Shown here: in pieces, positions 1 to 47,491 of the stretch | How positions within the stretch are numbered: the stretch's first letter is position 1 | Layout: each line of letters begins with the position of its first letter | Translations under genes and position numbers: made by a program | Source: Alphaproteobacteria bacterium | GTDB lineage: Bacteria > Pseudomonadota > Alphaproteobacteria > SHVZ01 | Length of the DNA: 47,491 nt | Assembly: GCA_964201945.1 (NCBI GenBank) | Contig: CAXNIC010000002.1 | Location: forward strand, 1 to 47,491 | Direction: 5' to 3' | Notes under the pieces: generated by a model | Told to the model about the DNA's origin: nothing | The model's database searches: none | The model's input: only the letters and a program-made list of their open reading frames with translations

Positions 1-54
1 CGCCTCGGCTCACGAATCCCTCCTCCAAGAGGAATCCTTGAATCAAGGTTCGAG

Positions 55-1512
55 TCACACGTCAATCACTTTGTAAACACCGCCTAGCATCGACAGGCGG
101 TCGACTTCTTCGCTGGAGTAGAACATCCGGTTAGCGCCGACTGGCTTCCACGCCTGGGTCAGGGTGAACAGCATCATCGGTTCGTCCGGATCGGCAGTCG
201 GGATGCCCCAGGAGAGGAGCGCCATGTCGTATTTGACGTCGGTCGGACCGAGCTTGATGGCGTCGCCGAAGGCGGCACTCTCCAAGACCTGGATCCTGAC
301 TTCGACGCCGATGTCCTTGAGGAAAGTCTGGATCAGCTGGGCGACCTGAAAGTCGCCCTGGGTGCCGCCCCGGCGGGTGAACAGGTTGAGCGACAGCTTG
401 GTGCCCTTCACGTCCTCGACGAAGCCGTCCTTGTTGCGATCCTCGTAGCCGGCGTTCTTCATCAACTCCTTGGCGCGGGCCAGGTTGAACGGGAAGATCG
501 TGTCCTCGCCGGGGTTGGTCATCTCGGTGTAGCCGTAGACGCCGGGCGACAGCGTGGGGGCCTTGGCCAGAACCGCGCCGCGACCGGCGAACACGCTGTT
601 CACGATGCCGACCTTGTCCATGGCGTAGTTGAACGCCTTCCGCACGTTCACATGCGCCAGCGCCGGGACCATGTGATTGAGCGCGATATAGTATTGCCGC
701 GTGCTGGGCACAACGCGGACCTTGATGTCCTTGTTCTTTTCCAGGCGCTGCAGGTCGAAATCGTTGAGGCGCACCGTGCGGTCGACCTCGCCCTTCTCCA
801 GCAGTGCCGCGCGCACCGCCGGGTCCGGAACGACGATGATCTTGACTGCATCCAGGTAGGGCTTGCCCTTCTGCCAGTAGTCCGGGTTCTTCACGAACTT
901 GATGTGCTCGCCCTTAGAGAAGTCCTTCTGGATGAACGGGCCGGTGCCGACGATATGCGTCGCCATCCACTGCTCGCCGTTCTTCTTGTAGGCGGTGGGG
1001 CTGAAGATGCAGAGCGGCCGATAGGCGAGGTTGGGCAGGAGGGCCGCGAACGGCGACTTGAAGCTCATCGACACCGAGTGCGCGCTCTCGGCCTTCGCCG
1101 CCTCGAAGCCCTCGAGGATGCTGGCATAGATGAAGTTCTTGGCCTTGGCTTCGTTGAAGACGAAGGCGACCGCCTCGGCATCGAAGACCGAGCCGTCATG
1201 GAACTTGACGCCTTGCTGGAGCTCGAAGGTGAATTTCTTGCGATCGTCCGAGACCGTCCAGCTCTTCGCCAGCAGGGGAGAGATCGAACCATCCTCGTTC
1301 ATCTCCACCAGGTTCTCGCAGGCGTAGAGCCAGACGTCCTGGGCGCCGCTGTCCAGGTTGCGCCCGGGGAACAGCGAGAACTGTTCGCCAGCCTGAGCGT
1401 AGACCAGCTCGCCGCCATGTTGAGGCGTGGCAGTCTGAGCGAAGGCGCTGCCGGCCAGCACGCAGGCAGCGAATGCCGCGGCGCCGGCTGAAACGATGCG
1501 GTGCAGGTTCAT
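55..1512 (-). CDS. ABC transporter substrate-binding protein, family 5 (peptide/nickel/opine type), apparently C-terminally truncated
   Basis: ATG at 1510-1512 behind GGGGAA. Sec signal MNLHRIVSAGAAAFAACVLAGSAFA|Q. SBP_bac_5-type core (PLLAKSWTVSDDRKKFTFELQQGVKFHDGS; GTGPF). The protein ends about 60 aa earlier than the paralogs at 6522 and 18841. Confidence 0.8.
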   Translation of the reverse strand: MNLHRIVSAGAAAFAACVLAGSAFAQTATPQHGGELVYAQAGEQFSLFPGRNLDSGAQDVWLYACENLVEMNEDGSISPLLAKSWTVSDDRKKFTFELQQGVKFHDGSVFDAEAVAFVFNEAKAKNFIYASILEGFEAAKAESAHSVSMSFKSPFAALLPNLAYRPLCIFSPTAYKKNGEQWMATHIVGTGPFIQKDFSKGEHIKFVKNPDYWQKGKPYLDAVKIIVVPDPAVRAALLEKGEVDRTVRLNDFDLQRLEKNKDIKVRVVPSTRQYYIALNHMVPALAHVNVRKAFNYAMDKVGIVNSVFAGRGAVLAKAPTLSPGVYGYTEMTNPGEDTIFPFNLARAKELMKNAGYEDRNKDGFVEDVKGTKLSLNLFTRRGGTQGDFQVAQLIQTFLKDIGVEVRIQVLESAAFGDAIKLGPTDVKYDMALLSWGIPTADPDEPMMLFTLTQAWKPVGANRMFYSSEEVDRLSMLGGVYKVIDV

Positions 1513-1618
1513 GAATCCGTTCCCCTGATCGTGCAGCCTAGGCTTCGGATTGCCCCGGCAGGTTGTTGTCTTGGTATTCTCTCCCGGATTGCGCGCCGGT
1601 TACAAGCGCTCCGGCCCC

Positions 1619-2677
1619 TCAATACAGGCGCATCTTGTCGAGAACGTTCCGCATCTCGCCGCGACGGCTGTCCAGGTAGCAGCGGAGGTTGTGGCAGAAG
1701 ATGTCGGTGATCCGCTCGTTCTCCCGGCCGACGGTGCTGGCGGAGTGCGGGCTGATCAGCACGTTCGGCATGTCCCAGAGCGGGCTGGTTGCCGGCAGCG
1801 GCTCGATCGCGGCGACGTCGAGCCCGGCGAAGCCGACCTTGCCAGAGCGCAGCGATGCGATCAGGGCTGCCTCGTCGACGCATTGGCCGCGGCCGATGTT
1901 CACGAAGGCGACGCCGGCCTTCATGACCTCGAAGGCGCGGGCGTCGAGCAGGTTCTCGGTCTCGGGTGTGTGCGGGGCGATCAGGACGATCGCGTCGGCC
2001 TCGGCCAGCATCGCGTGCAGCCGGTCGGGCGGGTAGACCGCATCCACACCCATTTCCTCGGCGCGGCCCTTGCGGGCATCGCGCACATTGGCCAGCACCC
2101 GCATGTCGAAGGCCTTGCCGAGCGCGGCGATGCGCCCGCCGACCTGGCCGGCGCCGATCACCGCGAGCGTCTTCCCCGCCAGCTCGTCGCCGCAATAGCG
2201 CTCCCAGCGGTGGGCCTGCTGCTCCTGTTTCAGCCGAGCCATGTCCTTGATGTGGGTCAGGAGGGCGGTGAAGACGAACTCCGCCAGCGGGCCTGCATGA
2301 ACGCCGCGCGCGGTGGTGACCAGCAGGTCCGACTGCTGCAGGCCCATCTTCTTGACCATCTGGCCGACGCCCGAGCTGGTCGTCTGCACCCACTTGGCGT
2401 TGGGAGCGAGGGCGAAGCCGCCGCTGCCGTCGGCGGAGTTCGGCGGGAAGTCGAACAGCACCTGGGCGCGGCCGAGATGCGCGCGCCAGCGCGCTTCCTG
2501 CTCGGGCGTGCGAGGGAAGCCGTCCTTGCCCTTATGGTCGGCGACATAGCGCTGGGGCGGCCAGAGGTCAGGTTCGCAGATCACCTCGACCCGGTCGGGT
2601 GCGACTGAGCGGATACGCTCCACGCATTCGGGCTCGAGCGGGGTGGTGATGAAGACGGTGAGGCGTGCGCTGGTCAT
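1619..2677 (-). CDS. D-isomer-specific 2-hydroxyacid dehydrogenase family, NAD-binding
   Basis: Long ORF 1619..2977 trimmed to ATG 2675-2677 (MTSARLTVFITTP...). Motifs: GxGxxG fold (VIGAGQVGGRIA), NIGRGQ, LDV..EPLP, ISPHSAS. Confidence 0.85.
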   Translation of the reverse strand: MTSARLTVFITTPLEPECVERIRSVAPDRVEVICEPDLWPPQRYVADHKGKDGFPRTPEQEARWRAHLGRAQVLFDFPPNSADGSGGFALAPNAKWVQTTSSGVGQMVKKMGLQQSDLLVTTARGVHAGPLAEFVFTALLTHIKDMARLKQEQQAHRWERYCGDELAGKTLAVIGAGQVGGRIAALGKAFDMRVLANVRDARKGRAEEMGVDAVYPPDRLHAMLAEADAIVLIAPHTPETENLLDARAFEVMKAGVAFVNIGRGQCVDEAALIASLRSGKVGFAGLDVAAIEPLPATSPLWDMPNVLISPHSASTVGRENERITDIFCHNLRCYLDSRRGEMRNVLDKMRLY

Positions 2678-2788
2678 TCGTCGGAGTTTCCCTGCCGTGG
2701 CGCCCGGAGATTGGACGGTTTTCGCTCCGAATCCCAGGCCCTTCGGCCCGCCTTGTCTCGCCCGAGCGCCTGCGGATATGCTTCCCCG

Positions 2789-3706
2789 ATGCTGCAGTTC
2801 CTGGCGCGACGCCTGCTGGTTGCCCTGCTCGTCTGCATCACAGTGCTGACCTTCGCCTTTGCGCTGACCCGGCTTTCGGGCGATCTCGCCATCTCCATCG
2901 CCGGGCCGAACTCGACCGCCGCCGACATCGAGATCATCCGGAAGGCCTATGGCCTCGACCGGCCGGTCATCCAGCAATTCTTCGACTGGGTCGGCCGCGC
3001 CATCGTCGGCGATTTCGGCCAGTCCTATTTCTTCCGCGAGCGGGTGGCCAAGCTGATCGGTGACCGCCTGCCGATCACTCTCACCCTCGGGCTCGTCGGT
3101 CTCGGCATCGCGCTGACAGTGGCCCTGCCGCTCGGCGTCATTTCGGCCCTGCGTGAAGGGCGCCCGATCGACCGCCTGATCTCGCTAGTGGCGCTGTTGG
3201 GCCAGGCAATGCCGTCGTTCTGGCTCGGCCTTGTTCTGATGATCACCTTCGGCCTGCACCTCGGCTGGCTGCCGGTCTCAGGCACCGGCACCTGGCAGCA
3301 CTTCGTGATGCCGGGCACGGTTCTGGCGTTCTCCGCCATTCCCGCCCTGATGCGGCTCACGCGAAGCGGCATGATCGATGCGATGTCGGCGGACTACATC
3401 AGGACGGCGCGGGCCAAGGGCCTGTCCCGTGCCTCGATCATCCTGAAGCACGCCGCCCGCAACGCGGCGATGCCAGTGGTCTCGATCGCCGCCGTGCAAC
3501 TGGGCTTCATGCTGGGCGGCTCGATCGTGATCGAGACGGTGTTCGCGCTTCACGGGGTTGGCTTCCTTGCCTGGGAGTCGATCAGCAAGAACGACTTCCC
3601 GACGGTCCAGGCGGTTGTCCTGCTGCTGGCGATCATCTACACGCTGCTCACGCTCGGTGCCGACATGCTGAATGCGCTGCTCGATCCGAGGCTGCGCGCC
3701 TCATGA
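2789..3706 (+). CDS. ABC transporter permease (DppB/OppB-like)
   Basis: ORF 2711..3706 trimmed to ATG 2789 (MLQFLARRLLVALLV...). Multi-TM, EAA-type loop (ADYIRTARAKGLSRASIILKHAARNA), C-terminal LDPRLR. Confidence 0.85.
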   Translation: MLQFLARRLLVALLVCITVLTFAFALTRLSGDLAISIAGPNSTAADIEIIRKAYGLDRPVIQQFFDWVGRAIVGDFGQSYFFRERVAKLIGDRLPITLTLGLVGLGIALTVALPLGVISALREGRPIDRLISLVALLGQAMPSFWLGLVLMITFGLHLGWLPVSGTGTWQHFVMPGTVLAFSAIPALMRLTRSGMIDAMSADYIRTARAKGLSRASIILKHAARNAAMPVVSIAAVQLGFMLGGSIVIETVFALHGVGFLAWESISKNDFPTVQAVVLLLAIIYTLLTLGADMLNALLDPRLRAS

Positions 3707-4536
3707 GGGGATGGCGCAGCGCGGGGCTGTGGGTGGGCGCCTTCATCGTCGGGTTCACGTTCCTGGTCGCCGTCTTCGCTCCGATGCTGACCGCCCATGA
3801 CCCCTTCGGCCAGGACCTGAGCCGGCGCCTGATCCCACCGTTCTGGATGGAAGGAGGCAAGCCCGCGCACTGGCTCGGCACCGACCAGCTCGGTCGCGAC
3901 TATCTCGCGCGCCTGGTCTATGGCGCTCGCATCTCGATGCTGATCGGGGTCATGACCGTGATCACCTCCGGCCTCATCGGCATCTCGCTCGGCGTCGCCG
4001 GCGGCTTCTTCGGCGGCCGCATCGACGATGTCATCCTGTTCATCATCACCGCGCGGCTCTCGATCCCGCTGATCCTGGTCGCGCTCGCGGTGGTCTCGCT
4101 GGTCGGCAGCTCGCTCACCGTCGTCGTCGCCACGCTCGGCCTGCTGCTCTGGGAGCGCTTCGCCGTGGTGGCGCGCGTGGCTACGATGCAGGTCCGAAAC
4201 CTCGACTATGTCGCCGCCGCCTGGTCCGCCGGCTGCTCTCAGCCCTACATCGTGCTGCGTGAGATCCTGCCCAACATCCTCTCGCCGCTGGCGGTCGTCG
4301 CGACGCTCGAGATGGCGCTGGCGATCCTGCTGGAAGCCGCACTCTCCTTCCTCGGCCTTGGCGTGCCGCCGCCCTTGCCGTCCTGGGGGCTGATGATCGC
4401 GGAAGCCAAGGACTACATGTTCTTCAGCGCCTGGGTGATCATGGTCCCCGGCCTGTCGCTGTTCGCCCTGGTATTCGGCATCAACCTGCTGGGCGACGGG
4501 TTGCGCGACCTGCTCAAGACCGGGCGGGTGGCGTGA
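3703..4536 (+). CDS. ABC transporter permease (DppC/OppC-like)
   Basis: ATG 3703 overlaps the upstream stop (ATGA). OppC-type N-region (HWLGTDQLGRDYLARLVYGARISM). Multi-TM. Confidence 0.85.
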   Translation: MRGWRSAGLWVGAFIVGFTFLVAVFAPMLTAHDPFGQDLSRRLIPPFWMEGGKPAHWLGTDQLGRDYLARLVYGARISMLIGVMTVITSGLIGISLGVAGGFFGGRIDDVILFIITARLSIPLILVALAVVSLVGSSLTVVVATLGLLLWERFAVVARVATMQVRNLDYVAAAWSAGCSQPYIVLREILPNILSPLAVVATLEMALAILLEAALSFLGLGVPPPLPSWGLMIAEAKDYMFFSAWVIMVPGLSLFALVFGINLLGDGLRDLLKTGRVA

Positions 4537-5504
4537 CGGCACTGCTGGAAGTCCAAGGGCTCGACATCTCGTTCGGGGGGCTGACCGCCGTCCGCGGCGC
4601 CTCGCTGGAGGTCAACCGCGGCGAGACCCACTGCCTGGTCGGCGAGTCCGGCTGCGGCAAGTCGGTCACGGCGCTGGCGATGATGGGCCTGCTTCCGGGC
4701 AATGCGGTCCGCCGTGCCGAGACACTCCGTTTCGACGGCGGCGACCTCCGCGGTCTCAGCGAGAAGGAGATGTCGCGGCTCCGCGGGGACCGCATGGCGA
4801 TGATCTTCCAGGAACCGATGACCAGCCTGAACCCGGCTTATACGGTCGGCTCGCAGATGGCGGAGGTGATGCTCCGTCACCGCGGCGGCTCGCGCCGTGC
4901 GGCGATGGATCGGGCGGCGGAGCTGCTGGCACGGGTCCGTATCACCTCGCCCGGCATGCGCCTTGGGCAATATCCTCATCAGCTCTCGGGCGGGCTCCGC
5001 CAGCGGGTGATGATCGCGATGGCGTTGATGTGCGATCCGGAGCTGCTGATCGCCGACGAACCGACGACGGCGCTCGATGTCACAGTTCAGGCGCAGATCC
5101 TTCGCCTCCTGGCCGACCTTCAGAAGGATCTCGGCCTCGCCATTCTGCTGATCACCCACGATCTGGGCGTGGTCGCCCGGACTGCTCACCGGGTTTCGGT
5201 GATGTATGCGGGCGAGGTGGTGGAGAGCTCGCCGGTGCGCACGCTCTTCTCTCGGCCGATGCATCCCTATACCCGCGGGCTGCTTTCCTGCGTGCCGGTT
5301 CCGGGCAAGATCAGGCCCGGCGAGCCGCTGGGATCCATTCCCGGCATGGTGCCGCAAGTCACCGAGCGCTTCGAAGGCTGCGCCTTCCGTCAGCGCTGCT
5401 CGCTGATGCGTCCCGATTGCGCCGGCCCGATCACCCGGCATCGCCTGGGCGTAGACCACGCTTATCTCTGCCAGATCCCGCCGGAGGAGATGGCCCGGTC
5501 ATGA
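4533..5504 (+). CDS. ABC transporter ATP-binding protein (DppD/OppD-like)
   Basis: GTG 4533 overlaps the stop (GTGA). Walker A GESGCGKS, signature LSGGLRQR, Walker [13 protein letters not shown], oligopeptide-type C-terminal domain (HPYTRGLL...CAFRQRC). Confidence 0.9.
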
Positions 5505-6460
5505 CCGCTCCCCTGATCGAGGTTCGCGGCGTCGGTCAGCAGTTCCGGGTGAGGGCGGGCCTTCTCGCCAAGCCGAAACGCGTGGTCGCTGTCGACGGCG
5601 TGTCGCTCCAGCTTAAGGCAGGCGATGTCCTGGGGGTGGTCGGCGAGTCCGGCTGCGGCAAGTCGACCCTCGCCAAGATCATCCTGGGCCTACTCGAACC
5701 GACGGCTGGTGAGGTGCTGATCGACGGCAAGCGGCTGGCCTCGCTGGATCGGAAGGAGCGAGCGCGGCTGATCCAGCCGGTGTTCCAGGATCCATTTTCC
5801 TCGCTCAACCCGCGGCGGCGGGTGAGGGACGTCGTCTCCTTGCCGCTGGTGGCCCAGGGCGGGATGTCGACGCCGGAAGTGAACCGTCGCGTCGACGAGA
5901 TGCTGGCGCGCGTCGGACTCGATCCCTCGATGGCCGACCGTCTCCCGGCACATCTGTCGGGAGGCCAGCGCCAGCGTGTCGCCATCGCGCGCGCCCTGGT
6001 GCTGCGTCCGCGCATCGTCGTCTGCGATGAGCCGACCTCGGCGCTTGACGTCTCGGTCCAGGCGCAGATCCTGAACCTCCTGGCCGAGCTCCGGCGTGAG
6101 TTCGGGCTCTCCTACCTCTTCATCAGCCATAACCTGGCGGTGGTCGAGCACGTCGCTAGCGAGGTGGCGGTGATGTATCTCGGGCGCATCGTCGAGCAGA
6201 ACCAGGCGGCAGCCCTGTTCCGCGATCCCCGGCATCCCTATACCAAGGCGTTGCTGGCGTCGGTGCTGACGCCCGAACCCGATCTCGGGCTGCCGGAAAC
6301 CGGCCTCGGCGACGCCATGCCCGATCCGGCCAATGTGCCGCCCGGCTGCCGCTTCCATCCGCGCTGTCCGATCGCCATCGAGCGCTGCAGCCAGGAAGCT
6401 CCGGCGACCCAACGTAACGGGCCGAACCTGGTCGAGTGCCATCTCGCGGCGCCGGCTTGA
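5501..6460 (+). CDS. ABC transporter ATP-binding protein (DppF/OppF-like)
   Basis: ORF 5030..6460 trimmed to ATG 5501, which overlaps the upstream stop (ATGA). Motifs: [43 protein letters not shown]...PPGCRFHPRCP. Confidence 0.9.
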   Translation: MTAPLIEVRGVGQQFRVRAGLLAKPKRVVAVDGVSLQLKAGDVLGVVGESGCGKSTLAKIILGLLEPTAGEVLIDGKRLASLDRKERARLIQPVFQDPFSSLNPRRRVRDVVSLPLVAQGGMSTPEVNRRVDEMLARVGLDPSMADRLPAHLSGGQRQRVAIARALVLRPRIVVCDEPTSALDVSVQAQILNLLAELRREFGLSYLFISHNLAVVEHVASEVAVMYLGRIVEQNQAAALFRDPRHPYTKALLASVLTPEPDLGLPETGLGDAMPDPANVPPGCRFHPRCPIAIERCSQEAPATQRNGPNLVECHLAAPA

Positions 6461-6467
6461 AAAAGGA

Positions 6468-6498
6468 AGAGCCCCGCGGACAGCATCCGCGGGGCTCT
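6468..6498. terminator. Bidirectional stem-loop terminator between convergent genes
   Basis: Perfect 13-bp stem AGAGCCCCGCGGA / TCCGCGGGGCTCT with 5-nt loop CAGCA. It sits in the 61-nt gap between the stops at 6460 (+) and 6522 (-). A-run upstream and T/A-rich sequence downstream. Confidence 0.6.
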
Positions 6499-6521
6499 GA
6501 AGATAAATCCGAGTTAGATCG

Positions 6522-8042
6522 TCACTGCCACTTGCTGAGCCAGAAGCGCGGCAGCTCGTCTGCATAGGTCTTGAGAGCGAGCGTCTTCGACAGGCCATAG
6601 GTGGTGACGTAGGTGTGCAGCGGCACCCAATAGGCCCGCTCCATCGCCAGCTTGATCGCCGTCGAGTAGTTGGTCTTGCGGGTGTCGGCGTTCATCGTCG
6701 TGCCGGCGGTGGTGAGCAGCTTCTCGATCTCCGCATCCTTGGCGTGGTCGTCGACGCCGCCGCCGAGGAACACCGGCATGACGGCTGCGACGTCGTTGAT
6801 CGAGTAGGAGCCCCAGCTGCCCATGTCCAGCGGGCATTCGCCGCGCGCCTGGCAACGCTGGACCAGGGCCTGGACCTGGAGCTGACTGATCTTCGTTTTG
6901 ATGCCGACGGCGTTGAGATAGCCCTGCACCGAGGCGGCCCATTGCGGCAGCACATAGGTGACGAGCTCGGTCTCGAAGCCGTTCGGGTAGCCGGCCTCTG
7001 CAAGGAGCGCCTTGGCCTTCGCCGGGTCATAGGCGTATTTCATCGCCGCCTCGCCGTCGCAGCCGAACTGCGAGGGGAAGCACGGGGCCGGCGGCACACG
7101 CGAGCCGCCCTGCACCAGCTGCTTGGCGATCTGCTCGCGGTCGATCGCATGGAAGATCGCCTGGCGGACCTTGACGTTGGTCAGGGGCTTGTTGCTGTCG
7201 CGGTCTCCGGCGGTATCCATGCGAAGGAAGCCGACGCGCATCGACTCCTGGCGGAGCGCTTGCAGGGTCGGCATGCGCCCGACGGCGTCGAACTGGTCGG
7301 GGTTGAAGTTCCAGATGAAGTCGGCGCGGCCGGCGAGAAGCTCGGTCATCTCGGTCGCGGCGTCGGGGACGAAGCGGACCTGCATCTTGCCGATCGCCGG
7401 CTTCCCCTTGGGACTGTCGGCGTAGTAGTCGGCGAAGCGCTCGAAGTCGATCTGGCCGGCCTCGACCTTGGTGATCTTGTAGGGGCCGGCGCCGACCGGG
7501 GCTTTGGCGTACCCATCCGGTCCGACCTTCTCGCGATAGGCCTTGGGATAAATCACCAGCACCATGGCCATGTATTCGAGTGCCGCCGGCGTCGGCTTCT
7601 TCAACTTGATACGGACATTGAAGTCGTCGATCTTCTCAGCCTTGTCGATCCAGTTGGCGTTGCTGGGCGTCGAGATCTTAGAGTCGGCGGCGCTGACGAG
7701 GTTGAGGGTGTAGACCACGTCGTCGGCGGTGAACGCATCGCCATTGTGGAATTTGACGCCGCGCCGGAGCGCGAACTCCATCGTCGTGTCGTCGACGATC
7801 TTCCACGAGGTGGCGAGCAGCGGCTTGACCGCGAAGGTATCGGGATCGCGATAGACCAGGTTGTCCCAGGACTGGTGCGCGATGACGACGCCGGTACGGA
7901 GCTGGTTGTAGTAGGGGTCGACGTTGGTAACGGCATCCCTCAAGACGATGCGAAGCGTGTCGGCAGATTTCTGCGCGTTCGCCGGCATGCTGCCGAGCAG
8001 GGTGCCCAGCAGGAGTCCGGCGGCGATGGCTTTGACCTTCAT
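6522..8042 (-). CDS. ABC transporter substrate-binding protein, family 5
   Basis: ORF 6522..8060 trimmed to ATG 8042, 8 nt downstream of GGAGGAGG. Sec signal MKVKAIAAGLLLGTLLGSMPANA|Q. Motifs LLATSWKIVDDTTMEFALRRGVKFHNGD and GAGPYKI. Confidence 0.85.
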   Translation of the reverse strand: MKVKAIAAGLLLGTLLGSMPANAQKSADTLRIVLRDAVTNVDPYYNQLRTGVVIAHQSWDNLVYRDPDTFAVKPLLATSWKIVDDTTMEFALRRGVKFHNGDAFTADDVVYTLNLVSAADSKISTPSNANWIDKAEKIDDFNVRIKLKKPTPAALEYMAMVLVIYPKAYREKVGPDGYAKAPVGAGPYKITKVEAGQIDFERFADYYADSPKGKPAIGKMQVRFVPDAATEMTELLAGRADFIWNFNPDQFDAVGRMPTLQALRQESMRVGFLRMDTAGDRDSNKPLTNVKVRQAIFHAIDREQIAKQLVQGGSRVPPAPCFPSQFGCDGEAAMKYAYDPAKAKALLAEAGYPNGFETELVTYVLPQWAASVQGYLNAVGIKTKISQLQVQALVQRCQARGECPLDMGSWGSYSINDVAAVMPVFLGGGVDDHAKDAEIEKLLTTAGTTMNADTRKTNYSTAIKLAMERAYWVPLHTYVTTYGLSKTLALKTYADELPRFWLSKWQ

Positions 8043-8180
8043 GTTGGTAGCCTCCTCCATGTCCGAATGAGGAAGGATAGACCCCGCGACTCCGGCCGAA
8101 CAAGCCTCGGCCGTTCAGGGGGCGGTAGGCGGGATGGATGAAACCCGGTTTTCTGATACGGTTCGGTACCGCTCAAGCCC

Positions 8181-9146
8181 TTGTCAGAGGCCGTTTCCGT
8201 GATCCCTGCCGGCAGTCCTCGCCGAAACATCCTGACCATTGACCCGCAGGACAAGATGGAGGTCCTGAAGGGCCTCTCCTCGCCGATCCGTATCCAGATC
8301 CTGCGTGTCCTGCACGCGAACGGTCCGATGAACGTCAACGAGATCGCCAAGGCGATGAAGCTGCCGCAGTCGACCATCGCCACCAATATCCAGGTCTTGG
8401 ACGACTCTGGCCTGATCCGCACCGAGACGATCAAGGCAAGCAAGGGCCAGCAGAAGATCTGCTCGGCCCGTTTTGACGAGGTCTTCATCCGCCTGGACGG
8501 TCTCTCGGCGCAGCAGCAGGACCACATGGTCGAGGTCTCGATGCCGCTCGGCCTCTACACCAGCTACCAGGTGAGCGCGCCCTGCGGGCTCTGCTCGGCC
8601 GAAGGCATCATCGGCTTGCTCGACGTGCCCGATCTCTTCCTCGATCCCAGCCGCATGCAGGCGGCGCTGCTGTGGTTCGGCCGCGGTCATGTCGAATACA
8701 AGTTCCCGAACAACGCCAAGATCGCCAAGACCGAGGTCGAGGCGATCGAGTTCAGCATGGAGATCTCCTCGGAGGTGCCAGGGACCAATGCCGACTGGCC
8801 GTCGGACATCAGCGTCTGGGTCAACGACGTTCTGGTCGGTACCTGGACCTCGCCCGGAGACTTCGGCGACAAGCGTGGCGTCTATACGCCGCGCTGGTGG
8901 AAGCTCGAAGGCTCGCAATACGGCAAGCTGACCACCTGGAACATCTCGGCAAAGGGTTGCTTCGTCGACGGGGTGAAGGTGTCGCGCGTGACCCTGAAAC
9001 AGCTCGATCTCGCAGCTCACCACTCCATCCGCCTCAAAGTCGGCATCGATGAACGCGCGAAGCATCCCGGTGGCATGAACATCTTCGGGCGCGGGTTCGG
9101 CAACTACGACCAGGACATCGTCATGCGCCTCTTCCTGGCGCATTGA
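8181..9146 (+). CDS. ArsR/SmtB-type winged-helix regulator fused to a ~210-aa uncharacterised C-terminal domain
   Basis: wHTH LKGLSSPIRIQILRVLHANGPMNVNEIAKAMKLPQSTIATNIQVLDDSGLI, followed by a beta-rich region (…WPSDISVWVNDVLVGTWTSPGDFGDKRGVYTPRWWKLEG…) with no motif I can name. The start is uncertain: TTG 8181, GTG 8199, or ATG 8256 (AGGA 5 nt upstream). Confidence 0.7.
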   Translation: MSEAVSVIPAGSPRRNILTIDPQDKMEVLKGLSSPIRIQILRVLHANGPMNVNEIAKAMKLPQSTIATNIQVLDDSGLIRTETIKASKGQQKICSARFDEVFIRLDGLSAQQQDHMVEVSMPLGLYTSYQVSAPCGLCSAEGIIGLLDVPDLFLDPSRMQAALLWFGRGHVEYKFPNNAKIAKTEVEAIEFSMEISSEVPGTNADWPSDISVWVNDVLVGTWTSPGDFGDKRGVYTPRWWKLEGSQYGKLTTWNISAKGCFVDGVKVSRVTLKQLDLAAHHSIRLKVGIDERAKHPGGMNIFGRGFGNYDQDIVMRLFLAH

Positions 9147-9162
9147 CGCATTCAAATCACAT

Positions 9163-9182
9163 AATCTGATACATATCAGATT
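9163..9182. promoter_or_regulatory. Perfect 9-2-9 palindrome, candidate operator for the adjacent ArsR-type regulator
   Basis: AATCTGATA-CA-TATCAGATT lies in the only strongly AT-rich stretch of this cluster. TTGAC follows at 9186-9190. The site is about 85 nt upstream of the SBP ATG at 9269. Confidence 0.5.
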
Positions 9183-9268
9183 TTATTGACCCGCGGCCGG
9201 GCGCTCGATAGCCTTCCTCCCAATACAAGCGCACCGGGAATAACGGTGCACATCCGTGGGAGGAAACG

Positions 9269-11158
9269 ATGCGTATTCTGCAGAGCCTTGCGCTGCTTGC
9301 GATCGCATGGGCGTTCGATGCCCCCGCCTATGCGCAAGGATCGATCTCCGATCTGCCGCGAAAGCAGACGCTGATCGTCGAGAATCCGGAAGGGACGGTC
9401 AAGAACGCCGGATGGTTCAACATCTGGGCGGTGAATGCGGGCGGTCAATCGACCGGCCTGCACCAGCTCGGCATGGACACGTTCTGGTACATCGACCCGA
9501 ACAGCGGCGTCGACGGCGTCTGGGACAATTCTCTGGCGTCTGAAAAGCCGATCTACAACGCCGACTTCACCGAGATGACGGTGAAGCTGCGGAAGGGGAT
9601 CTTCTGGAGCGACGGCGTCGAGTTCAGCGCCGCCGACGTCATGTACACCATCGAGACCCATATGAAGACGCCGGGCCTCCGCTGGAGCGCTGCGGTCCAG
9701 GTGAACGTCGCCGGCATCACCGCGCCGGATTCGAGCACCGTGGTCTTCAAGCTGAAGAAGCCCAACTCGCGCTTCCACGCGCTGTTCACCGTGCGCTGGA
9801 ACGCCATGTGGATGATGCCGAAGCACATCTTCGAGAAGGCCGGCGACCTGATCAAGTTCGCCTTCGATCCGCCGGTGACGCTCGGACCCTACGTCGTCCA
9901 TAGCTACGACCCGAACGGTAAGTGGTTCATCTGGCGCAAGCGCCCGGACTGGCAGCGGACCACCGTCGCCCGCTTCGGCGAGCCCGGCCCGACCTACGTC
10001 GCCTATATCGATCCCGGGCCGCCGGACAAGCGCGTGATCGCGCAGCTCAACCACGAGCTCGATATCATCCACGACACCTCGCCCGAGGGCATGTTCACGC
10101 TGGCGAAGCAGTCGAAGACCTCGCGCGGCTGGTTCAAGGGCTTCCCCTACGCCCATCCGGATCCGACGCTGCCGATGGTCATCTTCAACCATCAGAATCC
10201 GCTGTTTAAAAGTCGGGACATGCGCTGGGCACTGGCGCTGCTGATCGACATGAAGGCCGTTTCGATGGCGTCTTACCGAGGCGCGGCGACGATCTCGGCG
10301 ATCGGCGTACCGCCGACGGGACGCTATCCTGAGTATTATCACGAGCCGATGGAGGCCTGGCTCAAGGACTTCGAGATCGACACCGGCAAGCGCAAGATCA
10401 AGCCTTACGACCCGACGGTCGGCAAGCAGATCGCCGACATGCTGAGGCCGTCGATGGGTGATCAGATCCCGACCGATCCGAAGGAAGTCGCCAAGGCCTT
10501 CGGCCGCGGCTGGTGGAAACCTGACCAGCAGGCTGCGACCGAGCTTCTGGAGCGTGCTGGTTTCACCAAGCGCGGGAACGAGTGGTTCACGCCCGACGGC
10601 AAGCGCTTCACCATTCGCATCACGGTCGAGGGCGATCTCCGGCCGGTCATGACGCGGGCCGGCAGCATGATCGCCCAGCAGTGGCGGCAGTTCGGCATCG
10701 ACGCCACGACGGTCGTCGCGCAAGGAAGCCTGCTCGACCGTCGCAACTCCGGCGACTACGAGGTGATCATCAGCTGGGCGGTCGAAACCTGGGGCGGTCA
10801 TCCCGACCTCTCCTTCTTCCTCGACTCGTGGCATTCGCAGTTCATCGCCGAACCTGGAAAGCCGCAGCCACCGCGAAACTGGAGTCGGTGGTCGCACCCG
10901 GAGCTGGACAAGATCATCGAGCAGATCCGCAGCATCGGCTTCGACGATCCCAAGGGCATCGAGCTCGGCAAGGAATACATCAAGCTGGTGGCACGCGAGA
11001 TGCCGACCATCCCGCTGATGGCCTACAACGTCTTCACCGTCATGGATGAGACCTACTGGACCGGTTATCCGAACGCCGAGACCGCACCCTATACGGACCC
11101 GGTGCCGAACTGGGCCAATACCAAGTACATGATGGTCAAGCTGAAGCCGACAAACTGA
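9269..11158 (+). CDS. ABC transporter substrate-binding protein, family 5, enlarged (629 aa); probable oligosaccharide binder
   Basis: GGGAGGA lies 6 nt upstream of the ATG. Sec signal MRILQSLALLAIAWAFDAPAYA|Q. SBP_bac_5 core (FTEMTVKLRKGIFWSDGVEFSAADV; LGPYVV). First gene of an operon that ends with a GH51 arabinofuranosidase. Confidence 0.85.
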   Translation: MRILQSLALLAIAWAFDAPAYAQGSISDLPRKQTLIVENPEGTVKNAGWFNIWAVNAGGQSTGLHQLGMDTFWYIDPNSGVDGVWDNSLASEKPIYNADFTEMTVKLRKGIFWSDGVEFSAADVMYTIETHMKTPGLRWSAAVQVNVAGITAPDSSTVVFKLKKPNSRFHALFTVRWNAMWMMPKHIFEKAGDLIKFAFDPPVTLGPYVVHSYDPNGKWFIWRKRPDWQRTTVARFGEPGPTYVAYIDPGPPDKRVIAQLNHELDIIHDTSPEGMFTLAKQSKTSRGWFKGFPYAHPDPTLPMVIFNHQNPLFKSRDMRWALALLIDMKAVSMASYRGAATISAIGVPPTGRYPEYYHEPMEAWLKDFEIDTGKRKIKPYDPTVGKQIADMLRPSMGDQIPTDPKEVAKAFGRGWWKPDQQAATELLERAGFTKRGNEWFTPDGKRFTIRITVEGDLRPVMTRAGSMIAQQWRQFGIDATTVVAQGSLLDRRNSGDYEVIISWAVETWGGHPDLSFFLDSWHSQFIAEPGKPQPPRNWSRWSHPELDKIIEQIRSIGFDDPKGIELGKEYIKLVAREMPTIPLMAYNVFTVMDETYWTGYPNAETAPYTDPVPNWANTKYMMVKLKPTN

Positions 11159-11175
11159 TCCGGGCACAAAGGGGT

Positions 11176-11207
11176 CGAGGGCCGGCTGGACATCGAGCCG
11201 GCCCTCG
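11176..11207 (+). terminator. Intra-operon stem-loop after the SBP gene (partial terminator / mRNA stabiliser)
   Basis: Perfect 12-bp stem CGAGGGCCGGCT / AGCCGGCCCTCG with an 8-nt loop, in the 65-nt gap between the SBP stop (11158) and the permease ATG (11224). No T-tract. Confidence 0.45.
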
Positions 11208-11223
11208 CTTCGGCTAGAATCTT

Positions 11224-12228
11224 ATGCACGGTTATCCCGCCTATCTGATCGGACGGCTCGGCCAGTTCCTGCTGGTCGTCTTCATCGGCATCAATATCGC
11301 CTTCATCGTCACGCACGCCACGCCGATCGACCCGGTCGAGCAGACGATCTCTGCGGCGACCCAGTACGGCGCCACCAGCCCCGAAGCGATCGCGATGATG
11401 CGACAGTCGCTCAAGGAGCTGTACGGCCTCGAAGGCACTTTGCTGGAGCAGTACGCAACCTTTTGGCGCCGGATCGCGGTTGCCGATTTCGGGCCGTCGC
11501 TCTCCGCGTTCCCGACGCCGGTCTCGGTTCTGATCTGGCGGGCGCTGCCCTGGACGGTCGGGTTGCTGACCGTCTCGACGATCATCACCTGGTGTGTCGG
11601 TAATCTGCTGGGTGGGCTCGCCGGCTACTACCTCAGGAGCCGAACGCTGCGCTTCGCCGGCATTCTGGCGATGGCGCTGCATCCGATCCCCTATTACATC
11701 GTCGCCTTCGTTCTCCTGATCGTCTTCGGCTATCTCTGGCCGATCTTGCCGCTCTCGGGCGGCTCCCGGATGAACCTGCCGCACGAATTCTCGCTCGCCT
11801 TCATCGGCAGCCTCGCGCTGCATTCCATCCTGCCGATCCTGTCTCTGGTGCTGGGTGGACTCGGAGGCTGGTTCATGGGCATGCGCTCCCTGGTATCCAA
11901 CGTCGTCACCGAGGATTACGTGGTCTATGCCGAGCTCGGCGGCGTCAGTCCTAGGCGTATCCTCGGTTCCTACGTCATGCGGAACTCGTTGGTGCCGCAG
12001 GTCACCGGGCTTGCCATGTCGCTGGGGGCGATCTTCACCGGCGCCATCATCACCGAGCAGGTTTTCGGCTATCCGGGGATCGGCACGCTTCTGGTCGCGG
12101 CCGTTCATGTCGGCGACTACAGCCTGGTTCTCGGCATCACCACGGTGTCGATCCTCGCCGTCTCGCTGGCGGTGCTGCTCATCGACCTGATCTATCCGCT
12201 GCTCGATCCGCGCGTGAAGGTCAGCTAG
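11224..12228 (+). CDS. ABC transporter permease (DppB/OppB-like)
   Basis: Multi-TM ORF with EAA-like loop (EDYVVYAELGGVSPRRILGSYVMRNSLVP) and C-terminal LDPRVKV. Confidence 0.85.
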   Translation: MHGYPAYLIGRLGQFLLVVFIGINIAFIVTHATPIDPVEQTISAATQYGATSPEAIAMMRQSLKELYGLEGTLLEQYATFWRRIAVADFGPSLSAFPTPVSVLIWRALPWTVGLLTVSTIITWCVGNLLGGLAGYYLRSRTLRFAGILAMALHPIPYYIVAFVLLIVFGYLWPILPLSGGSRMNLPHEFSLAFIGSLALHSILPILSLVLGGLGGWFMGMRSLVSNVVTEDYVVYAELGGVSPRRILGSYVMRNSLVPQVTGLAMSLGAIFTGAIITEQVFGYPGIGTLLVAAVHVGDYSLVLGITTVSILAVSLAVLLIDLIYPLLDPRVKVS

Positions 12229-12231
12229 GCA

Positions 12232-13089
12232 ATGGCTCGGGTCCTCTTCGATCTGCTTCGTTTCAACCGCGAATTCACCGCCGGCATCATTCTGCTGGGT
12301 TTCGTGGTGATCTTCGCGGGTCTGTCCTTCGTCTCTCCCTATCCGCCGAACGACTCCTATGTCGTGCCGTTCGACCTCCCGCCGTCCTGGACCCATCTCC
12401 TCGGCACCACCTCGCGCGGCCAGGATCTGTTCTGGCTCCTGACCTTCGCCATTCGCAACACGCTCCTCTTCGGCCTCACGGTCGCGGTGATCAGCCGGAT
12501 CCTGTCGCTCACCATCGGCCTCATCGCCGGCTACGCAGGCGGGATCGTCGATCGCATCCTGATGTCGATCAACGACACCTTCATCGTGCTGCCGCTGTTT
12601 CCGATCCTGGTGCTGTTCTACTTCGTCATGCGCGACAGCATGTCTTGGGTGCTTCTGGCACTGGTCATGGCCTGCCTCGGTTGGGCCTATGATGCGCGTC
12701 TGATCCGCTCGGTGTCGATGAGCCTGCGTACCCGTGAATTCACCGAGACCAGCATCTTTTCGGGCATGCCGATGCGCCAGATCCTGGTCCAGGAGCATCT
12801 GCCCTTCGTCATGCCGATCGTCTTCTCGACGACCATGAACAACATCAACTGGTCGATCGGGCTCGAGGTGACGCTGTCGGTCCTGGGCTTCACCGACATC
12901 AACACGCCGACAGTCGGTGTGCTGATCTACTGGGCGAACCAGCACACGGCGCTGGTCGCCGGCGTCTGGTGGTGGATCTTCTTCCCGGTCGCCCTGGTGA
13001 TCATCACCTTCATCGGGCTGTTCCTGCTGGCGGTGTCAATGAACGAGTTCATCGATCCGCGCAGCCGGCTCAGCCGGATCGGGAACTGA
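12232..13089 (+). CDS. ABC transporter permease (DppC/OppC-like)
   Basis: Starts 3 nt after the upstream stop. OppC-type N-region HLLGTTSRGQDLFWLLTFAIRNTL. Multi-TM. Confidence 0.85.
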   Translation: MARVLFDLLRFNREFTAGIILLGFVVIFAGLSFVSPYPPNDSYVVPFDLPPSWTHLLGTTSRGQDLFWLLTFAIRNTLLFGLTVAVISRILSLTIGLIAGYAGGIVDRILMSINDTFIVLPLFPILVLFYFVMRDSMSWVLLALVMACLGWAYDARLIRSVSMSLRTREFTETSIFSGMPMRQILVQEHLPFVMPIVFSTTMNNINWSIGLEVTLSVLGFTDINTPTVGVLIYWANQHTALVAGVWWWIFFPVALVIITFIGLFLLAVSMNEFIDPRSRLSRIGN

Positions 13090-13097
13090 CTAAAGCG

Positions 13098-14099
13098 ATG
13101 GCCACCGCCGCTCCCGTTCTCGCCGTCTCCGGCCTTCGCGCCTACTATCAGACCTCGTCGTTCGGGGTCGAGCGGGAGGTGAGGGCGGTCGACGACGTCA
13201 GCTTCGAGGTCGGCGCCAACGAGATCTACGGCCTTGCCGGCGAATCCAGCTGCGGCAAGACCACCCTGATCAAGACCATCGCCGCCGCCATTCGCCCGCC
13301 GCTTCGGGTCTTGGCCGGGTCGGTGGTGTTCAATTTCGGCGGCAAGACGGTCGACGTCTACGATGCCGACCAGGCGGAGATCGACGGGCTCCGCTGGCGG
13401 CATCTCTCCTACATCATGCAGGGATCGATGAACGTCCTGAACCCGGTTCGCCGGGTCAGGGCCTCCTTCGTCGACTTCGCCTTCCGCCATATCGACAAGC
13501 CGATGCCGGCATTCACCGACATCGTCGAGACGCATCTGAAGCGCTTGCACCTCGACCCCGGCGTCCTCGATGCCTACCCCCATCAGCTTTCCGGTGGCAT
13601 GCGCCAGCGCGTCGCCATCGCGCTCGCCACCGTCTGCCGGCCCGAATTCATCATCGCCGACGAGCCGACGGCCGCGCTGGACGTGATCGTCCAGAACGGC
13701 GTGCTGGCGATGATCCGCGAGGTCCAGCGTGAGATCGGGTCCTCGCTGATCTTCGTCACCCACGACTTGGCCGTGCATGCCAATCTCTGCGACCGCCTCG
13801 GCGTCATGTATGCCGGCCGGCTGGTGGAGGAGGGACGCACCGCTGAGATCTTCAGCCGGCCGCTGCATCCCTACACCGTTCACCTCATCGGCAGTCTGCC
13901 CCGGATCGGGGAGGTGGAGCCAAAGAAGGGCCTTGAGGGCACGCCGCCGAGTCTCGCCGACCCGCCGCCTGGCTGCCGCTTCCACCCGCGCTGCCCGCTG
14001 GCGATGGAGGTCTGCCGGACGCATGTGCCGCCGATGGCGACGCTCGAGTCGGGTCGTCGGGTCGCCTGCTTCGCCGCGGTGCCGGAGAGCCAGCCGTGA
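13098..14099 (+). CDS. ABC transporter ATP-binding protein
   Basis: ORF 12969..14099 trimmed to ATG 13098. Motifs: Walker A GESSCGKTT, LSGGMRQRVAIALA, IIADEPTAALD, HPYTVHLI...PPGCRFHPRCP. Confidence 0.9.
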   Translation: MATAAPVLAVSGLRAYYQTSSFGVEREVRAVDDVSFEVGANEIYGLAGESSCGKTTLIKTIAAAIRPPLRVLAGSVVFNFGGKTVDVYDADQAEIDGLRWRHLSYIMQGSMNVLNPVRRVRASFVDFAFRHIDKPMPAFTDIVETHLKRLHLDPGVLDAYPHQLSGGMRQRVAIALATVCRPEFIIADEPTAALDVIVQNGVLAMIREVQREIGSSLIFVTHDLAVHANLCDRLGVMYAGRLVEEGRTAEIFSRPLHPYTVHLIGSLPRIGEVEPKKGLEGTPPSLADPPPGCRFHPRCPLAMEVCRTHVPPMATLESGRRVACFAAVPESQP

Positions 14100-14944
14100 G
14101 CCCGCCGTTGATCGAGATCGACAAGGTCGGCCGCACCTACACCATGGGAAGCCTGTTCTCCCGCCAGCGGGTACGGGCCGTCGATGGCGTCAGCTTCGCC
14201 ATGGAGGCCGACCGGCCGGAGATCTTCACCATCATCGGCGAGTCCGGCAGCGGCAAGACCACCCTGGCCCGCATGATCCTGAACATGGTGCCGACGACCG
14301 AAGGAAGCATCCGTTTCCGCGGCGCCGACCTCAAAGGCATCCGCAACGGGCACGACCGGCTGGCGTTCATGCGGCTGGTCCAGCCGATCTTCCAGAACCC
14401 CTTCGAGGCGTTCAACCCGATGAAGCGGGTGGATCGCTACCTGTTCATGACCGCCAAGCGGATCGCAGGCCTTGGCACTACGGCCGAGATCGAGGCGCGG
14501 TCGGATCAGGCGCTCAGGAATGTCGGTCTGTCGCTGGCCGAGATCCGAGGACGCTTCCCGCACGAACTTTCGGGCGGTCAGCTCCAGCGCGTCGCCATCG
14601 CCCGCGCCCTGATCCCGTCGCCGGCCCTGATCGTCGCCGATGAGCCGGTGTCGATGATCGACGCCTCGCTCCGCATCTCGATCGTCAACCTGCTCAGAAG
14701 CCTGCGCGACGACATGGGGATGTCGATCATCTACATCACCCACGACCTCGCCACCGCCTACTACATCAGCGACCGCATCATCATCATGCGGAAGGGGCAG
14801 GTGGTGGAGAGCGGCGACGCGCGCACGGTCCTGGACAACCCGCAGCATCCCTACTCGATCGCGCTGAAGACGGCGGTTCTCTCGCCCGATGCGGCAACCG
14901 GCGGCACCTCGCCGCTCACGACGGAGGCAGTCACTCATGCGTAA
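14096..14944 (+). CDS. ABC transporter ATP-binding protein
   Basis: GTG 14096 overlaps the stop (GTGA). Motifs: [42 protein letters not shown]. Confidence 0.9.
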   Translation: MSPPLIEIDKVGRTYTMGSLFSRQRVRAVDGVSFAMEADRPEIFTIIGESGSGKTTLARMILNMVPTTEGSIRFRGADLKGIRNGHDRLAFMRLVQPIFQNPFEAFNPMKRVDRYLFMTAKRIAGLGTTAEIEARSDQALRNVGLSLAEIRGRFPHELSGGQLQRVAIARALIPSPALIVADEPVSMIDASLRISIVNLLRSLRDDMGMSIIYITHDLATAYYISDRIIIMRKGQVVESGDARTVLDNPQHPYSIALKTAVLSPDAATGGTSPLTTEAVTHA

Positions 14945-16484
14945 AGTCGATGTTCGCCTGCACCGCGGCGTCGAGATCGGCGTCACCGATCAGCGTTTGT
15001 TCGGCGCCTTCGTCGAGCACCTCGGCCGCTGCGTCTATGGCGGCATGTTCGAGCCGGGCCACCCGACCGCCGACAAGAAGGGCTTCAGGCAAGACGTTCT
15101 GGCGCTGGTGCGCGAGCTGGCGCCGACGATCATGCGCTATCCTGGCGGCAACTTCGTCTCCGGCTACAACTGGGAGGATGGAGTCGGACCGGTGGAGACG
15201 CGGCCGCGGCGCCTCGACCTCGCCTGGATGTCGACCGAGACCAACCACTTCGGCACCAACGAGTTCGTCGACTGGTGCAAGGCCGCCAACATCGAGCCGA
15301 TGCTGGCGGTGAACCTCGGCACCCGGGGCGCTGATGCCGCCCGCAACCTGGTCGAGTACTGCAACCATCCCGGTGGCACCGCGCTCTCCGACCTCCGGAA
15401 GGCGCATGGCTGGGCCGAGCCGCACGACATCAAGTTCTGGTGCCTCGGCAACGAGATGGACGGCCCCTGGCAGATGGAGGCGAAGACCGCCACCGAATAC
15501 GGCCGGGTCGCGACCGAGGCCGCCAAGATGATGCGCTGGATCGACGGCTCGATCGAGCTCGCTGCCTGCGGCTCGTCCGGGCGCAAGATGGCGACTTTCG
15601 GGGCCTGGGAAGACACGGTGCTGGAGCACACCTTCGACCAGGTCGAGTTCATCTCGCTGCACACCTACCTCAACAACTATGCCGGCGACACGGCCGCCTT
15701 CCTCGCCAGCCCCGACCTGATGGACAGCTTCATCGACGAAGTTGTCGCCATCGCGGACGCCGTCGCCGCCCGCCGGCGCTCGAACAAGCGCATCATGCTC
15801 AGCTTCGACGAATGGAACGTCTGGTACCGGACGCGCCGGAACCGCGGCGAGCGTGTCAAATCCGGCTGGCCGGTGGCGCCCGAGATCCTGGAGGAGGTCT
15901 ACAATGTCGAGGACGCGCTGGCCTTCGGCGGCGCCTGCATCTCGCTCCTCAACCATGCCGACCGGGTGAAGGCCGGGTGTCTCGCCCAGCTGGTCAACGC
16001 CATCGCCCCGATCATGACCGAGACCGGCGGGCCGGCGTGGCGGCAGACGATCTTCTTCCCCTTCGCACATTTCAGCAATTTCGGCCGTGGCCGGGTGCTG
16101 CGGGCGCAGGTCGACTCGCCTACCTACGCCGCCAACTACTTCGACCCGAGCGGCGCCCAGGACCTCTACTTCCCGATCCCGGCGGCTCCCTATCTCAAGG
16201 TCTCCGCGGTGCATGACGACGGCGGCGGCCATCTGACCGTCTTCGCCCTCAACCGCCACCTGAGCGAGGAGATGCCGCTTCGGATCGAGGCGAACGGCTT
16301 CTCGGGCCTCAAGGTCGAGCAGGCGATCCAGCTCGGGGATGGCGACCTCAAGGCGGTCAACACCAAGGCCAATCCGGACCGGGTCAAGCCCTCGGCCCTT
16401 GCAGGCGTCAAGGTGGAGGGGAGCACGGTGCAGGCGACGCTGCTGCCGGCATCCTGGAATGTCATCCGCCTGAAAGTCACCTGA
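14937..16484 (+). CDS. abfA: Alpha-L-arabinofuranosidase, glycoside hydrolase family 51
   Basis: ORF 14889..16484 trimmed to ATG 14937 (8-nt overlap with the upstream gene). Motifs: YPGGNFVSGYNWEDGVGP, acid/base region WCLGNEMDG, nucleophile region LSFDEWNVW, C-terminal beta-sandwich-like tail. Confidence 0.9.
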   Translation: MRKVDVRLHRGVEIGVTDQRLFGAFVEHLGRCVYGGMFEPGHPTADKKGFRQDVLALVRELAPTIMRYPGGNFVSGYNWEDGVGPVETRPRRLDLAWMSTETNHFGTNEFVDWCKAANIEPMLAVNLGTRGADAARNLVEYCNHPGGTALSDLRKAHGWAEPHDIKFWCLGNEMDGPWQMEAKTATEYGRVATEAAKMMRWIDGSIELAACGSSGRKMATFGAWEDTVLEHTFDQVEFISLHTYLNNYAGDTAAFLASPDLMDSFIDEVVAIADAVAARRRSNKRIMLSFDEWNVWYRTRRNRGERVKSGWPVAPEILEEVYNVEDALAFGGACISLLNHADRVKAGCLAQLVNAIAPIMTETGGPAWRQTIFFPFAHFSNFGRGRVLRAQVDSPTYAANYFDPSGAQDLYFPIPAAPYLKVSAVHDDGGGHLTVFALNRHLSEEMPLRIEANGFSGLKVEQAIQLGDGDLKAVNTKANPDRVKPSALAGVKVEGSTVQATLLPASWNVIRLKVT

Positions 16485-16494
16485 TCGCGCTAGG

Positions 16495-17325
16495 ATGACC
16501 CCATTCTCTTTGGGGTGGGGTTCGATGGTCTTCGATTTCCTTGGCGCGCGCCGGAAGGCAGTCATCGGCATGGTGCATATCGGCGCCTTGCCGGGGACGC
16601 CGCTCTATGACGCGGCCGGTGGCATGGCCAGGCTGATCGAGGAGGCCGGTCGCGACATCGAGAAGCTGCAGGCCGGCGGCATCCACGCGGTCATGTTTGG
16701 GAATGAGAACGACCGGCCCTATAAGCTGAAGGCGCCGGAGGAGGGGATTGCGGCCATGACCGCCGTGGTCATGGCGCTGAAGCCGATGCTGAAGGTGCCG
16801 TTCGGCGTGAACTATCTCTGGGACCCGGTTGCCAGCGTCGCCATCGGCTGCGCCACCGGCGCCGCCTTCGTGCGTGAGATCTTCACCGGGCTCTTCGCCT
16901 CCGACATGGGGATGTGGGAACCGGATTGCGCCGGGGCGCTTCGCCTGAGGAAAAACCTCGGCCGGCCGGACCTGAAGCTGCTGTTCAACATCAACGCCGA
17001 GTTCGCCTCGTCTCTCGACACCAGGCCGATCGAGCTTCGCGCCAAAAGCGCCGTGTTCTCCTCGCTGGCCGACGCCATCCTGGTCTCCGGCCCGCTCACC
17101 GGCCAGCCGGTGAACGGCTCCGATCTCCGCAAGGTGAAGGAAGCCGTCACCACCGTTCCGGTCTTCGCCAATACCGGCGTCAACCTGGAGAATGTGCGCG
17201 ATATCCTCGGTGTCGCCGATGGTTGCATCGTCGGCACGCATTTCAAGGTCGACGGCAACACCTGGAACACCGTCGACGGCGACCGGGTGAGACGCTTCAT
17301 GGACCTGGTCGAGACGCTCCGGTAG
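16495..17325 (+). CDS. BtpA/SgcQ-family TIM-barrel protein (function unknown)
   Basis: Family-typical N-terminus AVIGMVHIGALPGTP, plus FGNENDRPY and VNYLWD. An alternative start is ATG 16525, behind GGGGTGGGG. Confidence 0.75.
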   Translation: MTPFSLGWGSMVFDFLGARRKAVIGMVHIGALPGTPLYDAAGGMARLIEEAGRDIEKLQAGGIHAVMFGNENDRPYKLKAPEEGIAAMTAVVMALKPMLKVPFGVNYLWDPVASVAIGCATGAAFVREIFTGLFASDMGMWEPDCAGALRLRKNLGRPDLKLLFNINAEFASSLDTRPIELRAKSAVFSSLADAILVSGPLTGQPVNGSDLRKVKEAVTTVPVFANTGVNLENVRDILGVADGCIVGTHFKVDGNTWNTVDGDRVRRFMDLVETLR

Positions 17326-17332
17326 CCACCCC

Positions 17333-18838
17333 ATGGCCTGCGTCATCGGTCTCGACATCGGTACCACCTCGACCATCGGCATCCTGCTTCGCCTGCCCGA
17401 CAGGGTGCTCGCGGTTGCCTCCCGCCCGGCGACGCTGATCTCGCGCCATGCGGGCTGGGCCGAGGAGGATCCCGAGGAATGGTGGCGGAACGTCTGCGAC
17501 ATCGCCCCGGAGCTTCTCGCCACGACCGGAGTCGCGCCGTCCGAACTCGCCGGCGTCGGCGTCACCGGCATGTTGCCGGCGATCGTGCTGCTGGACGCGG
17601 AGGGCTGCCTTCTGCGTCCCAGCATCCAGCAGAGCGATGCCCGCTGCGTCGCAGAGGTCGAGGAGCTGCGGGCCGAGGTTGACGAGGCCGAGTTTCTTCG
17701 GCGTACCGGCAATGGCGTCAACCAGCAGATCGTGGCCTCGCGGTTGCGTTGGGTCGAGCGTCATGAGCCCGAGGTGTTCCGGCGCATCGCCACCGTGTTC
17801 GGCTCCTATGACTATGTGAATTGGCGCCTGACCGGACGGAAGGCAATCGAGCAGAACTGGGCGCTGGAAGCGGGCTTCGTCGACCTCGCCGACCATGCTC
17901 TCGCCGACGACCTGATCGCGCTCGCCCATGTTCCCCGCTCAGCGATCCCGCCGAAGTCGGTCTCGCACGAGATCCTCGGGCACGTGACCGCGGCGGCGGC
18001 CGCCGCGACCGGGTTACCGGCTGGATTGCCGGTGGTGGGAGGGGCGGCGGATCACATCGCCTCGGCGCTCGCCGCCGGCCTGCTGGCGCCGGGCGACGTG
18101 CTGCTGAAGTTCGGCGGTTCCGGCGACATCATCGTCGCCGCGCCCAAGCCGGCGCCCGACCCGAGGCTCTATCTCGACTATCACCTGGTGCCGGGGCTGT
18201 TCGCGCCGAATGGCTGCATGGCCTCGGCCGGGTCGACCCTCAACTGGTTCGCGCGCTCGATCGCCTCAGGCCTCGCCGAACCGGCCAAGGCGCAAGGGCT
18301 CTCGGTCCACGCCTATCTCGACAAGCTGGCTGCCGAGATCCCGCCGGGCAGCGATGGCGTCCAAGCCTTGCCATACTTCCTCGGCGAGAAGACGCCGCTC
18401 CACGATCCCCTGGCGCGCGGCACCTTTACCGGCCTCAGCCTCAATCACGGCCTCGCCCATATGTGGCGGGCGCTTCTCGAAGGCATCGCCTATGCCTTCC
18501 GCCATCATCTCGACGTGCTGACCGAGCTCAAGTATCCGGCATCCCGCTTTCTCGCCTCCGACGGTGGAGCGCAAAGCCTGGTGTGGATGCAGATCGTCAG
18601 CGATGTCTTGCAGAAGCCGGTGCAACTCCTGGTGAACCATCACGGCTCCTGCCTGGGCGCCGCCTGGGTCGCGGCGATCGGAACCGGGCAGGCGGTCGCG
18701 TGGAGCGATATCGCGAAGGTCGTCGGCCAGGGCGAGCGGATCGTGCCGGACCCTGCCAAGGCAGCCGCCTACGACGCCGGCTATGCGGCATTCAGCGACC
18801 TCTATCGGTCGCTGAAGCCGCATTTCCACCGGCGCTGA
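17333..18838 (+). CDS. FGGY-family carbohydrate kinase (xylulokinase/ribulokinase-like; substrate not assignable)
   Basis: N-domain VIGLDIGTTSTIG...EEDPEEWW. C-domain GGAADHIASALAAG and SDGGAQSLVWMQIVSDVL. Confidence 0.85.
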   Translation: MACVIGLDIGTTSTIGILLRLPDRVLAVASRPATLISRHAGWAEEDPEEWWRNVCDIAPELLATTGVAPSELAGVGVTGMLPAIVLLDAEGCLLRPSIQQSDARCVAEVEELRAEVDEAEFLRRTGNGVNQQIVASRLRWVERHEPEVFRRIATVFGSYDYVNWRLTGRKAIEQNWALEAGFVDLADHALADDLIALAHVPRSAIPPKSVSHEILGHVTAAAAAATGLPAGLPVVGGAADHIASALAAGLLAPGDVLLKFGGSGDIIVAAPKPAPDPRLYLDYHLVPGLFAPNGCMASAGSTLNWFARSIASGLAEPAKAQGLSVHAYLDKLAAEIPPGSDGVQALPYFLGEKTPLHDPLARGTFTGLSLNHGLAHMWRALLEGIAYAFRHHLDVLTELKYPASRFLASDGGAQSLVWMQIVSDVLQKPVQLLVNHHGSCLGAAWVAAIGTGQAVAWSDIAKVVGQGERIVPDPAKAAAYDAGYAAFSDLYRSLKPHFHRR

Positions 18839-18840
18839 CG

Positions 18841-20400
18841 CTACTTCGCGCGAACACCCATCGCCAAGGTGTTGCTGTCGGTCCGGACCTTGTACTCGAG
18901 ACCCTTCCGCGTCGCCCAGACATTGGTCGAGAAGTACAGCGGCAGCACGGCGTGGTCCTTGATCGCGGCGTCGGTGGCGGCGATCAGCAGCGCCTCGCGC
19001 CTGGCGTCGTCGACCGTCACCAGCGCCTGGTCGATCAGCTCGTCCACCTTGGGATTGCCGTAGCGGCCGCGGTTGGACGCACCGAAGCCTGCCGACGGGA
19101 TCACCGTGTGGACGAGGGCGCCCAGCGTATCCGAGGCCTCGCCGGTGCCGGCTCCCCAGCTGTGCAGCATGGCCGCCAGCTCGCTCTTGCCGGCGCGGGT
19201 GAGGTAGATCGTGTGCGGCATGGTCTCGACCTTCACCTGCAGGCCGAGGCGGGTCCACCATTGCGCCACGGTCTGCACGACATTGGCGGCGTTCGCGACC
19301 CGGTCATGCGAGGTGTACAGCGGCAGCTTGAAGCCGTCCGGGTATCCGGCCTCCTTCAGCAGCTGCTTCGCCGCCTCGATATCCGATGTCTCAAGCGCCA
19401 GGTTCGGGCTGCGGCCGAAGAGTCCGGCCGGCAGCAGCTGGTCGGCGGGAAGGCCGTCGCCTTCGAGCACGCGCTCGACGATCGCCTTCCGGTCGATCGC
19501 TTTCGATAGAGCCGCTCGCACGCGCGGGTCGCGCAGCGGGTTCTTCGCCAGCGCGGTTCCGTCCTTGGCCTCGACGCCGGGCAACGGTGTCTCGCTGGCG
19601 ACGTCCATCGACAGGAAGACCACGCGGTTCGATGCGCCTGACCAGACCTTGACTGCCTGGTTGCGTTCCAGATCGGCGCGGTTGGTCGAGGGGACGTCGG
19701 CGATCAGGTCGACGTCGCCGGCGAGCAGAGCGGCAACCCGAGCCGCCGGCGCCGGAATGATGCGGAGGTCGACCTTATCCCAGGGCTCGCGCTCGCCCCA
19801 GTAGCGATCGTTGCGCTTCAGCGTCAGACGCTCGCCGGTCGCCCATTCGGCGAAGGCGTAGGGGCCGGTGCCGATCATCGCCTTGCCGGAATTGTAGTCG
19901 GCCGTGGTCGCCTCGCGGCCGGCCTTGGCCGAGATGATCCAGACCTTGCTGAGATTCACCGGCAGCAGCGGATCCGGTCCCTTGGTACGGATGCGGATGG
20001 TGTGTGGGTCGATCACCTCGTAGTCGGCGACCGCCTTGAGATATCCAGCAAAGCTGCTGGGGCTGCGCGGCACGTCCGGCGCCCGCTTCAACGTGAAGGC
20101 CACATCCTCGGCGGTGAACGGCGAGCCGTCATGGAAGGCCACGCCCTGGCGCAGCTTGAACTCCCAGGTGCGGTCATCGATCGTGCGCCAGGACTCGGCC
20201 AGGCTCGGCTTGATCCGCTGCGCCTCGTCCTGCCGGGTCAGCGCATCGAAGATGTGTGAGGAGTTCGAGTTGTTCTGGCCGTTGTTGTGGAAATGCGGGT
20301 CGATTGCCGTCGGCGGCACGGCGAGCCCGATGCGGAGATCGGCGGCGGAGGCCGCGACGGGAAGGAGAGCGGCCAGGACGGCCGAGGACAAACGCAGCAT
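18841..20400 (-). CDS. ABC transporter substrate-binding protein, family 5 (no cognate permease adjacent)
   Basis: ATG 20398-20400 shares 1 nt with the amidase stop (GTGATG). Sec signal [19 protein letters not shown]|A. Motifs SLAESWRTIDDRTWEFKLRQGVAFHDGS and GTGPYAF. Confidence 0.85.
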   Translation of the reverse strand: MLRLSSAVLAALLPVAASAADLRIGLAVPPTAIDPHFHNNGQNNSNSSHIFDALTRQDEAQRIKPSLAESWRTIDDRTWEFKLRQGVAFHDGSPFTAEDVAFTLKRAPDVPRSPSSFAGYLKAVADYEVIDPHTIRIRTKGPDPLLPVNLSKVWIISAKAGREATTADYNSGKAMIGTGPYAFAEWATGERLTLKRNDRYWGEREPWDKVDLRIIPAPAARVAALLAGDVDLIADVPSTNRADLERNQAVKVWSGASNRVVFLSMDVASETPLPGVEAKDGTALAKNPLRDPRVRAALSKAIDRKAIVERVLEGDGLPADQLLPAGLFGRSPNLALETSDIEAAKQLLKEAGYPDGFKLPLYTSHDRVANAANVVQTVAQWWTRLGLQVKVETMPHTIYLTRAGKSELAAMLHSWGAGTGEASDTLGALVHTVIPSAGFGASNRGRYGNPKVDELIDQALVTVDDARREALLIAATDAAIKDHAVLPLYFSTNVWATRKGLEYKVRTDSNTLAMGVRAK

Positions 20401-21812
20401 CACACCACCTCTTCAGGAAGACGCGAGAATTCGGGCCGGCGGCGATGCTCGGGCGTCGCCTGCTCATAGGCATGGGCCGCGGCGAGCAAGGTCGCCTCGT
20501 CGAAGGGAGTGGCAGCCAGCTGGATCGCCAGCGGCAGGCCCTCCGGCGTGAAGCCGCTGCACATCGTCAGGGCAGGACAGCCGGTGACGTTGAACGGTGC
20601 GGTCAGCGACGGCTTTTCCAGGCTGGTGCGGATCGTTTCGATCAACGGCGCCGGTCCGGTGTTGCCGGCTGTCGCCAGTACGTCGACCCGCTCGAAGACT
20701 TTGAGCATCTCGCGCGACAGGCGTCGGCGCCAGCGATGGGCCTGGACATGGTCGATCGCGGCGATGGTCGGAGCCGCCAGCACGCGGAAGCGGAAGTTCT
20801 CGCCGAACTCGGCAAGGCGCGTCTTCAGCTCGGGCTCATAGGCGGCATGCAACTCGGGCATCGAGATCAGCGTCTTGCAGGCGGCGTAGTCCTCGAGCGG
20901 AGACAGGCGGACCTCGATGATCTTGGCGCCGAGACCCGCCAGCACGTCGAGCGCGGCTTCCAGAGAGGCAACGGAGGCTGGGGAGACCTTGGCGTCGGTC
21001 TCGTGGAAATGGCGGACGACGCCGATGCGAAACCCGCGGATCGGCCGGCCGATCGCCGCCGCCCAATCAGTGACGGGCTTGTCGACGCTGGCCGGATCGT
21101 CGGGATCGAAGCCGGCGACTGCACCGAGTAGCAGTGCCGCATCGCGCACGTTGCCGGCGAGCGGGCCGGCGTGATCCAGCGAGTATGAGTTCGGCATGAT
21201 GCCGCGGAGGCTGACGCGGCCATGGGTCGGCTTGAGGCCGACGACGCCGCAGAGCGCGGCCGGGCTGCGGATCGAGCCGCCGGTGTCGGTCCCGATGGCA
21301 CCGAAGCAGAGCCCGGCAGCGACCGCTGCGCCGGCACCGCTGGAGGAACCCCCGGTGTAGCGCGTGGTATCCCAGGGATTGCGCGCCGGCGGCCAGGGCA
21401 GGTCGAAGGAGGGGCCACCATGGGCGAGTTCGTGGCAGGTAAGCTTGCCGAGAAGGATCGTGCCCGCATCCCGCAACCGCGCGGCGACCGCGGCGTCGCG
21501 GCCGGGGATGCGGTCCTGGAATACACGCGAGCAGCCGGTGGTCGGGATCCCCGACGTGTCGATCACGTCCTTGAGTGCGATCGGAACGCCGTGCAGCGGT
21601 CCGCGGCGACGTCCGTCGCGGATCTCGTGCTCGGCCCGGCGTGCATCGGTGAGGGCGCGATCGCGGGTGACAACGACATAGGCATGGAGCAGCGGATCGA
21701 TCCGCTCGATGCGGTGGAGGACCGCCAAAGTCAGTTCGTAAGGCGACAGCGCCCCCTTGGCGATGAGCGCACCGGCTTCGGCGGCGGAGAGGCGGCAGAG
21801 ATCGTCGCTCAT
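20400..21812 (-). CDS. Amidase-signature family amidohydrolase (GatA/AtzE-like)
   Basis: ORF 20400..22118 trimmed to ATG 21812 ([20 protein letters not shown]...). Amidase signature [14 protein letters not shown]...[16 protein letters not shown]. Lys region IALKDVID. Confidence 0.85.
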
Positions 21813-22000
21813 GGCCGCCAGGGCTGGGAGGGAGCATGGGCCGGCGTCTCCGCCGGAGCGAGGTCGCCGGGCAGGCGTTCGCGGAACCGCGCGACATGCG
21901 CGGCGGCCCGAACCATGCCGTCGAGCATGGCCTCGTCGACCGCAAGCCCTCGGCTCTGCGCCAGGGCTTTCAGTTCCGCGCGCCGCTCGGCTTCGCTCAT
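21809..22000 (-). CDS. Small 63-aa protein, candidate AtzG/GatC-like partner subunit of the amidase
   Basis: Not listed as its own ORF; it is the tail of the 241-aa track ORF 21809..22534. Sequence: [63 protein letters not shown]. Its ATG (22000-21998) overlaps the pip stop (ATGA), and its TGA overlaps the amidase ATG (ATGA). Confidence 0.55.
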   Translation of the reverse strand: MSEAERRAELKALAQSRGLAVDEAMLDGMVRAAAHVARFRERLPGDLAPAETPAHAPSQPWRP

Positions 22001-22974
22001 GGCCGCAGCCGATCGGCGAGGCGGTTTGCGGCGGCGACCAGGACCGGCCTGATGGCCGGATCGAAGGCGGAGTGACCACCCGTCGGCACCTGGATGAACT
22101 CCGCCTCCGGCCAGGCACGCGCCAGGCGCTGCGCGGTGATGACCGGCGAGATCAGGTCGAGGCGGCCGTGCACGATCACCGCCGGCAGATGGCGCAGGCG
22201 GTCGACCTTGGCGAACACCTCGTCTTCCGGGATGAAGCCGCGGTTTCGGTAGTAGTGCGTCTGGATGCGCGATTTGGCGAGCGAGTCCAGGCTGTCGCCA
22301 ACATCGGCCTCTTCCGGCGTCAGCGGCGGCAGGTGCTCGCACATCTTCTCGTAAGTCTTCCAGCGTCGCGCCGCCGGCATATGGATCGCAGGGTCTGGGT
22401 CGTGGATGCGCGCATGGTATGCCGCGAGAATGTCGGTGCGCTCGGCCTCGTTCAGCGGCTCGACCAGGAACTCCCAGGCTTCCGGCAGAAGGAAGCGACG
22501 ATGGTAGAGGTTCCAGTCGAGCTTGCCCGGCCACCAGAGGCCGATGCCGCGAAGCAGGAAGCCGAGGCAGTGATCGGTATGCTCCTCGCCATACATGATG
22601 CCGAGCGTGCTGCCCCAGGAGCCGCCGAAGACCAGCCAGCGTTCGATGCCGAGATGGCGGCGCAGCCGCTCGATGTCGTCGATCAGGTGATAGGCGGTGT
22701 TGTTCGTGACATCGGCGAGCGGCGTCGAGCGACCGGCGCCGCGCTGGTCGAGCAGAATGATGCGATAGACGTCCGGGTCGAAGTAGCGGCGCTGCCGGGG
22801 TGACGAGCCGGAGCCGGGGCCGCCGTGCAGCACGACGACCGGCAATCCGTCGGCGCGACCGGACTCTTCCCAGTACATCGTGTGGCGCGCATCCAGTTCC
22901 AGCATGCCGGTCCGGCGCGGCTCGATCTCCGGGAAGAGATCGCGGGGAGGTGTCGAGGAGTCGAAGGCGTTCAC
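21997..22974 (-). CDS. pip: Prolyl aminopeptidase (proline iminopeptidase), alpha/beta hydrolase
   Basis: Motifs: VVVLHGGPGSG, LDQRGAGRS, nucleophile elbow GGSWGS, C-terminal GGHSAFD. Length 325 aa is typical for this enzyme. Confidence 0.85.
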   Translation of the reverse strand: MNAFDSSTPPRDLFPEIEPRRTGMLELDARHTMYWEESGRADGLPVVVLHGGPGSGSSPRQRRYFDPDVYRIILLDQRGAGRSTPLADVTNNTAYHLIDDIERLRRHLGIERWLVFGGSWGSTLGIMYGEEHTDHCLGFLLRGIGLWWPGKLDWNLYHRRFLLPEAWEFLVEPLNEAERTDILAAYHARIHDPDPAIHMPAARRWKTYEKMCEHLPPLTPEEADVGDSLDSLAKSRIQTHYYRNRGFIPEDEVFAKVDRLRHLPAVIVHGRLDLISPVITAQRLARAWPEAEFIQVPTGGHSAFDPAIRPVLVAAANRLADRLRP

Positions 22975-23117
22975 CGCGTCAATTTATGACCCTGAGGCGC
23001 GGGTTGCCACCTGTCCGTTTCACGCTCTCGTGACATCGTCCGGCTGATCTGGTCCGCCGACCGCCTGCGTAGTTCCGGATAGCTTCGTCGCCTGACGCCC
23101 CCTGACGGCGGCGAGTG

Positions 23118-23153
23118 GTGGGCGGCGGCACGCCGGTGGTCGCCGCCGCCCAC
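23118..23153 (-). terminator. Stem-loop immediately downstream of the full-length (uninterrupted) GNAT reading frame
   Basis: Perfect 12-bp stem GTGGGCGGCGGC / GCCGCCGCCCAC with a 12-nt loop, 4 nt beyond the TAA at 23157-23159. No T-tract. Confidence 0.4.
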
Positions 23154-23156
23154 GCC

Positions 23157-23654
23157 TTAACCTCGGCTCTTTGCGGCACGCGCAATCTTCTCCTTCGGCC
23201 ACCACATGGTGGTGCCGAGGCGCCAGTGCCTGGCGCCGAGCGAGGCGTAGAAGGCCTAGGCGCCGCGGTTGCCGGAATGGACGCGCCAGAGGATCTCGAG
23301 CGCGTCGACCCGCTTGCACTCCTTCGCCATCGCCGCCATCAGGGCGCGGCCGACGCCAAGCCGGCGGGCCTCGGGCGCGACGTAGAGATCGGAGAGGTAG
23401 AGGACGCGGGCCGCATCGTCGACCTCGTAGCCCCGATGATGCAGCGCATAGCCGGCGGGTTTGCCGTCGACGGTGGCGACGAACACGCCGAACCAGCGGT
23501 CGCGGCCGAAGCCGTTCTTCAGCACCTTGGCTGCGGTGATCCGGCCCGGCGCCGGCTCGCCATGCGCCTGGATGTGCTGGATCAGCTCTCGCATCATGCG
23601 GACCACGGCCGGCACGTCGGCCCGCCGCATGGCGCGGACGGCGACCCGGCTCAT
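23157..23654 (-). pseudogene. GNAT-family N-acetyltransferase interrupted by an in-frame TAG (23256-23258)
   Basis: The 132-aa ORF 23256..23654 ends ...WRVHSGNRGA*. The same frame continues AFYASLGARHWRLGTTMWWPKEKIARAAKSRG* to TAA 23157. The upstream paralog reads ...ENAPALAFYERIGARAW at the aligned position, so the stop replaces a Leu. Acetyl-CoA motif RRLGVGRALM. Confidence 0.6.
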
Positions 23655-24130
23655 GGCCGGTACTCGTCGAGCTTCAGGTACATGATGCGGTTCCGGGTCC
23701 AGGCGCGGGCACCGATGCGTTCGTAGAAGGCGAGGGCGGGCGCGTTTTCCGGCTCGACGTTCCAGACGATCTCGCCGACGCCGAGCTCGCGGCCGAGCGC
23801 CACCAGCGCCGCAACCAGGGCGCTTGCCACTCCGCGGCGCCGGCCGGCGGGTGCCACATAGAGATCGGCCAGGCGGATCTGGCGGACGGCGTCCTCGACG
23901 TCGTATCCCCGGTACCAGGCGGCGTAGCCGGCCGGGACGTCGTCGATCTGTGCGATGAGCGCGTTGATCCAGCCATCGCGCTTGAGACCGTCGGCGAGCA
24001 GGATCTCTTTGGTGATCCGATCCTCGACCTTATGGCCGAGGGCGCGGATCTCCTGGCTGAGGCCGCGCATCATCTCGACCAGCACCGCGGCGTCGCGCCG
24101 GCGGGCCGGACGGACGACGACAAGGCTCAT
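23651..24130 (-). CDS. GNAT-family N-acetyltransferase
   Basis: ORF 23651..24184 trimmed to ATG 24130 (MSLVVVRPARRRD...). Motifs RRRGVASALV and ALAFYERIGA. Its stop overlaps the start of the downstream paralog (ATGA). Confidence 0.8.
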   Translation of the reverse strand: MSLVVVRPARRRDAAVLVEMMRGLSQEIRALGHKVEDRITKEILLADGLKRDGWINALIAQIDDVPAGYAAWYRGYDVEDAVRQIRLADLYVAPAGRRRGVASALVAALVALGRELGVGEIVWNVEPENAPALAFYERIGARAWTRNRIMYLKLDEYRP

Positions 24131-24329
24131 GTCAAAGCGAGGATGAGGACGGCAGCGGCAACCAAGCCGAAGGGCAGGATCCACGCGCTCCGCGACCGGC
24201 TGGGCAGCGGGACGAGATTGTCGTTGGCGGCGACCGCCGTCGGCGCGGCCCCGGCATAGGCCGAGGCGCGCCGGTGGGGAAGAATCCGGTGCGGATCGCG
24301 CCGCCCGGCCTGGCGTCGAGCCCAGACGC

Positions 24330-25643
24330 TCAACGGCGCTTCTCGACCGGGACGTAGGGGCGCTGGGTCGCGCCGGTGTAGAGCTGGCGCGGCCGGCCGA
24401 TCTTCTGCTGCGGGTCCTCGATCATCTCGCGCCACTGTGCGACCCAGCCGACGGTGCGGGCCAGCGCGAAGATCGCGGTGAACATCGAGGTCGGGATGCC
24501 CATCGCCTTCAGGATGATGCCCGAGTAGAAGTCGACGTTCGGGTAGAGCTTGCGCTGGACGAAGTAGTCGTCCTGCAGCGCCACCTTCTCCAGCTCCATC
24601 GCGACGTCGAGCAGCGGATCCTTGATCCCGAGCTCGCCCAGGACCTCATGACAGGTCTTCTGCATGATCTTGGCGCGCGGATCGAAGTTCTTGTAGACGC
24701 GGTGGCCGAAGCCCATCAGGCGGAAGTTGTCGTCCTTGTTCTTGGCGCGCTTGACCGCTTCGCCGACCTTATCCTTGGAGCCGATCTCGGCCAGCATCTC
24801 CAGCACCGCTTCGTTGGCACCGCCATGCGCCGGACCCCAGAGGGAGGCGATGCCGGCGGCGATGCAGGCGAAGGGATTGGCACCGGAGGATCCGGCCAGA
24901 CGGACGGTCGAGGTCGACGCATTCTGCTCGTGGTCGGCATGCAGGATGAAGATGCGGTCCATGGCCTTGGCCAGGACCGGGCTCATCTTGTAGTCCTCGC
25001 AGGGAATGCCGAACATCATGTAGAGGAAGTTCTCGGCATAGCTCAGCTTGTTCTGCGGATACATGAACGGCTGGCCAACCGAATACTTGTAGGCCATGGC
25101 GGCGATCGTCGGCATCTTGGCGATCAGCCGGTAGGAGGCGATCTCGCGCTGGCGCGGATCGGTGATGTCAGTGGAGTCGTGGTAGAAGGCTGCCATCGCG
25201 CCGACGACGCCGCACATCACCGCCATCGGGTGCGCGTCGCGGCGGAAGCCCCGCCAGAACTGCGTCATCTGCTCGTGAACCATCGTGTGATAGGTCACGT
25301 TCTTCACGAACCCGGCCTTCTGGTCGCCCGTCGGCAGCTCGCCGTTCAGGATCAGATAGGCGACTTCGAGGAAATCACCCTTCTCAGCCAGCTCGTCGAT
25401 GGCGTAGCCGCGATGCAGCAGGATGCCCTGGTCGCCGTCGATGTAGGTGATCTTGGATTCGCAGCTGCCGGTCGAGGTGTAGCCCGGGTCGTAGGTGAAG
25501 TAGCCGGTGTCGTTGTAGAGCTTGCGGACGTCAATGACGCTCGGGCCGACCGAGCCGTCGACGATCGGAAGCTGCGTGACCTTGCCGTCGGGGCCGGTCA
25601 GGGTGGCGATCTTGTTCGAGCCGGCGGGCTTGGCTGCGGTCAT
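24330..25643 (-). CDS. gltA: Citrate synthase (type II)
   Basis: ORF trimmed to ATG 25643, with GAGGA 8 nt upstream. Motifs: [37 protein letters not shown]. Confidence 0.93.
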
Positions 25644-25730
25644 GGGGAAGTCCTCGCGAATGGAATATCGTAAGAGAAACATACGCCCGGCACGCTGCCA
25701 AGCGGTTTGCTGCGCTGCGGAAACGCCCGC

Positions 25731-27119
25731 TTAGGCCTGACCCGCGGCGTCGGCGATGCGGCCGAGGGCCTCTTCCCGGCCGAGGACCGCCGCCACCTCG
25801 AATATCCCAGGTGACGTGGTCTCGCCGGCAAGCGCGGCGCGGAGCGGCTGGGCCACCTGGCCGAGCTTGACCTTGGCCTCCTCGACGAACTGCCGGACGG
25901 CGGCTTCCAGGGCGGATTCGGAGAAGTCGGTCGCCGCCAGGGCCGGCTGCACCTTGCCCAGCAGCGCCCTGGCGTCCGGGGTCAGGAGCGCCTGGGCCTT
26001 CACCGAGATCGGGATCGGGCGTTTCGCCGTATAGAAACGGGCGTTTTCCGCCAGCTCTATGACCGTCTTCGCCCGCTGCTTCAGGCCGTTCATGCCGCGC
26101 TTGATGCGGGCGAGGCCCGCGGGGTCGACGTCCTTCAGCTGCTCGGCCACCAAGCCGGTCAGCCGCGCATTGTCCGCCTCGCGGATGTAGTGGCCGTTCA
26201 GGTTGTCGAGCTTCGCCATGTCCAGGCGGGCAGCGCTGCGGCCGACATCCTTGATGTCGAACCACTGGATCGCCTGTTCGGTCGAGATGATCTCGTCGTC
26301 GCCATGGCCCCAACCCAGGCGCAGCAGGTAGTTGCGCATGGTCTCGGGCAGGTAGCCCAGGTCGCGATAGGCCTCGAGGCCGAGCGCGCCGTGGCGCTTC
26401 GACAGCTTGGCACCGTCCGGCCCGTGGATCAGCGGCACATGGGCGAACAGCGGCGCCGTCCAGCCGCAGGCCTGGTAGAGCTGGAATTGGCGGAACGCGT
26501 TGTTCAGATGGTCGTCGCCGCGGATGACATGGGTGATGTTCATGTCGTGGTCGTCGACCACCACCGACAGCATGTAGGTCGGCGTGCCGTCGCCGCGCAG
26601 CAGCACCATGTCGTCGAGCACGTCGTTGGCGACAGTGACGCGACCCTGGACGAGGTCGTCGATCATGGTCTCGCCGGTCTGCGGCGCCTTCAGCCGGATC
26701 ACCGGGGGCACGTTCGGGATCCCGTCCTTGGGGTCGCGGTCGCGCCAGCGCCCGTCATAGCGCATCGGCTTGCCTTCGGCCCGGGCCTTGGCCCGCATCT
26801 CCTCCAGCTCCTCGGCGGTGCAATAGCAATGGTAGGCCTTGCCCTCGGCCAGGAGCTGGCGGGCGACCTCGGCATGCCGGCCGGCGCGGGAGAACTGCAT
26901 GACGATCTCGTCGTCCCAGTCGAGGCCCAGCCATTTGAGCCCTTCGGGGATGAGCCTGATCGCCTCATCGGTCGAACGCGCGCGGTCGGTATCCTCGATC
27001 CTGAGGCGAAAAGTGCCGCCGAGACGGCGGGTGTAGAGCCAATTGAACAGGGCGGTGCGGGCGCCGCCGATGTGGAGGTAGCCGGTGGGCGAGGGGGCGA
27101 AGCGCGTGACGACGGTCAT
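25731..27119 (-). CDS. gltX: Glutamate--tRNA ligase
   Basis: Class I aaRS motifs: HIGH variant ([21 protein letters not shown]) and KMSKS variant (GAKLSKRHG). Confidence 0.93.
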
Positions 27120-27177
27120 GGTCTCGTGTCTGATGCTCGATGATGGCGCCTTTTAGCACATTGCCGAGGCCGGGCCA

Positions 27178-29298
27178 GTGAGGGCGGCGGCCACGCTTGC
27201 CGCGATCCGCCCGGCCGCGCTGGGGGCCGGTTTCGTCGCGGCCCTGCTGGCCGATCGCGAGCGCTGGGCGCTGTGGCTGCCGGTCGGGCTCGGGTTCGGG
27301 GTCGGCCTCTACTTCGTTCTGCCGGTCGAGCCGCCGCTCTGGCTCGGTCTGGCGCTGGCCGTGGCCGGGCTGGCGGCGACGGCGGGCCTGCACGGGCGCA
27401 TTGCCGGAGTCGCTGCCGCCGCTTTCCTGGCAGTCACCCTGGGGTTCGCGCTCGGCGAGATGCGGACCAAGGCGGTGAGCGCGCCGATGCTCGACCGCTC
27501 GCTGGGACCTGTCGGGGTCGAGGGGCGGGTGGTCGAACTGGATCACCGCGACGGCGGGATCCGCCTTACCCTCGACCGCTTGGCGATCCCGCGCCTCGCG
27601 CCGCAACGCACGCCCGAGCGCGCCCGGATCACGCTCCGCGGCGCCAGGCCCGACGTCGCCATCGGTTCGCGTATTCGGGTCACCGCCATCCTCCGCCCGC
27701 CGCCTGAACCGGCCCAGCCCGGCGCCTTCGACTTTCAGCGACAGGCCTTCTTCGAGCGCTTAGGGGCGACCGGATTCGCCACCGGCCCTCTCCGCGTACT
27801 CCGCGTCGACCCGCCCGCCGGGCCGGTCGAGTCCGTTCGCCTCTGGATCGCCGAGGTGCGGAAGAAGATTACCGAGCGTCTGATGGCGATGATTCCGGGC
27901 GGGGCGGGTGCGGTCGCCGCGTCGCTGGTCACCGGCGAGCAGGGGCCTGTCCCGGCCACGGACATGCAGGCCATCCGCGATTCCGGCCTGGCTCACCTCC
28001 TTTCCATCTCAGGTCTTCATATGAGCCTGGTGGTCGGGCTGGTGTTCTTCGTCGTCCGTGGCGGCCTCGCGCTGATCGAGCCTTTGGCGCTGCGCTGGCC
28101 GACCAAGAAGATTGCCGCGGTCGTGGCGCTGGTCGTTGGCTTTCTCTACCTGCAGCTATCCGGCGCCTCGCCGCCGACCCAGCGATCCTTCCTCATGGTG
28201 GCGATCGTGCTGCTGGCCGTGCTGATCGACCGCCAGGCTATCTCGATGCGTACCATCGCCTGGGCGGCGGCGGCCGTGCTGCTGATCGCGCCGGAAAGCC
28301 TGGTCGGCGCCAGCTTCCAGATGTCGTTCGCGGCGGTTGTCGCCCTGATCGCCATCTTCGAGGCGACGGGGGAACGCCTGGCGGCGATGCGGGCCGACTC
28401 AGGCGTGATCCGCCGCGCCCTGCTTCATCTGGGAAGTCTGTCGCTGGCCTCCGTCGTCGCCACGCTGGCGACCGCACCCTTCACCGTCTTCCACTTCAAC
28501 CGGCTGCCGCTCTACAGCCTGGTCGCCAATCTGATGGCGATCCCCGTCGCCGAGCTCTGGGTCATGCCATGGGGCATGGTGGCACTGCTGCTGATGCCGT
28601 TCGGCGTCGACGGCTGGGCGCTGGCGCCGATGGGATGGGGGATCGAGGTGATCCTGTGGATCTCGCGTTGGACCGCAGCGCTTCCAGGTTCAGTCATCGT
28701 GCTGCCGGAGATGCCGGTCGCGGCCCTGATCGCGATGTCGTTCGGCGGCCTTTGGCTCTGTCTCTGGCAAAGCCGCATCCGCTGGCTCGGAGTTGCCGGC
28801 ATCGTCGCCGGCCTCGCCATCGCCTCGACGTCCCGGCCGGCGGACTTCCTGATCTCCCCCGACGGCAAGCTGATCGGGGCTCGCGGCGAAGATGGCGAGC
28901 TGGCCCTGTCAAGGCGGCGCGCCGGGTTTGTCTCGGACACCTGGTTGAGACGTCAGGGGCAGGACGCGACCGCCGATTGGGCGGCGCTCTGGCGCTGCGG
29001 CGATGCCGGCTGCAGCCGGGCCTACGGCCCGGTGGAGGTGGCGCTGGTGCGGACGCCCAACGAGCGTCGTATCGCCTGCGCGCGCGAGGGGATCGTGGTC
29101 ATCGCCACCATCCCGGCGCGGTTCTGCCACTCACCGCGGCTGGTCATCGACGTGATCGATCTCCGCGCCGACGGCACTCATGCGCTCCGCTTCGACGGCA
29201 ACCGCGTCGAGGTCGAAACCGTGCGCGGCAGCCGGGGCCTGCGACCATGGGTGGCGCCGGCCCCGGCACGCGGGAACCGGGCGGATACTAATCGGTGA
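27178..29298 (+). CDS. comEC: ComEC/Rec2-family integral membrane protein
   Basis: GTG start. Many TM segments. Competence-domain motif GLAHLLSISGLHMSLV. No HxHxDH metallo-beta-lactamase motif is visible in the C-terminal ~150 aa. Confidence 0.8.
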   Translation: MRAAATLAAIRPAALGAGFVAALLADRERWALWLPVGLGFGVGLYFVLPVEPPLWLGLALAVAGLAATAGLHGRIAGVAAAAFLAVTLGFALGEMRTKAVSAPMLDRSLGPVGVEGRVVELDHRDGGIRLTLDRLAIPRLAPQRTPERARITLRGARPDVAIGSRIRVTAILRPPPEPAQPGAFDFQRQAFFERLGATGFATGPLRVLRVDPPAGPVESVRLWIAEVRKKITERLMAMIPGGAGAVAASLVTGEQGPVPATDMQAIRDSGLAHLLSISGLHMSLVVGLVFFVVRGGLALIEPLALRWPTKKIAAVVALVVGFLYLQLSGASPPTQRSFLMVAIVLLAVLIDRQAISMRTIAWAAAAVLLIAPESLVGASFQMSFAAVVALIAIFEATGERLAAMRADSGVIRRALLHLGSLSLASVVATLATAPFTVFHFNRLPLYSLVANLMAIPVAELWVMPWGMVALLLMPFGVDGWALAPMGWGIEVILWISRWTAALPGSVIVLPEMPVAALIAMSFGGLWLCLWQSRIRWLGVAGIVAGLAIASTSRPADFLISPDGKLIGARGEDGELALSRRRAGFVSDTWLRRQGQDATADWAALWRCGDAGCSRAYGPVEVALVRTPNERRIACAREGIVVIATIPARFCHSPRLVIDVIDLRADGTHALRFDGNRVEVETVRGSRGLRPWVAPAPARGNRADTNR

Positions 29299-29671
29299 AT
29301 ATGCGCGGCAAGATGGCCCGCTGCTGGTTCTCGCGCTGGATTCGCGCAATCTCATCCTGTCGGCGGAGCTCGCGATAATCGGTCTCTCGCCGCTGCCGCG
29401 TGAGCGATGCCTGCCGGCGGAGCTCGCGGTTCTCGCGCTCGAGGCGGGCGATTTCGATCCGCCGCCGGCTTTCCTCGGGTGTCAGGCTTCTGTCGAAATC
29501 GTCATCGTCATCGTCATCGTCATGACCTTTACGCCGCGCCTTCTCCGCGCGCTTCTGCTCCTTCTCCGCGCGTTTGTCCTTTTTCTTCTTTTTGGGATCG
29601 GCCCATGCCTCGCCCGAGGTCATGCCTAGCACCAAGGCAAGAATCCCAAGAGTGAGAGTTCGTCGCTTCAT
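29288..29671 (-). CDS. Small secreted, highly charged protein with K-rich / D8 / R-E-Q-rich blocks
   Basis: AAGGGA upstream of the ATG. Sec signal MKRRTLTLGILALVLGMTSGEAWA|DP. The mature part contains KKKKKDKRAEKEQKRAEKARRKGHDDDDDDDDFDR and then RENRELRRQ-type helical repeats. No family recognised. Confidence 0.55.
   Translation of the reverse strand: MKRRTLTLGILALVLGMTSGEAWADPKKKKKDKRAEKEQKRAEKARRKGHDDDDDDDDFDRSLTPEESRRRIEIARLERENRELRRQASLTRQRRETDYRELRRQDEIARIQRENQQRAILPRIFTD
29498..29521. repeat. Hexanucleotide tandem repeat (ATCGTC)x4 encoding the poly-Asp block
   Basis: Read directly: atcgtc atcgtc atcgtc atcgtc on the + strand, which is (GAC GAT)n on the coding strand. Confidence 0.85.
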
Positions 29672-29752
29672 GACGGTCGGTCCCTTTTATGAAGCGCGTC
29701 GGCGGGGCAGCCGACCGCGGCAACCCCGCCGCGCGTCAAAGGCTGACGACGT

Positions 29753-30106
29753 CTAGGGCCTCAACGCCTGCTGGCGGCGCAGCGCCCGGTTTTCGCGCCG
29801 GAGCTGGTCACGCCGAGCCTCGGCGGCCGCCTCTCGACGAGTCTGCCGCTCCAGCTTGTTGGCTTGGCTGCGGTTGAGGTCGCTGGTGGTCGCATTCGGA
29901 TCGCGCAGACGGAGCGCGCGAAGTTCGCGCGCCTCGGCACGCTCCGTGCGTGTCTCGACGCGTTGTTCGCGCTTGTCCACGTTCTTCTGCTTCCGCCAAC
30001 CATGGGCCGGCGCCCAGGACGGCGGGTCGGCCATCGCCTGGGTGGGCACCATGGCGGTGCCGAACAGCAGGGCGGTCAGCGCGACGGCAAGGGTTGCGAT
30101 CTTCAT
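29753..30106 (-). CDS. Small secreted R/E/Q-rich protein, distant paralog of 29288..29671
   Basis: ORF 29753..30190 trimmed to ATG 30106 (MKIATLAVALTALLFGTAMVPTQAMA|DPPSW...). It shares the DP mature start and the RENRALRRQ motif with its neighbour. Confidence 0.5.
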   Translation of the reverse strand: MKIATLAVALTALLFGTAMVPTQAMADPPSWAPAHGWRKQKNVDKREQRVETRTERAEARELRALRLRDPNATTSDLNRSQANKLERQTRREAAAEARRDQLRRENRALRRQQALRP

Positions 30107-30186
30107 GGTCTGCGTCCTTTCGACCAGGCCATCCGATCTATGGCTGGTCCAAGTAAAGGTGCGCTGAGACCATTGGTTCCCGTCCG

Positions 30187-30978
30187 TCACGATCGGGCAG
30201 CATTCATCCCTATGATATTCTCGAGCGCGGCCAGCCCGTCGGTCAGCGCCGCCGGTCCCGGCTGCAGGATGATCGGCGACTTGATCTCATGGATGGCGCC
30301 GCTTCGGACCGCCGGGAGATTGGCGAACCCCGGGCGGGACCTAATCTTTTCCGGCCGGACCTTCTTGCCGCACCAGGAACCGATAATCAGGTCGGGAGAA
30401 CGCCCGATCACCTCCTCGGGCGTGACGATGCGATCCTTGGCAGCCCGCCCGCCGGCACGGTCGGCGAAGACATCGATGCCACCCGCGATTGCGATCAGTT
30501 CGGAGACCCAACCGATGGCGGAGATCAGCGGATCGTCCCACTCCTCGAAGAAGACGCGTGGTCGCCGCGGAAGCCCGGTGGTGCGCTGGCAGGCACCCTC
30601 GATGCCGTCCTCCAGACGTGCAACCAGCGCTTCGGCCCGGTCGCTCGCGGCGACCAGGGCGCCGAGCGTCCGGATCATGTCCAGGATCCCGGCGATGCTG
30701 CGCTGGTTGAAGACATGGACGGCAAGGCCGCGGCGAGCGAGGTCGGCGACGATGTCGGCCTGCAGGTCGGAAAAGGCGAGGACGAGATCCGGCTCGAGCT
30801 TCAGGATCTTCTCGACATCGGCGGAGACGAAGGCGCTGACCCGGGGCTTGTCGCGTCGTGCCTCGGGCGGCCGGACGACGTAGCCGGAGATGCCGACGAT
30901 CCGATCCTGCTCGCCGAGGAGGTAGAGCGTCTCGACCGTCTCCTCGGTCAGGCAGACGATGCGCGCGGGCGGGTACAA
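30187..30978 (-). CDS. BtuF/TroA-fold (periplasmic-binding-protein type 2-like) protein without signal peptide; 'cobalamin-binding protein'-like
   Basis: Motifs: RIVCLTEETVETLYLLGEQDRIVGIS, EKILKLEPDLVLAF, PDLIIGSWCG. No hydrophobic leader is present with any possible start. The start is set to TTG 30978, 7 nt after the upstream stop, and is uncertain. Confidence 0.65.
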   Translation of the reverse strand: MYPPARIVCLTEETVETLYLLGEQDRIVGISGYVVRPPEARRDKPRVSAFVSADVEKILKLEPDLVLAFSDLQADIVADLARRGLAVHVFNQRSIAGILDMIRTLGALVAASDRAEALVARLEDGIEGACQRTTGLPRRPRVFFEEWDDPLISAIGWVSELIAIAGGIDVFADRAGGRAAKDRIVTPEEVIGRSPDLIIGSWCGKKVRPEKIRSRPGFANLPAVRSGAIHEIKSPIILQPGPAALTDGLAALENIIGMNAARS

Positions 30979-30985
30979 GGCGACG

Positions 30986-31504
30986 TCAGAAACGGATGTC
31001 GGCCGACTCGATGACTTCGGCAAAGTCGCGGAGAACTGCATTGTGGTGGGCGACGATCTGCGGCGCCCTGAGCACGGCCGAGTCGAAGGTCGAATGCGCG
31101 TCGGAGGCCAGCACCACCTTGTAGCCAAGAGCGAAGGCGGCGCGGGTCGTGGTGTCGACGCAGAACTCGGTCTGCATGCCGGCGATCACCAGGCGGCCGA
31201 TGCCGCTGGCCCGCAGCCGCGCGTCGAGCCCGGTGCCGAGAAAGGCATCGCAGCGATCCTTGACCACCACCTCTTCACCCGGCTTCGGCGCCACGTCCGG
31301 ATGAATGGCGAACCCGGTCGTGCCGCGGGCAAGCGGGTGGCCGTCGTCTCCGGCATGCTGCACATGGAAGACGGGAACGCCCTCGGCTCTGGCACGGTCC
31401 TGCAGCGCGCGCAGGCGCTTCAGCAACTCATCCGGACGGTAGGGTCGCAGCGGATCGCGGAACATGCCCTGCTGGACATCGATGACGACGAGTGCGGTCG
31501 ACAT
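30986..31504 (-). CDS. Isochorismatase-family cysteine hydrolase
   Basis: Motifs: ALVVIDVQQGMF (Asp), VVVKDRCDAF (Lys), GMQTEFCVDTT (catalytic Cys). Confidence 0.85.
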   Translation of the reverse strand: MSTALVVIDVQQGMFRDPLRPYRPDELLKRLRALQDRARAEGVPVFHVQHAGDDGHPLARGTTGFAIHPDVAPKPGEEVVVKDRCDAFLGTGLDARLRASGIGRLVIAGMQTEFCVDTTTRAAFALGYKVVLASDAHSTFDSAVLRAPQIVAHHNAVLRDFAEVIESADIRF

Positions 31505-31679
31505 TGAGAGTCGCTCCTGACCGGGACCTATGGTCGCCGGAGTCTACGGCGTGTCGTCTACGCGACGGAAGCCGTCGTTCCCCGCCCGGGCCGCCGGCGG
31601 CAAACAAGGCATAGAACCAGGATGGCCCGAAGTGGCCAGGATCACGCAACCCGAGGCAGGGGCGCCGGACCGCCAGACG

Positions 31680-32567
31680 ATGCCCGACGCAATGGATCAT
31701 GCGGACGCGCCGGCGATACCGGCCACGATCGAGCTGTCGGCCCGCTCGATCGCGGCCGATCCCGCCGCCCTGCGGTTGATCCCGCCGGCAACACGGGTTT
31801 ATCTCGTCGACGCCGGCGACGGGCCGGCTTCCGAGTGGACGGACGCCTGTCGTCGGCTCACCGATGCGGGGCTGGAGCCCGTACCTCACATCGCCTGCCG
31901 GCGCATCCGTAGCCTTCAGGACATCGATGAGCGTCTCGAGGCCATGGCCGGAGCCGCCGGCATCCGCGACGTCCTGGTCATCGGCGGCGACATCGCCCGG
32001 CCGCTCGGTCCCTTCGCCTCCTCGATGGACCTGCTCGAGACCGGCATCCTGCAGCGTCACGGGATCACGAGGTTCGGCATCGCCGGTCACCCCGAGGGCT
32101 CTCCGGACGTCGCGCCGGCGGCGGTCGTCGACGCCCTGCACTGGAAGATCGAGCTCGCGGCCCGCACCGGCCTGGAGATCCGCCTGGTCACCCAGTTCGG
32201 CTTCGACCCGGAGGCGACGATCGGCTGGGCCGCGCGCCTGGCAGCGGAGGGCATCCGCCTGCCGATCCATGTCGGCGTCGCCGGCCCGACCAGCATGACC
32301 CGGTTGCTGAAATATGCGGCCCTCTGCGGCGTGCGCGCCTCGGCGTCGTTCGCCCTGAAGCGTGGCGCTGCGTTGACCTCGCTGATGGGTGGTTATTCGC
32401 CGGACCCATATGCGCGCGCGATCGAACGGAGCGGCCACGTCACGCAACTGCATGTCTATGCGTTCGGTGGCCTGGCGGCGACCGCCCACTGGCTGATCGG
32501 ACGAGGCTCGTGGCGCGGGCGGGACGAGACGACGCAAGCGATTCAGAACGTCAGGAGCATGCCGTGA
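31680..32567 (+). CDS. Methylenetetrahydrofolate reductase (MTHFR/MetF) family protein
   Basis: ORF 31530..32567. The start is tentatively ATG 31680 (ATG 31692 is also possible). MTHFR-like blocks: PHIACR, VLVIGGD, GIAGHPEG, VTQFGFD, PIHVGVAGP. Confidence 0.75.
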   Translation: MPDAMDHADAPAIPATIELSARSIAADPAALRLIPPATRVYLVDAGDGPASEWTDACRRLTDAGLEPVPHIACRRIRSLQDIDERLEAMAGAAGIRDVLVIGGDIARPLGPFASSMDLLETGILQRHGITRFGIAGHPEGSPDVAPAAVVDALHWKIELAARTGLEIRLVTQFGFDPEATIGWAARLAAEGIRLPIHVGVAGPTSMTRLLKYAALCGVRASASFALKRGAALTSLMGGYSPDPYARAIERSGHVTQLHVYAFGGLAATAHWLIGRGSWRGRDETTQAIQNVRSMP

Positions 32568-33493
32568 CGGAGACTGTCCTGCATTCGGCGACAAAGACCG
32601 CCGTGATCGGCTTCGGCCGGCCGTTCTGCGTGATCGGCGAGCGGATCAACCCGACGGGGCGGAAGAAACTGGCGGAGGCGATGATGGCCGGTGACTTCTC
32701 TGGCGTTTCCGCCGACGCCTTGGCCCAGGTCGCGGCCGGCGCCCTGGTGCTGGACGTGAATGCCGGGGTCACCGCCGTCGACCCGAACCTGTCTGAGCCA
32801 CCTTTGCTCGCCAGGACCATCGAGCTGGTGCAGTCGCTGGTCGACGTTCCGCTTTGCATCGACTCCTCGGTCCCGGCCGCTCTTGCGGCCGGACTTGCTG
32901 TCGCCAAGGGCCGGCCACTGGTGAACTCGGTGACCGGCGAGGAGGATCGGCTGGAAACGATCCTGCCTTTGATCAAGAAGTTCAACGTACCGGTGGTGGC
33001 GATCTCCAACGACGAATCCGGGATCAGCTACGATCCCGACGTGCGCTTCGCCGTTGCCAAGAAGATCGTCGAACGTGCCGCCGACCACGGCATCAAGCCA
33101 GAGGACATCGTCGTCGACCCACTGGTGATGCCGATCGGCGCCTTGAACAATGCCGGCTCCCAGGTCTTCCGCCTGATCCGGCGGCTGCGCGAGGAGCTCA
33201 AGGTCAACACCACCTGCGGCGCCTCCAACATCTCCTTCGGCATCCCCAACCGGCGAGTGATGAACGCCCACTTCCTGTCGATGGCCGCGGCCGTCGGCAT
33301 GACCAGCGCGATCATGAATCCGCTGCACAAGGAGGACATGGACGCGATCCGTGCCGCCAACACGCTGAACGGCTTCGACCCCGACTGCATGGCCTGGCTT
33401 CGGGCCAACCGAGACCCGGCAGCGGGCGGGGAAGCGGGGGCGGCCCGTCGCGAGCGCCGGGGGCGGCGCCAGGGGGCGGAGGCGGGCGCCTGA
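32564..33493 (+). CDS. Pterin-binding methyltransferase (methyl-THF:corrinoid methyltransferase; CmuB/MtrH/MetH-pterin-domain-like)
   Basis: GTG 32564 overlaps the upstream stop (GTGA), with AGGAGC 6 nt upstream. Motifs: IGERINPTGRKK, LVNSVTGE, TCGASNISFGIPNR (compare MetH GGVSNVSFG). Confidence 0.75.
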   Translation: MTETVLHSATKTAVIGFGRPFCVIGERINPTGRKKLAEAMMAGDFSGVSADALAQVAAGALVLDVNAGVTAVDPNLSEPPLLARTIELVQSLVDVPLCIDSSVPAALAAGLAVAKGRPLVNSVTGEEDRLETILPLIKKFNVPVVAISNDESGISYDPDVRFAVAKKIVERAADHGIKPEDIVVDPLVMPIGALNNAGSQVFRLIRRLREELKVNTTCGASNISFGIPNRRVMNAHFLSMAAAVGMTSAIMNPLHKEDMDAIRAANTLNGFDPDCMAWLRANRDPAAGGEAGAARRERRGRRQGAEAGA

Positions 33494-33556
33494 AAGGTTG
33501 CGTTTGCGGGCCAAATTGCCGTATTGCCGATAGTTCAACGTGGTCAGGGGAACCGG

Positions 33557-35968
33557 GTGAAGACCGAAATTCGTGTAGCGGTGATCGGCGGCGGTGTCGT
33601 CGGCGCGAGCGTGCTTTATCACCTGACCAAGCTCGGCTGGACCGACATCGCGCTGTTCGAGAAGCATGAGCTGACCTCGGGCTCGACCTGGCACGCGGCG
33701 GCGAGCGTCCACACCTACAACTCCGACGCCAACGTCTCGAAGCTGCAGAAATACACCATCGACCTCTACCGCGAGATCGAGCAGATCTCCGGCCAGAGCT
33801 GCGGCATCCACGCCACCGGCAACATGGTGGTCGCCACCACCGACGAGATCTTCGACAATCTGAAGCTGATGCATTCCCGCGCCAAGTACCTGGGCATGGA
33901 GACGCACCTGATCACGCCGTCGGAGGCGAAGAAGCTCAACCCGCTGATCGACGACAAGTGCTTCGTCGGCGCGCTCCATCGCATCGACGGCGGCCATGTC
34001 GACCCGAACGGCGTCACCCACGCCTATGCCATTTCTGCCCGGAAGGCGGGCGCCGAGGTTCACCGCTTCACCCAGGTGACCGGCTTGACCCAGCGTGCCG
34101 ACGGTACCTGGGACGTCGCCACCGACAAGGGCATGGTCCATGCCGAGCACGTGGTCAACGCCGCCGGCCTCTGGGCCCGCGAGGTCGGCCGCATGGCCGG
34201 CATCGAGCTGCCGGTGCTGGCGATGGAGCACATGTATGTGGTGACCGAGGAGATCCCCGAGGTCGTCGCCCATGGCCGCGAGGTCCTGCCGACCACCGAC
34301 TATTTCGGCGAGATCTACATGCGCCAGGAGGGGCGGGGCGTGCTGCTCGGCACCTACGAGAAGGATTGCCGGGTGTGGTCGCCGCACACGACGCCGTGGG
34401 ACTTCTCGATGCAGCTGCTGCCCGACGATCTGGATCGCCTCGCACCGCATCTCGAGATCGGCTTCAAGCACTTCCCGGCGGTCGGCCGCGCCGGCATCAA
34501 GAAGGTGGTCAACGGCCCCTTCACCTTCGCGCCCGACGGCAACCCGCTGGTGGGGCCGGTGCGCGGACTTCGCAACTACTGGTCGGCCTGCGGTGTCATG
34601 GCGGGCTTCGCCCAGGGTGGCGGCGTCGGCCTGGCGCTGTCGCGCTGGATGGTCGAGGGCGATCCCGGTGCCGACATCTTCGCCATGGACGTCTCGCGCT
34701 TCGGCAAATACGCGACGCACCAGTACACGCTGATCAAGGTGCCGGAGAACTACAGCCGGCGCTTCCGCATCGCCTATCCGAACGAGGAGATGCCGGCCGC
34801 TCGCCCGCTGCGCCGGACCCCGGTCTATGACCGCCTAAAGGACGCCGGCGCCGTGTTCGGGGCCAATTTCGGCCTTGAGGTTGCGCTCTGGTATGCGCCG
34901 AAGGGCATGGAGCCCGTCGAGAACCCCACTTATCGCCGCTCCAACGCCTTCCCGATCGTGAAGGAGGAGTGCCACGCGGTCCGGAACGCCGTCGGCCTGA
35001 TGGAGATCTCGGGTTTCGGCAAATACGAGGTGGTGGGACCGGACGCGGAGGCGTGGCTCAACCGTATCCTCGCCAACAAGATGCCGAAGCCCGGCCGCAT
35101 GGTGCTGGCGCCGATGCTCAATCCGCGCGGCACCGTCATCGGCGACTTCTCGGTCGCGCGCCTCGCGCAGGATCGCTTCCTGATCATCGGCTCGGGCGTC
35201 GCCGAGATCTATCACATGCGCTGGTTCGAGCAGCACCCGCCGCCGGCCGGCACTTATATCCGGCCGCTGCCGCATGCGCTGACCGGCTTCGGGATTGCCG
35301 GCCCGAAGTCCCGCGAGCTGCTGCAGCGCCTGGTGTTCGAGGATGTCTCGCACCAGGCGTTCAAATTCTTCGCCGCCCGCGAGATGGTGGTGGGGCTGGC
35401 GCCCTGCACGGTGCTCCGTGCCAGCTATACCGGTGATCTCGGCTACGAGATCTGGACGACGCCGGACTATCAAGTGACGCTCTATGACGCGCTGGTCGAG
35501 GCCGGCAAGGATCTCGGCCTTCGCCATTTCGGCAATCGGGCGCTGATGTCACTGCGCCTTGAAAAGGCCTATGGCGCCTTCTTCCGCGAGTTCCGCCCGG
35601 ACTACACGCCGATGGAGAGCGGGCTCGACCGCTTCGTCGCCTATGACAAGGCGGACTTCATCGGCCGCGAGGCGGCACTGAAGGACCGCGCCACGCCGCC
35701 GAAGAAGAAGCTGGTGCCGCTGATCGTCGAGACCGATGTCGAGGTCGTGGGATATGAGAGCGTGATGAAGGGCGACGACGCGGTCGGCCAGGTGACCTCC
35801 GGCGGCTACGCCCATTGGGCCGGCAAGAGCATGGCGATGGCCTATGTCGACCCGGCGCTGGCCAAGGACGGCGAGACGCTGTCGGTCCTGATCTTCGGCA
35901 AGGCCTGCCCGGCGGTGGTCGCGATGCAGCCGCTGTTCGACGCCAATGGCGGGCGCCAACGGGGGTAG
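33557..35968 (+). CDS. Dimethylglycine/sarcosine dehydrogenase-family enzyme (FAD oxidoreductase + GcvT aminomethyltransferase domains), copy 1
   Basis: The start is set to GTG 33557 by alignment to copy 2 (MKTEIRVAVIGGGVVG vs MKSHVRVAVVGGGVVG). Covalent-FAD-type motif SGSTWHAA. C-terminal GcvT-type region SYTGDLGYEIW. Confidence 0.85.
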   Translation: MKTEIRVAVIGGGVVGASVLYHLTKLGWTDIALFEKHELTSGSTWHAAASVHTYNSDANVSKLQKYTIDLYREIEQISGQSCGIHATGNMVVATTDEIFDNLKLMHSRAKYLGMETHLITPSEAKKLNPLIDDKCFVGALHRIDGGHVDPNGVTHAYAISARKAGAEVHRFTQVTGLTQRADGTWDVATDKGMVHAEHVVNAAGLWAREVGRMAGIELPVLAMEHMYVVTEEIPEVVAHGREVLPTTDYFGEIYMRQEGRGVLLGTYEKDCRVWSPHTTPWDFSMQLLPDDLDRLAPHLEIGFKHFPAVGRAGIKKVVNGPFTFAPDGNPLVGPVRGLRNYWSACGVMAGFAQGGGVGLALSRWMVEGDPGADIFAMDVSRFGKYATHQYTLIKVPENYSRRFRIAYPNEEMPAARPLRRTPVYDRLKDAGAVFGANFGLEVALWYAPKGMEPVENPTYRRSNAFPIVKEECHAVRNAVGLMEISGFGKYEVVGPDAEAWLNRILANKMPKPGRMVLAPMLNPRGTVIGDFSVARLAQDRFLIIGSGVAEIYHMRWFEQHPPPAGTYIRPLPHALTGFGIAGPKSRELLQRLVFEDVSHQAFKFFAAREMVVGLAPCTVLRASYTGDLGYEIWTTPDYQVTLYDALVEAGKDLGLRHFGNRALMSLRLEKAYGAFFREFRPDYTPMESGLDRFVAYDKADFIGREAALKDRATPPKKKLVPLIVETDVEVVGYESVMKGDDAVGQVTSGGYAHWAGKSMAMAYVDPALAKDGETLSVLIFGKACPAVVAMQPLFDANGGRQRG

Positions 35969-36014
35969 AGCGAGACTCGATGCAAGCCGCATCGATGGTG
36001 AAGGAAGTGTTTCG

Positions 36015-36830
36015 ATGTCCGATCTGATCGCCAATGCCCGCATGTACTCGGTCGCGCCGGAAGCGGCGGCGGCGTGGAAGCGGCTGTTCGCCTGGCTCAA
36101 GGAGCGGTCGGGCGTCGAGATGACGGTGATCGACCACGCCTTCCCGGCGTCGCTGGACGAGTTGTGGTCGCGGACGGATCTCGCCTGCACCTTCATGTGC
36201 GGCTGGCCGTTTATGCGCTATGGCGCCATCCACCAGGTGGTGGCGGCGCCGATCCCGAGCGCCCCTTATGCCAAAGGCCGTCCGGTCTATTGCTCGCATT
36301 TCGTCGTCCGCGACGACGCGCCGTTCAAGACGCTGGAGGACACCTTCGGCCATCGCTTCGCCTATACGATCCCGGACTCCCATTCCGGCTACAACGCGCC
36401 GCGCCATCATCTGCTCTCCTTTCGGAAGGGCGGAACCAAGGCTCTCTACCGGGAGATCGTCGGCCCCTTGCGGACGCCGCGGCTGATGGTCGAGGCGATC
36501 GTCGAGGGCAAGACCGATGTCGGTCCGCTCGACTCCTTCGCCTATGCACTGCTTCGCCGCCACTGGCCGGAGGTCGCCGGCCGTACCCGGGTGATCGCGT
36601 CCACCGAGGTGGTACCTATCCCGGCCTTCATGGCGTCCGCCGGCACATCGCCGGAAATCGTCGACCGCCTCGCCGAGACGCTATGCACCTTCGGCGACGA
36701 TCCGTCACACGCAGCGTTGCGCGAAGATCTTTGCATCCTCGGATTTGCCCGTGTCGCCGAGAGCGAGTACCGGATCACCGAAGACTGGGCCCAGGCCGCG
36801 GAGACGCGAGGCCTCGCCGAGATCGCCTGA
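36015..36830 (+). CDS. PhnD/phosphonate-binding-like periplasmic-binding-fold protein lacking a signal peptide
   Basis: ORF 35946..36830 trimmed to ATG 36015, behind AAGGAAG. N-terminus MSDLIANARMYSVAPEAAAAWKRLF is typical of PhnD-like family members and has no hydrophobic leader. The assignment is from overall sequence pattern only. Confidence 0.6.
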   Translation: MSDLIANARMYSVAPEAAAAWKRLFAWLKERSGVEMTVIDHAFPASLDELWSRTDLACTFMCGWPFMRYGAIHQVVAAPIPSAPYAKGRPVYCSHFVVRDDAPFKTLEDTFGHRFAYTIPDSHSGYNAPRHHLLSFRKGGTKALYREIVGPLRTPRLMVEAIVEGKTDVGPLDSFAYALLRRHWPEVAGRTRVIASTEVVPIPAFMASAGTSPEIVDRLAETLCTFGDDPSHAALREDLCILGFARVAESEYRITEDWAQAAETRGLAEIA

Positions 36831-36831
36831 G

Positions 36832-37425
36832 ATGCGGGCGCTGCTGCAGGCGATCGAGACGCTCTATCATCCTGCCGCCGATGGCCCGCTTGCGGTCGCC
36901 GCGAAGAGGATCGCAGGCGCCAGTCCCCAGCCGGGCAAGGGGACGCGGAAGCCGGTCGCGCAGTTCGTGCCTCGGGCCGTCGAACTGGCGCGCAAGGGGC
37001 CATTGGCCGCGATCGCCGAAGCCTTCGCCGCGATCGAGCCCGAGGCCGACTGGCTGCAGAACCCGAACTATTCGGTGGCGAGCCTGGGGCTGGGCTATGT
37101 CGACCGCTATGGCTATGTCGAGCTGGTCGGTCCCGGCCGGCCGGTCGAGAGCGCGGATCTTCTGGTCGGGCTGCTGCTGCTCGGGCCTGGCATGGACTAT
37201 CCCGACCACGCCCATCCGGCCGAGGAGGTCTATCACGTGATCGCCGGCCAGGCCGACTGGTGGCGCGAGGACGAGGGCTGGCGGCAGAAGGCGCCGGGTG
37301 CGGTCATCCATCATGCGCCGATGGTGCGTCACGCGATGCGGACGGCCGAGGAGCCGCTGCTGGCGCTCTATTGCTGGACCGGCCGCGTGCAGGTCTACGC
37401 GACGATGACGGAGGCGAAGGGATGA
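36832..37425 (+). CDS. Cupin protein with DMSP-lyase-type (DddQ/DddK/DddL-like) metal/Tyr motif
   Basis: ATG 36832 is 1 nt after the upstream stop. Cupin motif 1 is GMDYPDHAHPAEEVYHVIAG, which contains H-x-H-x3-E-x-Y. Motif 2 is PGAVIHHAPMVRHAM. Confidence 0.65.
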   Translation: MRALLQAIETLYHPAADGPLAVAAKRIAGASPQPGKGTRKPVAQFVPRAVELARKGPLAAIAEAFAAIEPEADWLQNPNYSVASLGLGYVDRYGYVELVGPGRPVESADLLVGLLLLGPGMDYPDHAHPAEEVYHVIAGQADWWREDEGWRQKAPGAVIHHAPMVRHAMRTAEEPLLALYCWTGRVQVYATMTEAKG

Positions 37426-37823
37426 GCGAAGCCAAGGGGCAATGTCTTTGCGGCGCGGTCCGCTTCCGGTTGGCTGGCGAGAAGCGGCCTGTGGTGGTCT
37501 GCCATTGCGGCCAGTGCCGGCGCTGGCATGGCCATGTCGGCGCCTATACGAGGGTGCCGCTCTCGGCGCTGACGGTGGAAGACGAGCGCAGCCTCGCCTG
37601 GTACCGAAGCTCGGAGTGGGCGCGGCGCGGCTTCTGCCGCGAGTGCGGGTCGAGCCTGTTCTGGGAAAGGATCGGCAACGACCACGTGTCGGTCGCCGCC
37701 GGCACGCTGGCGGCGCCGACCGGTCTCGAGACGGTGCTGCAGATCTTCGCCGAGGATGCCGGCGACTACTACGAGATCGACGACCGCATTCCCACTCGGC
37801 CGCCAGTCTCCGCGGCCGGCTGA
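37422..37823 (+). CDS. GFA (glutathione-dependent formaldehyde-activating enzyme / CENP-V) family protein
   Basis: ATG 37422 overlaps the upstream stop (ATGA). Zn-Cys pattern: CLCGAVRF, CHCGQCRRWHG, CRECGSSLF. Confidence 0.8.
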   Translation: MSEAKGQCLCGAVRFRLAGEKRPVVVCHCGQCRRWHGHVGAYTRVPLSALTVEDERSLAWYRSSEWARRGFCRECGSSLFWERIGNDHVSVAAGTLAAPTGLETVLQIFAEDAGDYYEIDDRIPTRPPVSAAG

Positions 37824-39838
37824 GCCGGGGTGCCGTCGAGGTCCAGATGGCAGGCGATCCTGTGCTCGCCGAAGCGCCGGACCGGCGGCGGCGTTGTCTC
37901 GCAGAGCCCGGCGATACGCTCCGGGCAGCGGCTGGCGAAGGGGCAGCCGACGATGACGTCGGTCGGGCTCGGCATGCTGCCTTCAAGCACCCGGTCCGGC
38001 GGCTCGGCGTCGGGATCCGGCGTCGGCGCAGCGGCAAGGAGGGCCGCCGTGTAGGGGTGATAGGGCGGGGCGAAGACCTGCTCGACCGGACCGTACTCGA
38101 CGATGCGGCCGAGATACATCACCGCGACCCGGTCGGCCATGTGGCGGACCAGCGCCAGGTCGTGGGAGATCAGCACGAGTCCGAGCTGCGAGCTTTCCAG
38201 GAGCTCGGCCAGCAGGTTCAGGATCGCCGCCTGCACCGACACGTCGAGGGCGGAGACCGGCTCGTCGGCGACCATCAGACCGGGATTGCCGGCCAGCGCC
38301 CGGGCGATGGCGACGCGCTGGCGCTGGCCCCCCGAGAGCTGGTGCGGCATGCGCTCGGCCATGTCTGCCGGCAGGCGGACCTGGGCGAGCAGCTTCGAGA
38401 CTTCGGCCTTGGCGTCGCGGTTCGCGAGGTTGCGCAGGAGCCGGAGGGGGCGGGTCAGCGCATAGGCGATCGAATGGCTCGGATTCAACGTCGAGTCCGG
38501 GTTCTGGAACACCATCTGGACCTGACGGCGGAGATCGGGCGGGCGGATGTCGACCGGGATCGTGGCGACGTCGGTGCCGCCGATCAGGGCCTCGCCCGAA
38601 GTCGCGGTCAGCAGGCCGGAGATGATCTTTGCCAGGGTGGACTTGCCGCAGCCGGACTCGCCGACGATCGCGAGCGTCTCACCGGCGCGGGCGTCGAGAT
38701 CGACGTCGGTGAGAGCGCGGACCACCTTGCCGGTGCCGCCGAACATGCCGCCGAGCTTGTACTCTTTCGTCAGGTTGCGGACGCTGAGCAGGATCGGCGC
38801 GTCGCCGGCGACAGGCTCGTCGTTGCCGAGGGTCGGGGCGTCAGCGGCTGAGGCGCGGATGGCGTCGAGGCGCACGCAACGCGCAAGATGGGCGTCCGAG
38901 CCGTTGGCGGGAACCATGGGCACCGGCCGTTCCTCGCATTCGTGCCTGACCGCGTAGACGCAGCGCGGCGCGAAAGCACAGCCCATGCGGGCCCGGTCGG
39001 CGGCGGCTATGGTTCCTTCGATCGGCCTGAGGCGCCCACGCCGGCGACCGCCGTGAAGGCGGGGGAGAGCGCCGAGCAGTCCGCGCGTATAGGGATGCGC
39101 CGGCGCATGGAACACGGACGCGATGTTGCCGGTCTCGACCAGCCGGCCGGCATAGAGCACGCCGATGCGGTCGCAGATCCGCGCCACCGTGCCGAGATTG
39201 TGGCTGATGAACAGGATCGCGGTGCCGAACTTGGCGCGGAGCTCGCGCACGAGCTCGAGGATCGCCGCCTCGATGGTGACGTCGAGGCCGGTCGTCGGCT
39301 CGTCCATGATCAGGAGCGCCGGTTCGGCCATCAGCGCCATGGCGATGACGACGCGTTGCTGCTGACCGCCCGAGAGCTGATGGGGATAGCGCTCCATCAT
39401 CGCCGCGGCGTCAGGAAGGCGGACCTCCTCCAGCATGGCGACGGCGCGGCGGAAGGCCGCCGCCTCGTCGGTCTCGCCGTGGAGGAGCGGCACCTCCATC
39501 AGCTGCCGGCCGATCGGCATCACCGGGTTCAGGCTCGACATCGGGTCCTGGTAGACCATGGCGATGCGGTTGCCGCGGATCCGGGACAGCTCGTGGTCGG
39601 TGAGGCCGGCGGTGTCGCGGCCTTCCACCAGGATCCGCCCTTCGACGATGCTCATGCCGCGCGGCAAATAGCGCATCGCCGCCAGCGCTACCGTCGACTT
39701 GCCGCAGCCGGACTCGCCGACCAGGCCGAGCGCCTCGCCTTCGGCGATGGTGAAGCTGACGTCCCTCAGGATGTTCTGGCGGCCAGACCGGTGGTCGTAG
39801 GCGATGGAGACGTTCTCGAAGGCGAGGACGTCAGCCAT
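37769..39838 (-). CDS. Fused double ATP-binding protein of a Dpp/Opp-type ABC importer
   Basis: Two complete ATPase cassettes. First: GESGCGKST...[15 protein letters not shown]...[11 protein letters not shown]. Second: [12 protein letters not shown]...[15 protein letters not shown]...[11 protein letters not shown]. Both have HPYT C-domains. Confidence 0.9.
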
Positions 39839-40736
39839 CGAGGGAGGCTTCGCGGAGGCCGGTGGCCAGGAAGTTGGCGCCGATGACCAGGGATGAGATC
39901 GCCAGCGCCGGGATGATCGTCATGTGCGGCCAGACGAAGATCATGCCGTAGGCTTCCTTGACCATGCCGCCCCAGTCCGGATCCGGCGGCGGCAGGCCGA
40001 CGCCGAGGAATCCCAGCACGCCGATCGCGATCGTCGTGTAGCCGAGGCGAAGGAAGAAGTCGACGATCAGCGGTCCCCTGGCATTGGGCAGGATCTCGAC
40101 GAACATGATGAACAGCGCGCTTTCGCCTCGCATGCGGGCGGCGGCGACATAGTCGCGGTTCTTCACGTCGAGGGTCACGCCGCGGACGATGCGGGCGATG
40201 ATCGGGGCCGAGGAGAGCGTGATCACCGCGATGATGTTGAAGGCCGAGGCGCCGAACTTCGCGATGATGATGAGGTAGAGGATGATCTTGGGGAATGCCA
40301 GGAGGGTATCGCCGATCCGCATGATCACCGTATCGATGAAGCCGCCGCGATAGCCCGAAACCAGGCCGAGGAAGACGCCGAGGGCCACGGCGCCGAGCAC
40401 GGCGATCGGCGCCACGGTCAGCACCGTGCGGGCGCCCCAGATCAGGCGTGAAAGGATGTCGCGCCCGAGATGGTCCACGCCGAGCCAATGAGCAGCCGAC
40501 GGATAGGGATCGGCGACCAGCGCGACGTCGATCCGGTTCGGCGGGTAGGGGGAGACCCACGGCGCCAGCAGCGCCAGCAGGCTCCAGGCGAGCAGGATCG
40601 AGGCGCCCACCGTCGCCAAAGGCGACCGGGTGAGGATGTTGAGGACCTGACGCAGCAGGCCGACATGGGCGTCGCCGGCCAGCCCGAGGCCCGGTGCTGC
40701 GCGCGGCCTGCCGATGTCGTGGATGATCTCGGTCAT
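39831..40736 (-). CDS. ABC transporter permease (DppC/OppC-like)
   Basis: Motif HWLGVDHLGRDILSRLIWGARTVL. Multi-TM. 8-nt overlap with the downstream ATPase gene. Confidence 0.85.
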   Translation of the reverse strand: MTEIIHDIGRPRAAPGLGLAGDAHVGLLRQVLNILTRSPLATVGASILLAWSLLALLAPWVSPYPPNRIDVALVADPYPSAAHWLGVDHLGRDILSRLIWGARTVLTVAPIAVLGAVALGVFLGLVSGYRGGFIDTVIMRIGDTLLAFPKIILYLIIIAKFGASAFNIIAVITLSSAPIIARIVRGVTLDVKNRDYVAAARMRGESALFIMFVEILPNARGPLIVDFFLRLGYTTIAIGVLGFLGVGLPPPDPDWGGMVKEAYGMIFVWPHMTIIPALAISSLVIGANFLATGLREASLDG

Positions 40737-41671
40737 ACCCGGATCCGCGGATCGAGCGCCATGTAGCCGAGATCGCCGAAGAGCTGCGTCAGCATGGTGA
40801 CGCTGACGGCGATCAGCGTGCCGGCCTCGATCACGGCGATGTCCTTGGCCAGCGCCGCCTCCAGCATCATCCGGCCGAAGCCAGGATAGGCGAAGAGGGT
40901 TTCGACCACGACGAGGCCGGAGACCAGGTAGTTGAGCTGCAGCAAGATCACCGTGAACGGCGTGATCAGGGCGTTGCGCAGCGCGTGGCGCGAGACCACG
41001 CGGTTGAACGACATGCCCTTCAGCAGCGCGGTCCGGATGTAGGGTTGGCGCATCACCTCGACCATCGAGGAGCGCACCATCGCGATCAGATAGCCGGCAT
41101 CATAGAAGGTCACCACCAGCACCGGCAGGACGAACTGCATCCAGATCGCCCAGCCGCTGTCGGATCGCAGCGGCGAGGTGCCGGGAAGCCAGCCCAGCCA
41201 CACCACGAAGATGCCGAGCAGGAACACCCCCATGGCGAATTCGGGGATGGACGCGCACATCGACGAGAACACCGAGATGGTGCGGTCGAACCAGCCGCGC
41301 TCGCGCATGCCGGCGAGCACGCCGAGGACCACGGAGAGCGGCACGATCACCGCGAAGGAGATGGCGGCGAGCAGGAGGGTGTTGCCGAGGCGGTCGAACA
41401 TCAGGTCGGCGACCGGCATGCGGAAGACGATCGAGTCGCCGAAGTCGCCGGTGAGCGCCTTGCCCATGTATTCGAAGTAGCGGACGATGGCGGGGCGATC
41501 GAGCCCCATCTGTACGGTCAGGTGGTCGACCTGGCTCTCGCTCGCATAAGGCCCGAGGATCTTGCGGGCGACGTCGCCCGGCGACAGCTCGTTCAGCGCG
41601 AAGACGAGGAACGACACCGCGAACAGCGTCAGCGCCATGTTCAACAGCTGCTTCGCGGAATAACGCAGCAT
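40733..41671 (-). CDS. ABC transporter permease (DppB/OppB-like)
   Basis: Multi-TM. EAA-type loop QPYIRTALLKGMSFNRVVSRHALRNALIT, C-terminal LDPRIRV, ATGA overlap with the next gene. Confidence 0.85.
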   Translation of the reverse strand: MLRYSAKQLLNMALTLFAVSFLVFALNELSPGDVARKILGPYASESQVDHLTVQMGLDRPAIVRYFEYMGKALTGDFGDSIVFRMPVADLMFDRLGNTLLLAAISFAVIVPLSVVLGVLAGMRERGWFDRTISVFSSMCASIPEFAMGVFLLGIFVVWLGWLPGTSPLRSDSGWAIWMQFVLPVLVVTFYDAGYLIAMVRSSMVEVMRQPYIRTALLKGMSFNRVVSRHALRNALITPFTVILLQLNYLVSGLVVVETLFAYPGFGRMMLEAALAKDIAVIEAGTLIAVSVTMLTQLFGDLGYMALDPRIRV

Positions 41672-41763
41672 CGCCGCTCCAGGCGGTTGATGTTATCGGG
41701 AAAATGACGGCCGCTCCGCGGGCGCGATGGGCGCCCGCGGAGCGGAACCGTTCAGGCCTTGAA

Positions 41764-43428
41764 TCAGGCGTCGATCCACATGTCCTTGGCGTCGATGTAG
41801 ATGCTCGGGTGGATCTTGTATCCCTTGATCTTCTTGTCCGAGTAGTTGAACACCGCGCGCCAGACCGGGACCACCGCCGGGCCGTCGTCGAGCATGATGC
41901 GCTCGAGCTTGGCCATCACCGCGCGGCGCTTCTCGACGTCGAGATAGCCTTCGGCCTCGGTCAGCAGCTTGTCGAACTCGGCATTCGACCAGTTCGCCTC
42001 GTTCCAGGCGGCGCCGGTGCGATAGGCGAGGCCGAGGATCATGGTGCCGAGCGGGCGATGGGCCCAGGTGGTGAAGCCGAACGGCACCTTGGTCCAGTTC
42101 GCCCAATACTGTGCCGACGGCATCACGTTGATCTTGCAGCGGATGCCCGCTTCCTTCCACTGCTCGACCATGATCTGGACCGCGAGCAGCTCCCAGTCCG
42201 GCTGGGGGCGGGCGTCGATGGTGACGTCGATGCCGTTCGGATATCCCGCCTCGGCCAGAAGCGCCTTCGCCTTGGCAATGTCTTGCTTGAGATAGCCGAT
42301 GTCGGCGTATTCCGGATGCACCGGCGCGACATGGTGGTGCTCGCCGGGCTTGCCGAGGCCGCGCAGCGCCCCCTTGAGCACGGCGTCGTTGTCGGTGGCG
42401 TAGCGCAGCGCCTGTCGCACCCGCTTGTCGTCGAAGGGCTTGATCGGGTGGGTGCGGGCGACCGCGGTATAGCCTGTCGCAACCGAGTTGACCTGCACAT
42501 GCGGCAGCTTCTCGACCGTCGGCAGCGTCGAGATCGCGCCCTGGTAGATCATGTCGACCTGCTTGGAGGCCAGCGCCGAGACCTGGGCTGCGGCGTCGTC
42601 GCCGAGGTCGATGATCTCGTAGCGGTCGATGTACGGACCGCCGCCCCAATAGGCCTTCTTGTTCGCGGCGAAGACCGAGCGCTTGCCGACCTCATGCTCG
42701 ACCAGCTCGAAGGCGCCGGTGCCGTCGCTGCCGACGCCGAACTTGCCGCCGTCCTCCGGCGAGCAGATCAGCAGCGGGTAGTGGAACAGCGATTCCGGGA
42801 TCGAGAGATTGGCGGAGTTGCCGTTCAGCTTGATGGTGAAGTCGTCGACCTTCTGGATCGCATTCGCATCCCAGAGCTTGACCGACTTCCTGGGCGCGCC
42901 CTTGGCGTCCTTCTCGCCGCCGTCGTACTCGGTCAGGATGAAGCCCTTGAGTAGGCCGACGACAGACGATCCGGTCTTGTCGTCGAGGACGCGCTTCAGG
43001 TTCCAGACCGCATCGTCGGCGGTGAACTTGCGGCCCTTGCGCCAGGTCACGTCCTTGCGCAGATGCAGGGTCCAGGTCTTGAGATCGGGGCTTGCCTCCC
43101 ACTTCTCGACCAGCGAGGGCCGCGTGACGTTGTCGATGCCGGTGACGGTCAGGTAGTCGAGAACCTGGCGAGCGGAATTGGCCGACTCGATCCAGGAATA
43201 GGTATGCGGGCTGGAGATGTCCTGCACGCGCATGCCGATGCGGACGATGCCGCCCTTCTTCGGCGCGCCCTGGGCCAGGGCCGGAGCGGCGAGGCCCACC
43301 ATGCTGTAGGCGGCCGGCGCGGCGACGCCGAGCAGGACGGCCAAGCGTAGAAACTCGCGGCGCTCGAGCTTGCCGTCGGCGAACTCTCGGCCGGCCTTCT
43401 CGATGATCGGATGCAGCTTCTCGGTCAT
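41764..43428 (-). CDS. ABC transporter substrate-binding protein, family 5, with twin-arginine signal
   Basis: ORF 41764..43497 trimmed to ATG 43428, behind GGGAGGTGA. Tat motif ERREFLRLAVLLGVAAPA...ALA|QG. SBP_bac_5 core (SLVEKWEASPDLKTWTLHLRKDVTWRKGRKFTADD; GTGAFEL). Confidence 0.85.
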   Translation of the reverse strand: MTEKLHPIIEKAGREFADGKLERREFLRLAVLLGVAAPAAYSMVGLAAPALAQGAPKKGGIVRIGMRVQDISSPHTYSWIESANSARQVLDYLTVTGIDNVTRPSLVEKWEASPDLKTWTLHLRKDVTWRKGRKFTADDAVWNLKRVLDDKTGSSVVGLLKGFILTEYDGGEKDAKGAPRKSVKLWDANAIQKVDDFTIKLNGNSANLSIPESLFHYPLLICSPEDGGKFGVGSDGTGAFELVEHEVGKRSVFAANKKAYWGGGPYIDRYEIIDLGDDAAAQVSALASKQVDMIYQGAISTLPTVEKLPHVQVNSVATGYTAVARTHPIKPFDDKRVRQALRYATDNDAVLKGALRGLGKPGEHHHVAPVHPEYADIGYLKQDIAKAKALLAEAGYPNGIDVTIDARPQPDWELLAVQIMVEQWKEAGIRCKINVMPSAQYWANWTKVPFGFTTWAHRPLGTMILGLAYRTGAAWNEANWSNAEFDKLLTEAEGYLDVEKRRAVMAKLERIMLDDGPAVVPVWRAVFNYSDKKIKGYKIHPSIYIDAKDMWIDA

Positions 43429-43539
43429 GCTCACCTCCCTGGTGAAATTGCGCGGTCCGGCCTTTCGCGGCGGTTTCGGCGCAAGGGTGATCGACATCGG
43501 ACACGTCGTGGGTCGAGGCTAGTCCAGCGCGCCCGACAG

Positions 43540-43553
43540 GCGCAAGCTTGCGC
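43540..43553. promoter_or_regulatory. Perfect 14-bp palindrome in the divergent control region
   Basis: GCGCAAGCTTGCGC read directly. It lies between the SBP start (43428, -) and the oxygenase start (43680, +). No cognate regulator gene is present in the island. Confidence 0.35.
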
Positions 43554-43679
43554 ATACCCTGGAGTAGCCGGCCAGCGACATCCGGTGTCGCGATTGGGCG
43601 GAGCGCCTCCCAACTTTGTCCGTGCCGGCCCTTCGATTGTCGCGCAGAATGCGGCTACTCCGGCTTTCGGCGCTTGTCC

Positions 43680-44702
43680 ATGATCCCGACCATCGACATC
43701 TTGTCCCTTCTCGGCCCTCCCACGCGTCTTCGCGAGGACACCGACCGGCGCGTCATGGAGGCGGCCAGCCGGATCGGGTTTCTGACGATCTCGGGCCTGC
43801 CGGTCGACGTGCCGCAGGGACCGGCGGTGCGCGCCGGACTGCTTCGGGTTTTCTCGCTGGCGGACGCGGCGAAGCGGGCGCTCTGGCGGCGCAAGTTCGA
43901 TCCGGCGCGGCCGAACGTCTACCATGGCTGGTTTCCGCTCCAGAACGGCGCCATGACCTACAAGGAGGGCATCGACATGGGGCCGGATGTCGCCGATCCG
44001 GCCCATGCCTGCGATCCGACCGATCCGCTGACGGAGCCGACGCCGCTGCCGGACGAGGCCATCCTGCCGGGCTGGCGGGCGGAGGCGGGACAGTACTACC
44101 GCGGGATGGAGAGGCTCGGCCGCCTCCTGATGCGGTCGGTCGCCCGCGGCCTCGGCCTGCCCGAGTCCTTCTTCGATGCCTCCTTCGCCGGCGGCAACTC
44201 GACGCTGCGGCTGATCCGCTATCCGGTGCGGCCGCCCGAGTCCTTCGCCGGCGGGGACATGGACGCCATCCTCGTCGACCATGGCGGCGCACGCCGCCAC
44301 CTGATCGGCGGCGCCCATGTCGACTCGGGCTTCGTCACCCTGCTGGCCCAGGACGGCATCGAGGGCCTGCAGGCCCGGTCGGCCGCCGGCACCTGGCTCG
44401 ACGTTCCGCCGGTCGAAGGCACGCTTGCAGTCAATTTCGGCGGCGTACTCGAGCGCTGGACCGGCGGGCGGATCAAGGCGACCGAGCACCGGGTCGTCGG
44501 CCCGGGGCGCGAGCGCTTCTCGATCCCGTTCTTCTACGAGCCCCGGGTCGACGCGGTGATCGCGCCCCTGCCGATCCCGGGCGTCCAACCGTTCGAGCCT
44601 TTCCTCTACGGCGACCATCTGTGGGCGGCGATGATGCGTTTCGTCGAGTTCCGCGGGCTCGAGGCGATGCGGCCGCCGCGCGGTCTCAGGGCTACGGGTT
44701 GA
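43680..44702 (+). CDS. 2-oxoglutarate/Fe(II)-dependent oxygenase (isopenicillin-N-synthase-like family)
   Basis: ORF 43548..44702 trimmed to ATG 43680 (MIPTIDILSL...). Facial triad H-x-D (GAHVDSG) plus distal His (KATEHRV). 2OG-binding RERFSIPFF. Confidence 0.8.
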   Translation: MIPTIDILSLLGPPTRLREDTDRRVMEAASRIGFLTISGLPVDVPQGPAVRAGLLRVFSLADAAKRALWRRKFDPARPNVYHGWFPLQNGAMTYKEGIDMGPDVADPAHACDPTDPLTEPTPLPDEAILPGWRAEAGQYYRGMERLGRLLMRSVARGLGLPESFFDASFAGGNSTLRLIRYPVRPPESFAGGDMDAILVDHGGARRHLIGGAHVDSGFVTLLAQDGIEGLQARSAAGTWLDVPPVEGTLAVNFGGVLERWTGGRIKATEHRVVGPGRERFSIPFFYEPRVDAVIAPLPIPGVQPFEPFLYGDHLWAAMMRFVEFRGLEAMRPPRGLRATG

Positions 44703-44724
44703 TCGATCGAACCGGGGGGAGTGG

Positions 44725-47151
44725 ATGAAGTCCCATGTCCGCGTCGCCGTCGTCGGCGGCGGCGTCGTCGGCTGCAGCGTGCTGTTCCACCTGGCCAAGG
44801 CTGGCTGGCGCGATATCGCGCTGCTCGAGCGGCTGGAACTGACCTCGGGCTCGAGCTGGCACGCGGCCGGCGGCTTCCACACGCTGAACGGCGACCCGAA
44901 CGTCGCCAAGCTGCAGAGCTACACGGTGCAGCTCTACAAGGAGATCGAGGAGATCTCCGGCCAGTCCTGCGGCCTCCACATCACCGGCGGCATGATGCTG
45001 GCCGGCACGCCCGAGCGCATGGACTTCCTCAAGCTCGCCCACGCCAAGGGCCGCTACCTCGGCATGGAGACCGAGATCATCGACGCCGCCGAGGCGAAGC
45101 GCCGCCTGCCGCTGCTGGACGAACGCCACTTCCTCGGCGCCATGTACGACCCGCTGGAAGGACATCTCGATCCGTCCGGAACCACCCATGCCTATGCCAA
45201 GGCCGCCCGCAGCTTCGGCGCCGAGATCTACCGCCAGACCCGGGTCGTCGAGCTGAACGCCCGGCCTGACGGCGGCTGGGACGTGGTCACCGACAAGGGC
45301 ACCATCCGCGCCGACCACGTGGTGAACGCCGGCGGTCTCTGGGCCCGCGAGGTCGGCCGCATGGTCGGGATCGAGCTTCCGGTGCTGGCGATGGAGCATC
45401 ACTACATCGTCACGGAGGACATGCCCGAGGTCGCTGAGGCCAACGCCGCGACCGGCAAGGAACTCATCCATGTCATCGACTTCGAGGGCGAGGTCTATCT
45501 GCGCCAGGAGGGGAAGGGAATCCTGCTGGGATGCTACGAGCGGCAAGGCGTGCCCTGGGCGCCCGACAGCACGTCCTGGGACTTCGGGCCGGAGCTGCTG
45601 GCCGAGGATCTCGACCGGATCGGTCCCAGCCTCGAAGTCAGCTTCAAGCACTTCCCGGCGATGGCGAAGGCAGGGATCAAGCGGGTGGTGAACGGCCCCT
45701 TCACCTTCACCCCCGACGGCAACCCGCTGGTCGGCCCGGTCCGGGGCCTGAGCAACTACTGGGCCGCCTGCGGGGTGATGGCCGGATTCAGCCAGGGCGG
45801 CGGCGTCGGCCTGGCGCTTGCCAACTGGATGATCGAGGGCGATCCCGGCTTCGACGTCTGGGGCATGGACGTGTCGCGCTACGGCGACTGGGCGACCCCG
45901 GCCTATACCAATGCCAAGGTGCGCGAGAACTATTCGCGGCGCTTCCGCATCCGCTTCCCCAACGAGGAGCTGCCGGCCGCCCGCCCGCTCAAGACCGTGC
46001 CGATCCAGAGCCAGCTCGAAGCGGAGAACGCCGTCTTCGGCGCCTCCTACGGCCTCGAATATCCGCTGTGGTTCGCACCCAAAGGCATGCCGGCCGAGGA
46101 GACCGTCACCTATCGCCGCTCCAACGCCTTTCCCGTCGTCGCCGCGGAGTGCCGGGCGGTCAGGACCGGCGTCGGCCTGATGGAGACCTCCGGGTACGGC
46201 CGCTACGAGGTGGCCGGGCCGGATGCGGAAGCATTCCTCGATAGCCTGCTCGCCAACCGCATGCCGGCGCCGGGCCGCCTCGTGCTGGCCCCGATGCTGA
46301 ATGCCAAGGGCAAGCTGATCGGCGACTTCACCGTCGGTCGGATCGCGCCCGACCGCTTCTTCATCGTCGGCTCAGGACCGGCCGAAGCCTATCACCTCCG
46401 CTGGTTCGAGCGTCAGCGGGGCGGGCGCAACGTCACCATCCGGCCGATGACGGCGGAAATGGCCGGGCTCGCCATCGCCGGGCCGAAGGCGCGGGACCTG
46501 CTGGCACGGCTGGTCCGCGACGACCTGTCGACCGAGGCGTTTCCCTTCCTTTCGATCCGCCGTATGGCGGTCGGGATGGTGCCGGCGCTGGTCTCGCGCA
46601 TCAGCTTCACCGGCGAACTGGGCTATGAGCTCTGGTGCGCGCCGGACAGCCAGCGGGCGCTCTACCAGGCGATCCGGGACGCCGGCCGCGACCTCGGCCT
46701 GGTGCTGTTCGGCAGCCATGCGCTGCTGTCGCTCCGCCTGGAGAAGGGCTTCGGCATCTGGGCCCGCGAGTACCGGCCGATCTATGGACCGGAGGAAGCC
46801 GGCCTCAAGCGCTTCGTCCGCCTCGACAAGGGCGACTTCGTCGGCCGCGAGGCGGCTAAGGCTGAGCGCGGGGAGGGCGGCGAGCGCCGGCTGGTGCTGT
46901 TCGAGGTCGATGCGCGCGATGCCGATGCCTTCGGCGACGAACCGATCTGGTACGCCGGCAAGGTCGTCGGCTGGATCACCTCCGGTGGCTACGGCCACAC
47001 GGTCGGCAAATCGCTGGCGCTGGGTTATGTGCCGAAGGCGCTTGCCGGGCAGGCATCAGGATTCGAGATCGAGATCATCGGCGAACGCCGCGGGGCGCGC
47101 ATCCTGGAGGCGTCGCCTTACGACGTGAGCGGAGGACGGATGCGGGCGTAG
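44725..47151 (+). CDS. Dimethylglycine/sarcosine dehydrogenase-family enzyme (FAD + GcvT domains), copy 2
   Basis: Motifs: MKSHVRVAVVGGGVVG, SGSSWHAAG, SFTGELGYELW. Collinear with copy 1 over its full length, roughly 60% identity by eye. Confidence 0.85.
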   Translation: MKSHVRVAVVGGGVVGCSVLFHLAKAGWRDIALLERLELTSGSSWHAAGGFHTLNGDPNVAKLQSYTVQLYKEIEEISGQSCGLHITGGMMLAGTPERMDFLKLAHAKGRYLGMETEIIDAAEAKRRLPLLDERHFLGAMYDPLEGHLDPSGTTHAYAKAARSFGAEIYRQTRVVELNARPDGGWDVVTDKGTIRADHVVNAGGLWAREVGRMVGIELPVLAMEHHYIVTEDMPEVAEANAATGKELIHVIDFEGEVYLRQEGKGILLGCYERQGVPWAPDSTSWDFGPELLAEDLDRIGPSLEVSFKHFPAMAKAGIKRVVNGPFTFTPDGNPLVGPVRGLSNYWAACGVMAGFSQGGGVGLALANWMIEGDPGFDVWGMDVSRYGDWATPAYTNAKVRENYSRRFRIRFPNEELPAARPLKTVPIQSQLEAENAVFGASYGLEYPLWFAPKGMPAEETVTYRRSNAFPVVAAECRAVRTGVGLMETSGYGRYEVAGPDAEAFLDSLLANRMPAPGRLVLAPMLNAKGKLIGDFTVGRIAPDRFFIVGSGPAEAYHLRWFERQRGGRNVTIRPMTAEMAGLAIAGPKARDLLARLVRDDLSTEAFPFLSIRRMAVGMVPALVSRISFTGELGYELWCAPDSQRALYQAIRDAGRDLGLVLFGSHALLSLRLEKGFGIWAREYRPIYGPEEAGLKRFVRLDKGDFVGREAAKAERGEGGERRLVLFEVDARDADAFGDEPIWYAGKVVGWITSGGYGHTVGKSLALGYVPKALAGQASGFEIEIIGERRGARILEASPYDVSGGRMRA

Positions 47152-47346
47152 TCGGCGAGTCGCCACCCACACAAGGCCCGCTCGTCGGCTACCGATGCGG
47201 CGTTACGGAAGACGCCCAACACGCCGCCGCCGGACTGGGACGCGGCGAAGAAGCGCGAATGCGAGACGGCAATCCAGACGGATAAGGTAGGTTGAGCCTT
47301 TCGATCCGAGGCGCGATTTTCCCTGGACGAGTGTTTCTCAAGGCAC

Positions 47347-47491
47347 CTAGTGGATCGAATCTAACACTTGGTGCCCTCGTTTGACGGCAGCGATGATTTT
47401 GTTTGGGTCCTTGGTCCAGGTGAAGGGTTTTGGGTTGCCGTTGATGTGTTCGAGGAAGCGGTGGATTGCATCTTTGAGTTCCTGACGGGAT
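47347..47491 (-). mobile_element. 3' end of an IS630-family transposase gene (runs off the window)
   Basis: The reverse-strand translation is SRQELKDAIHRFLEHINGNPKPFTWTKDPNKIIAAVKRGHQVLDSIH*, which matches the characteristic IS630-family C-terminus (...NxxPKPFxWTK...). GC content drops visibly from about 47280 onward. Confidence 0.7.

Follow-up and report, generated by a model that had tools for sequence, protein, structure and literature searches.

The window, a 47,491-nucleotide stretch of alphaproteobacterial DNA, carries at its right end part of a conserved catabolic island that, with a probability of roughly 60%, serves to take up a betaine-type quaternary methylammonium compound, strip it of its N-methyl groups and pass these to the tetrahydrofolate (THF) pool. 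The substrate could be glycine betaine itself, while an analogue or precursor of glycine betaine is more likely; we agree with the original prediction that the genes alone do not assign it. About half of the island fits pathways reported in 2025; the remainder comprises a PhnD-like/cupin/GFA module together with a 2OG/Fe(II) oxygenase paired with an Opp-like importer. All 12 predicted genes are real open reading frames (GC3 of 0.82–0.93) lying in three strand blocks and belonging to the families named beforehand, as judged by Pfam and NCBIfam. They and the associated features are:

31680–32567, plus strand: type-4 (S6MTHFR-like) methylenetetrahydrofolate reductase (PF02219, 38 bits only)
32510–33493, plus strand: MtgD/CmuB-type pterin-binding methylcorrinoid:THF methyltransferase (PF00809, 104 bits)
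33524–35968, plus strand: DMGDH-type flavoprotein 1 (DAO+FAO_M+GCV_T+GCV_T_C architecture)
36015–36830, plus strand: PhnD/AioX-like binding-fold protein without signal peptide (PF12974, Phosphonate-bd, 102 bits)
36832–37425, plus strand: DddQ-like cupin of the DMSP-lyase family, cupin-DLL (PF16867, DMSP_lyase, 118 bits)
37422–37823, plus strand: GFA-domain protein, glutathione-dependent formaldehyde-activating enzyme family (PF04828, 71 bits)
37769–39838, minus strand: fused double ATPase of an Opp/Dpp-type ABC importer (two ABC_tran and two oligo_HPY domains)
39831–40736, minus strand: OppC-type permease (OppC_N and BPD_transp_1)
40733–41671, minus strand: OppB-type permease (BPD_transp_1_N and BPD_transp_1)
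41711–41745, minus strand: GC-rich 15-bp hairpin between the binding-protein gene and the first permease gene (terminator-like scan)
41764–43428, minus strand: family-5 solute-binding protein (SBP_bac_5) with Tat signal RREFLR (PF00496, 224 bits)
43429–43679, no strand: divergent control region between importer and 2OG oxygenase (alignment of 12 relatives)
43680–44702, plus strand: 2OG/Fe(II) oxygenase of the IPNS/ACC-oxidase/EFE-like branch (PF03171, 67 bits; weak DIOX_N match)
44725–47151, plus strand: DMGDH-type flavoprotein 2 (DAO+FAO_M+GCV_T+GCV_T_C architecture)
47347–47491, minus strand: 3′ end of an IS630-family transposase gene

The co-localisation of these genes is not by chance. Synteny, on which the original prediction had staked its own refutation, is conserved: the 12-gene order recurs in at least nine independent contigs, complete in relatives L001, L003, L005, L006, L008 and L065 and kept as far as the contig or fetched locus extends in L007, L009 and L153, with cupin identities of 66–98% across these loci and left flanks of three different kinds. 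The carriers of related loci are uncultured Alphaproteobacteria represented by freshwater, groundwater and soil MAGs. Coincidental juxtaposition of three functionally unrelated operons might explain why the units reassort in distant relatives, where the PhnD-like and cupin genes stand alone (L062) and the 2OG oxygenase, the importer and the MTTB–DMGDH2 pair also occur separately from each other; set against the full gene order retained beside such different flanks, and against modules that re-associate in other orders (L059, L060, L074, L020 and L023), it is extremely improbable.

The original prediction took some 15.5 kb to be the full island, whereas this segment is incomplete, interrupted by an IS630 element and by the end of the contig. 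DNA common to the window and L001 starts at 31672 and similarity ceases at 47359; the 208 nt 3′ of the second DMGDH-type gene, common to L001 only, contain no MttB remnant. The predicted IS630 remnant is real: its translation ends in ...KPFTWTKDPNKIIAAVKRGHQVLDSIH*, the C-terminus of a transposase, is 70–75% identical to annotated IS630-family transposases and lies about 200 nt past the last gene, where the contig ends. This segment represents the left two-thirds of a larger conserved island of about 25 kb. Directly downstream of the same 12-gene order, L071, L072, L073 and L153 carry MTTB, DUF1638 and B12-binding protein genes, to which L072 and L153 add a DddP-like M24 protein, a RACo activase and an MR_MLE protein, and L153 additionally has genes for an S-methyl_trans (MtgE/BHMT-like) protein and for an Fe-ADH, the latter on the border of the extended island. 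No MttB, corrinoid protein or activase gene occurs within the window, so this genome's own partners are unseen, a point against the betaine-type reading.

Counterparts of the first two genes are already described, contrary to the earlier view that the island resembles none of the gene sets known so far. The MTHFR-like and pterin-binding proteins correspond to the pair MetF2/MtgD (CmuB/MetF2-like), which takes part in corrinoid-dependent methyl transfer (PMC12478193; PMC11868366), and the MttB, corrinoid protein, DUF1638 and RACo partners of this pair are those that follow the 12 genes in relatives. Against PDB 7xg9, S6MTHFR, a type-4, methyl-THF-oxidising enzyme (PMC11868366), the MTHFR-like protein reaches 186 bits (E = 1e-53), compared with about 34 bits against ordinary MTHFRs. 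It is 25% identical to a MetF2-type protein of Alsobacter and is predicted to oxidise CH3-THF to CH2-THF, although it keeps the type-4 motifs only in part (AFGGL for PFGGL; Leu48-Pro49 not evident). The pterin methyltransferase, whose start is probably near 32549, scores 379 bits against NF005719 (cutoff 259) and is 72–74% identical to a gene of the Sinorhizobium meliloti mtg cluster, which also holds MTTB, cobalamin-binding, DUF1638, MTHFR and ASKHA genes. The same cluster type was shown genetically to demethylate glycine betaine in R. pomeroyi (PMC12478193).

Both DMGDH-type flavoproteins, 58% identical to one another, resemble mammalian DMGDH, the first (probable start at 33557) with 609 bits against the human enzyme (5l46) and the second with 634 bits against that of rat. 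The first joins an FAD amine dehydrogenase to a GcvT domain that binds THF, and its orthogroup is confined to island-type loci; the orthogroup of the second is widespread and elsewhere often adjoins an MttB gene, as in the cultured Alsobacter metallidurans, where a 69% identical orthologue directly follows MTTB beside a complete Mtg set. Taken together, the MTHFR, the MtgD-type protein and two DMGDH-type enzymes match the logic of aerobic cobalamin-dependent betaine demethylation published in 2025, and the expectation of a coherent C1/methyl-group island feeding THF, with two N-demethylases, an importer and formaldehyde handling, is borne out.

In the pathway that we propose, the Tat-exported binding protein and its Opp-like ABC system would import the compound, which the 2OG/Fe(II) oxygenase would then modify by hydroxylation or oxidative demethylation, with GFA trapping any free formaldehyde. 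Judging from characterised homologues of families to which the proteins clearly belong, an MttB-family methyltransferase encoded directly downstream in relatives would transfer the first methyl group to a corrinoid protein, the MtgD-type protein would move it from corrinoid to THF and the type-4 MTHFR would oxidise the resulting CH3-THF to CH2-THF. The two DMGDH-type flavoproteins would take off the other two methyl groups as CH2-THF. The importer speaks against this explanation, as glycine betaine is normally imported via ProU/OpuA, BCCT or similar systems and not by a family-5 Opp-like one; no characterised binding protein is close to the family-5 protein (best PDB match, 111 bits). The MttB of island-type loci forms an orthogroup of its own: identity is only about 50% to the MttB type that accompanies DMGDH and sarcosine oxidase genes, and 41% to the S. 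meliloti protein. L074 has the island type and the DMGDH-associated type side by side. This divergence and co-occurrence point to a substrate different from glycine betaine as such.

A conserved trio, made up of the PhnD-like protein, the cupin and GFA, would be part of the same pathway. Of the 23 loci among L001–L027 with room upstream of the cupin, 21 have the PhnD-like gene next to it; GFA follows the cupin in relatives too, and the 4-nt overlap of the GFA start with the cupin stop suggests that the two are translationally coupled. Even in the distant loci L020, L023 and L059, cupin and PhnD-like genes lie in single-strand strings with GFA, M24, MTTB and corrinoid protein genes, and the module travels with the distinct MttB orthogroup and the DddP-like protein. 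Our best guess is that the trio eliminates or otherwise processes a carboxylated onium intermediate in a metal-dependent reaction, the anionic end being bound by the PhnD-like protein.

The original prediction listed this cupin correctly but under a generic label, and it considered DMSP for demethylation only, missing that the protein belongs to PF16867 and is a relative of the disputed ‘DMSP lyase’. Its closest solved structures are all DddQ (5cu1, E = 1e-21, then 4b29, 4la2 and 5jso), the family alignment shows no variation in the motif Y..H-x-H-x3-E-x-Y...H, and all DddQ metal-binding and catalytic residues are kept. If the island instead served a sulfonium compound such as DMSP or an analogue, with the cupin and the DddP-like M24 protein cleaving it to DMS and acrylate or MttB and the corrinoid protein demethylating it, this would account for these residues, for the match of the relatives' M24 protein to RdDddP (349 bits) and for the Fe-ADH, which resembles DddB of the dddD cluster. 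We nevertheless consider this reading unlikely: the two largest enzymes, being flavin amine dehydrogenases, act on N-methyl and not S-methyl groups; neither the island nor the extended loci hold acrylate or MMPA genes (acuI, prpE, dmdBCD); the carriers come from freshwater, groundwater and soil; the M24 protein reaches 425 bits against the NCBIfam DddP model, under the equivalog cutoff of 600; and the cupin matches DddQ structures weakly (57–81 bits). Independent support for the betaine-type reading comes from the R. pomeroyi proteome: with no DMSP present, DddP rose by log2 3.6–5.0 on carnitine, choline and glycine betaine, and DddQ by log2 2.4 on glycine betaine (PMC12478193, Dataset S1).

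The DddQ neighbourhood reportedly holds MR-like and DMGDH-like genes, and Lei and Tawfik proposed for it catabolism of proline betaine or hydroxyproline betaine. Applied here, MttB would serve as MtpB, a DMGDH-type enzyme would demethylate N-methylproline and the MR-family protein would epimerise, a scheme that suits the mandelate-racemase-family gene of the extended island, plasmid-borne PhnD-like homologues adjoining ornithine-cyclodeaminase-family and MR genes, and a stachydrine-like cluster on a Rhizobium plasmid in which two DMSP-lyase-family cupins lie among a StcD-like flavoprotein, ETF, gfa, a Pro/GB ABC system and hydroxyproline-type genes. Its probability is low, however, as proline betaine offers only two N-methyl groups for three demethylation steps (window genes plus the relatives' MttB), the MR protein fits sugar-acid dehydratase models (156 bits) better than cis-3-hydroxyproline dehydratase (85 bits) and has closest solved structures with generic mandelate-racemase-family names only, and genes for hydroxyproline oxidase, a deaminase or KGSA dehydrogenase are lacking from the examined loci.

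The closest solved structures to the PhnD-like protein are the oxyanion sensors AioX and ArrX, a fold usually seen in proteins that bind phosphonate, phosphite or arsenic oxyanions. Accessory genes might accordingly convert a methylated organo-oxyanion, such as a trimethylated aminophosphonate, to glycine betaine for demethylation by the other island genes. TmpA/TmpB provide a precedent for that conversion, and the PhnD-like protein is accompanied by a 2OG oxygenase and by metal-dependent enzymes (the cupin and, in L060, L020 and L069, a membrane di-iron FA_desaturase-like protein). This reading is very unlikely: the oxygenase belongs to the IPNS/EFE and not the TauD/BBOX branch, neither an HD-domain oxygenase nor a phosphonate transporter is present, the PhnD-like protein is cytosolic, and the argument is one of analogy throughout.

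The oxygenase, which in the preferred betaine-type scheme would hydroxylate the compound taken up or demethylate it oxidatively, has an EFE-like protein (9ovh, 122 bits) and thymine dioxygenase as its top PDB matches. Its frame is 43548/43680–44702; a longer overlapping ORF (43616–44728) was rejected for want of a family match. Roseovarius pelagicus encodes a 47% identical homologue directly followed by an Opp-like importer. The fused ATPase gene converges on GFA with a 55-nt overlap, and the hairpin within the importer unit (15 pairs, 14 of them G-C, then a T-run) probably acts as an attenuator within the operon or stabilises the mRNA. As predicted, no transcription factor is encoded between 29.3 and 47.2 kb, where the family search detected no DNA-binding family in any ORF; no riboswitch was found. 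The importer/oxygenase intergenic region does contain a conserved block, TCGAGGCTAGTCCA (43513–43526), and an inverted repeat, GCGACATCCGGTGTCGC (43575–43591), both of which may have a regulatory function.

The original prediction had described, at 31680-47151, a 12-gene island for the catabolism of C1 or methyl groups, arranged in three units with neither a resident regulator nor an assignable substrate. Every gene that it named was recovered when GC3-based gene calling was combined with Pfam and NCBIfam scans of the window, as follows:

31680-32567, plus strand: MTHFR-like protein
32510-33493, plus strand: Pterin_bind methyltransferase
33524-35968, plus strand: DMGDH-type protein 1 (DMGDH1)
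36015-36830, plus strand: Phosphonate-bd (PhnD-like) protein without a signal peptide
36832-37425, plus strand: cupin, PF16867 (DMSP_lyase)
37422-37823, plus strand: GFA protein
37769-39838, minus strand: fused double ATPase
39831-40736, minus strand: permease
40733-41671, minus strand: permease
41764-43428, minus strand: family-5 binding protein, RREFLR at the N-terminus
43548/43680-44702, plus strand: 2OG/Fe(II) oxygenase
44725-47151, plus strand: DMGDH-type protein 2 (DMGDH2)

The gene first labelled generically as a cupin is thus present, although the label itself gives way to a specific family, PF16867. Start/stop overlaps or a 1-nt gap link the PhnD-like, cupin and GFA genes, and the ATPase and permease genes overlap each other, a spacing that fits three predicted transcription units. 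A longer overlapping ORF (43616-44728) was discarded as the oxygenase, the true frame being the one that ends at 44702. Elsewhere the window carries four more family-5 binding-protein genes (55-1512, 6522-8060, 9269-11158 and 18841-20403) and, within 1-20403, two further Opp-type permease/ATPase sets.

A scan of one genome per species, based on an alignment of cupin homologues, returned 58 loci, all from MAGs of lakes, groundwater and soil. Synteny, the check that the original prediction had proposed for itself, proved to be conserved: the full 12-gene order recurs in the loci L001, L003, L005, L006, L008 and L065 and, up to the limit of the contig or fetched locus, in L007, L009 and L153, with cupin identities of 66-98% across loci of this order. 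In more distant relatives the modules are reshuffled yet still grouped, as in four loci:

L059: DMGDH1, PhnD-like, cupin, GFA, M24; importer; MTTB, DUF1638, B12-binding
L060: PhnD-like, FA_desaturase, cupin; MFS, importer; 2OG, DMGDH2
L020: PhnD-like, FA_desaturase, cupin, GFA, M24, MTTB, all on one strand
L023: PhnD-like, cupin, B12-binding, DUF1638, MTTB, all on one strand

We consider it exceedingly improbable that the units of the island adjoin one another by chance. Among the loci L001-L027, 23 extend far enough upstream of the cupin to show its neighbour, and in 21 of these that neighbour is the PhnD-like gene; one locus (L062) carries the PhnD-like and cupin pair by itself. No cultured organism was found to carry the pair, 58 of 58 genome loci being MAGs; plasmid homologues from a search with the PhnD-like protein and the cupin stay below 50% identity, and the nearest named PhnD-like match is from Aliidongia. 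A gene of the membrane FA_desaturase (di-iron) family sits between the PhnD-like and cupin genes in L060 (9087-10004), L020 (8949-9818), L019, L021, L027 and L069, an insertion missing from the clade of the window.

In its left flank and in its steps of identity, the island block shows the behaviour of a single unit that was moved or recombined. Three unrelated versions of the left flank occur, one in the window, one in L001 and one common to the remaining relatives. The identity of L001 to the window is 98.7% over 36014-47350 but falls to 89% over 31672-35973, and nothing is shared to the left of 31672, a position 8 nt before the first start codon. The identity steps of L001 point either to recombination having produced a mosaic or to strains mixed in the assembly.

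On its right the island is cut short in the window, which ends, in agreement with the IS630 remnant reported earlier, in the C-terminus of an IS630-family transposase. A public contig encoding an identical DMGDH2 protein (99.3% DNA identity to the window) stops within 8 nt of the end of the window, about 330 nt past DMGDH2. The 208 nt past DMGDH2 in the window and L001 are unlike those of the relatives L071, L072, L073 and L153 and are followed by IS630 sequence; no remnant of an MttB gene was found in the 340 nt after DMGDH2. A metagenome scan anchored on DMGDH2 recovered close relatives with downstream DNA (L071, 95%; L073, 86%; L153, 85%; L072, 84%), and in every one of them the next genes, on the opposite strand, encode an MttB-family methyltransferase, DUF1638 and a B12-binding corrinoid protein, the MttB-family gene directly following DMGDH2 in L065, L071, L072, L073 and L153. 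Two of these loci, L072 and L153, continue with M24, Virulence_fact, Fer2-RACo corrinoid activase and MR_MLE genes, and L153 adds an S-methyl_trans protein above the NCBIfam BHMT cutoff and an Fe-ADH gene. Against the NCBIfam MtgC model (cutoff 370), the L153 corrinoid protein reaches only 204 bits. The 47.5-kb window itself contains no MttB-family (PF06253) methyltransferase, and the MtgC-type corrinoid protein, DUF1638 and RamA/RACo present in the relatives are likewise missing from it.

At the left end of the island, the MTHFR-like and pterin genes are predicted to form the outlet of corrinoid-dependent methyl transfer, from methyl-corrinoid to CH3-THF and on to CH2-THF, given the mtg-cluster kinship of the pterin protein and the likeness of the MTHFR-like protein to S6MTHFR. 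Against NF005719, the model for methyl-THF:corrinoid methyltransferases, the pterin protein scores 379 bits (cutoff 259), and it is 72-74% identical to a Sinorhizobium meliloti gene within an mtg cluster that encodes trimethylamine-methyltransferase-family, cobalamin-binding, DUF1638 and Virulence_fact proteins, an MTHFR C-terminal domain, MTHFR, the pterin methyltransferase and ASKHA/RACo. On both counts it belongs with MtgD, the pterin-binding methylcorrinoid:THF methyltransferase. The Mtg system has been shown by proteomics and knockouts to demethylate glycine betaine aerobically in R. pomeroyi (Mausz et al. PNAS 2025, PMC12478193); its components are MtgB, MtgC, MtgD, MetF2, DUF1638 and RamA, it doubles as a split methionine synthase, and later demethylation genes are often co-located with it (PMC12478193). 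The window resembles this system in that its MtgD-type gene adjoins one for a predicted methyl-THF-oxidizing MTHFR and in that DMGDH-type genes for later demethylations lie alongside, while the islands of relatives hold MTTB, B12-binding, DUF1638, RACo/RamA and BHMT-like (MtgE) genes. It differs in that MtgB, MtgC, DUF1638 and RamA are absent from the window itself, in the type of its MTHFR, in the separate orthogroup of the relatives' MttB (41-52% identity), and in the addition of an Opp-like importer, a 2OG oxygenase, PhnD-like, DddQ-like cupin and GFA proteins and, in relatives only, a DddP-like protein.

The MTHFR-like protein groups with the type-4 MTHFRs rather than with types 1-3. Its closest solved relative is S6MTHFR (7xg9; 186 bits), whereas ordinary MTHFRs (E. 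coli, Thermus and others) reach about 34 bits or less; a tblastn search with it gave no match to the S. meliloti MetF2, and it is only 25% identical to the Alsobacter MetF2 type, and the S6MTHFR-like, MTHFR-fold gene adjoining the mtgD-type gene in the window is thus not of the S. meliloti or Alsobacter MetF2 type. S6MTHFR, from Sphingobium SYK-6, is the founding member of the type-4 enzymes, which oxidize CH3-THF formed by THF-dependent demethylases and include MetF2 of the chloromethane pathway; their motifs are Leu48-Pro49 (loop b2-a3), Phe215/Cys219 (helix a8) and Pro268-Phe-Gly-Gly-Leu (loop b8-a11) (Yu et al. 2025, PMC11868366). In a HMMER alignment the window protein keeps Cys219, has Tyr for Phe215 and AFGGL for PFGGL, and shows Ala-Gly where Leu48-Pro49, not evident here, would be expected. 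Its gene adjoins that of a methyl-THF-producing methyltransferase, comparable to CmuB with MetF2, but the window lacks a LigM/DesA-type O-demethylase, and the two-domain methyltransferase/corrinoid protein CmuA of the chloromethane (cmu) pathway occurs in neither the window nor the extended loci.

Both DMGDH-type proteins have the full DAO, FAO_M, GCV_T and GCV_T_C architecture of mammalian DMGDH and match it (5l46, 4pab) at 600-630 bits over about 790 of some 805 residues, which places them in the DMGDH/sarcosine dehydrogenase family; being equally similar to mammalian DMGDH, the paralogues cannot be told apart as dimethylglycine or sarcosine enzymes. The island differs from the mammalian case in having two such paralogues, 58% identical and in different orthogroups. 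The DMGDH2 orthogroup is broad: in cultured Alsobacter metallidurans its gene lies directly after MTTB, beside a full Mtg set, and in more distant, partly marine metagenome loci MTTB lies no more than 6 kb from DMGDH2 in about one-third, and an M24 gene is present in about one-third. The DMGDH1 orthogroup is limited to island-type loci and in L074 adjoins soxA and soxG.

The MttB proteins of the relatives' islands share 64-100% identity and constitute a distinct orthogroup. Their identity is only about 50% to the MttB type that accompanies DMGDH2 in Alsobacter and DMGDH1 with sox genes in L074, and 41% to the MttB of S. meliloti. In L074 (12490-22411), L075 and L086 the island type and this second type are separated by a few kilobases, one beside DMGDH2, M24 and MR_MLE genes and the other beside DMGDH1, soxA and soxG, a juxtaposition suggestive of two quaternary-amine routes running in parallel within a single region. 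Judged from sequence, the separate orthogroup and this side-by-side occurrence argue that the island-type MttB acts on a substrate different from that of its neighbour.

Building on these family assignments and on gene linkage, we infer the activities and the class of substrate, and favour, with a probability of about 60%, betaine-type demethylation into THF as the general mechanism. The Tat/Opp-like system would import a betaine-type compound, which the 2OG oxygenase would modify, any free formaldehyde being scavenged by GFA; MttB, the corrinoid protein and MtgD would then remove the first methyl group, with the type-4 MTHFR oxidizing the resulting CH3-THF, and the two DMGDH-type enzymes would take off the remaining methyl groups. 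Plain glycine betaine is a possible substrate and accounts for about half of the weight that we give this mechanism; neither the type of importer nor the distinct MttB orthogroup nor the additional enzymes fit it well. The original observation stands and its interpretation holds in part: the claim that the gene set matches none already known was not borne out, since the core demethylation logic was described in 2025 (PMC12478193) and is not categorically new. What is new is the arrangement and where it occurs, in uncultured Alphaproteobacteria of freshwater and soil, together with the distinct MttB orthogroup and the PhnD-like, DddQ-like, GFA and DddP-like module, of which we found no description as a conserved unit in the literature.

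Two of the accessory genes bring families known as DMSP lyases into the island. The only solved relatives of the cupin are DddQ structures (5cu1, E = 1e-21; 4b29, 4la2 and 5jso). Its active site, YPDHAHPAEEVYH followed distally by RHAM, aligns with that of DddQ (Tyr, His-x-His-x3-Glu-x-Tyr, distal His) and is invariant in 21 homologues, so that the predicted metal-binding and catalytic residues of DddQ are retained. DddQ itself was reportedly recognized as a cupin DMSP lyase by Todd et al. in 2011. Close kinship to verified DddQ is not seen, however, the scores against solved DddQ proteins being only 57-81 bits with no NCBIfam match, and the cupin is one of at least 685 metagenomic proteins that make up a family of their own. 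Its place beside a DMGDH-like gene recalls dddQ, for which DMGDH-like and mandelate-racemase-like neighbours have been noted by authors who judged the DddP and DddQ families promiscuous and not genuine DMSP lyases (Lei and Tawfik, bioRxiv 10.1101/161257, 10.1101/168930). It differs from DddQ in having non-marine hosts, in its obligate pairing with a cytosolic PhnD-like protein, followed by GFA, and in its linkage to MttB and corrinoid genes.

The M24 gene of relatives was located in three loci:

L072, 15370-16662, minus strand: DddP-like M24
L153, 15491-16732, minus strand: DddP-like M24
L059, 11071-12321, plus strand: DddP-like M24

For L072 and L153 the encoded protein gives 334-349 bits against RdDddP (349 against 4b28) and retains the blocks of strict conservation that surround the M24 metal site; against the NCBIfam DddP model NF043017 the relatives' protein reaches 425.5 bits, below the equivalog cutoff of 600. 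By sequence it is a clear DddP homologue, set among MttB and corrinoid genes instead of a roseobacter dddP-type neighbourhood. Together with the cupin, this brings homologues of both disputed DMSP lyases into one non-marine island. We regard it as improbable that the island serves a DMSP-like sulfonium compound.

The gene that we take to be dddP in R. pomeroyi is SPO2299. Under the name 'DMSP lyase SPO2299', its product rose by log2 differences of 3.6 with carnitine, 4.1 with choline, 5.0 with glycine betaine and 4.9 with succinate plus glycine betaine, all significant. These values are comparable to, and mostly higher than, those of MtgC, RamA and DUF1638 (about 2.5-4.5), whose range they share; for DddQ (SPO1596) a rise of 2.4 was confined to the two conditions with glycine betaine (PMC12478193 Dataset S1, supplement file 2); neither protein is mentioned in the main text of that paper. 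From these values, the R. pomeroyi 'DMSP lyases' DddP and DddQ are co-induced with the Mtg system with no DMSP present, matching the gene linkage seen in the islands. Beyond the neighbourhood note of Lei and Tawfik, we found no literature linking DddP or DddQ to MttB or DMGDH clusters.

In keeping with this unremarked induction by glycine betaine, choline and carnitine, we tentatively suggest a further-reaching reading, that the module of a distinct MttB orthogroup and its corrinoid protein, DddP-like M24, DddQ-like cupin, cytosolic PhnD-like protein, GFA and, in some loci, an FA-desaturase-like membrane enzyme might constitute an undescribed, widely conserved pathway of uncultured freshwater and soil Alphaproteobacteria. 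It might degrade a methylated onium compound not yet known as a bacterial substrate, and might reveal a native, non-DMSP role of the DddP and DddQ families in betaine-type catabolism. Genes for DddP and DddQ are routinely tallied in ocean metagenomes as markers of DMS production. The native function of these families has been in question since 2017 owing to their weak, unselective DMSP activity, and here family homologues of both are physically tied into a corrinoid- and folate-dependent N-demethylation island of non-marine bacteria. The island linkage and the proteome induction without DMSP make the question of the native role (which betaine-type compound, and at which step) testable. The aerobic cobalamin-dependent demethylation system described in 2025 is also extended to freshwater and soil lineages, with pointers to a second class of MttB substrates and to osmolyte turnover that depends on vitamin B12 in non-marine settings. 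Should the accessory genes prove irrelevant, the island would be merely a new arrangement of the known glycine betaine pathway.

The PhnD-like protein is cytosolic; among solved structures, the oxyanion sensors AioX and ArrX are closest to it. That the island handles a methylated organo-oxyanion that is turned into a betaine is a very remote prospect in our estimate. Signal-less homologues, 37-47% identical, lie beside an ornithine-cyclodeaminase-family gene on plasmids of Paracoccus saliphilus (L068), Terrarubrum flagellatum (L069) and Rhizobium johnstonii 3841 (L070); their other neighbours are, depending on the plasmid, hutC and hutH, a betaine-type ABC system, or mandelate racemase, FA_desaturase, B12-binding, DUF1638 and RACo genes.

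DMSP-lyase-family cupins occur on 174 plasmids, mostly of Rhizobium and Sinorhizobium. On plasmid pRspN324e of the terrestrial Rhizobium sp. N324 (L067, 8860-11916), two of them lie within a stachydrine-like cluster with a StcD-like NADH:flavin oxidoreductase, ETF alpha/beta, gfa, fghA, class III ADH, a Pro/GB ABC system and hydroxyproline-type genes. That the island of the window is itself one for proline betaine or hydroxyproline betaine seems to us unlikely.

As for uptake and hydroxylation in the favoured betaine-type route, the oxygenase falls in the IPNS/EFE/thymine-dioxygenase branch. The closest solved matches of the binding protein (Dpp/Opp/AgaA) and of the oxygenase (EFE-like or thymine dioxygenase) are only distant, and ligand assignment from solved structures was rejected on that account. 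The pairing of this oxygenase with an Opp-like importer extends even to a Roseovarius plasmid. There, on a Roseovarius pelagicus plasmid (L151, 9992-16142), the gene of a 47%-identical oxygenase stands immediately before those of an Opp-like importer (binding protein, two permeases, fused ATPase), near genes for choline dehydrogenase, a betaine-type ABC system, a dmdB-like protein, acyl-CoA dehydrogenase and enoyl-CoA hydratase.

The lack of a resident regulator was upheld, there being no DNA-binding family between 29.3 and 47.2 kb; small ORFs at 29288-29671, 29753-30190 and 29180-29629, and ORFs in the gaps of relatives, likewise matched none. The sole HTH gene of the whole window is a MarR/ArsR-type gene at 8181-9146. 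Just left of the island, a Peripla_BP_2 binding-protein gene (30187-31128, minus strand) has no adjoining permease; its identification as BtuF was rejected, the match of 52 bits being under the cutoff, and a link to B12 supply for the corrinoid pathway is possible but unsupported. A search of the window with Rfam gave no riboswitch or RNA regulator at gathering thresholds (two chance-level matches at E < 1), and a sigma-70 promoter scan, uninformative at the GC content of the window, gave no sites.

The divergent control region between importer and oxygenase contains a conserved non-coding block, TCGAGGCTAGTCCA (43513-43526), and an inverted repeat, GCGACATCCGGTGTCGC (43575-43591), read as TGGTCGC-N3-GCGACCA in relatives, which together are a candidate operator for a regulator encoded elsewhere. 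No second copy of this inverted repeat from the control region at 43.5 kb was found at 31.5 kb, and an operator common to both plus-strand units was rejected on that ground. The spacer separating the binding-protein gene from the first permease gene holds a perfect GC-rich hairpin of 15 bp with a T-run after it (41711-41745, minus strand). This element coincides with a spurious weak Rfam miRNA match and is probably an intra-operon attenuator or mRNA stabilizer.

Follow-up and report, generated by a model that had tools for sequence, protein, structure and literature searches.

The window (the whole 47,491-nucleotide stretch analyzed, from an alphaproteobacterial contig) carries a tight trio of genes, which encode a leaderless PhnD-like binding-fold protein, a cupin, and a GFA-family protein (Table 1). 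A preliminary description, made from the sequence, had reported gaps of +1 and -4 nt between these genes, and both the coordinates and the junctions are exact. The PhnD-like gene ends with a TGA codon at 36828-36830, followed after one base by the cupin ATG at 36832; the cupin and GFA genes share an ATGA overlap (37422-37425), and the GFA stop codon is found at 37821-37823. The PhnD-like gene starts 47 nt past the stop of the upstream DMGDH-type gene, and the trio closes a six-gene same-strand unit that begins with MTHFR-like, pterin methyltransferase, and DMGDH-type genes. Between 31000 and 38200, no plus-strand terminator-like sites were found. The 3' ends of the GFA gene and of the facing double ABC ATPase gene overlap by 55 nt, and this ATPase gene is a conserved neighbor, since it adjoins the module in relatives too. 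The 2OG oxygenase gene is likewise paired with the second DMGDH-type gene in relatives.

Table 1. Genes in and around the module, with the matches that support their annotation.
Feature	Positions	Strand	Evidence
MTHFR-like gene, first of the same-strand unit	31530..32567	+	Pfam MTHFR, E 1.4e-9; far under the NCBIfam MetF cut-offs
Pterin-binding methyltransferase, methyl-THF:corrinoid type, MtgD-like; start codon uncertain	32510..33493	+	Pfam Pterin_bind, E 1.3e-29; NCBIfam NF005719, 378.7 bits (cut-off 259); compared with MtgD of PMC12478193
DMGDH-type flavoprotein 1 (DAO-FAO_M-GCV_T-GCV_T_C)	33524..35968	+	Pfam; full-length match to dimethylglycine dehydrogenase 5L46, E 1e-181
PhnD/AioX-like binding-fold protein, leaderless, 271 aa	36015..36830	+	PF12974 (Phosphonate-bd), E 3.6e-29
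DddQ-type cupin, Cupin-DLL (Pfam DMSP_lyase) superfamily, 197 aa	36832..37425	+	PF16867, 118.4 bits; 5CU1, E 1.2e-21
GFA-family Zn-Cys protein, 133 aa	37422..37823	+	PF04828, E 3.6e-20; best solved relative 8AJQ, E 2e-12
Fused double ABC ATPase, Opp/Dpp-type importer	37769..39838	-	Two ABC_tran and two oligo_HPY stretches
ABC permease, OppC-like	39831..40736	-	Pfam
ABC permease, OppB-like	40733..41671	-	Pfam
Family-5 solute-binding protein of the importer	41764..43497	-	SBP_bac_5, E 4.5e-66; under every NCBIfam equivalog cut-off
2OG-Fe(II) oxygenase; start codon uncertain (339 aa in relatives)	43491..44702	+	PF03171, E 1.7e-18
DMGDH-type flavoprotein 2; start codon uncertain	44635..47151	+	Pfam DAO/FAO_M/GCV_T/GCV_T_C

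The cupin passes the Pfam model DMSP_lyase (E 3.2e-34, for a gathering cut-off of 27 bits) and also matches Cupin_2. Its translation contains two motif strings, HAHPAEEVY and PGAVIHHAPMVRHAM. Residues Y123, H126, H128, E132, Y134, H167, and W182 are invariant across 16 homologues, and align with Tyr120, His123, His125, Glu129, Tyr131, His163, and Trp178 of DddQ, whose roles were described, together with the six-residue definition of the Cupin-DLL active site, by Lei et al. (bioRxiv 10.1101/161257). All the elements of this definition are present (the HxHxxxExY motif 1, the motif 2 His, and the terminal Trp/Tyr), as is the extra Tyr of DddQ, and the metal ligands reported for DddQ (His125, Glu129, and His163) correspond to H128, E132, and H167. 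The DMSP-lyase signature recognized in the preliminary description, thus, holds, and HxHxxxExY is retained in the 16 homologues.

DddQ, the cupin DMSP lyase of Ruegeria/Roseovarius (PDB 5CU1, 4LA2, and 4B29), is the best full-length match of the cupin by sequence as well as by structure. In Foldseek searches with the cupin model, the top matches are DddQ structures, aligned over their full length, with TM-scores of 0.75-0.79, although the identity in these structure-based alignments is no more than 24-29%. The two share an N-terminal helical part followed by the cupin barrel, whereas generic cupins align with the barrel only, their E-value being weaker by eight orders of magnitude. The cupin can, thus, be assigned to the Cupin-DLL superfamily as a divergent protein of the DddQ type, in which the metal and Tyr/Trp residues of the active site are complete. 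Unlike DddQ, it belongs to a separate clade, marked by an LQNPNY motif of its own, has a near-constant leaderless PhnD-like partner that is unreported for DddQ, and is found in non-marine carriers, namely lake/freshwater, groundwater, and soil MAGs (habitats according to record titles).

This clade counts 27 members and is supported by an SH-aLRT of 94, in a quick IQ-TREE result that includes no bona fide DddQ sequence. A PDB query with clade representatives returned no near-identical DddQ, one clade matching nothing solved; the tree, therefore, delineates a PhnD-linked clade and leaves the named Ddd families unplaced. The leaderless PhnD-like gene lies alongside the cupin gene in 24 of the 27 members, and the contigs of the remaining three are cut just upstream. 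As these 24 loci span several alphaproteobacterial families and three surrounding architectures, the arrangement exceeds chance. A GFA gene follows the cupin in half of them (11 fetched loci and the window, i.e., 12 of 24), so the trio is only partly conserved as a unit. In addition, seven loci have a fatty-acid-desaturase-family gene between the PhnD-like and cupin genes, encoding a di-iron protein with three His boxes and translationally coupled to the cupin. The co-occurrence expected of the trio across genomes, consequently, applies to the PhnD-like/cupin pair, which is the conserved unit. The PhnD-like protein is the better-conserved partner (62-71% identity, where the cupins share 45-52%), and the cupin clade coincides with a PhnD-like subgroup of at least 60% identity. 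Among cultured organisms, Aliidongia carries a PhnD-like gene of 54% identity. A leaderless PhnD/AioX-like neighbor gene is the hallmark of this distinct cupin clade. The prediction of a complex between the two proteins gave a score of 0.00, which carries no weight for or against.

The PhnD-like protein is truly devoid of a leader and begins at its first beta-strand; the preliminary description had likewise noted a binding-fold protein without a signal peptide. All 23 orthologues from the loci and the 21 aligned homologues start a few residues ahead of a conserved LIANARMY, and, in the AlphaFold model (pLDDT 92), the first beta-strand corresponds to residues 5-7. The alignment of the 21 homologues has 63 invariant columns. 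The best solved relatives are AioX/ArrX, which are periplasmic arsenite/arsenate sensor-binding proteins; with these and with PhnD/PtxB, the phosphonate/phosphite ABC binding proteins, the protein shares the type II binding-protein fold (TM ~0.8) and the Ser-x-Ser-Gly-Tyr oxyanion loop. Five of the seven AioX pocket residues are kept, as Tyr131, Ser161, Ser163, Asp210, and the AioX-specific Cys106 are equivalent to the invariant Y92, S122, S124, D173, and C62. Tyr88 and His192 are both replaced by Pro, so that the ligand class is not fixed by the likeness to AioX. In contrast to all these relatives, to which it is ~22% identical, the protein has no signal peptide, partner sensor kinase, or PhnCE transporter, and it displays many extra invariant Arg, His, and Asp residues. 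It scores 44.3 bits with the PhnD equivalog TIGR03431 (cut-off 261.1) and has no adjacent PhnC/PhnE, which sets it apart from phosphonate-binding PhnD. With no leader and no adjoining sensor kinase or response regulator, it also differs from AioX/ArrX, and no two-component genes were found among those scanned between 27157 and 47151. The reading in which it delivers substrates to the neighboring importer was rejected, since this Opp-type system, the only ABC system nearby, has its own family-5 solute-binding protein and the PhnD-like protein lacks a leader.

The GFA protein scores 72.6 bits with PF04828 (cut-off 24.3). It keeps the seven Zn-ligand cysteines, in a four-Cys set (C8, C10, C72, and C75) and a three-Cys set (C27, C29, and C32), in agreement with the Zn-Cys family membership first proposed. 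The positions are nearly the same as in Gfa173 (C8, C10, C74, and C77, and C27, C29, and C32), an integron-borne, fosfomycin-inactivating protein, and for one protein of the family, a glutathione-dependent reaction with an electrophile has been described (preprint 10.64898/2026.10.07.757220). Within the PF04828 fold family, which also comprises Paracoccus Gfa and PA2722 (PDB 8AJQ), a phmmer search of the PDB at E <= 1 returned 8AJQ and 3FAC only, plus a chance match (E 0.15) to the phage tail-fibre protein 5YVQ. A structure of Paracoccus Gfa, the glutathione-dependent formaldehyde-activating enzyme, is present in the PDB, and no similarity to it was detected in this search. The protein is, thus, a family member without the close similarity expected of a Gfa orthologue, and the 'aldehyde handling' assigned to it in the preliminary description is inferred. 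Arsenic or phosphonate readings of the module were weighed because of the AioX-like Cys and of the GFA relative acting on fosfomycin; they are left as speculation, no ars, aio, or phn genes being found nearby.

The window also holds two DMGDH-type enzymes, the pterin methyltransferase, the Opp-type importer, and the 2OG oxygenase, to which the relatives' loci add MttB, a corrinoid protein, DUF1638, RACo, and a creatinase-like M24 protein. In one relative, the order is DMGDH-PhnD-cupin-GFA-M24, then ABC, MttB, DUF1638, and corrinoid protein genes; in a second, it is PhnD-desaturase-cupin-GFA-M24-MttB. In a same-genus genome, the stretch that would follow directly on the window's end has further genes, for MttB, DUF1638, M24, RACo, and MR_MLE, as well as for a corrinoid protein and a homocysteine methyltransferase. 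Judging from its gene content, this neighborhood is an island predicted to serve the import and demethylation of quaternary or methylated (betaine-type) amines. The parts list matches the cobalamin-dependent glycine betaine demethylation system MtgBCDE/RamA/DUF1638 of Ruegeria pomeroyi (PMC12478193), the window contributing an MtgD-like pterin protein, with MttB paralogues (MttB superfamily), a corrinoid protein, DUF1638, the RACo activator, homocysteine methyltransferase, and DMGDH-type enzymes in relatives. That system is not described with a cupin, PhnD-like, or GFA protein, and the importer of the island is of the Opp type instead of a betaine-type transporter. The published DddQ neighborhood, with mandelate-racemase-like (MR-like) and DMGDH-like genes, offers another parallel: a DMGDH-like gene adjoins the cupin module here, and the MR_MLE gene of the same-genus genome lies ~25 kb from it, no MR-like gene being present within the window. 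DddQ-type cupins have already been linked to DMGDH-like betaine-catabolic genes, their DMSP lyase activity being viewed as promiscuous (Lei et al., bioRxiv 10.1101/161257), which calls for a correction of the preliminary description. The onium lyase chemistry that it proposed fits a quaternary-amine catabolic island, while the reaction itself is one that we infer; overall, the observation is confirmed and its interpretation is partly supported.

The explanation to which we give about an even chance pairs a cytoplasmic binder with a metal-dependent lyase whose substrate is an onium zwitterion, within an amine-demethylation island. The PhnD-like protein would stay in the cytoplasm, where the Ser-x-Ser/Tyr/Asp/Cys pocket that it retains would bind a small onium zwitterion by its anionic end. 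The metal center of the cupin would then take the same or a derived molecule and, as in DddQ, abstract the alpha-proton and eliminate the cationic leaving group (an amine, or less probably a sulfide), to yield an unsaturated acid. Where present, i.e., in only part of the clade, the GFA Zn-thiolate protein may couple a thiol to a reactive side product, either the formaldehyde that the DMGDH-type steps release or the unsaturated acid. Several observations count against this binder and lyase scheme: the pair is also found alone amid housekeeping genes, PhnD-like genes occur without a cupin or in unrelated contexts (see below), Pro replaces two of the AioX pocket residues, and the genome to which the window belongs (75% complete, the contig ending at 47491) yielded no MttB gene. 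Moreover, dimethylsulfide leaves more readily than quaternary ammonium, and no cupin is known to act as a C-N lyase. A bolder version, which we hold with low confidence, makes the PhnD/AioX-like protein an obligate cytoplasmic partner (a substrate-capturing subunit or co-enzyme), the pair cleaving a quaternary-ammonium zwitterion or another onium, e.g., an organo-arsenic compound. If true, this would make the pair a cupin-type 'betaine lyase' without precedent, and the native chemistry of DddQ-like cupins, long sought, would come to light.

That the cupin truly functions as a DMSP lyase, releasing DMS and acrylate, with GFA and its neighbors handling the products, seems very improbable. The DMSP_lyase match and the full set of DddQ catalytic residues argue for it, and DddQ enzymes do cleave DMSP measurably, although their activity is very low and was judged promiscuous (bioRxiv 10.1101/161257). 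The low identity to the solved DddQs and the separate clade speak against it, and no acrylate-utilization genes were found among the scanned neighbors, in the window or in the relatives' loci. The genomes that carry it are MAGs from fresh water, soil, and groundwater, and a search for dmdA-type genes came up empty both in the genome of the window and in two others of its genus, of which one is 98% complete; most likely, then, DMSP cleavage is not the dedicated role of the cupin. An unlikely alternative, though one with some points in its favor, is a metal-dependent oxygenase or isomerase, e.g., an Fe(II) dioxygenase whose substrate is a thiol or an amine intermediate, with the PhnD-like protein as an accessory binder. 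The predicted metal site is of the His/Glu/His kind used by cupin oxygenases, thiol dioxygenases appear among the lower Foldseek matches, and O2-dependent neighbors are present (the 2OG oxygenase and, in seven loci, the desaturase-family protein). Nevertheless, the Tyr and Trp specific to lyase-like cupins are invariant, and only DddQ matches the whole fold. It is also rather doubtful that the adjacency has no shared-substrate meaning, the PhnD-like protein traveling with the cupin while having its own cytoplasmic role in oxyanion buffering or sensing. One 60%-identical PhnD-like gene does occur without the cupin, more distant leaderless relatives (38-47% identity) are found in unrelated contexts, with none in common among those examined, and another gene can sit between the two partners. 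Moreover, fused forms were found neither among the top 120 PhnD-like homologues (all of at most 475 aa) nor in a search for longer cupin proteins, which is weak evidence. These points are opposed by the adjacency in nearly all clade members, across families and architectures, by the coincidence of the cupin clade with one PhnD-like subgroup, and by the 1-nt spacing in the window.

DMSP_lyase-type cupin genes are routinely tallied as DMSP lyases in metagenomes. The present well-defined, non-marine clade, tied to a binding-fold protein that is probably cytoplasmic, in islands for cobalamin/flavin-dependent use of methylated amines, calls for caution in taking PF16867 matches as a sign of DMS production. 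The PhnD-like protein, small, well-folding, and with an intact pocket, could serve, through its ligands, as a handle on the native substrate of the DddQ-like cupin family. An ESM Atlas look-up with this protein returned same-family clusters only. The PhnD-like protein would also constitute a further case of a transporter/sensor binding-protein fold recruited into the cytoplasm.

The positions and junctions that the preliminary description had given for the three plus-strand genes (a PhnD-like gene, a cupin gene and a GFA-family gene) are exact, as judged by stop and start positions and by codon-position GC, in a window of high GC content (about 0.62-0.70). The TGA stop of the PhnD-like gene is followed, after one base, by the cupin ATG, and the cupin and GFA genes share an ATGA at their stop and start, respectively. 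Since gene positions, junctions, Pfam family matches and the cupin strings quoted at that stage (found in the translation) all agree, the earlier observation is confirmed in every detail. The 3' end of the GFA gene overlaps that of a convergent ABC ATPase gene, and relatives (e.g., locus L002) show an overlap of this kind too.

Features of the window and of fetched loci of relatives (L numbers)
Feature	Position	Strand	Pfam match or remark
PhnD-like gene	36015-36830	+	Phosphonate-bd, E 3.6e-29
Cupin gene	start ATG 36832; stop within 37422-37425	+	DMSP_lyase, E 3.2e-34, plus Cupin_2
GFA gene	start in ATGA overlap 37422-37425; end 37823	+	GFA, E 3.6e-20
GFA/ABC ATPase 3' overlap	37769-37823	+/-	55 nt
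Similar overlap, L002	10941-10989		
BtuF/Peripla_BP_2-family and isochorismatase-family genes	30187-31504	-	
Desaturase-family gene, L051	9087-10004		
GTP-cyclohydrolase-II-like, DUF1688 and UPRTase genes, L051	3762-6953		
S9, DUF2817 and beta-lactamase-fold genes, L004	3-4450		

By fold and active site, the cupin is a DddQ-type protein, yet a distant one. Among solved structures it is closest to the DddQ-type DMSP lyases 5CU1 (E 1.2e-21), 4B29, and 4LA2, and in alignments to these, DddQ Tyr120, His123, His125, Glu129, Tyr131, His163, and Trp178 correspond to Y123, H126, H128, E132, Y134, H167, and W182. These seven positions do not vary among 16 homologues, down to 45% identity, and the same residues define the Cupin-DLL superfamily (Lei et al., bioRxiv 10.1101/161257). 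The AlphaFold model (pLDDT 94) matches DddQ structures over the full length (TM 0.75-0.79, identity 24-29%); generic cupins match over the barrel alone, and their E-value is weaker by eight orders of magnitude.

The folds nearest to the PhnD-like protein are AioX, ArrX, PhnD, and PtxB. All orthologues start a few residues ahead of a conserved LIANARMY, and the first beta-strand of the model (pLDDT 92) spans residues 5-7, which leaves no room for a leader and upholds the earlier reading of a leaderless protein. When the HMMER alignment to 6ESK is laid onto the published AioX pocket (PMC5908839), AioX Cys106, Tyr131, Ser161, Ser163, and Asp210 become C62, Y92, S122, S124, and D173, all invariant, whereas Tyr88 and His192 are both replaced by Pro. 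The family is unusually conserved (mean column identity of 68%), and numerous Arg, His, and Asp residues are invariant. Scanning 1.8 billion representatives returned 113 clusters at E <= 1e-30, and those of full length likewise begin at residues 1-10. There is thus a broader leaderless family, whose distant members lie in unrelated gene contexts. The protein falls far short of the PhnD equivalog cut-off (44 vs 261 bits), and it is not the binding protein of the neighbouring importer, because the latter has a family-5 binding protein of its own.

Conservation was followed in 49 loci from a pattern scan that took one genome for each species, and the window proteins were compared with these loci by tblastn. 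All close relatives have the PhnD-like gene beside the cupin gene, as do relatives with cupin identity as low as 45%, and the PhnD-like protein is still 62-71% identical where the cupin is only 45-52%. In a quick IQ-TREE phylogeny of 76 PF16867 proteins, from which reference Ddd sequences were absent, the PhnD-linked cupins form one clade (n = 27, SH-aLRT 94). A PhnD-like gene is present in the locus for 24 of these, and in the remaining three (L012, L014, L016) the contig ends just upstream of the cupin; most carriers are metagenome-assembled genomes (MAGs) in short contigs, whose species labels are unreliable. There are three architectures: DMGDH-PhnD-cupin-GFA, shared by the window and its close relatives; PhnD-desaturase-cupin, found at seven loci; and the bare pair amid housekeeping genes. 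A single locus (L025) has the pair divergently oriented. Of the trio proposed as a unit, the PhnD-like/cupin pair therefore stands, but the GFA gene does not: apart from the window, just 11 fetched loci have it 3' of the cupin, spread over more than one subclade. The conserved unit is the pair, and the trio is a lineage-specific extension.

The desaturase-family gene (L051, L011, L012, L020, L021, L022, L049) encodes a membrane protein of the fatty-acid desaturase family (305 aa) in which all three His boxes, HEIVH, HLTHH and HATHH, are intact; the gene overlaps its neighbours at both its start and its stop codon. Acidimicrobiia loci (L030-L047) form a separate, well-supported PF16867 cupin clade, which lacks a PhnD-like gene and is surrounded by a conserved gene set of its own (clusters c6, c9, c10, c13-c15).

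Among 401 evenly sampled Alphaproteobacteria genomes, PF16867 occurs in 48, and a PhnD-like match at E <= 1e-40 in only 10. The cupin is adjacent in both same-genus genomes (PhnD-like matches of 90-92% identity). In two genomes with PhnD-like matches at 74-75%, it lies on another small contig of the one, which is fragmented, and was not found in the other (79% complete). One PhnD-like copy, 60% identical, stands alone, and no cupin adjoins the PhnD-like matches at 38-47%.

The gene context points to methylated amines. The trio is preceded on its own strand by an MTHFR-like gene, a pterin methyltransferase passing NCBIfam NF005719, and a DMGDH-type flavoprotein matching mammalian DMGDH end to end; no plus-strand terminator-like site was found within 31000-38200. 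Downstream follow a convergent Opp-type importer, a 2OG oxygenase, and a second DMGDH-type gene, right after which the contig ends (47151-47491). This is exactly where, in a same-genus genome (98% complete; L087, G234:C10:372000-391900), a stretch begins with MttB, DUF1638, a corrinoid protein, and M24 (creatinase-like), continuing with a homocysteine S-methyltransferase, a RACo-type activator, an MR_MLE enzyme, Fe-ADH, and a second MttB. MttB was not found in the window's own genome (75% complete assembly), and the island is probably cut off by the assembly break. One Hyphomicrobiaceae MAG carries DMGDH-PhnD-cupin-GFA-M24 (creatinase-like), then importer, MttB, DUF1638, and corrinoid protein; another MAG has PhnD-desaturase-cupin-GFA-M24-MttB. 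Together, these genes match the parts list of the cobalamin-dependent glycine-betaine demethylation shown in Ruegeria pomeroyi (MtgB, MtgC, MtgD, MtgE, RamA, DUF1638; PMC12478193). [quoted passage not shown]

The active site would also suit a true, dedicated DMSP lyase, but the carriers are lake, groundwater, and soil MAGs (per record titles), no gene of the dmdA type was found in three genomes from the genus, nor any acrylate-utilisation genes among the neighbours scanned, and the reported activity of DddQ itself is very low. Two further, less probable readings are that the cupin acts as an oxygenase or isomerase, and that the two proteins of the pair have independent functions. The analysis shows how the genes are built, which families their products belong to, that the active-site and pocket residues are intact, that the pairing is conserved, and that the context is one of methylated amines; the favoured mechanism, a joint action on an onium compound, is a proposal. 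In it, the binding-fold protein would stay in the cytoplasm and grip a zwitterionic onium intermediate by its anionic end, and the cupin would perform a DddQ-like metal-assisted proton abstraction and the elimination of a cationic leaving group. The GFA protein, where present, might trap an electrophile; that of the window keeps all seven Zn-ligand cysteines and has no detectable similarity to Paracoccus Gfa. Glutathione-dependent inactivation of fosfomycin has been shown for a GFA-family protein (preprint 10.64898/2026.10.07.757220).

The cupin's superfamily and the doubt over its native function are already published; no description of the leaderless PhnD/AioX-like partner or of the PhnD-linked clade was found in the literature. 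What the finding chiefly offers is a concrete way towards the substrate on which DddQ-like cupins act natively, together with a warning not to count PF16867 matches as DMSP lyases.

Further genes flank the module. The BtuF/Peripla_BP_2-family and isochorismatase-family genes are divergent from the MTHFR-like/pterin methyltransferase unit; the former protein likewise lacks a leader, per the first sequence reading, and cytoplasmic corrinoid handling is conceivable from the corrinoid-dependent context. In close relatives, genes for S9 prolyl-oligopeptidase-family, DUF2817, and beta-lactamase-fold proteins lie upstream of the MTHFR-like gene (absent from the corresponding place in the window), which, with the Opp-type importer, gives a hint that the substrate is peptide-like or an N-methylated peptide. 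Two distant relatives carry GTP-cyclohydrolase-II-like, DUF1688, and UPRTase genes upstream of the module, a URC-type pyrimidine catabolism set.
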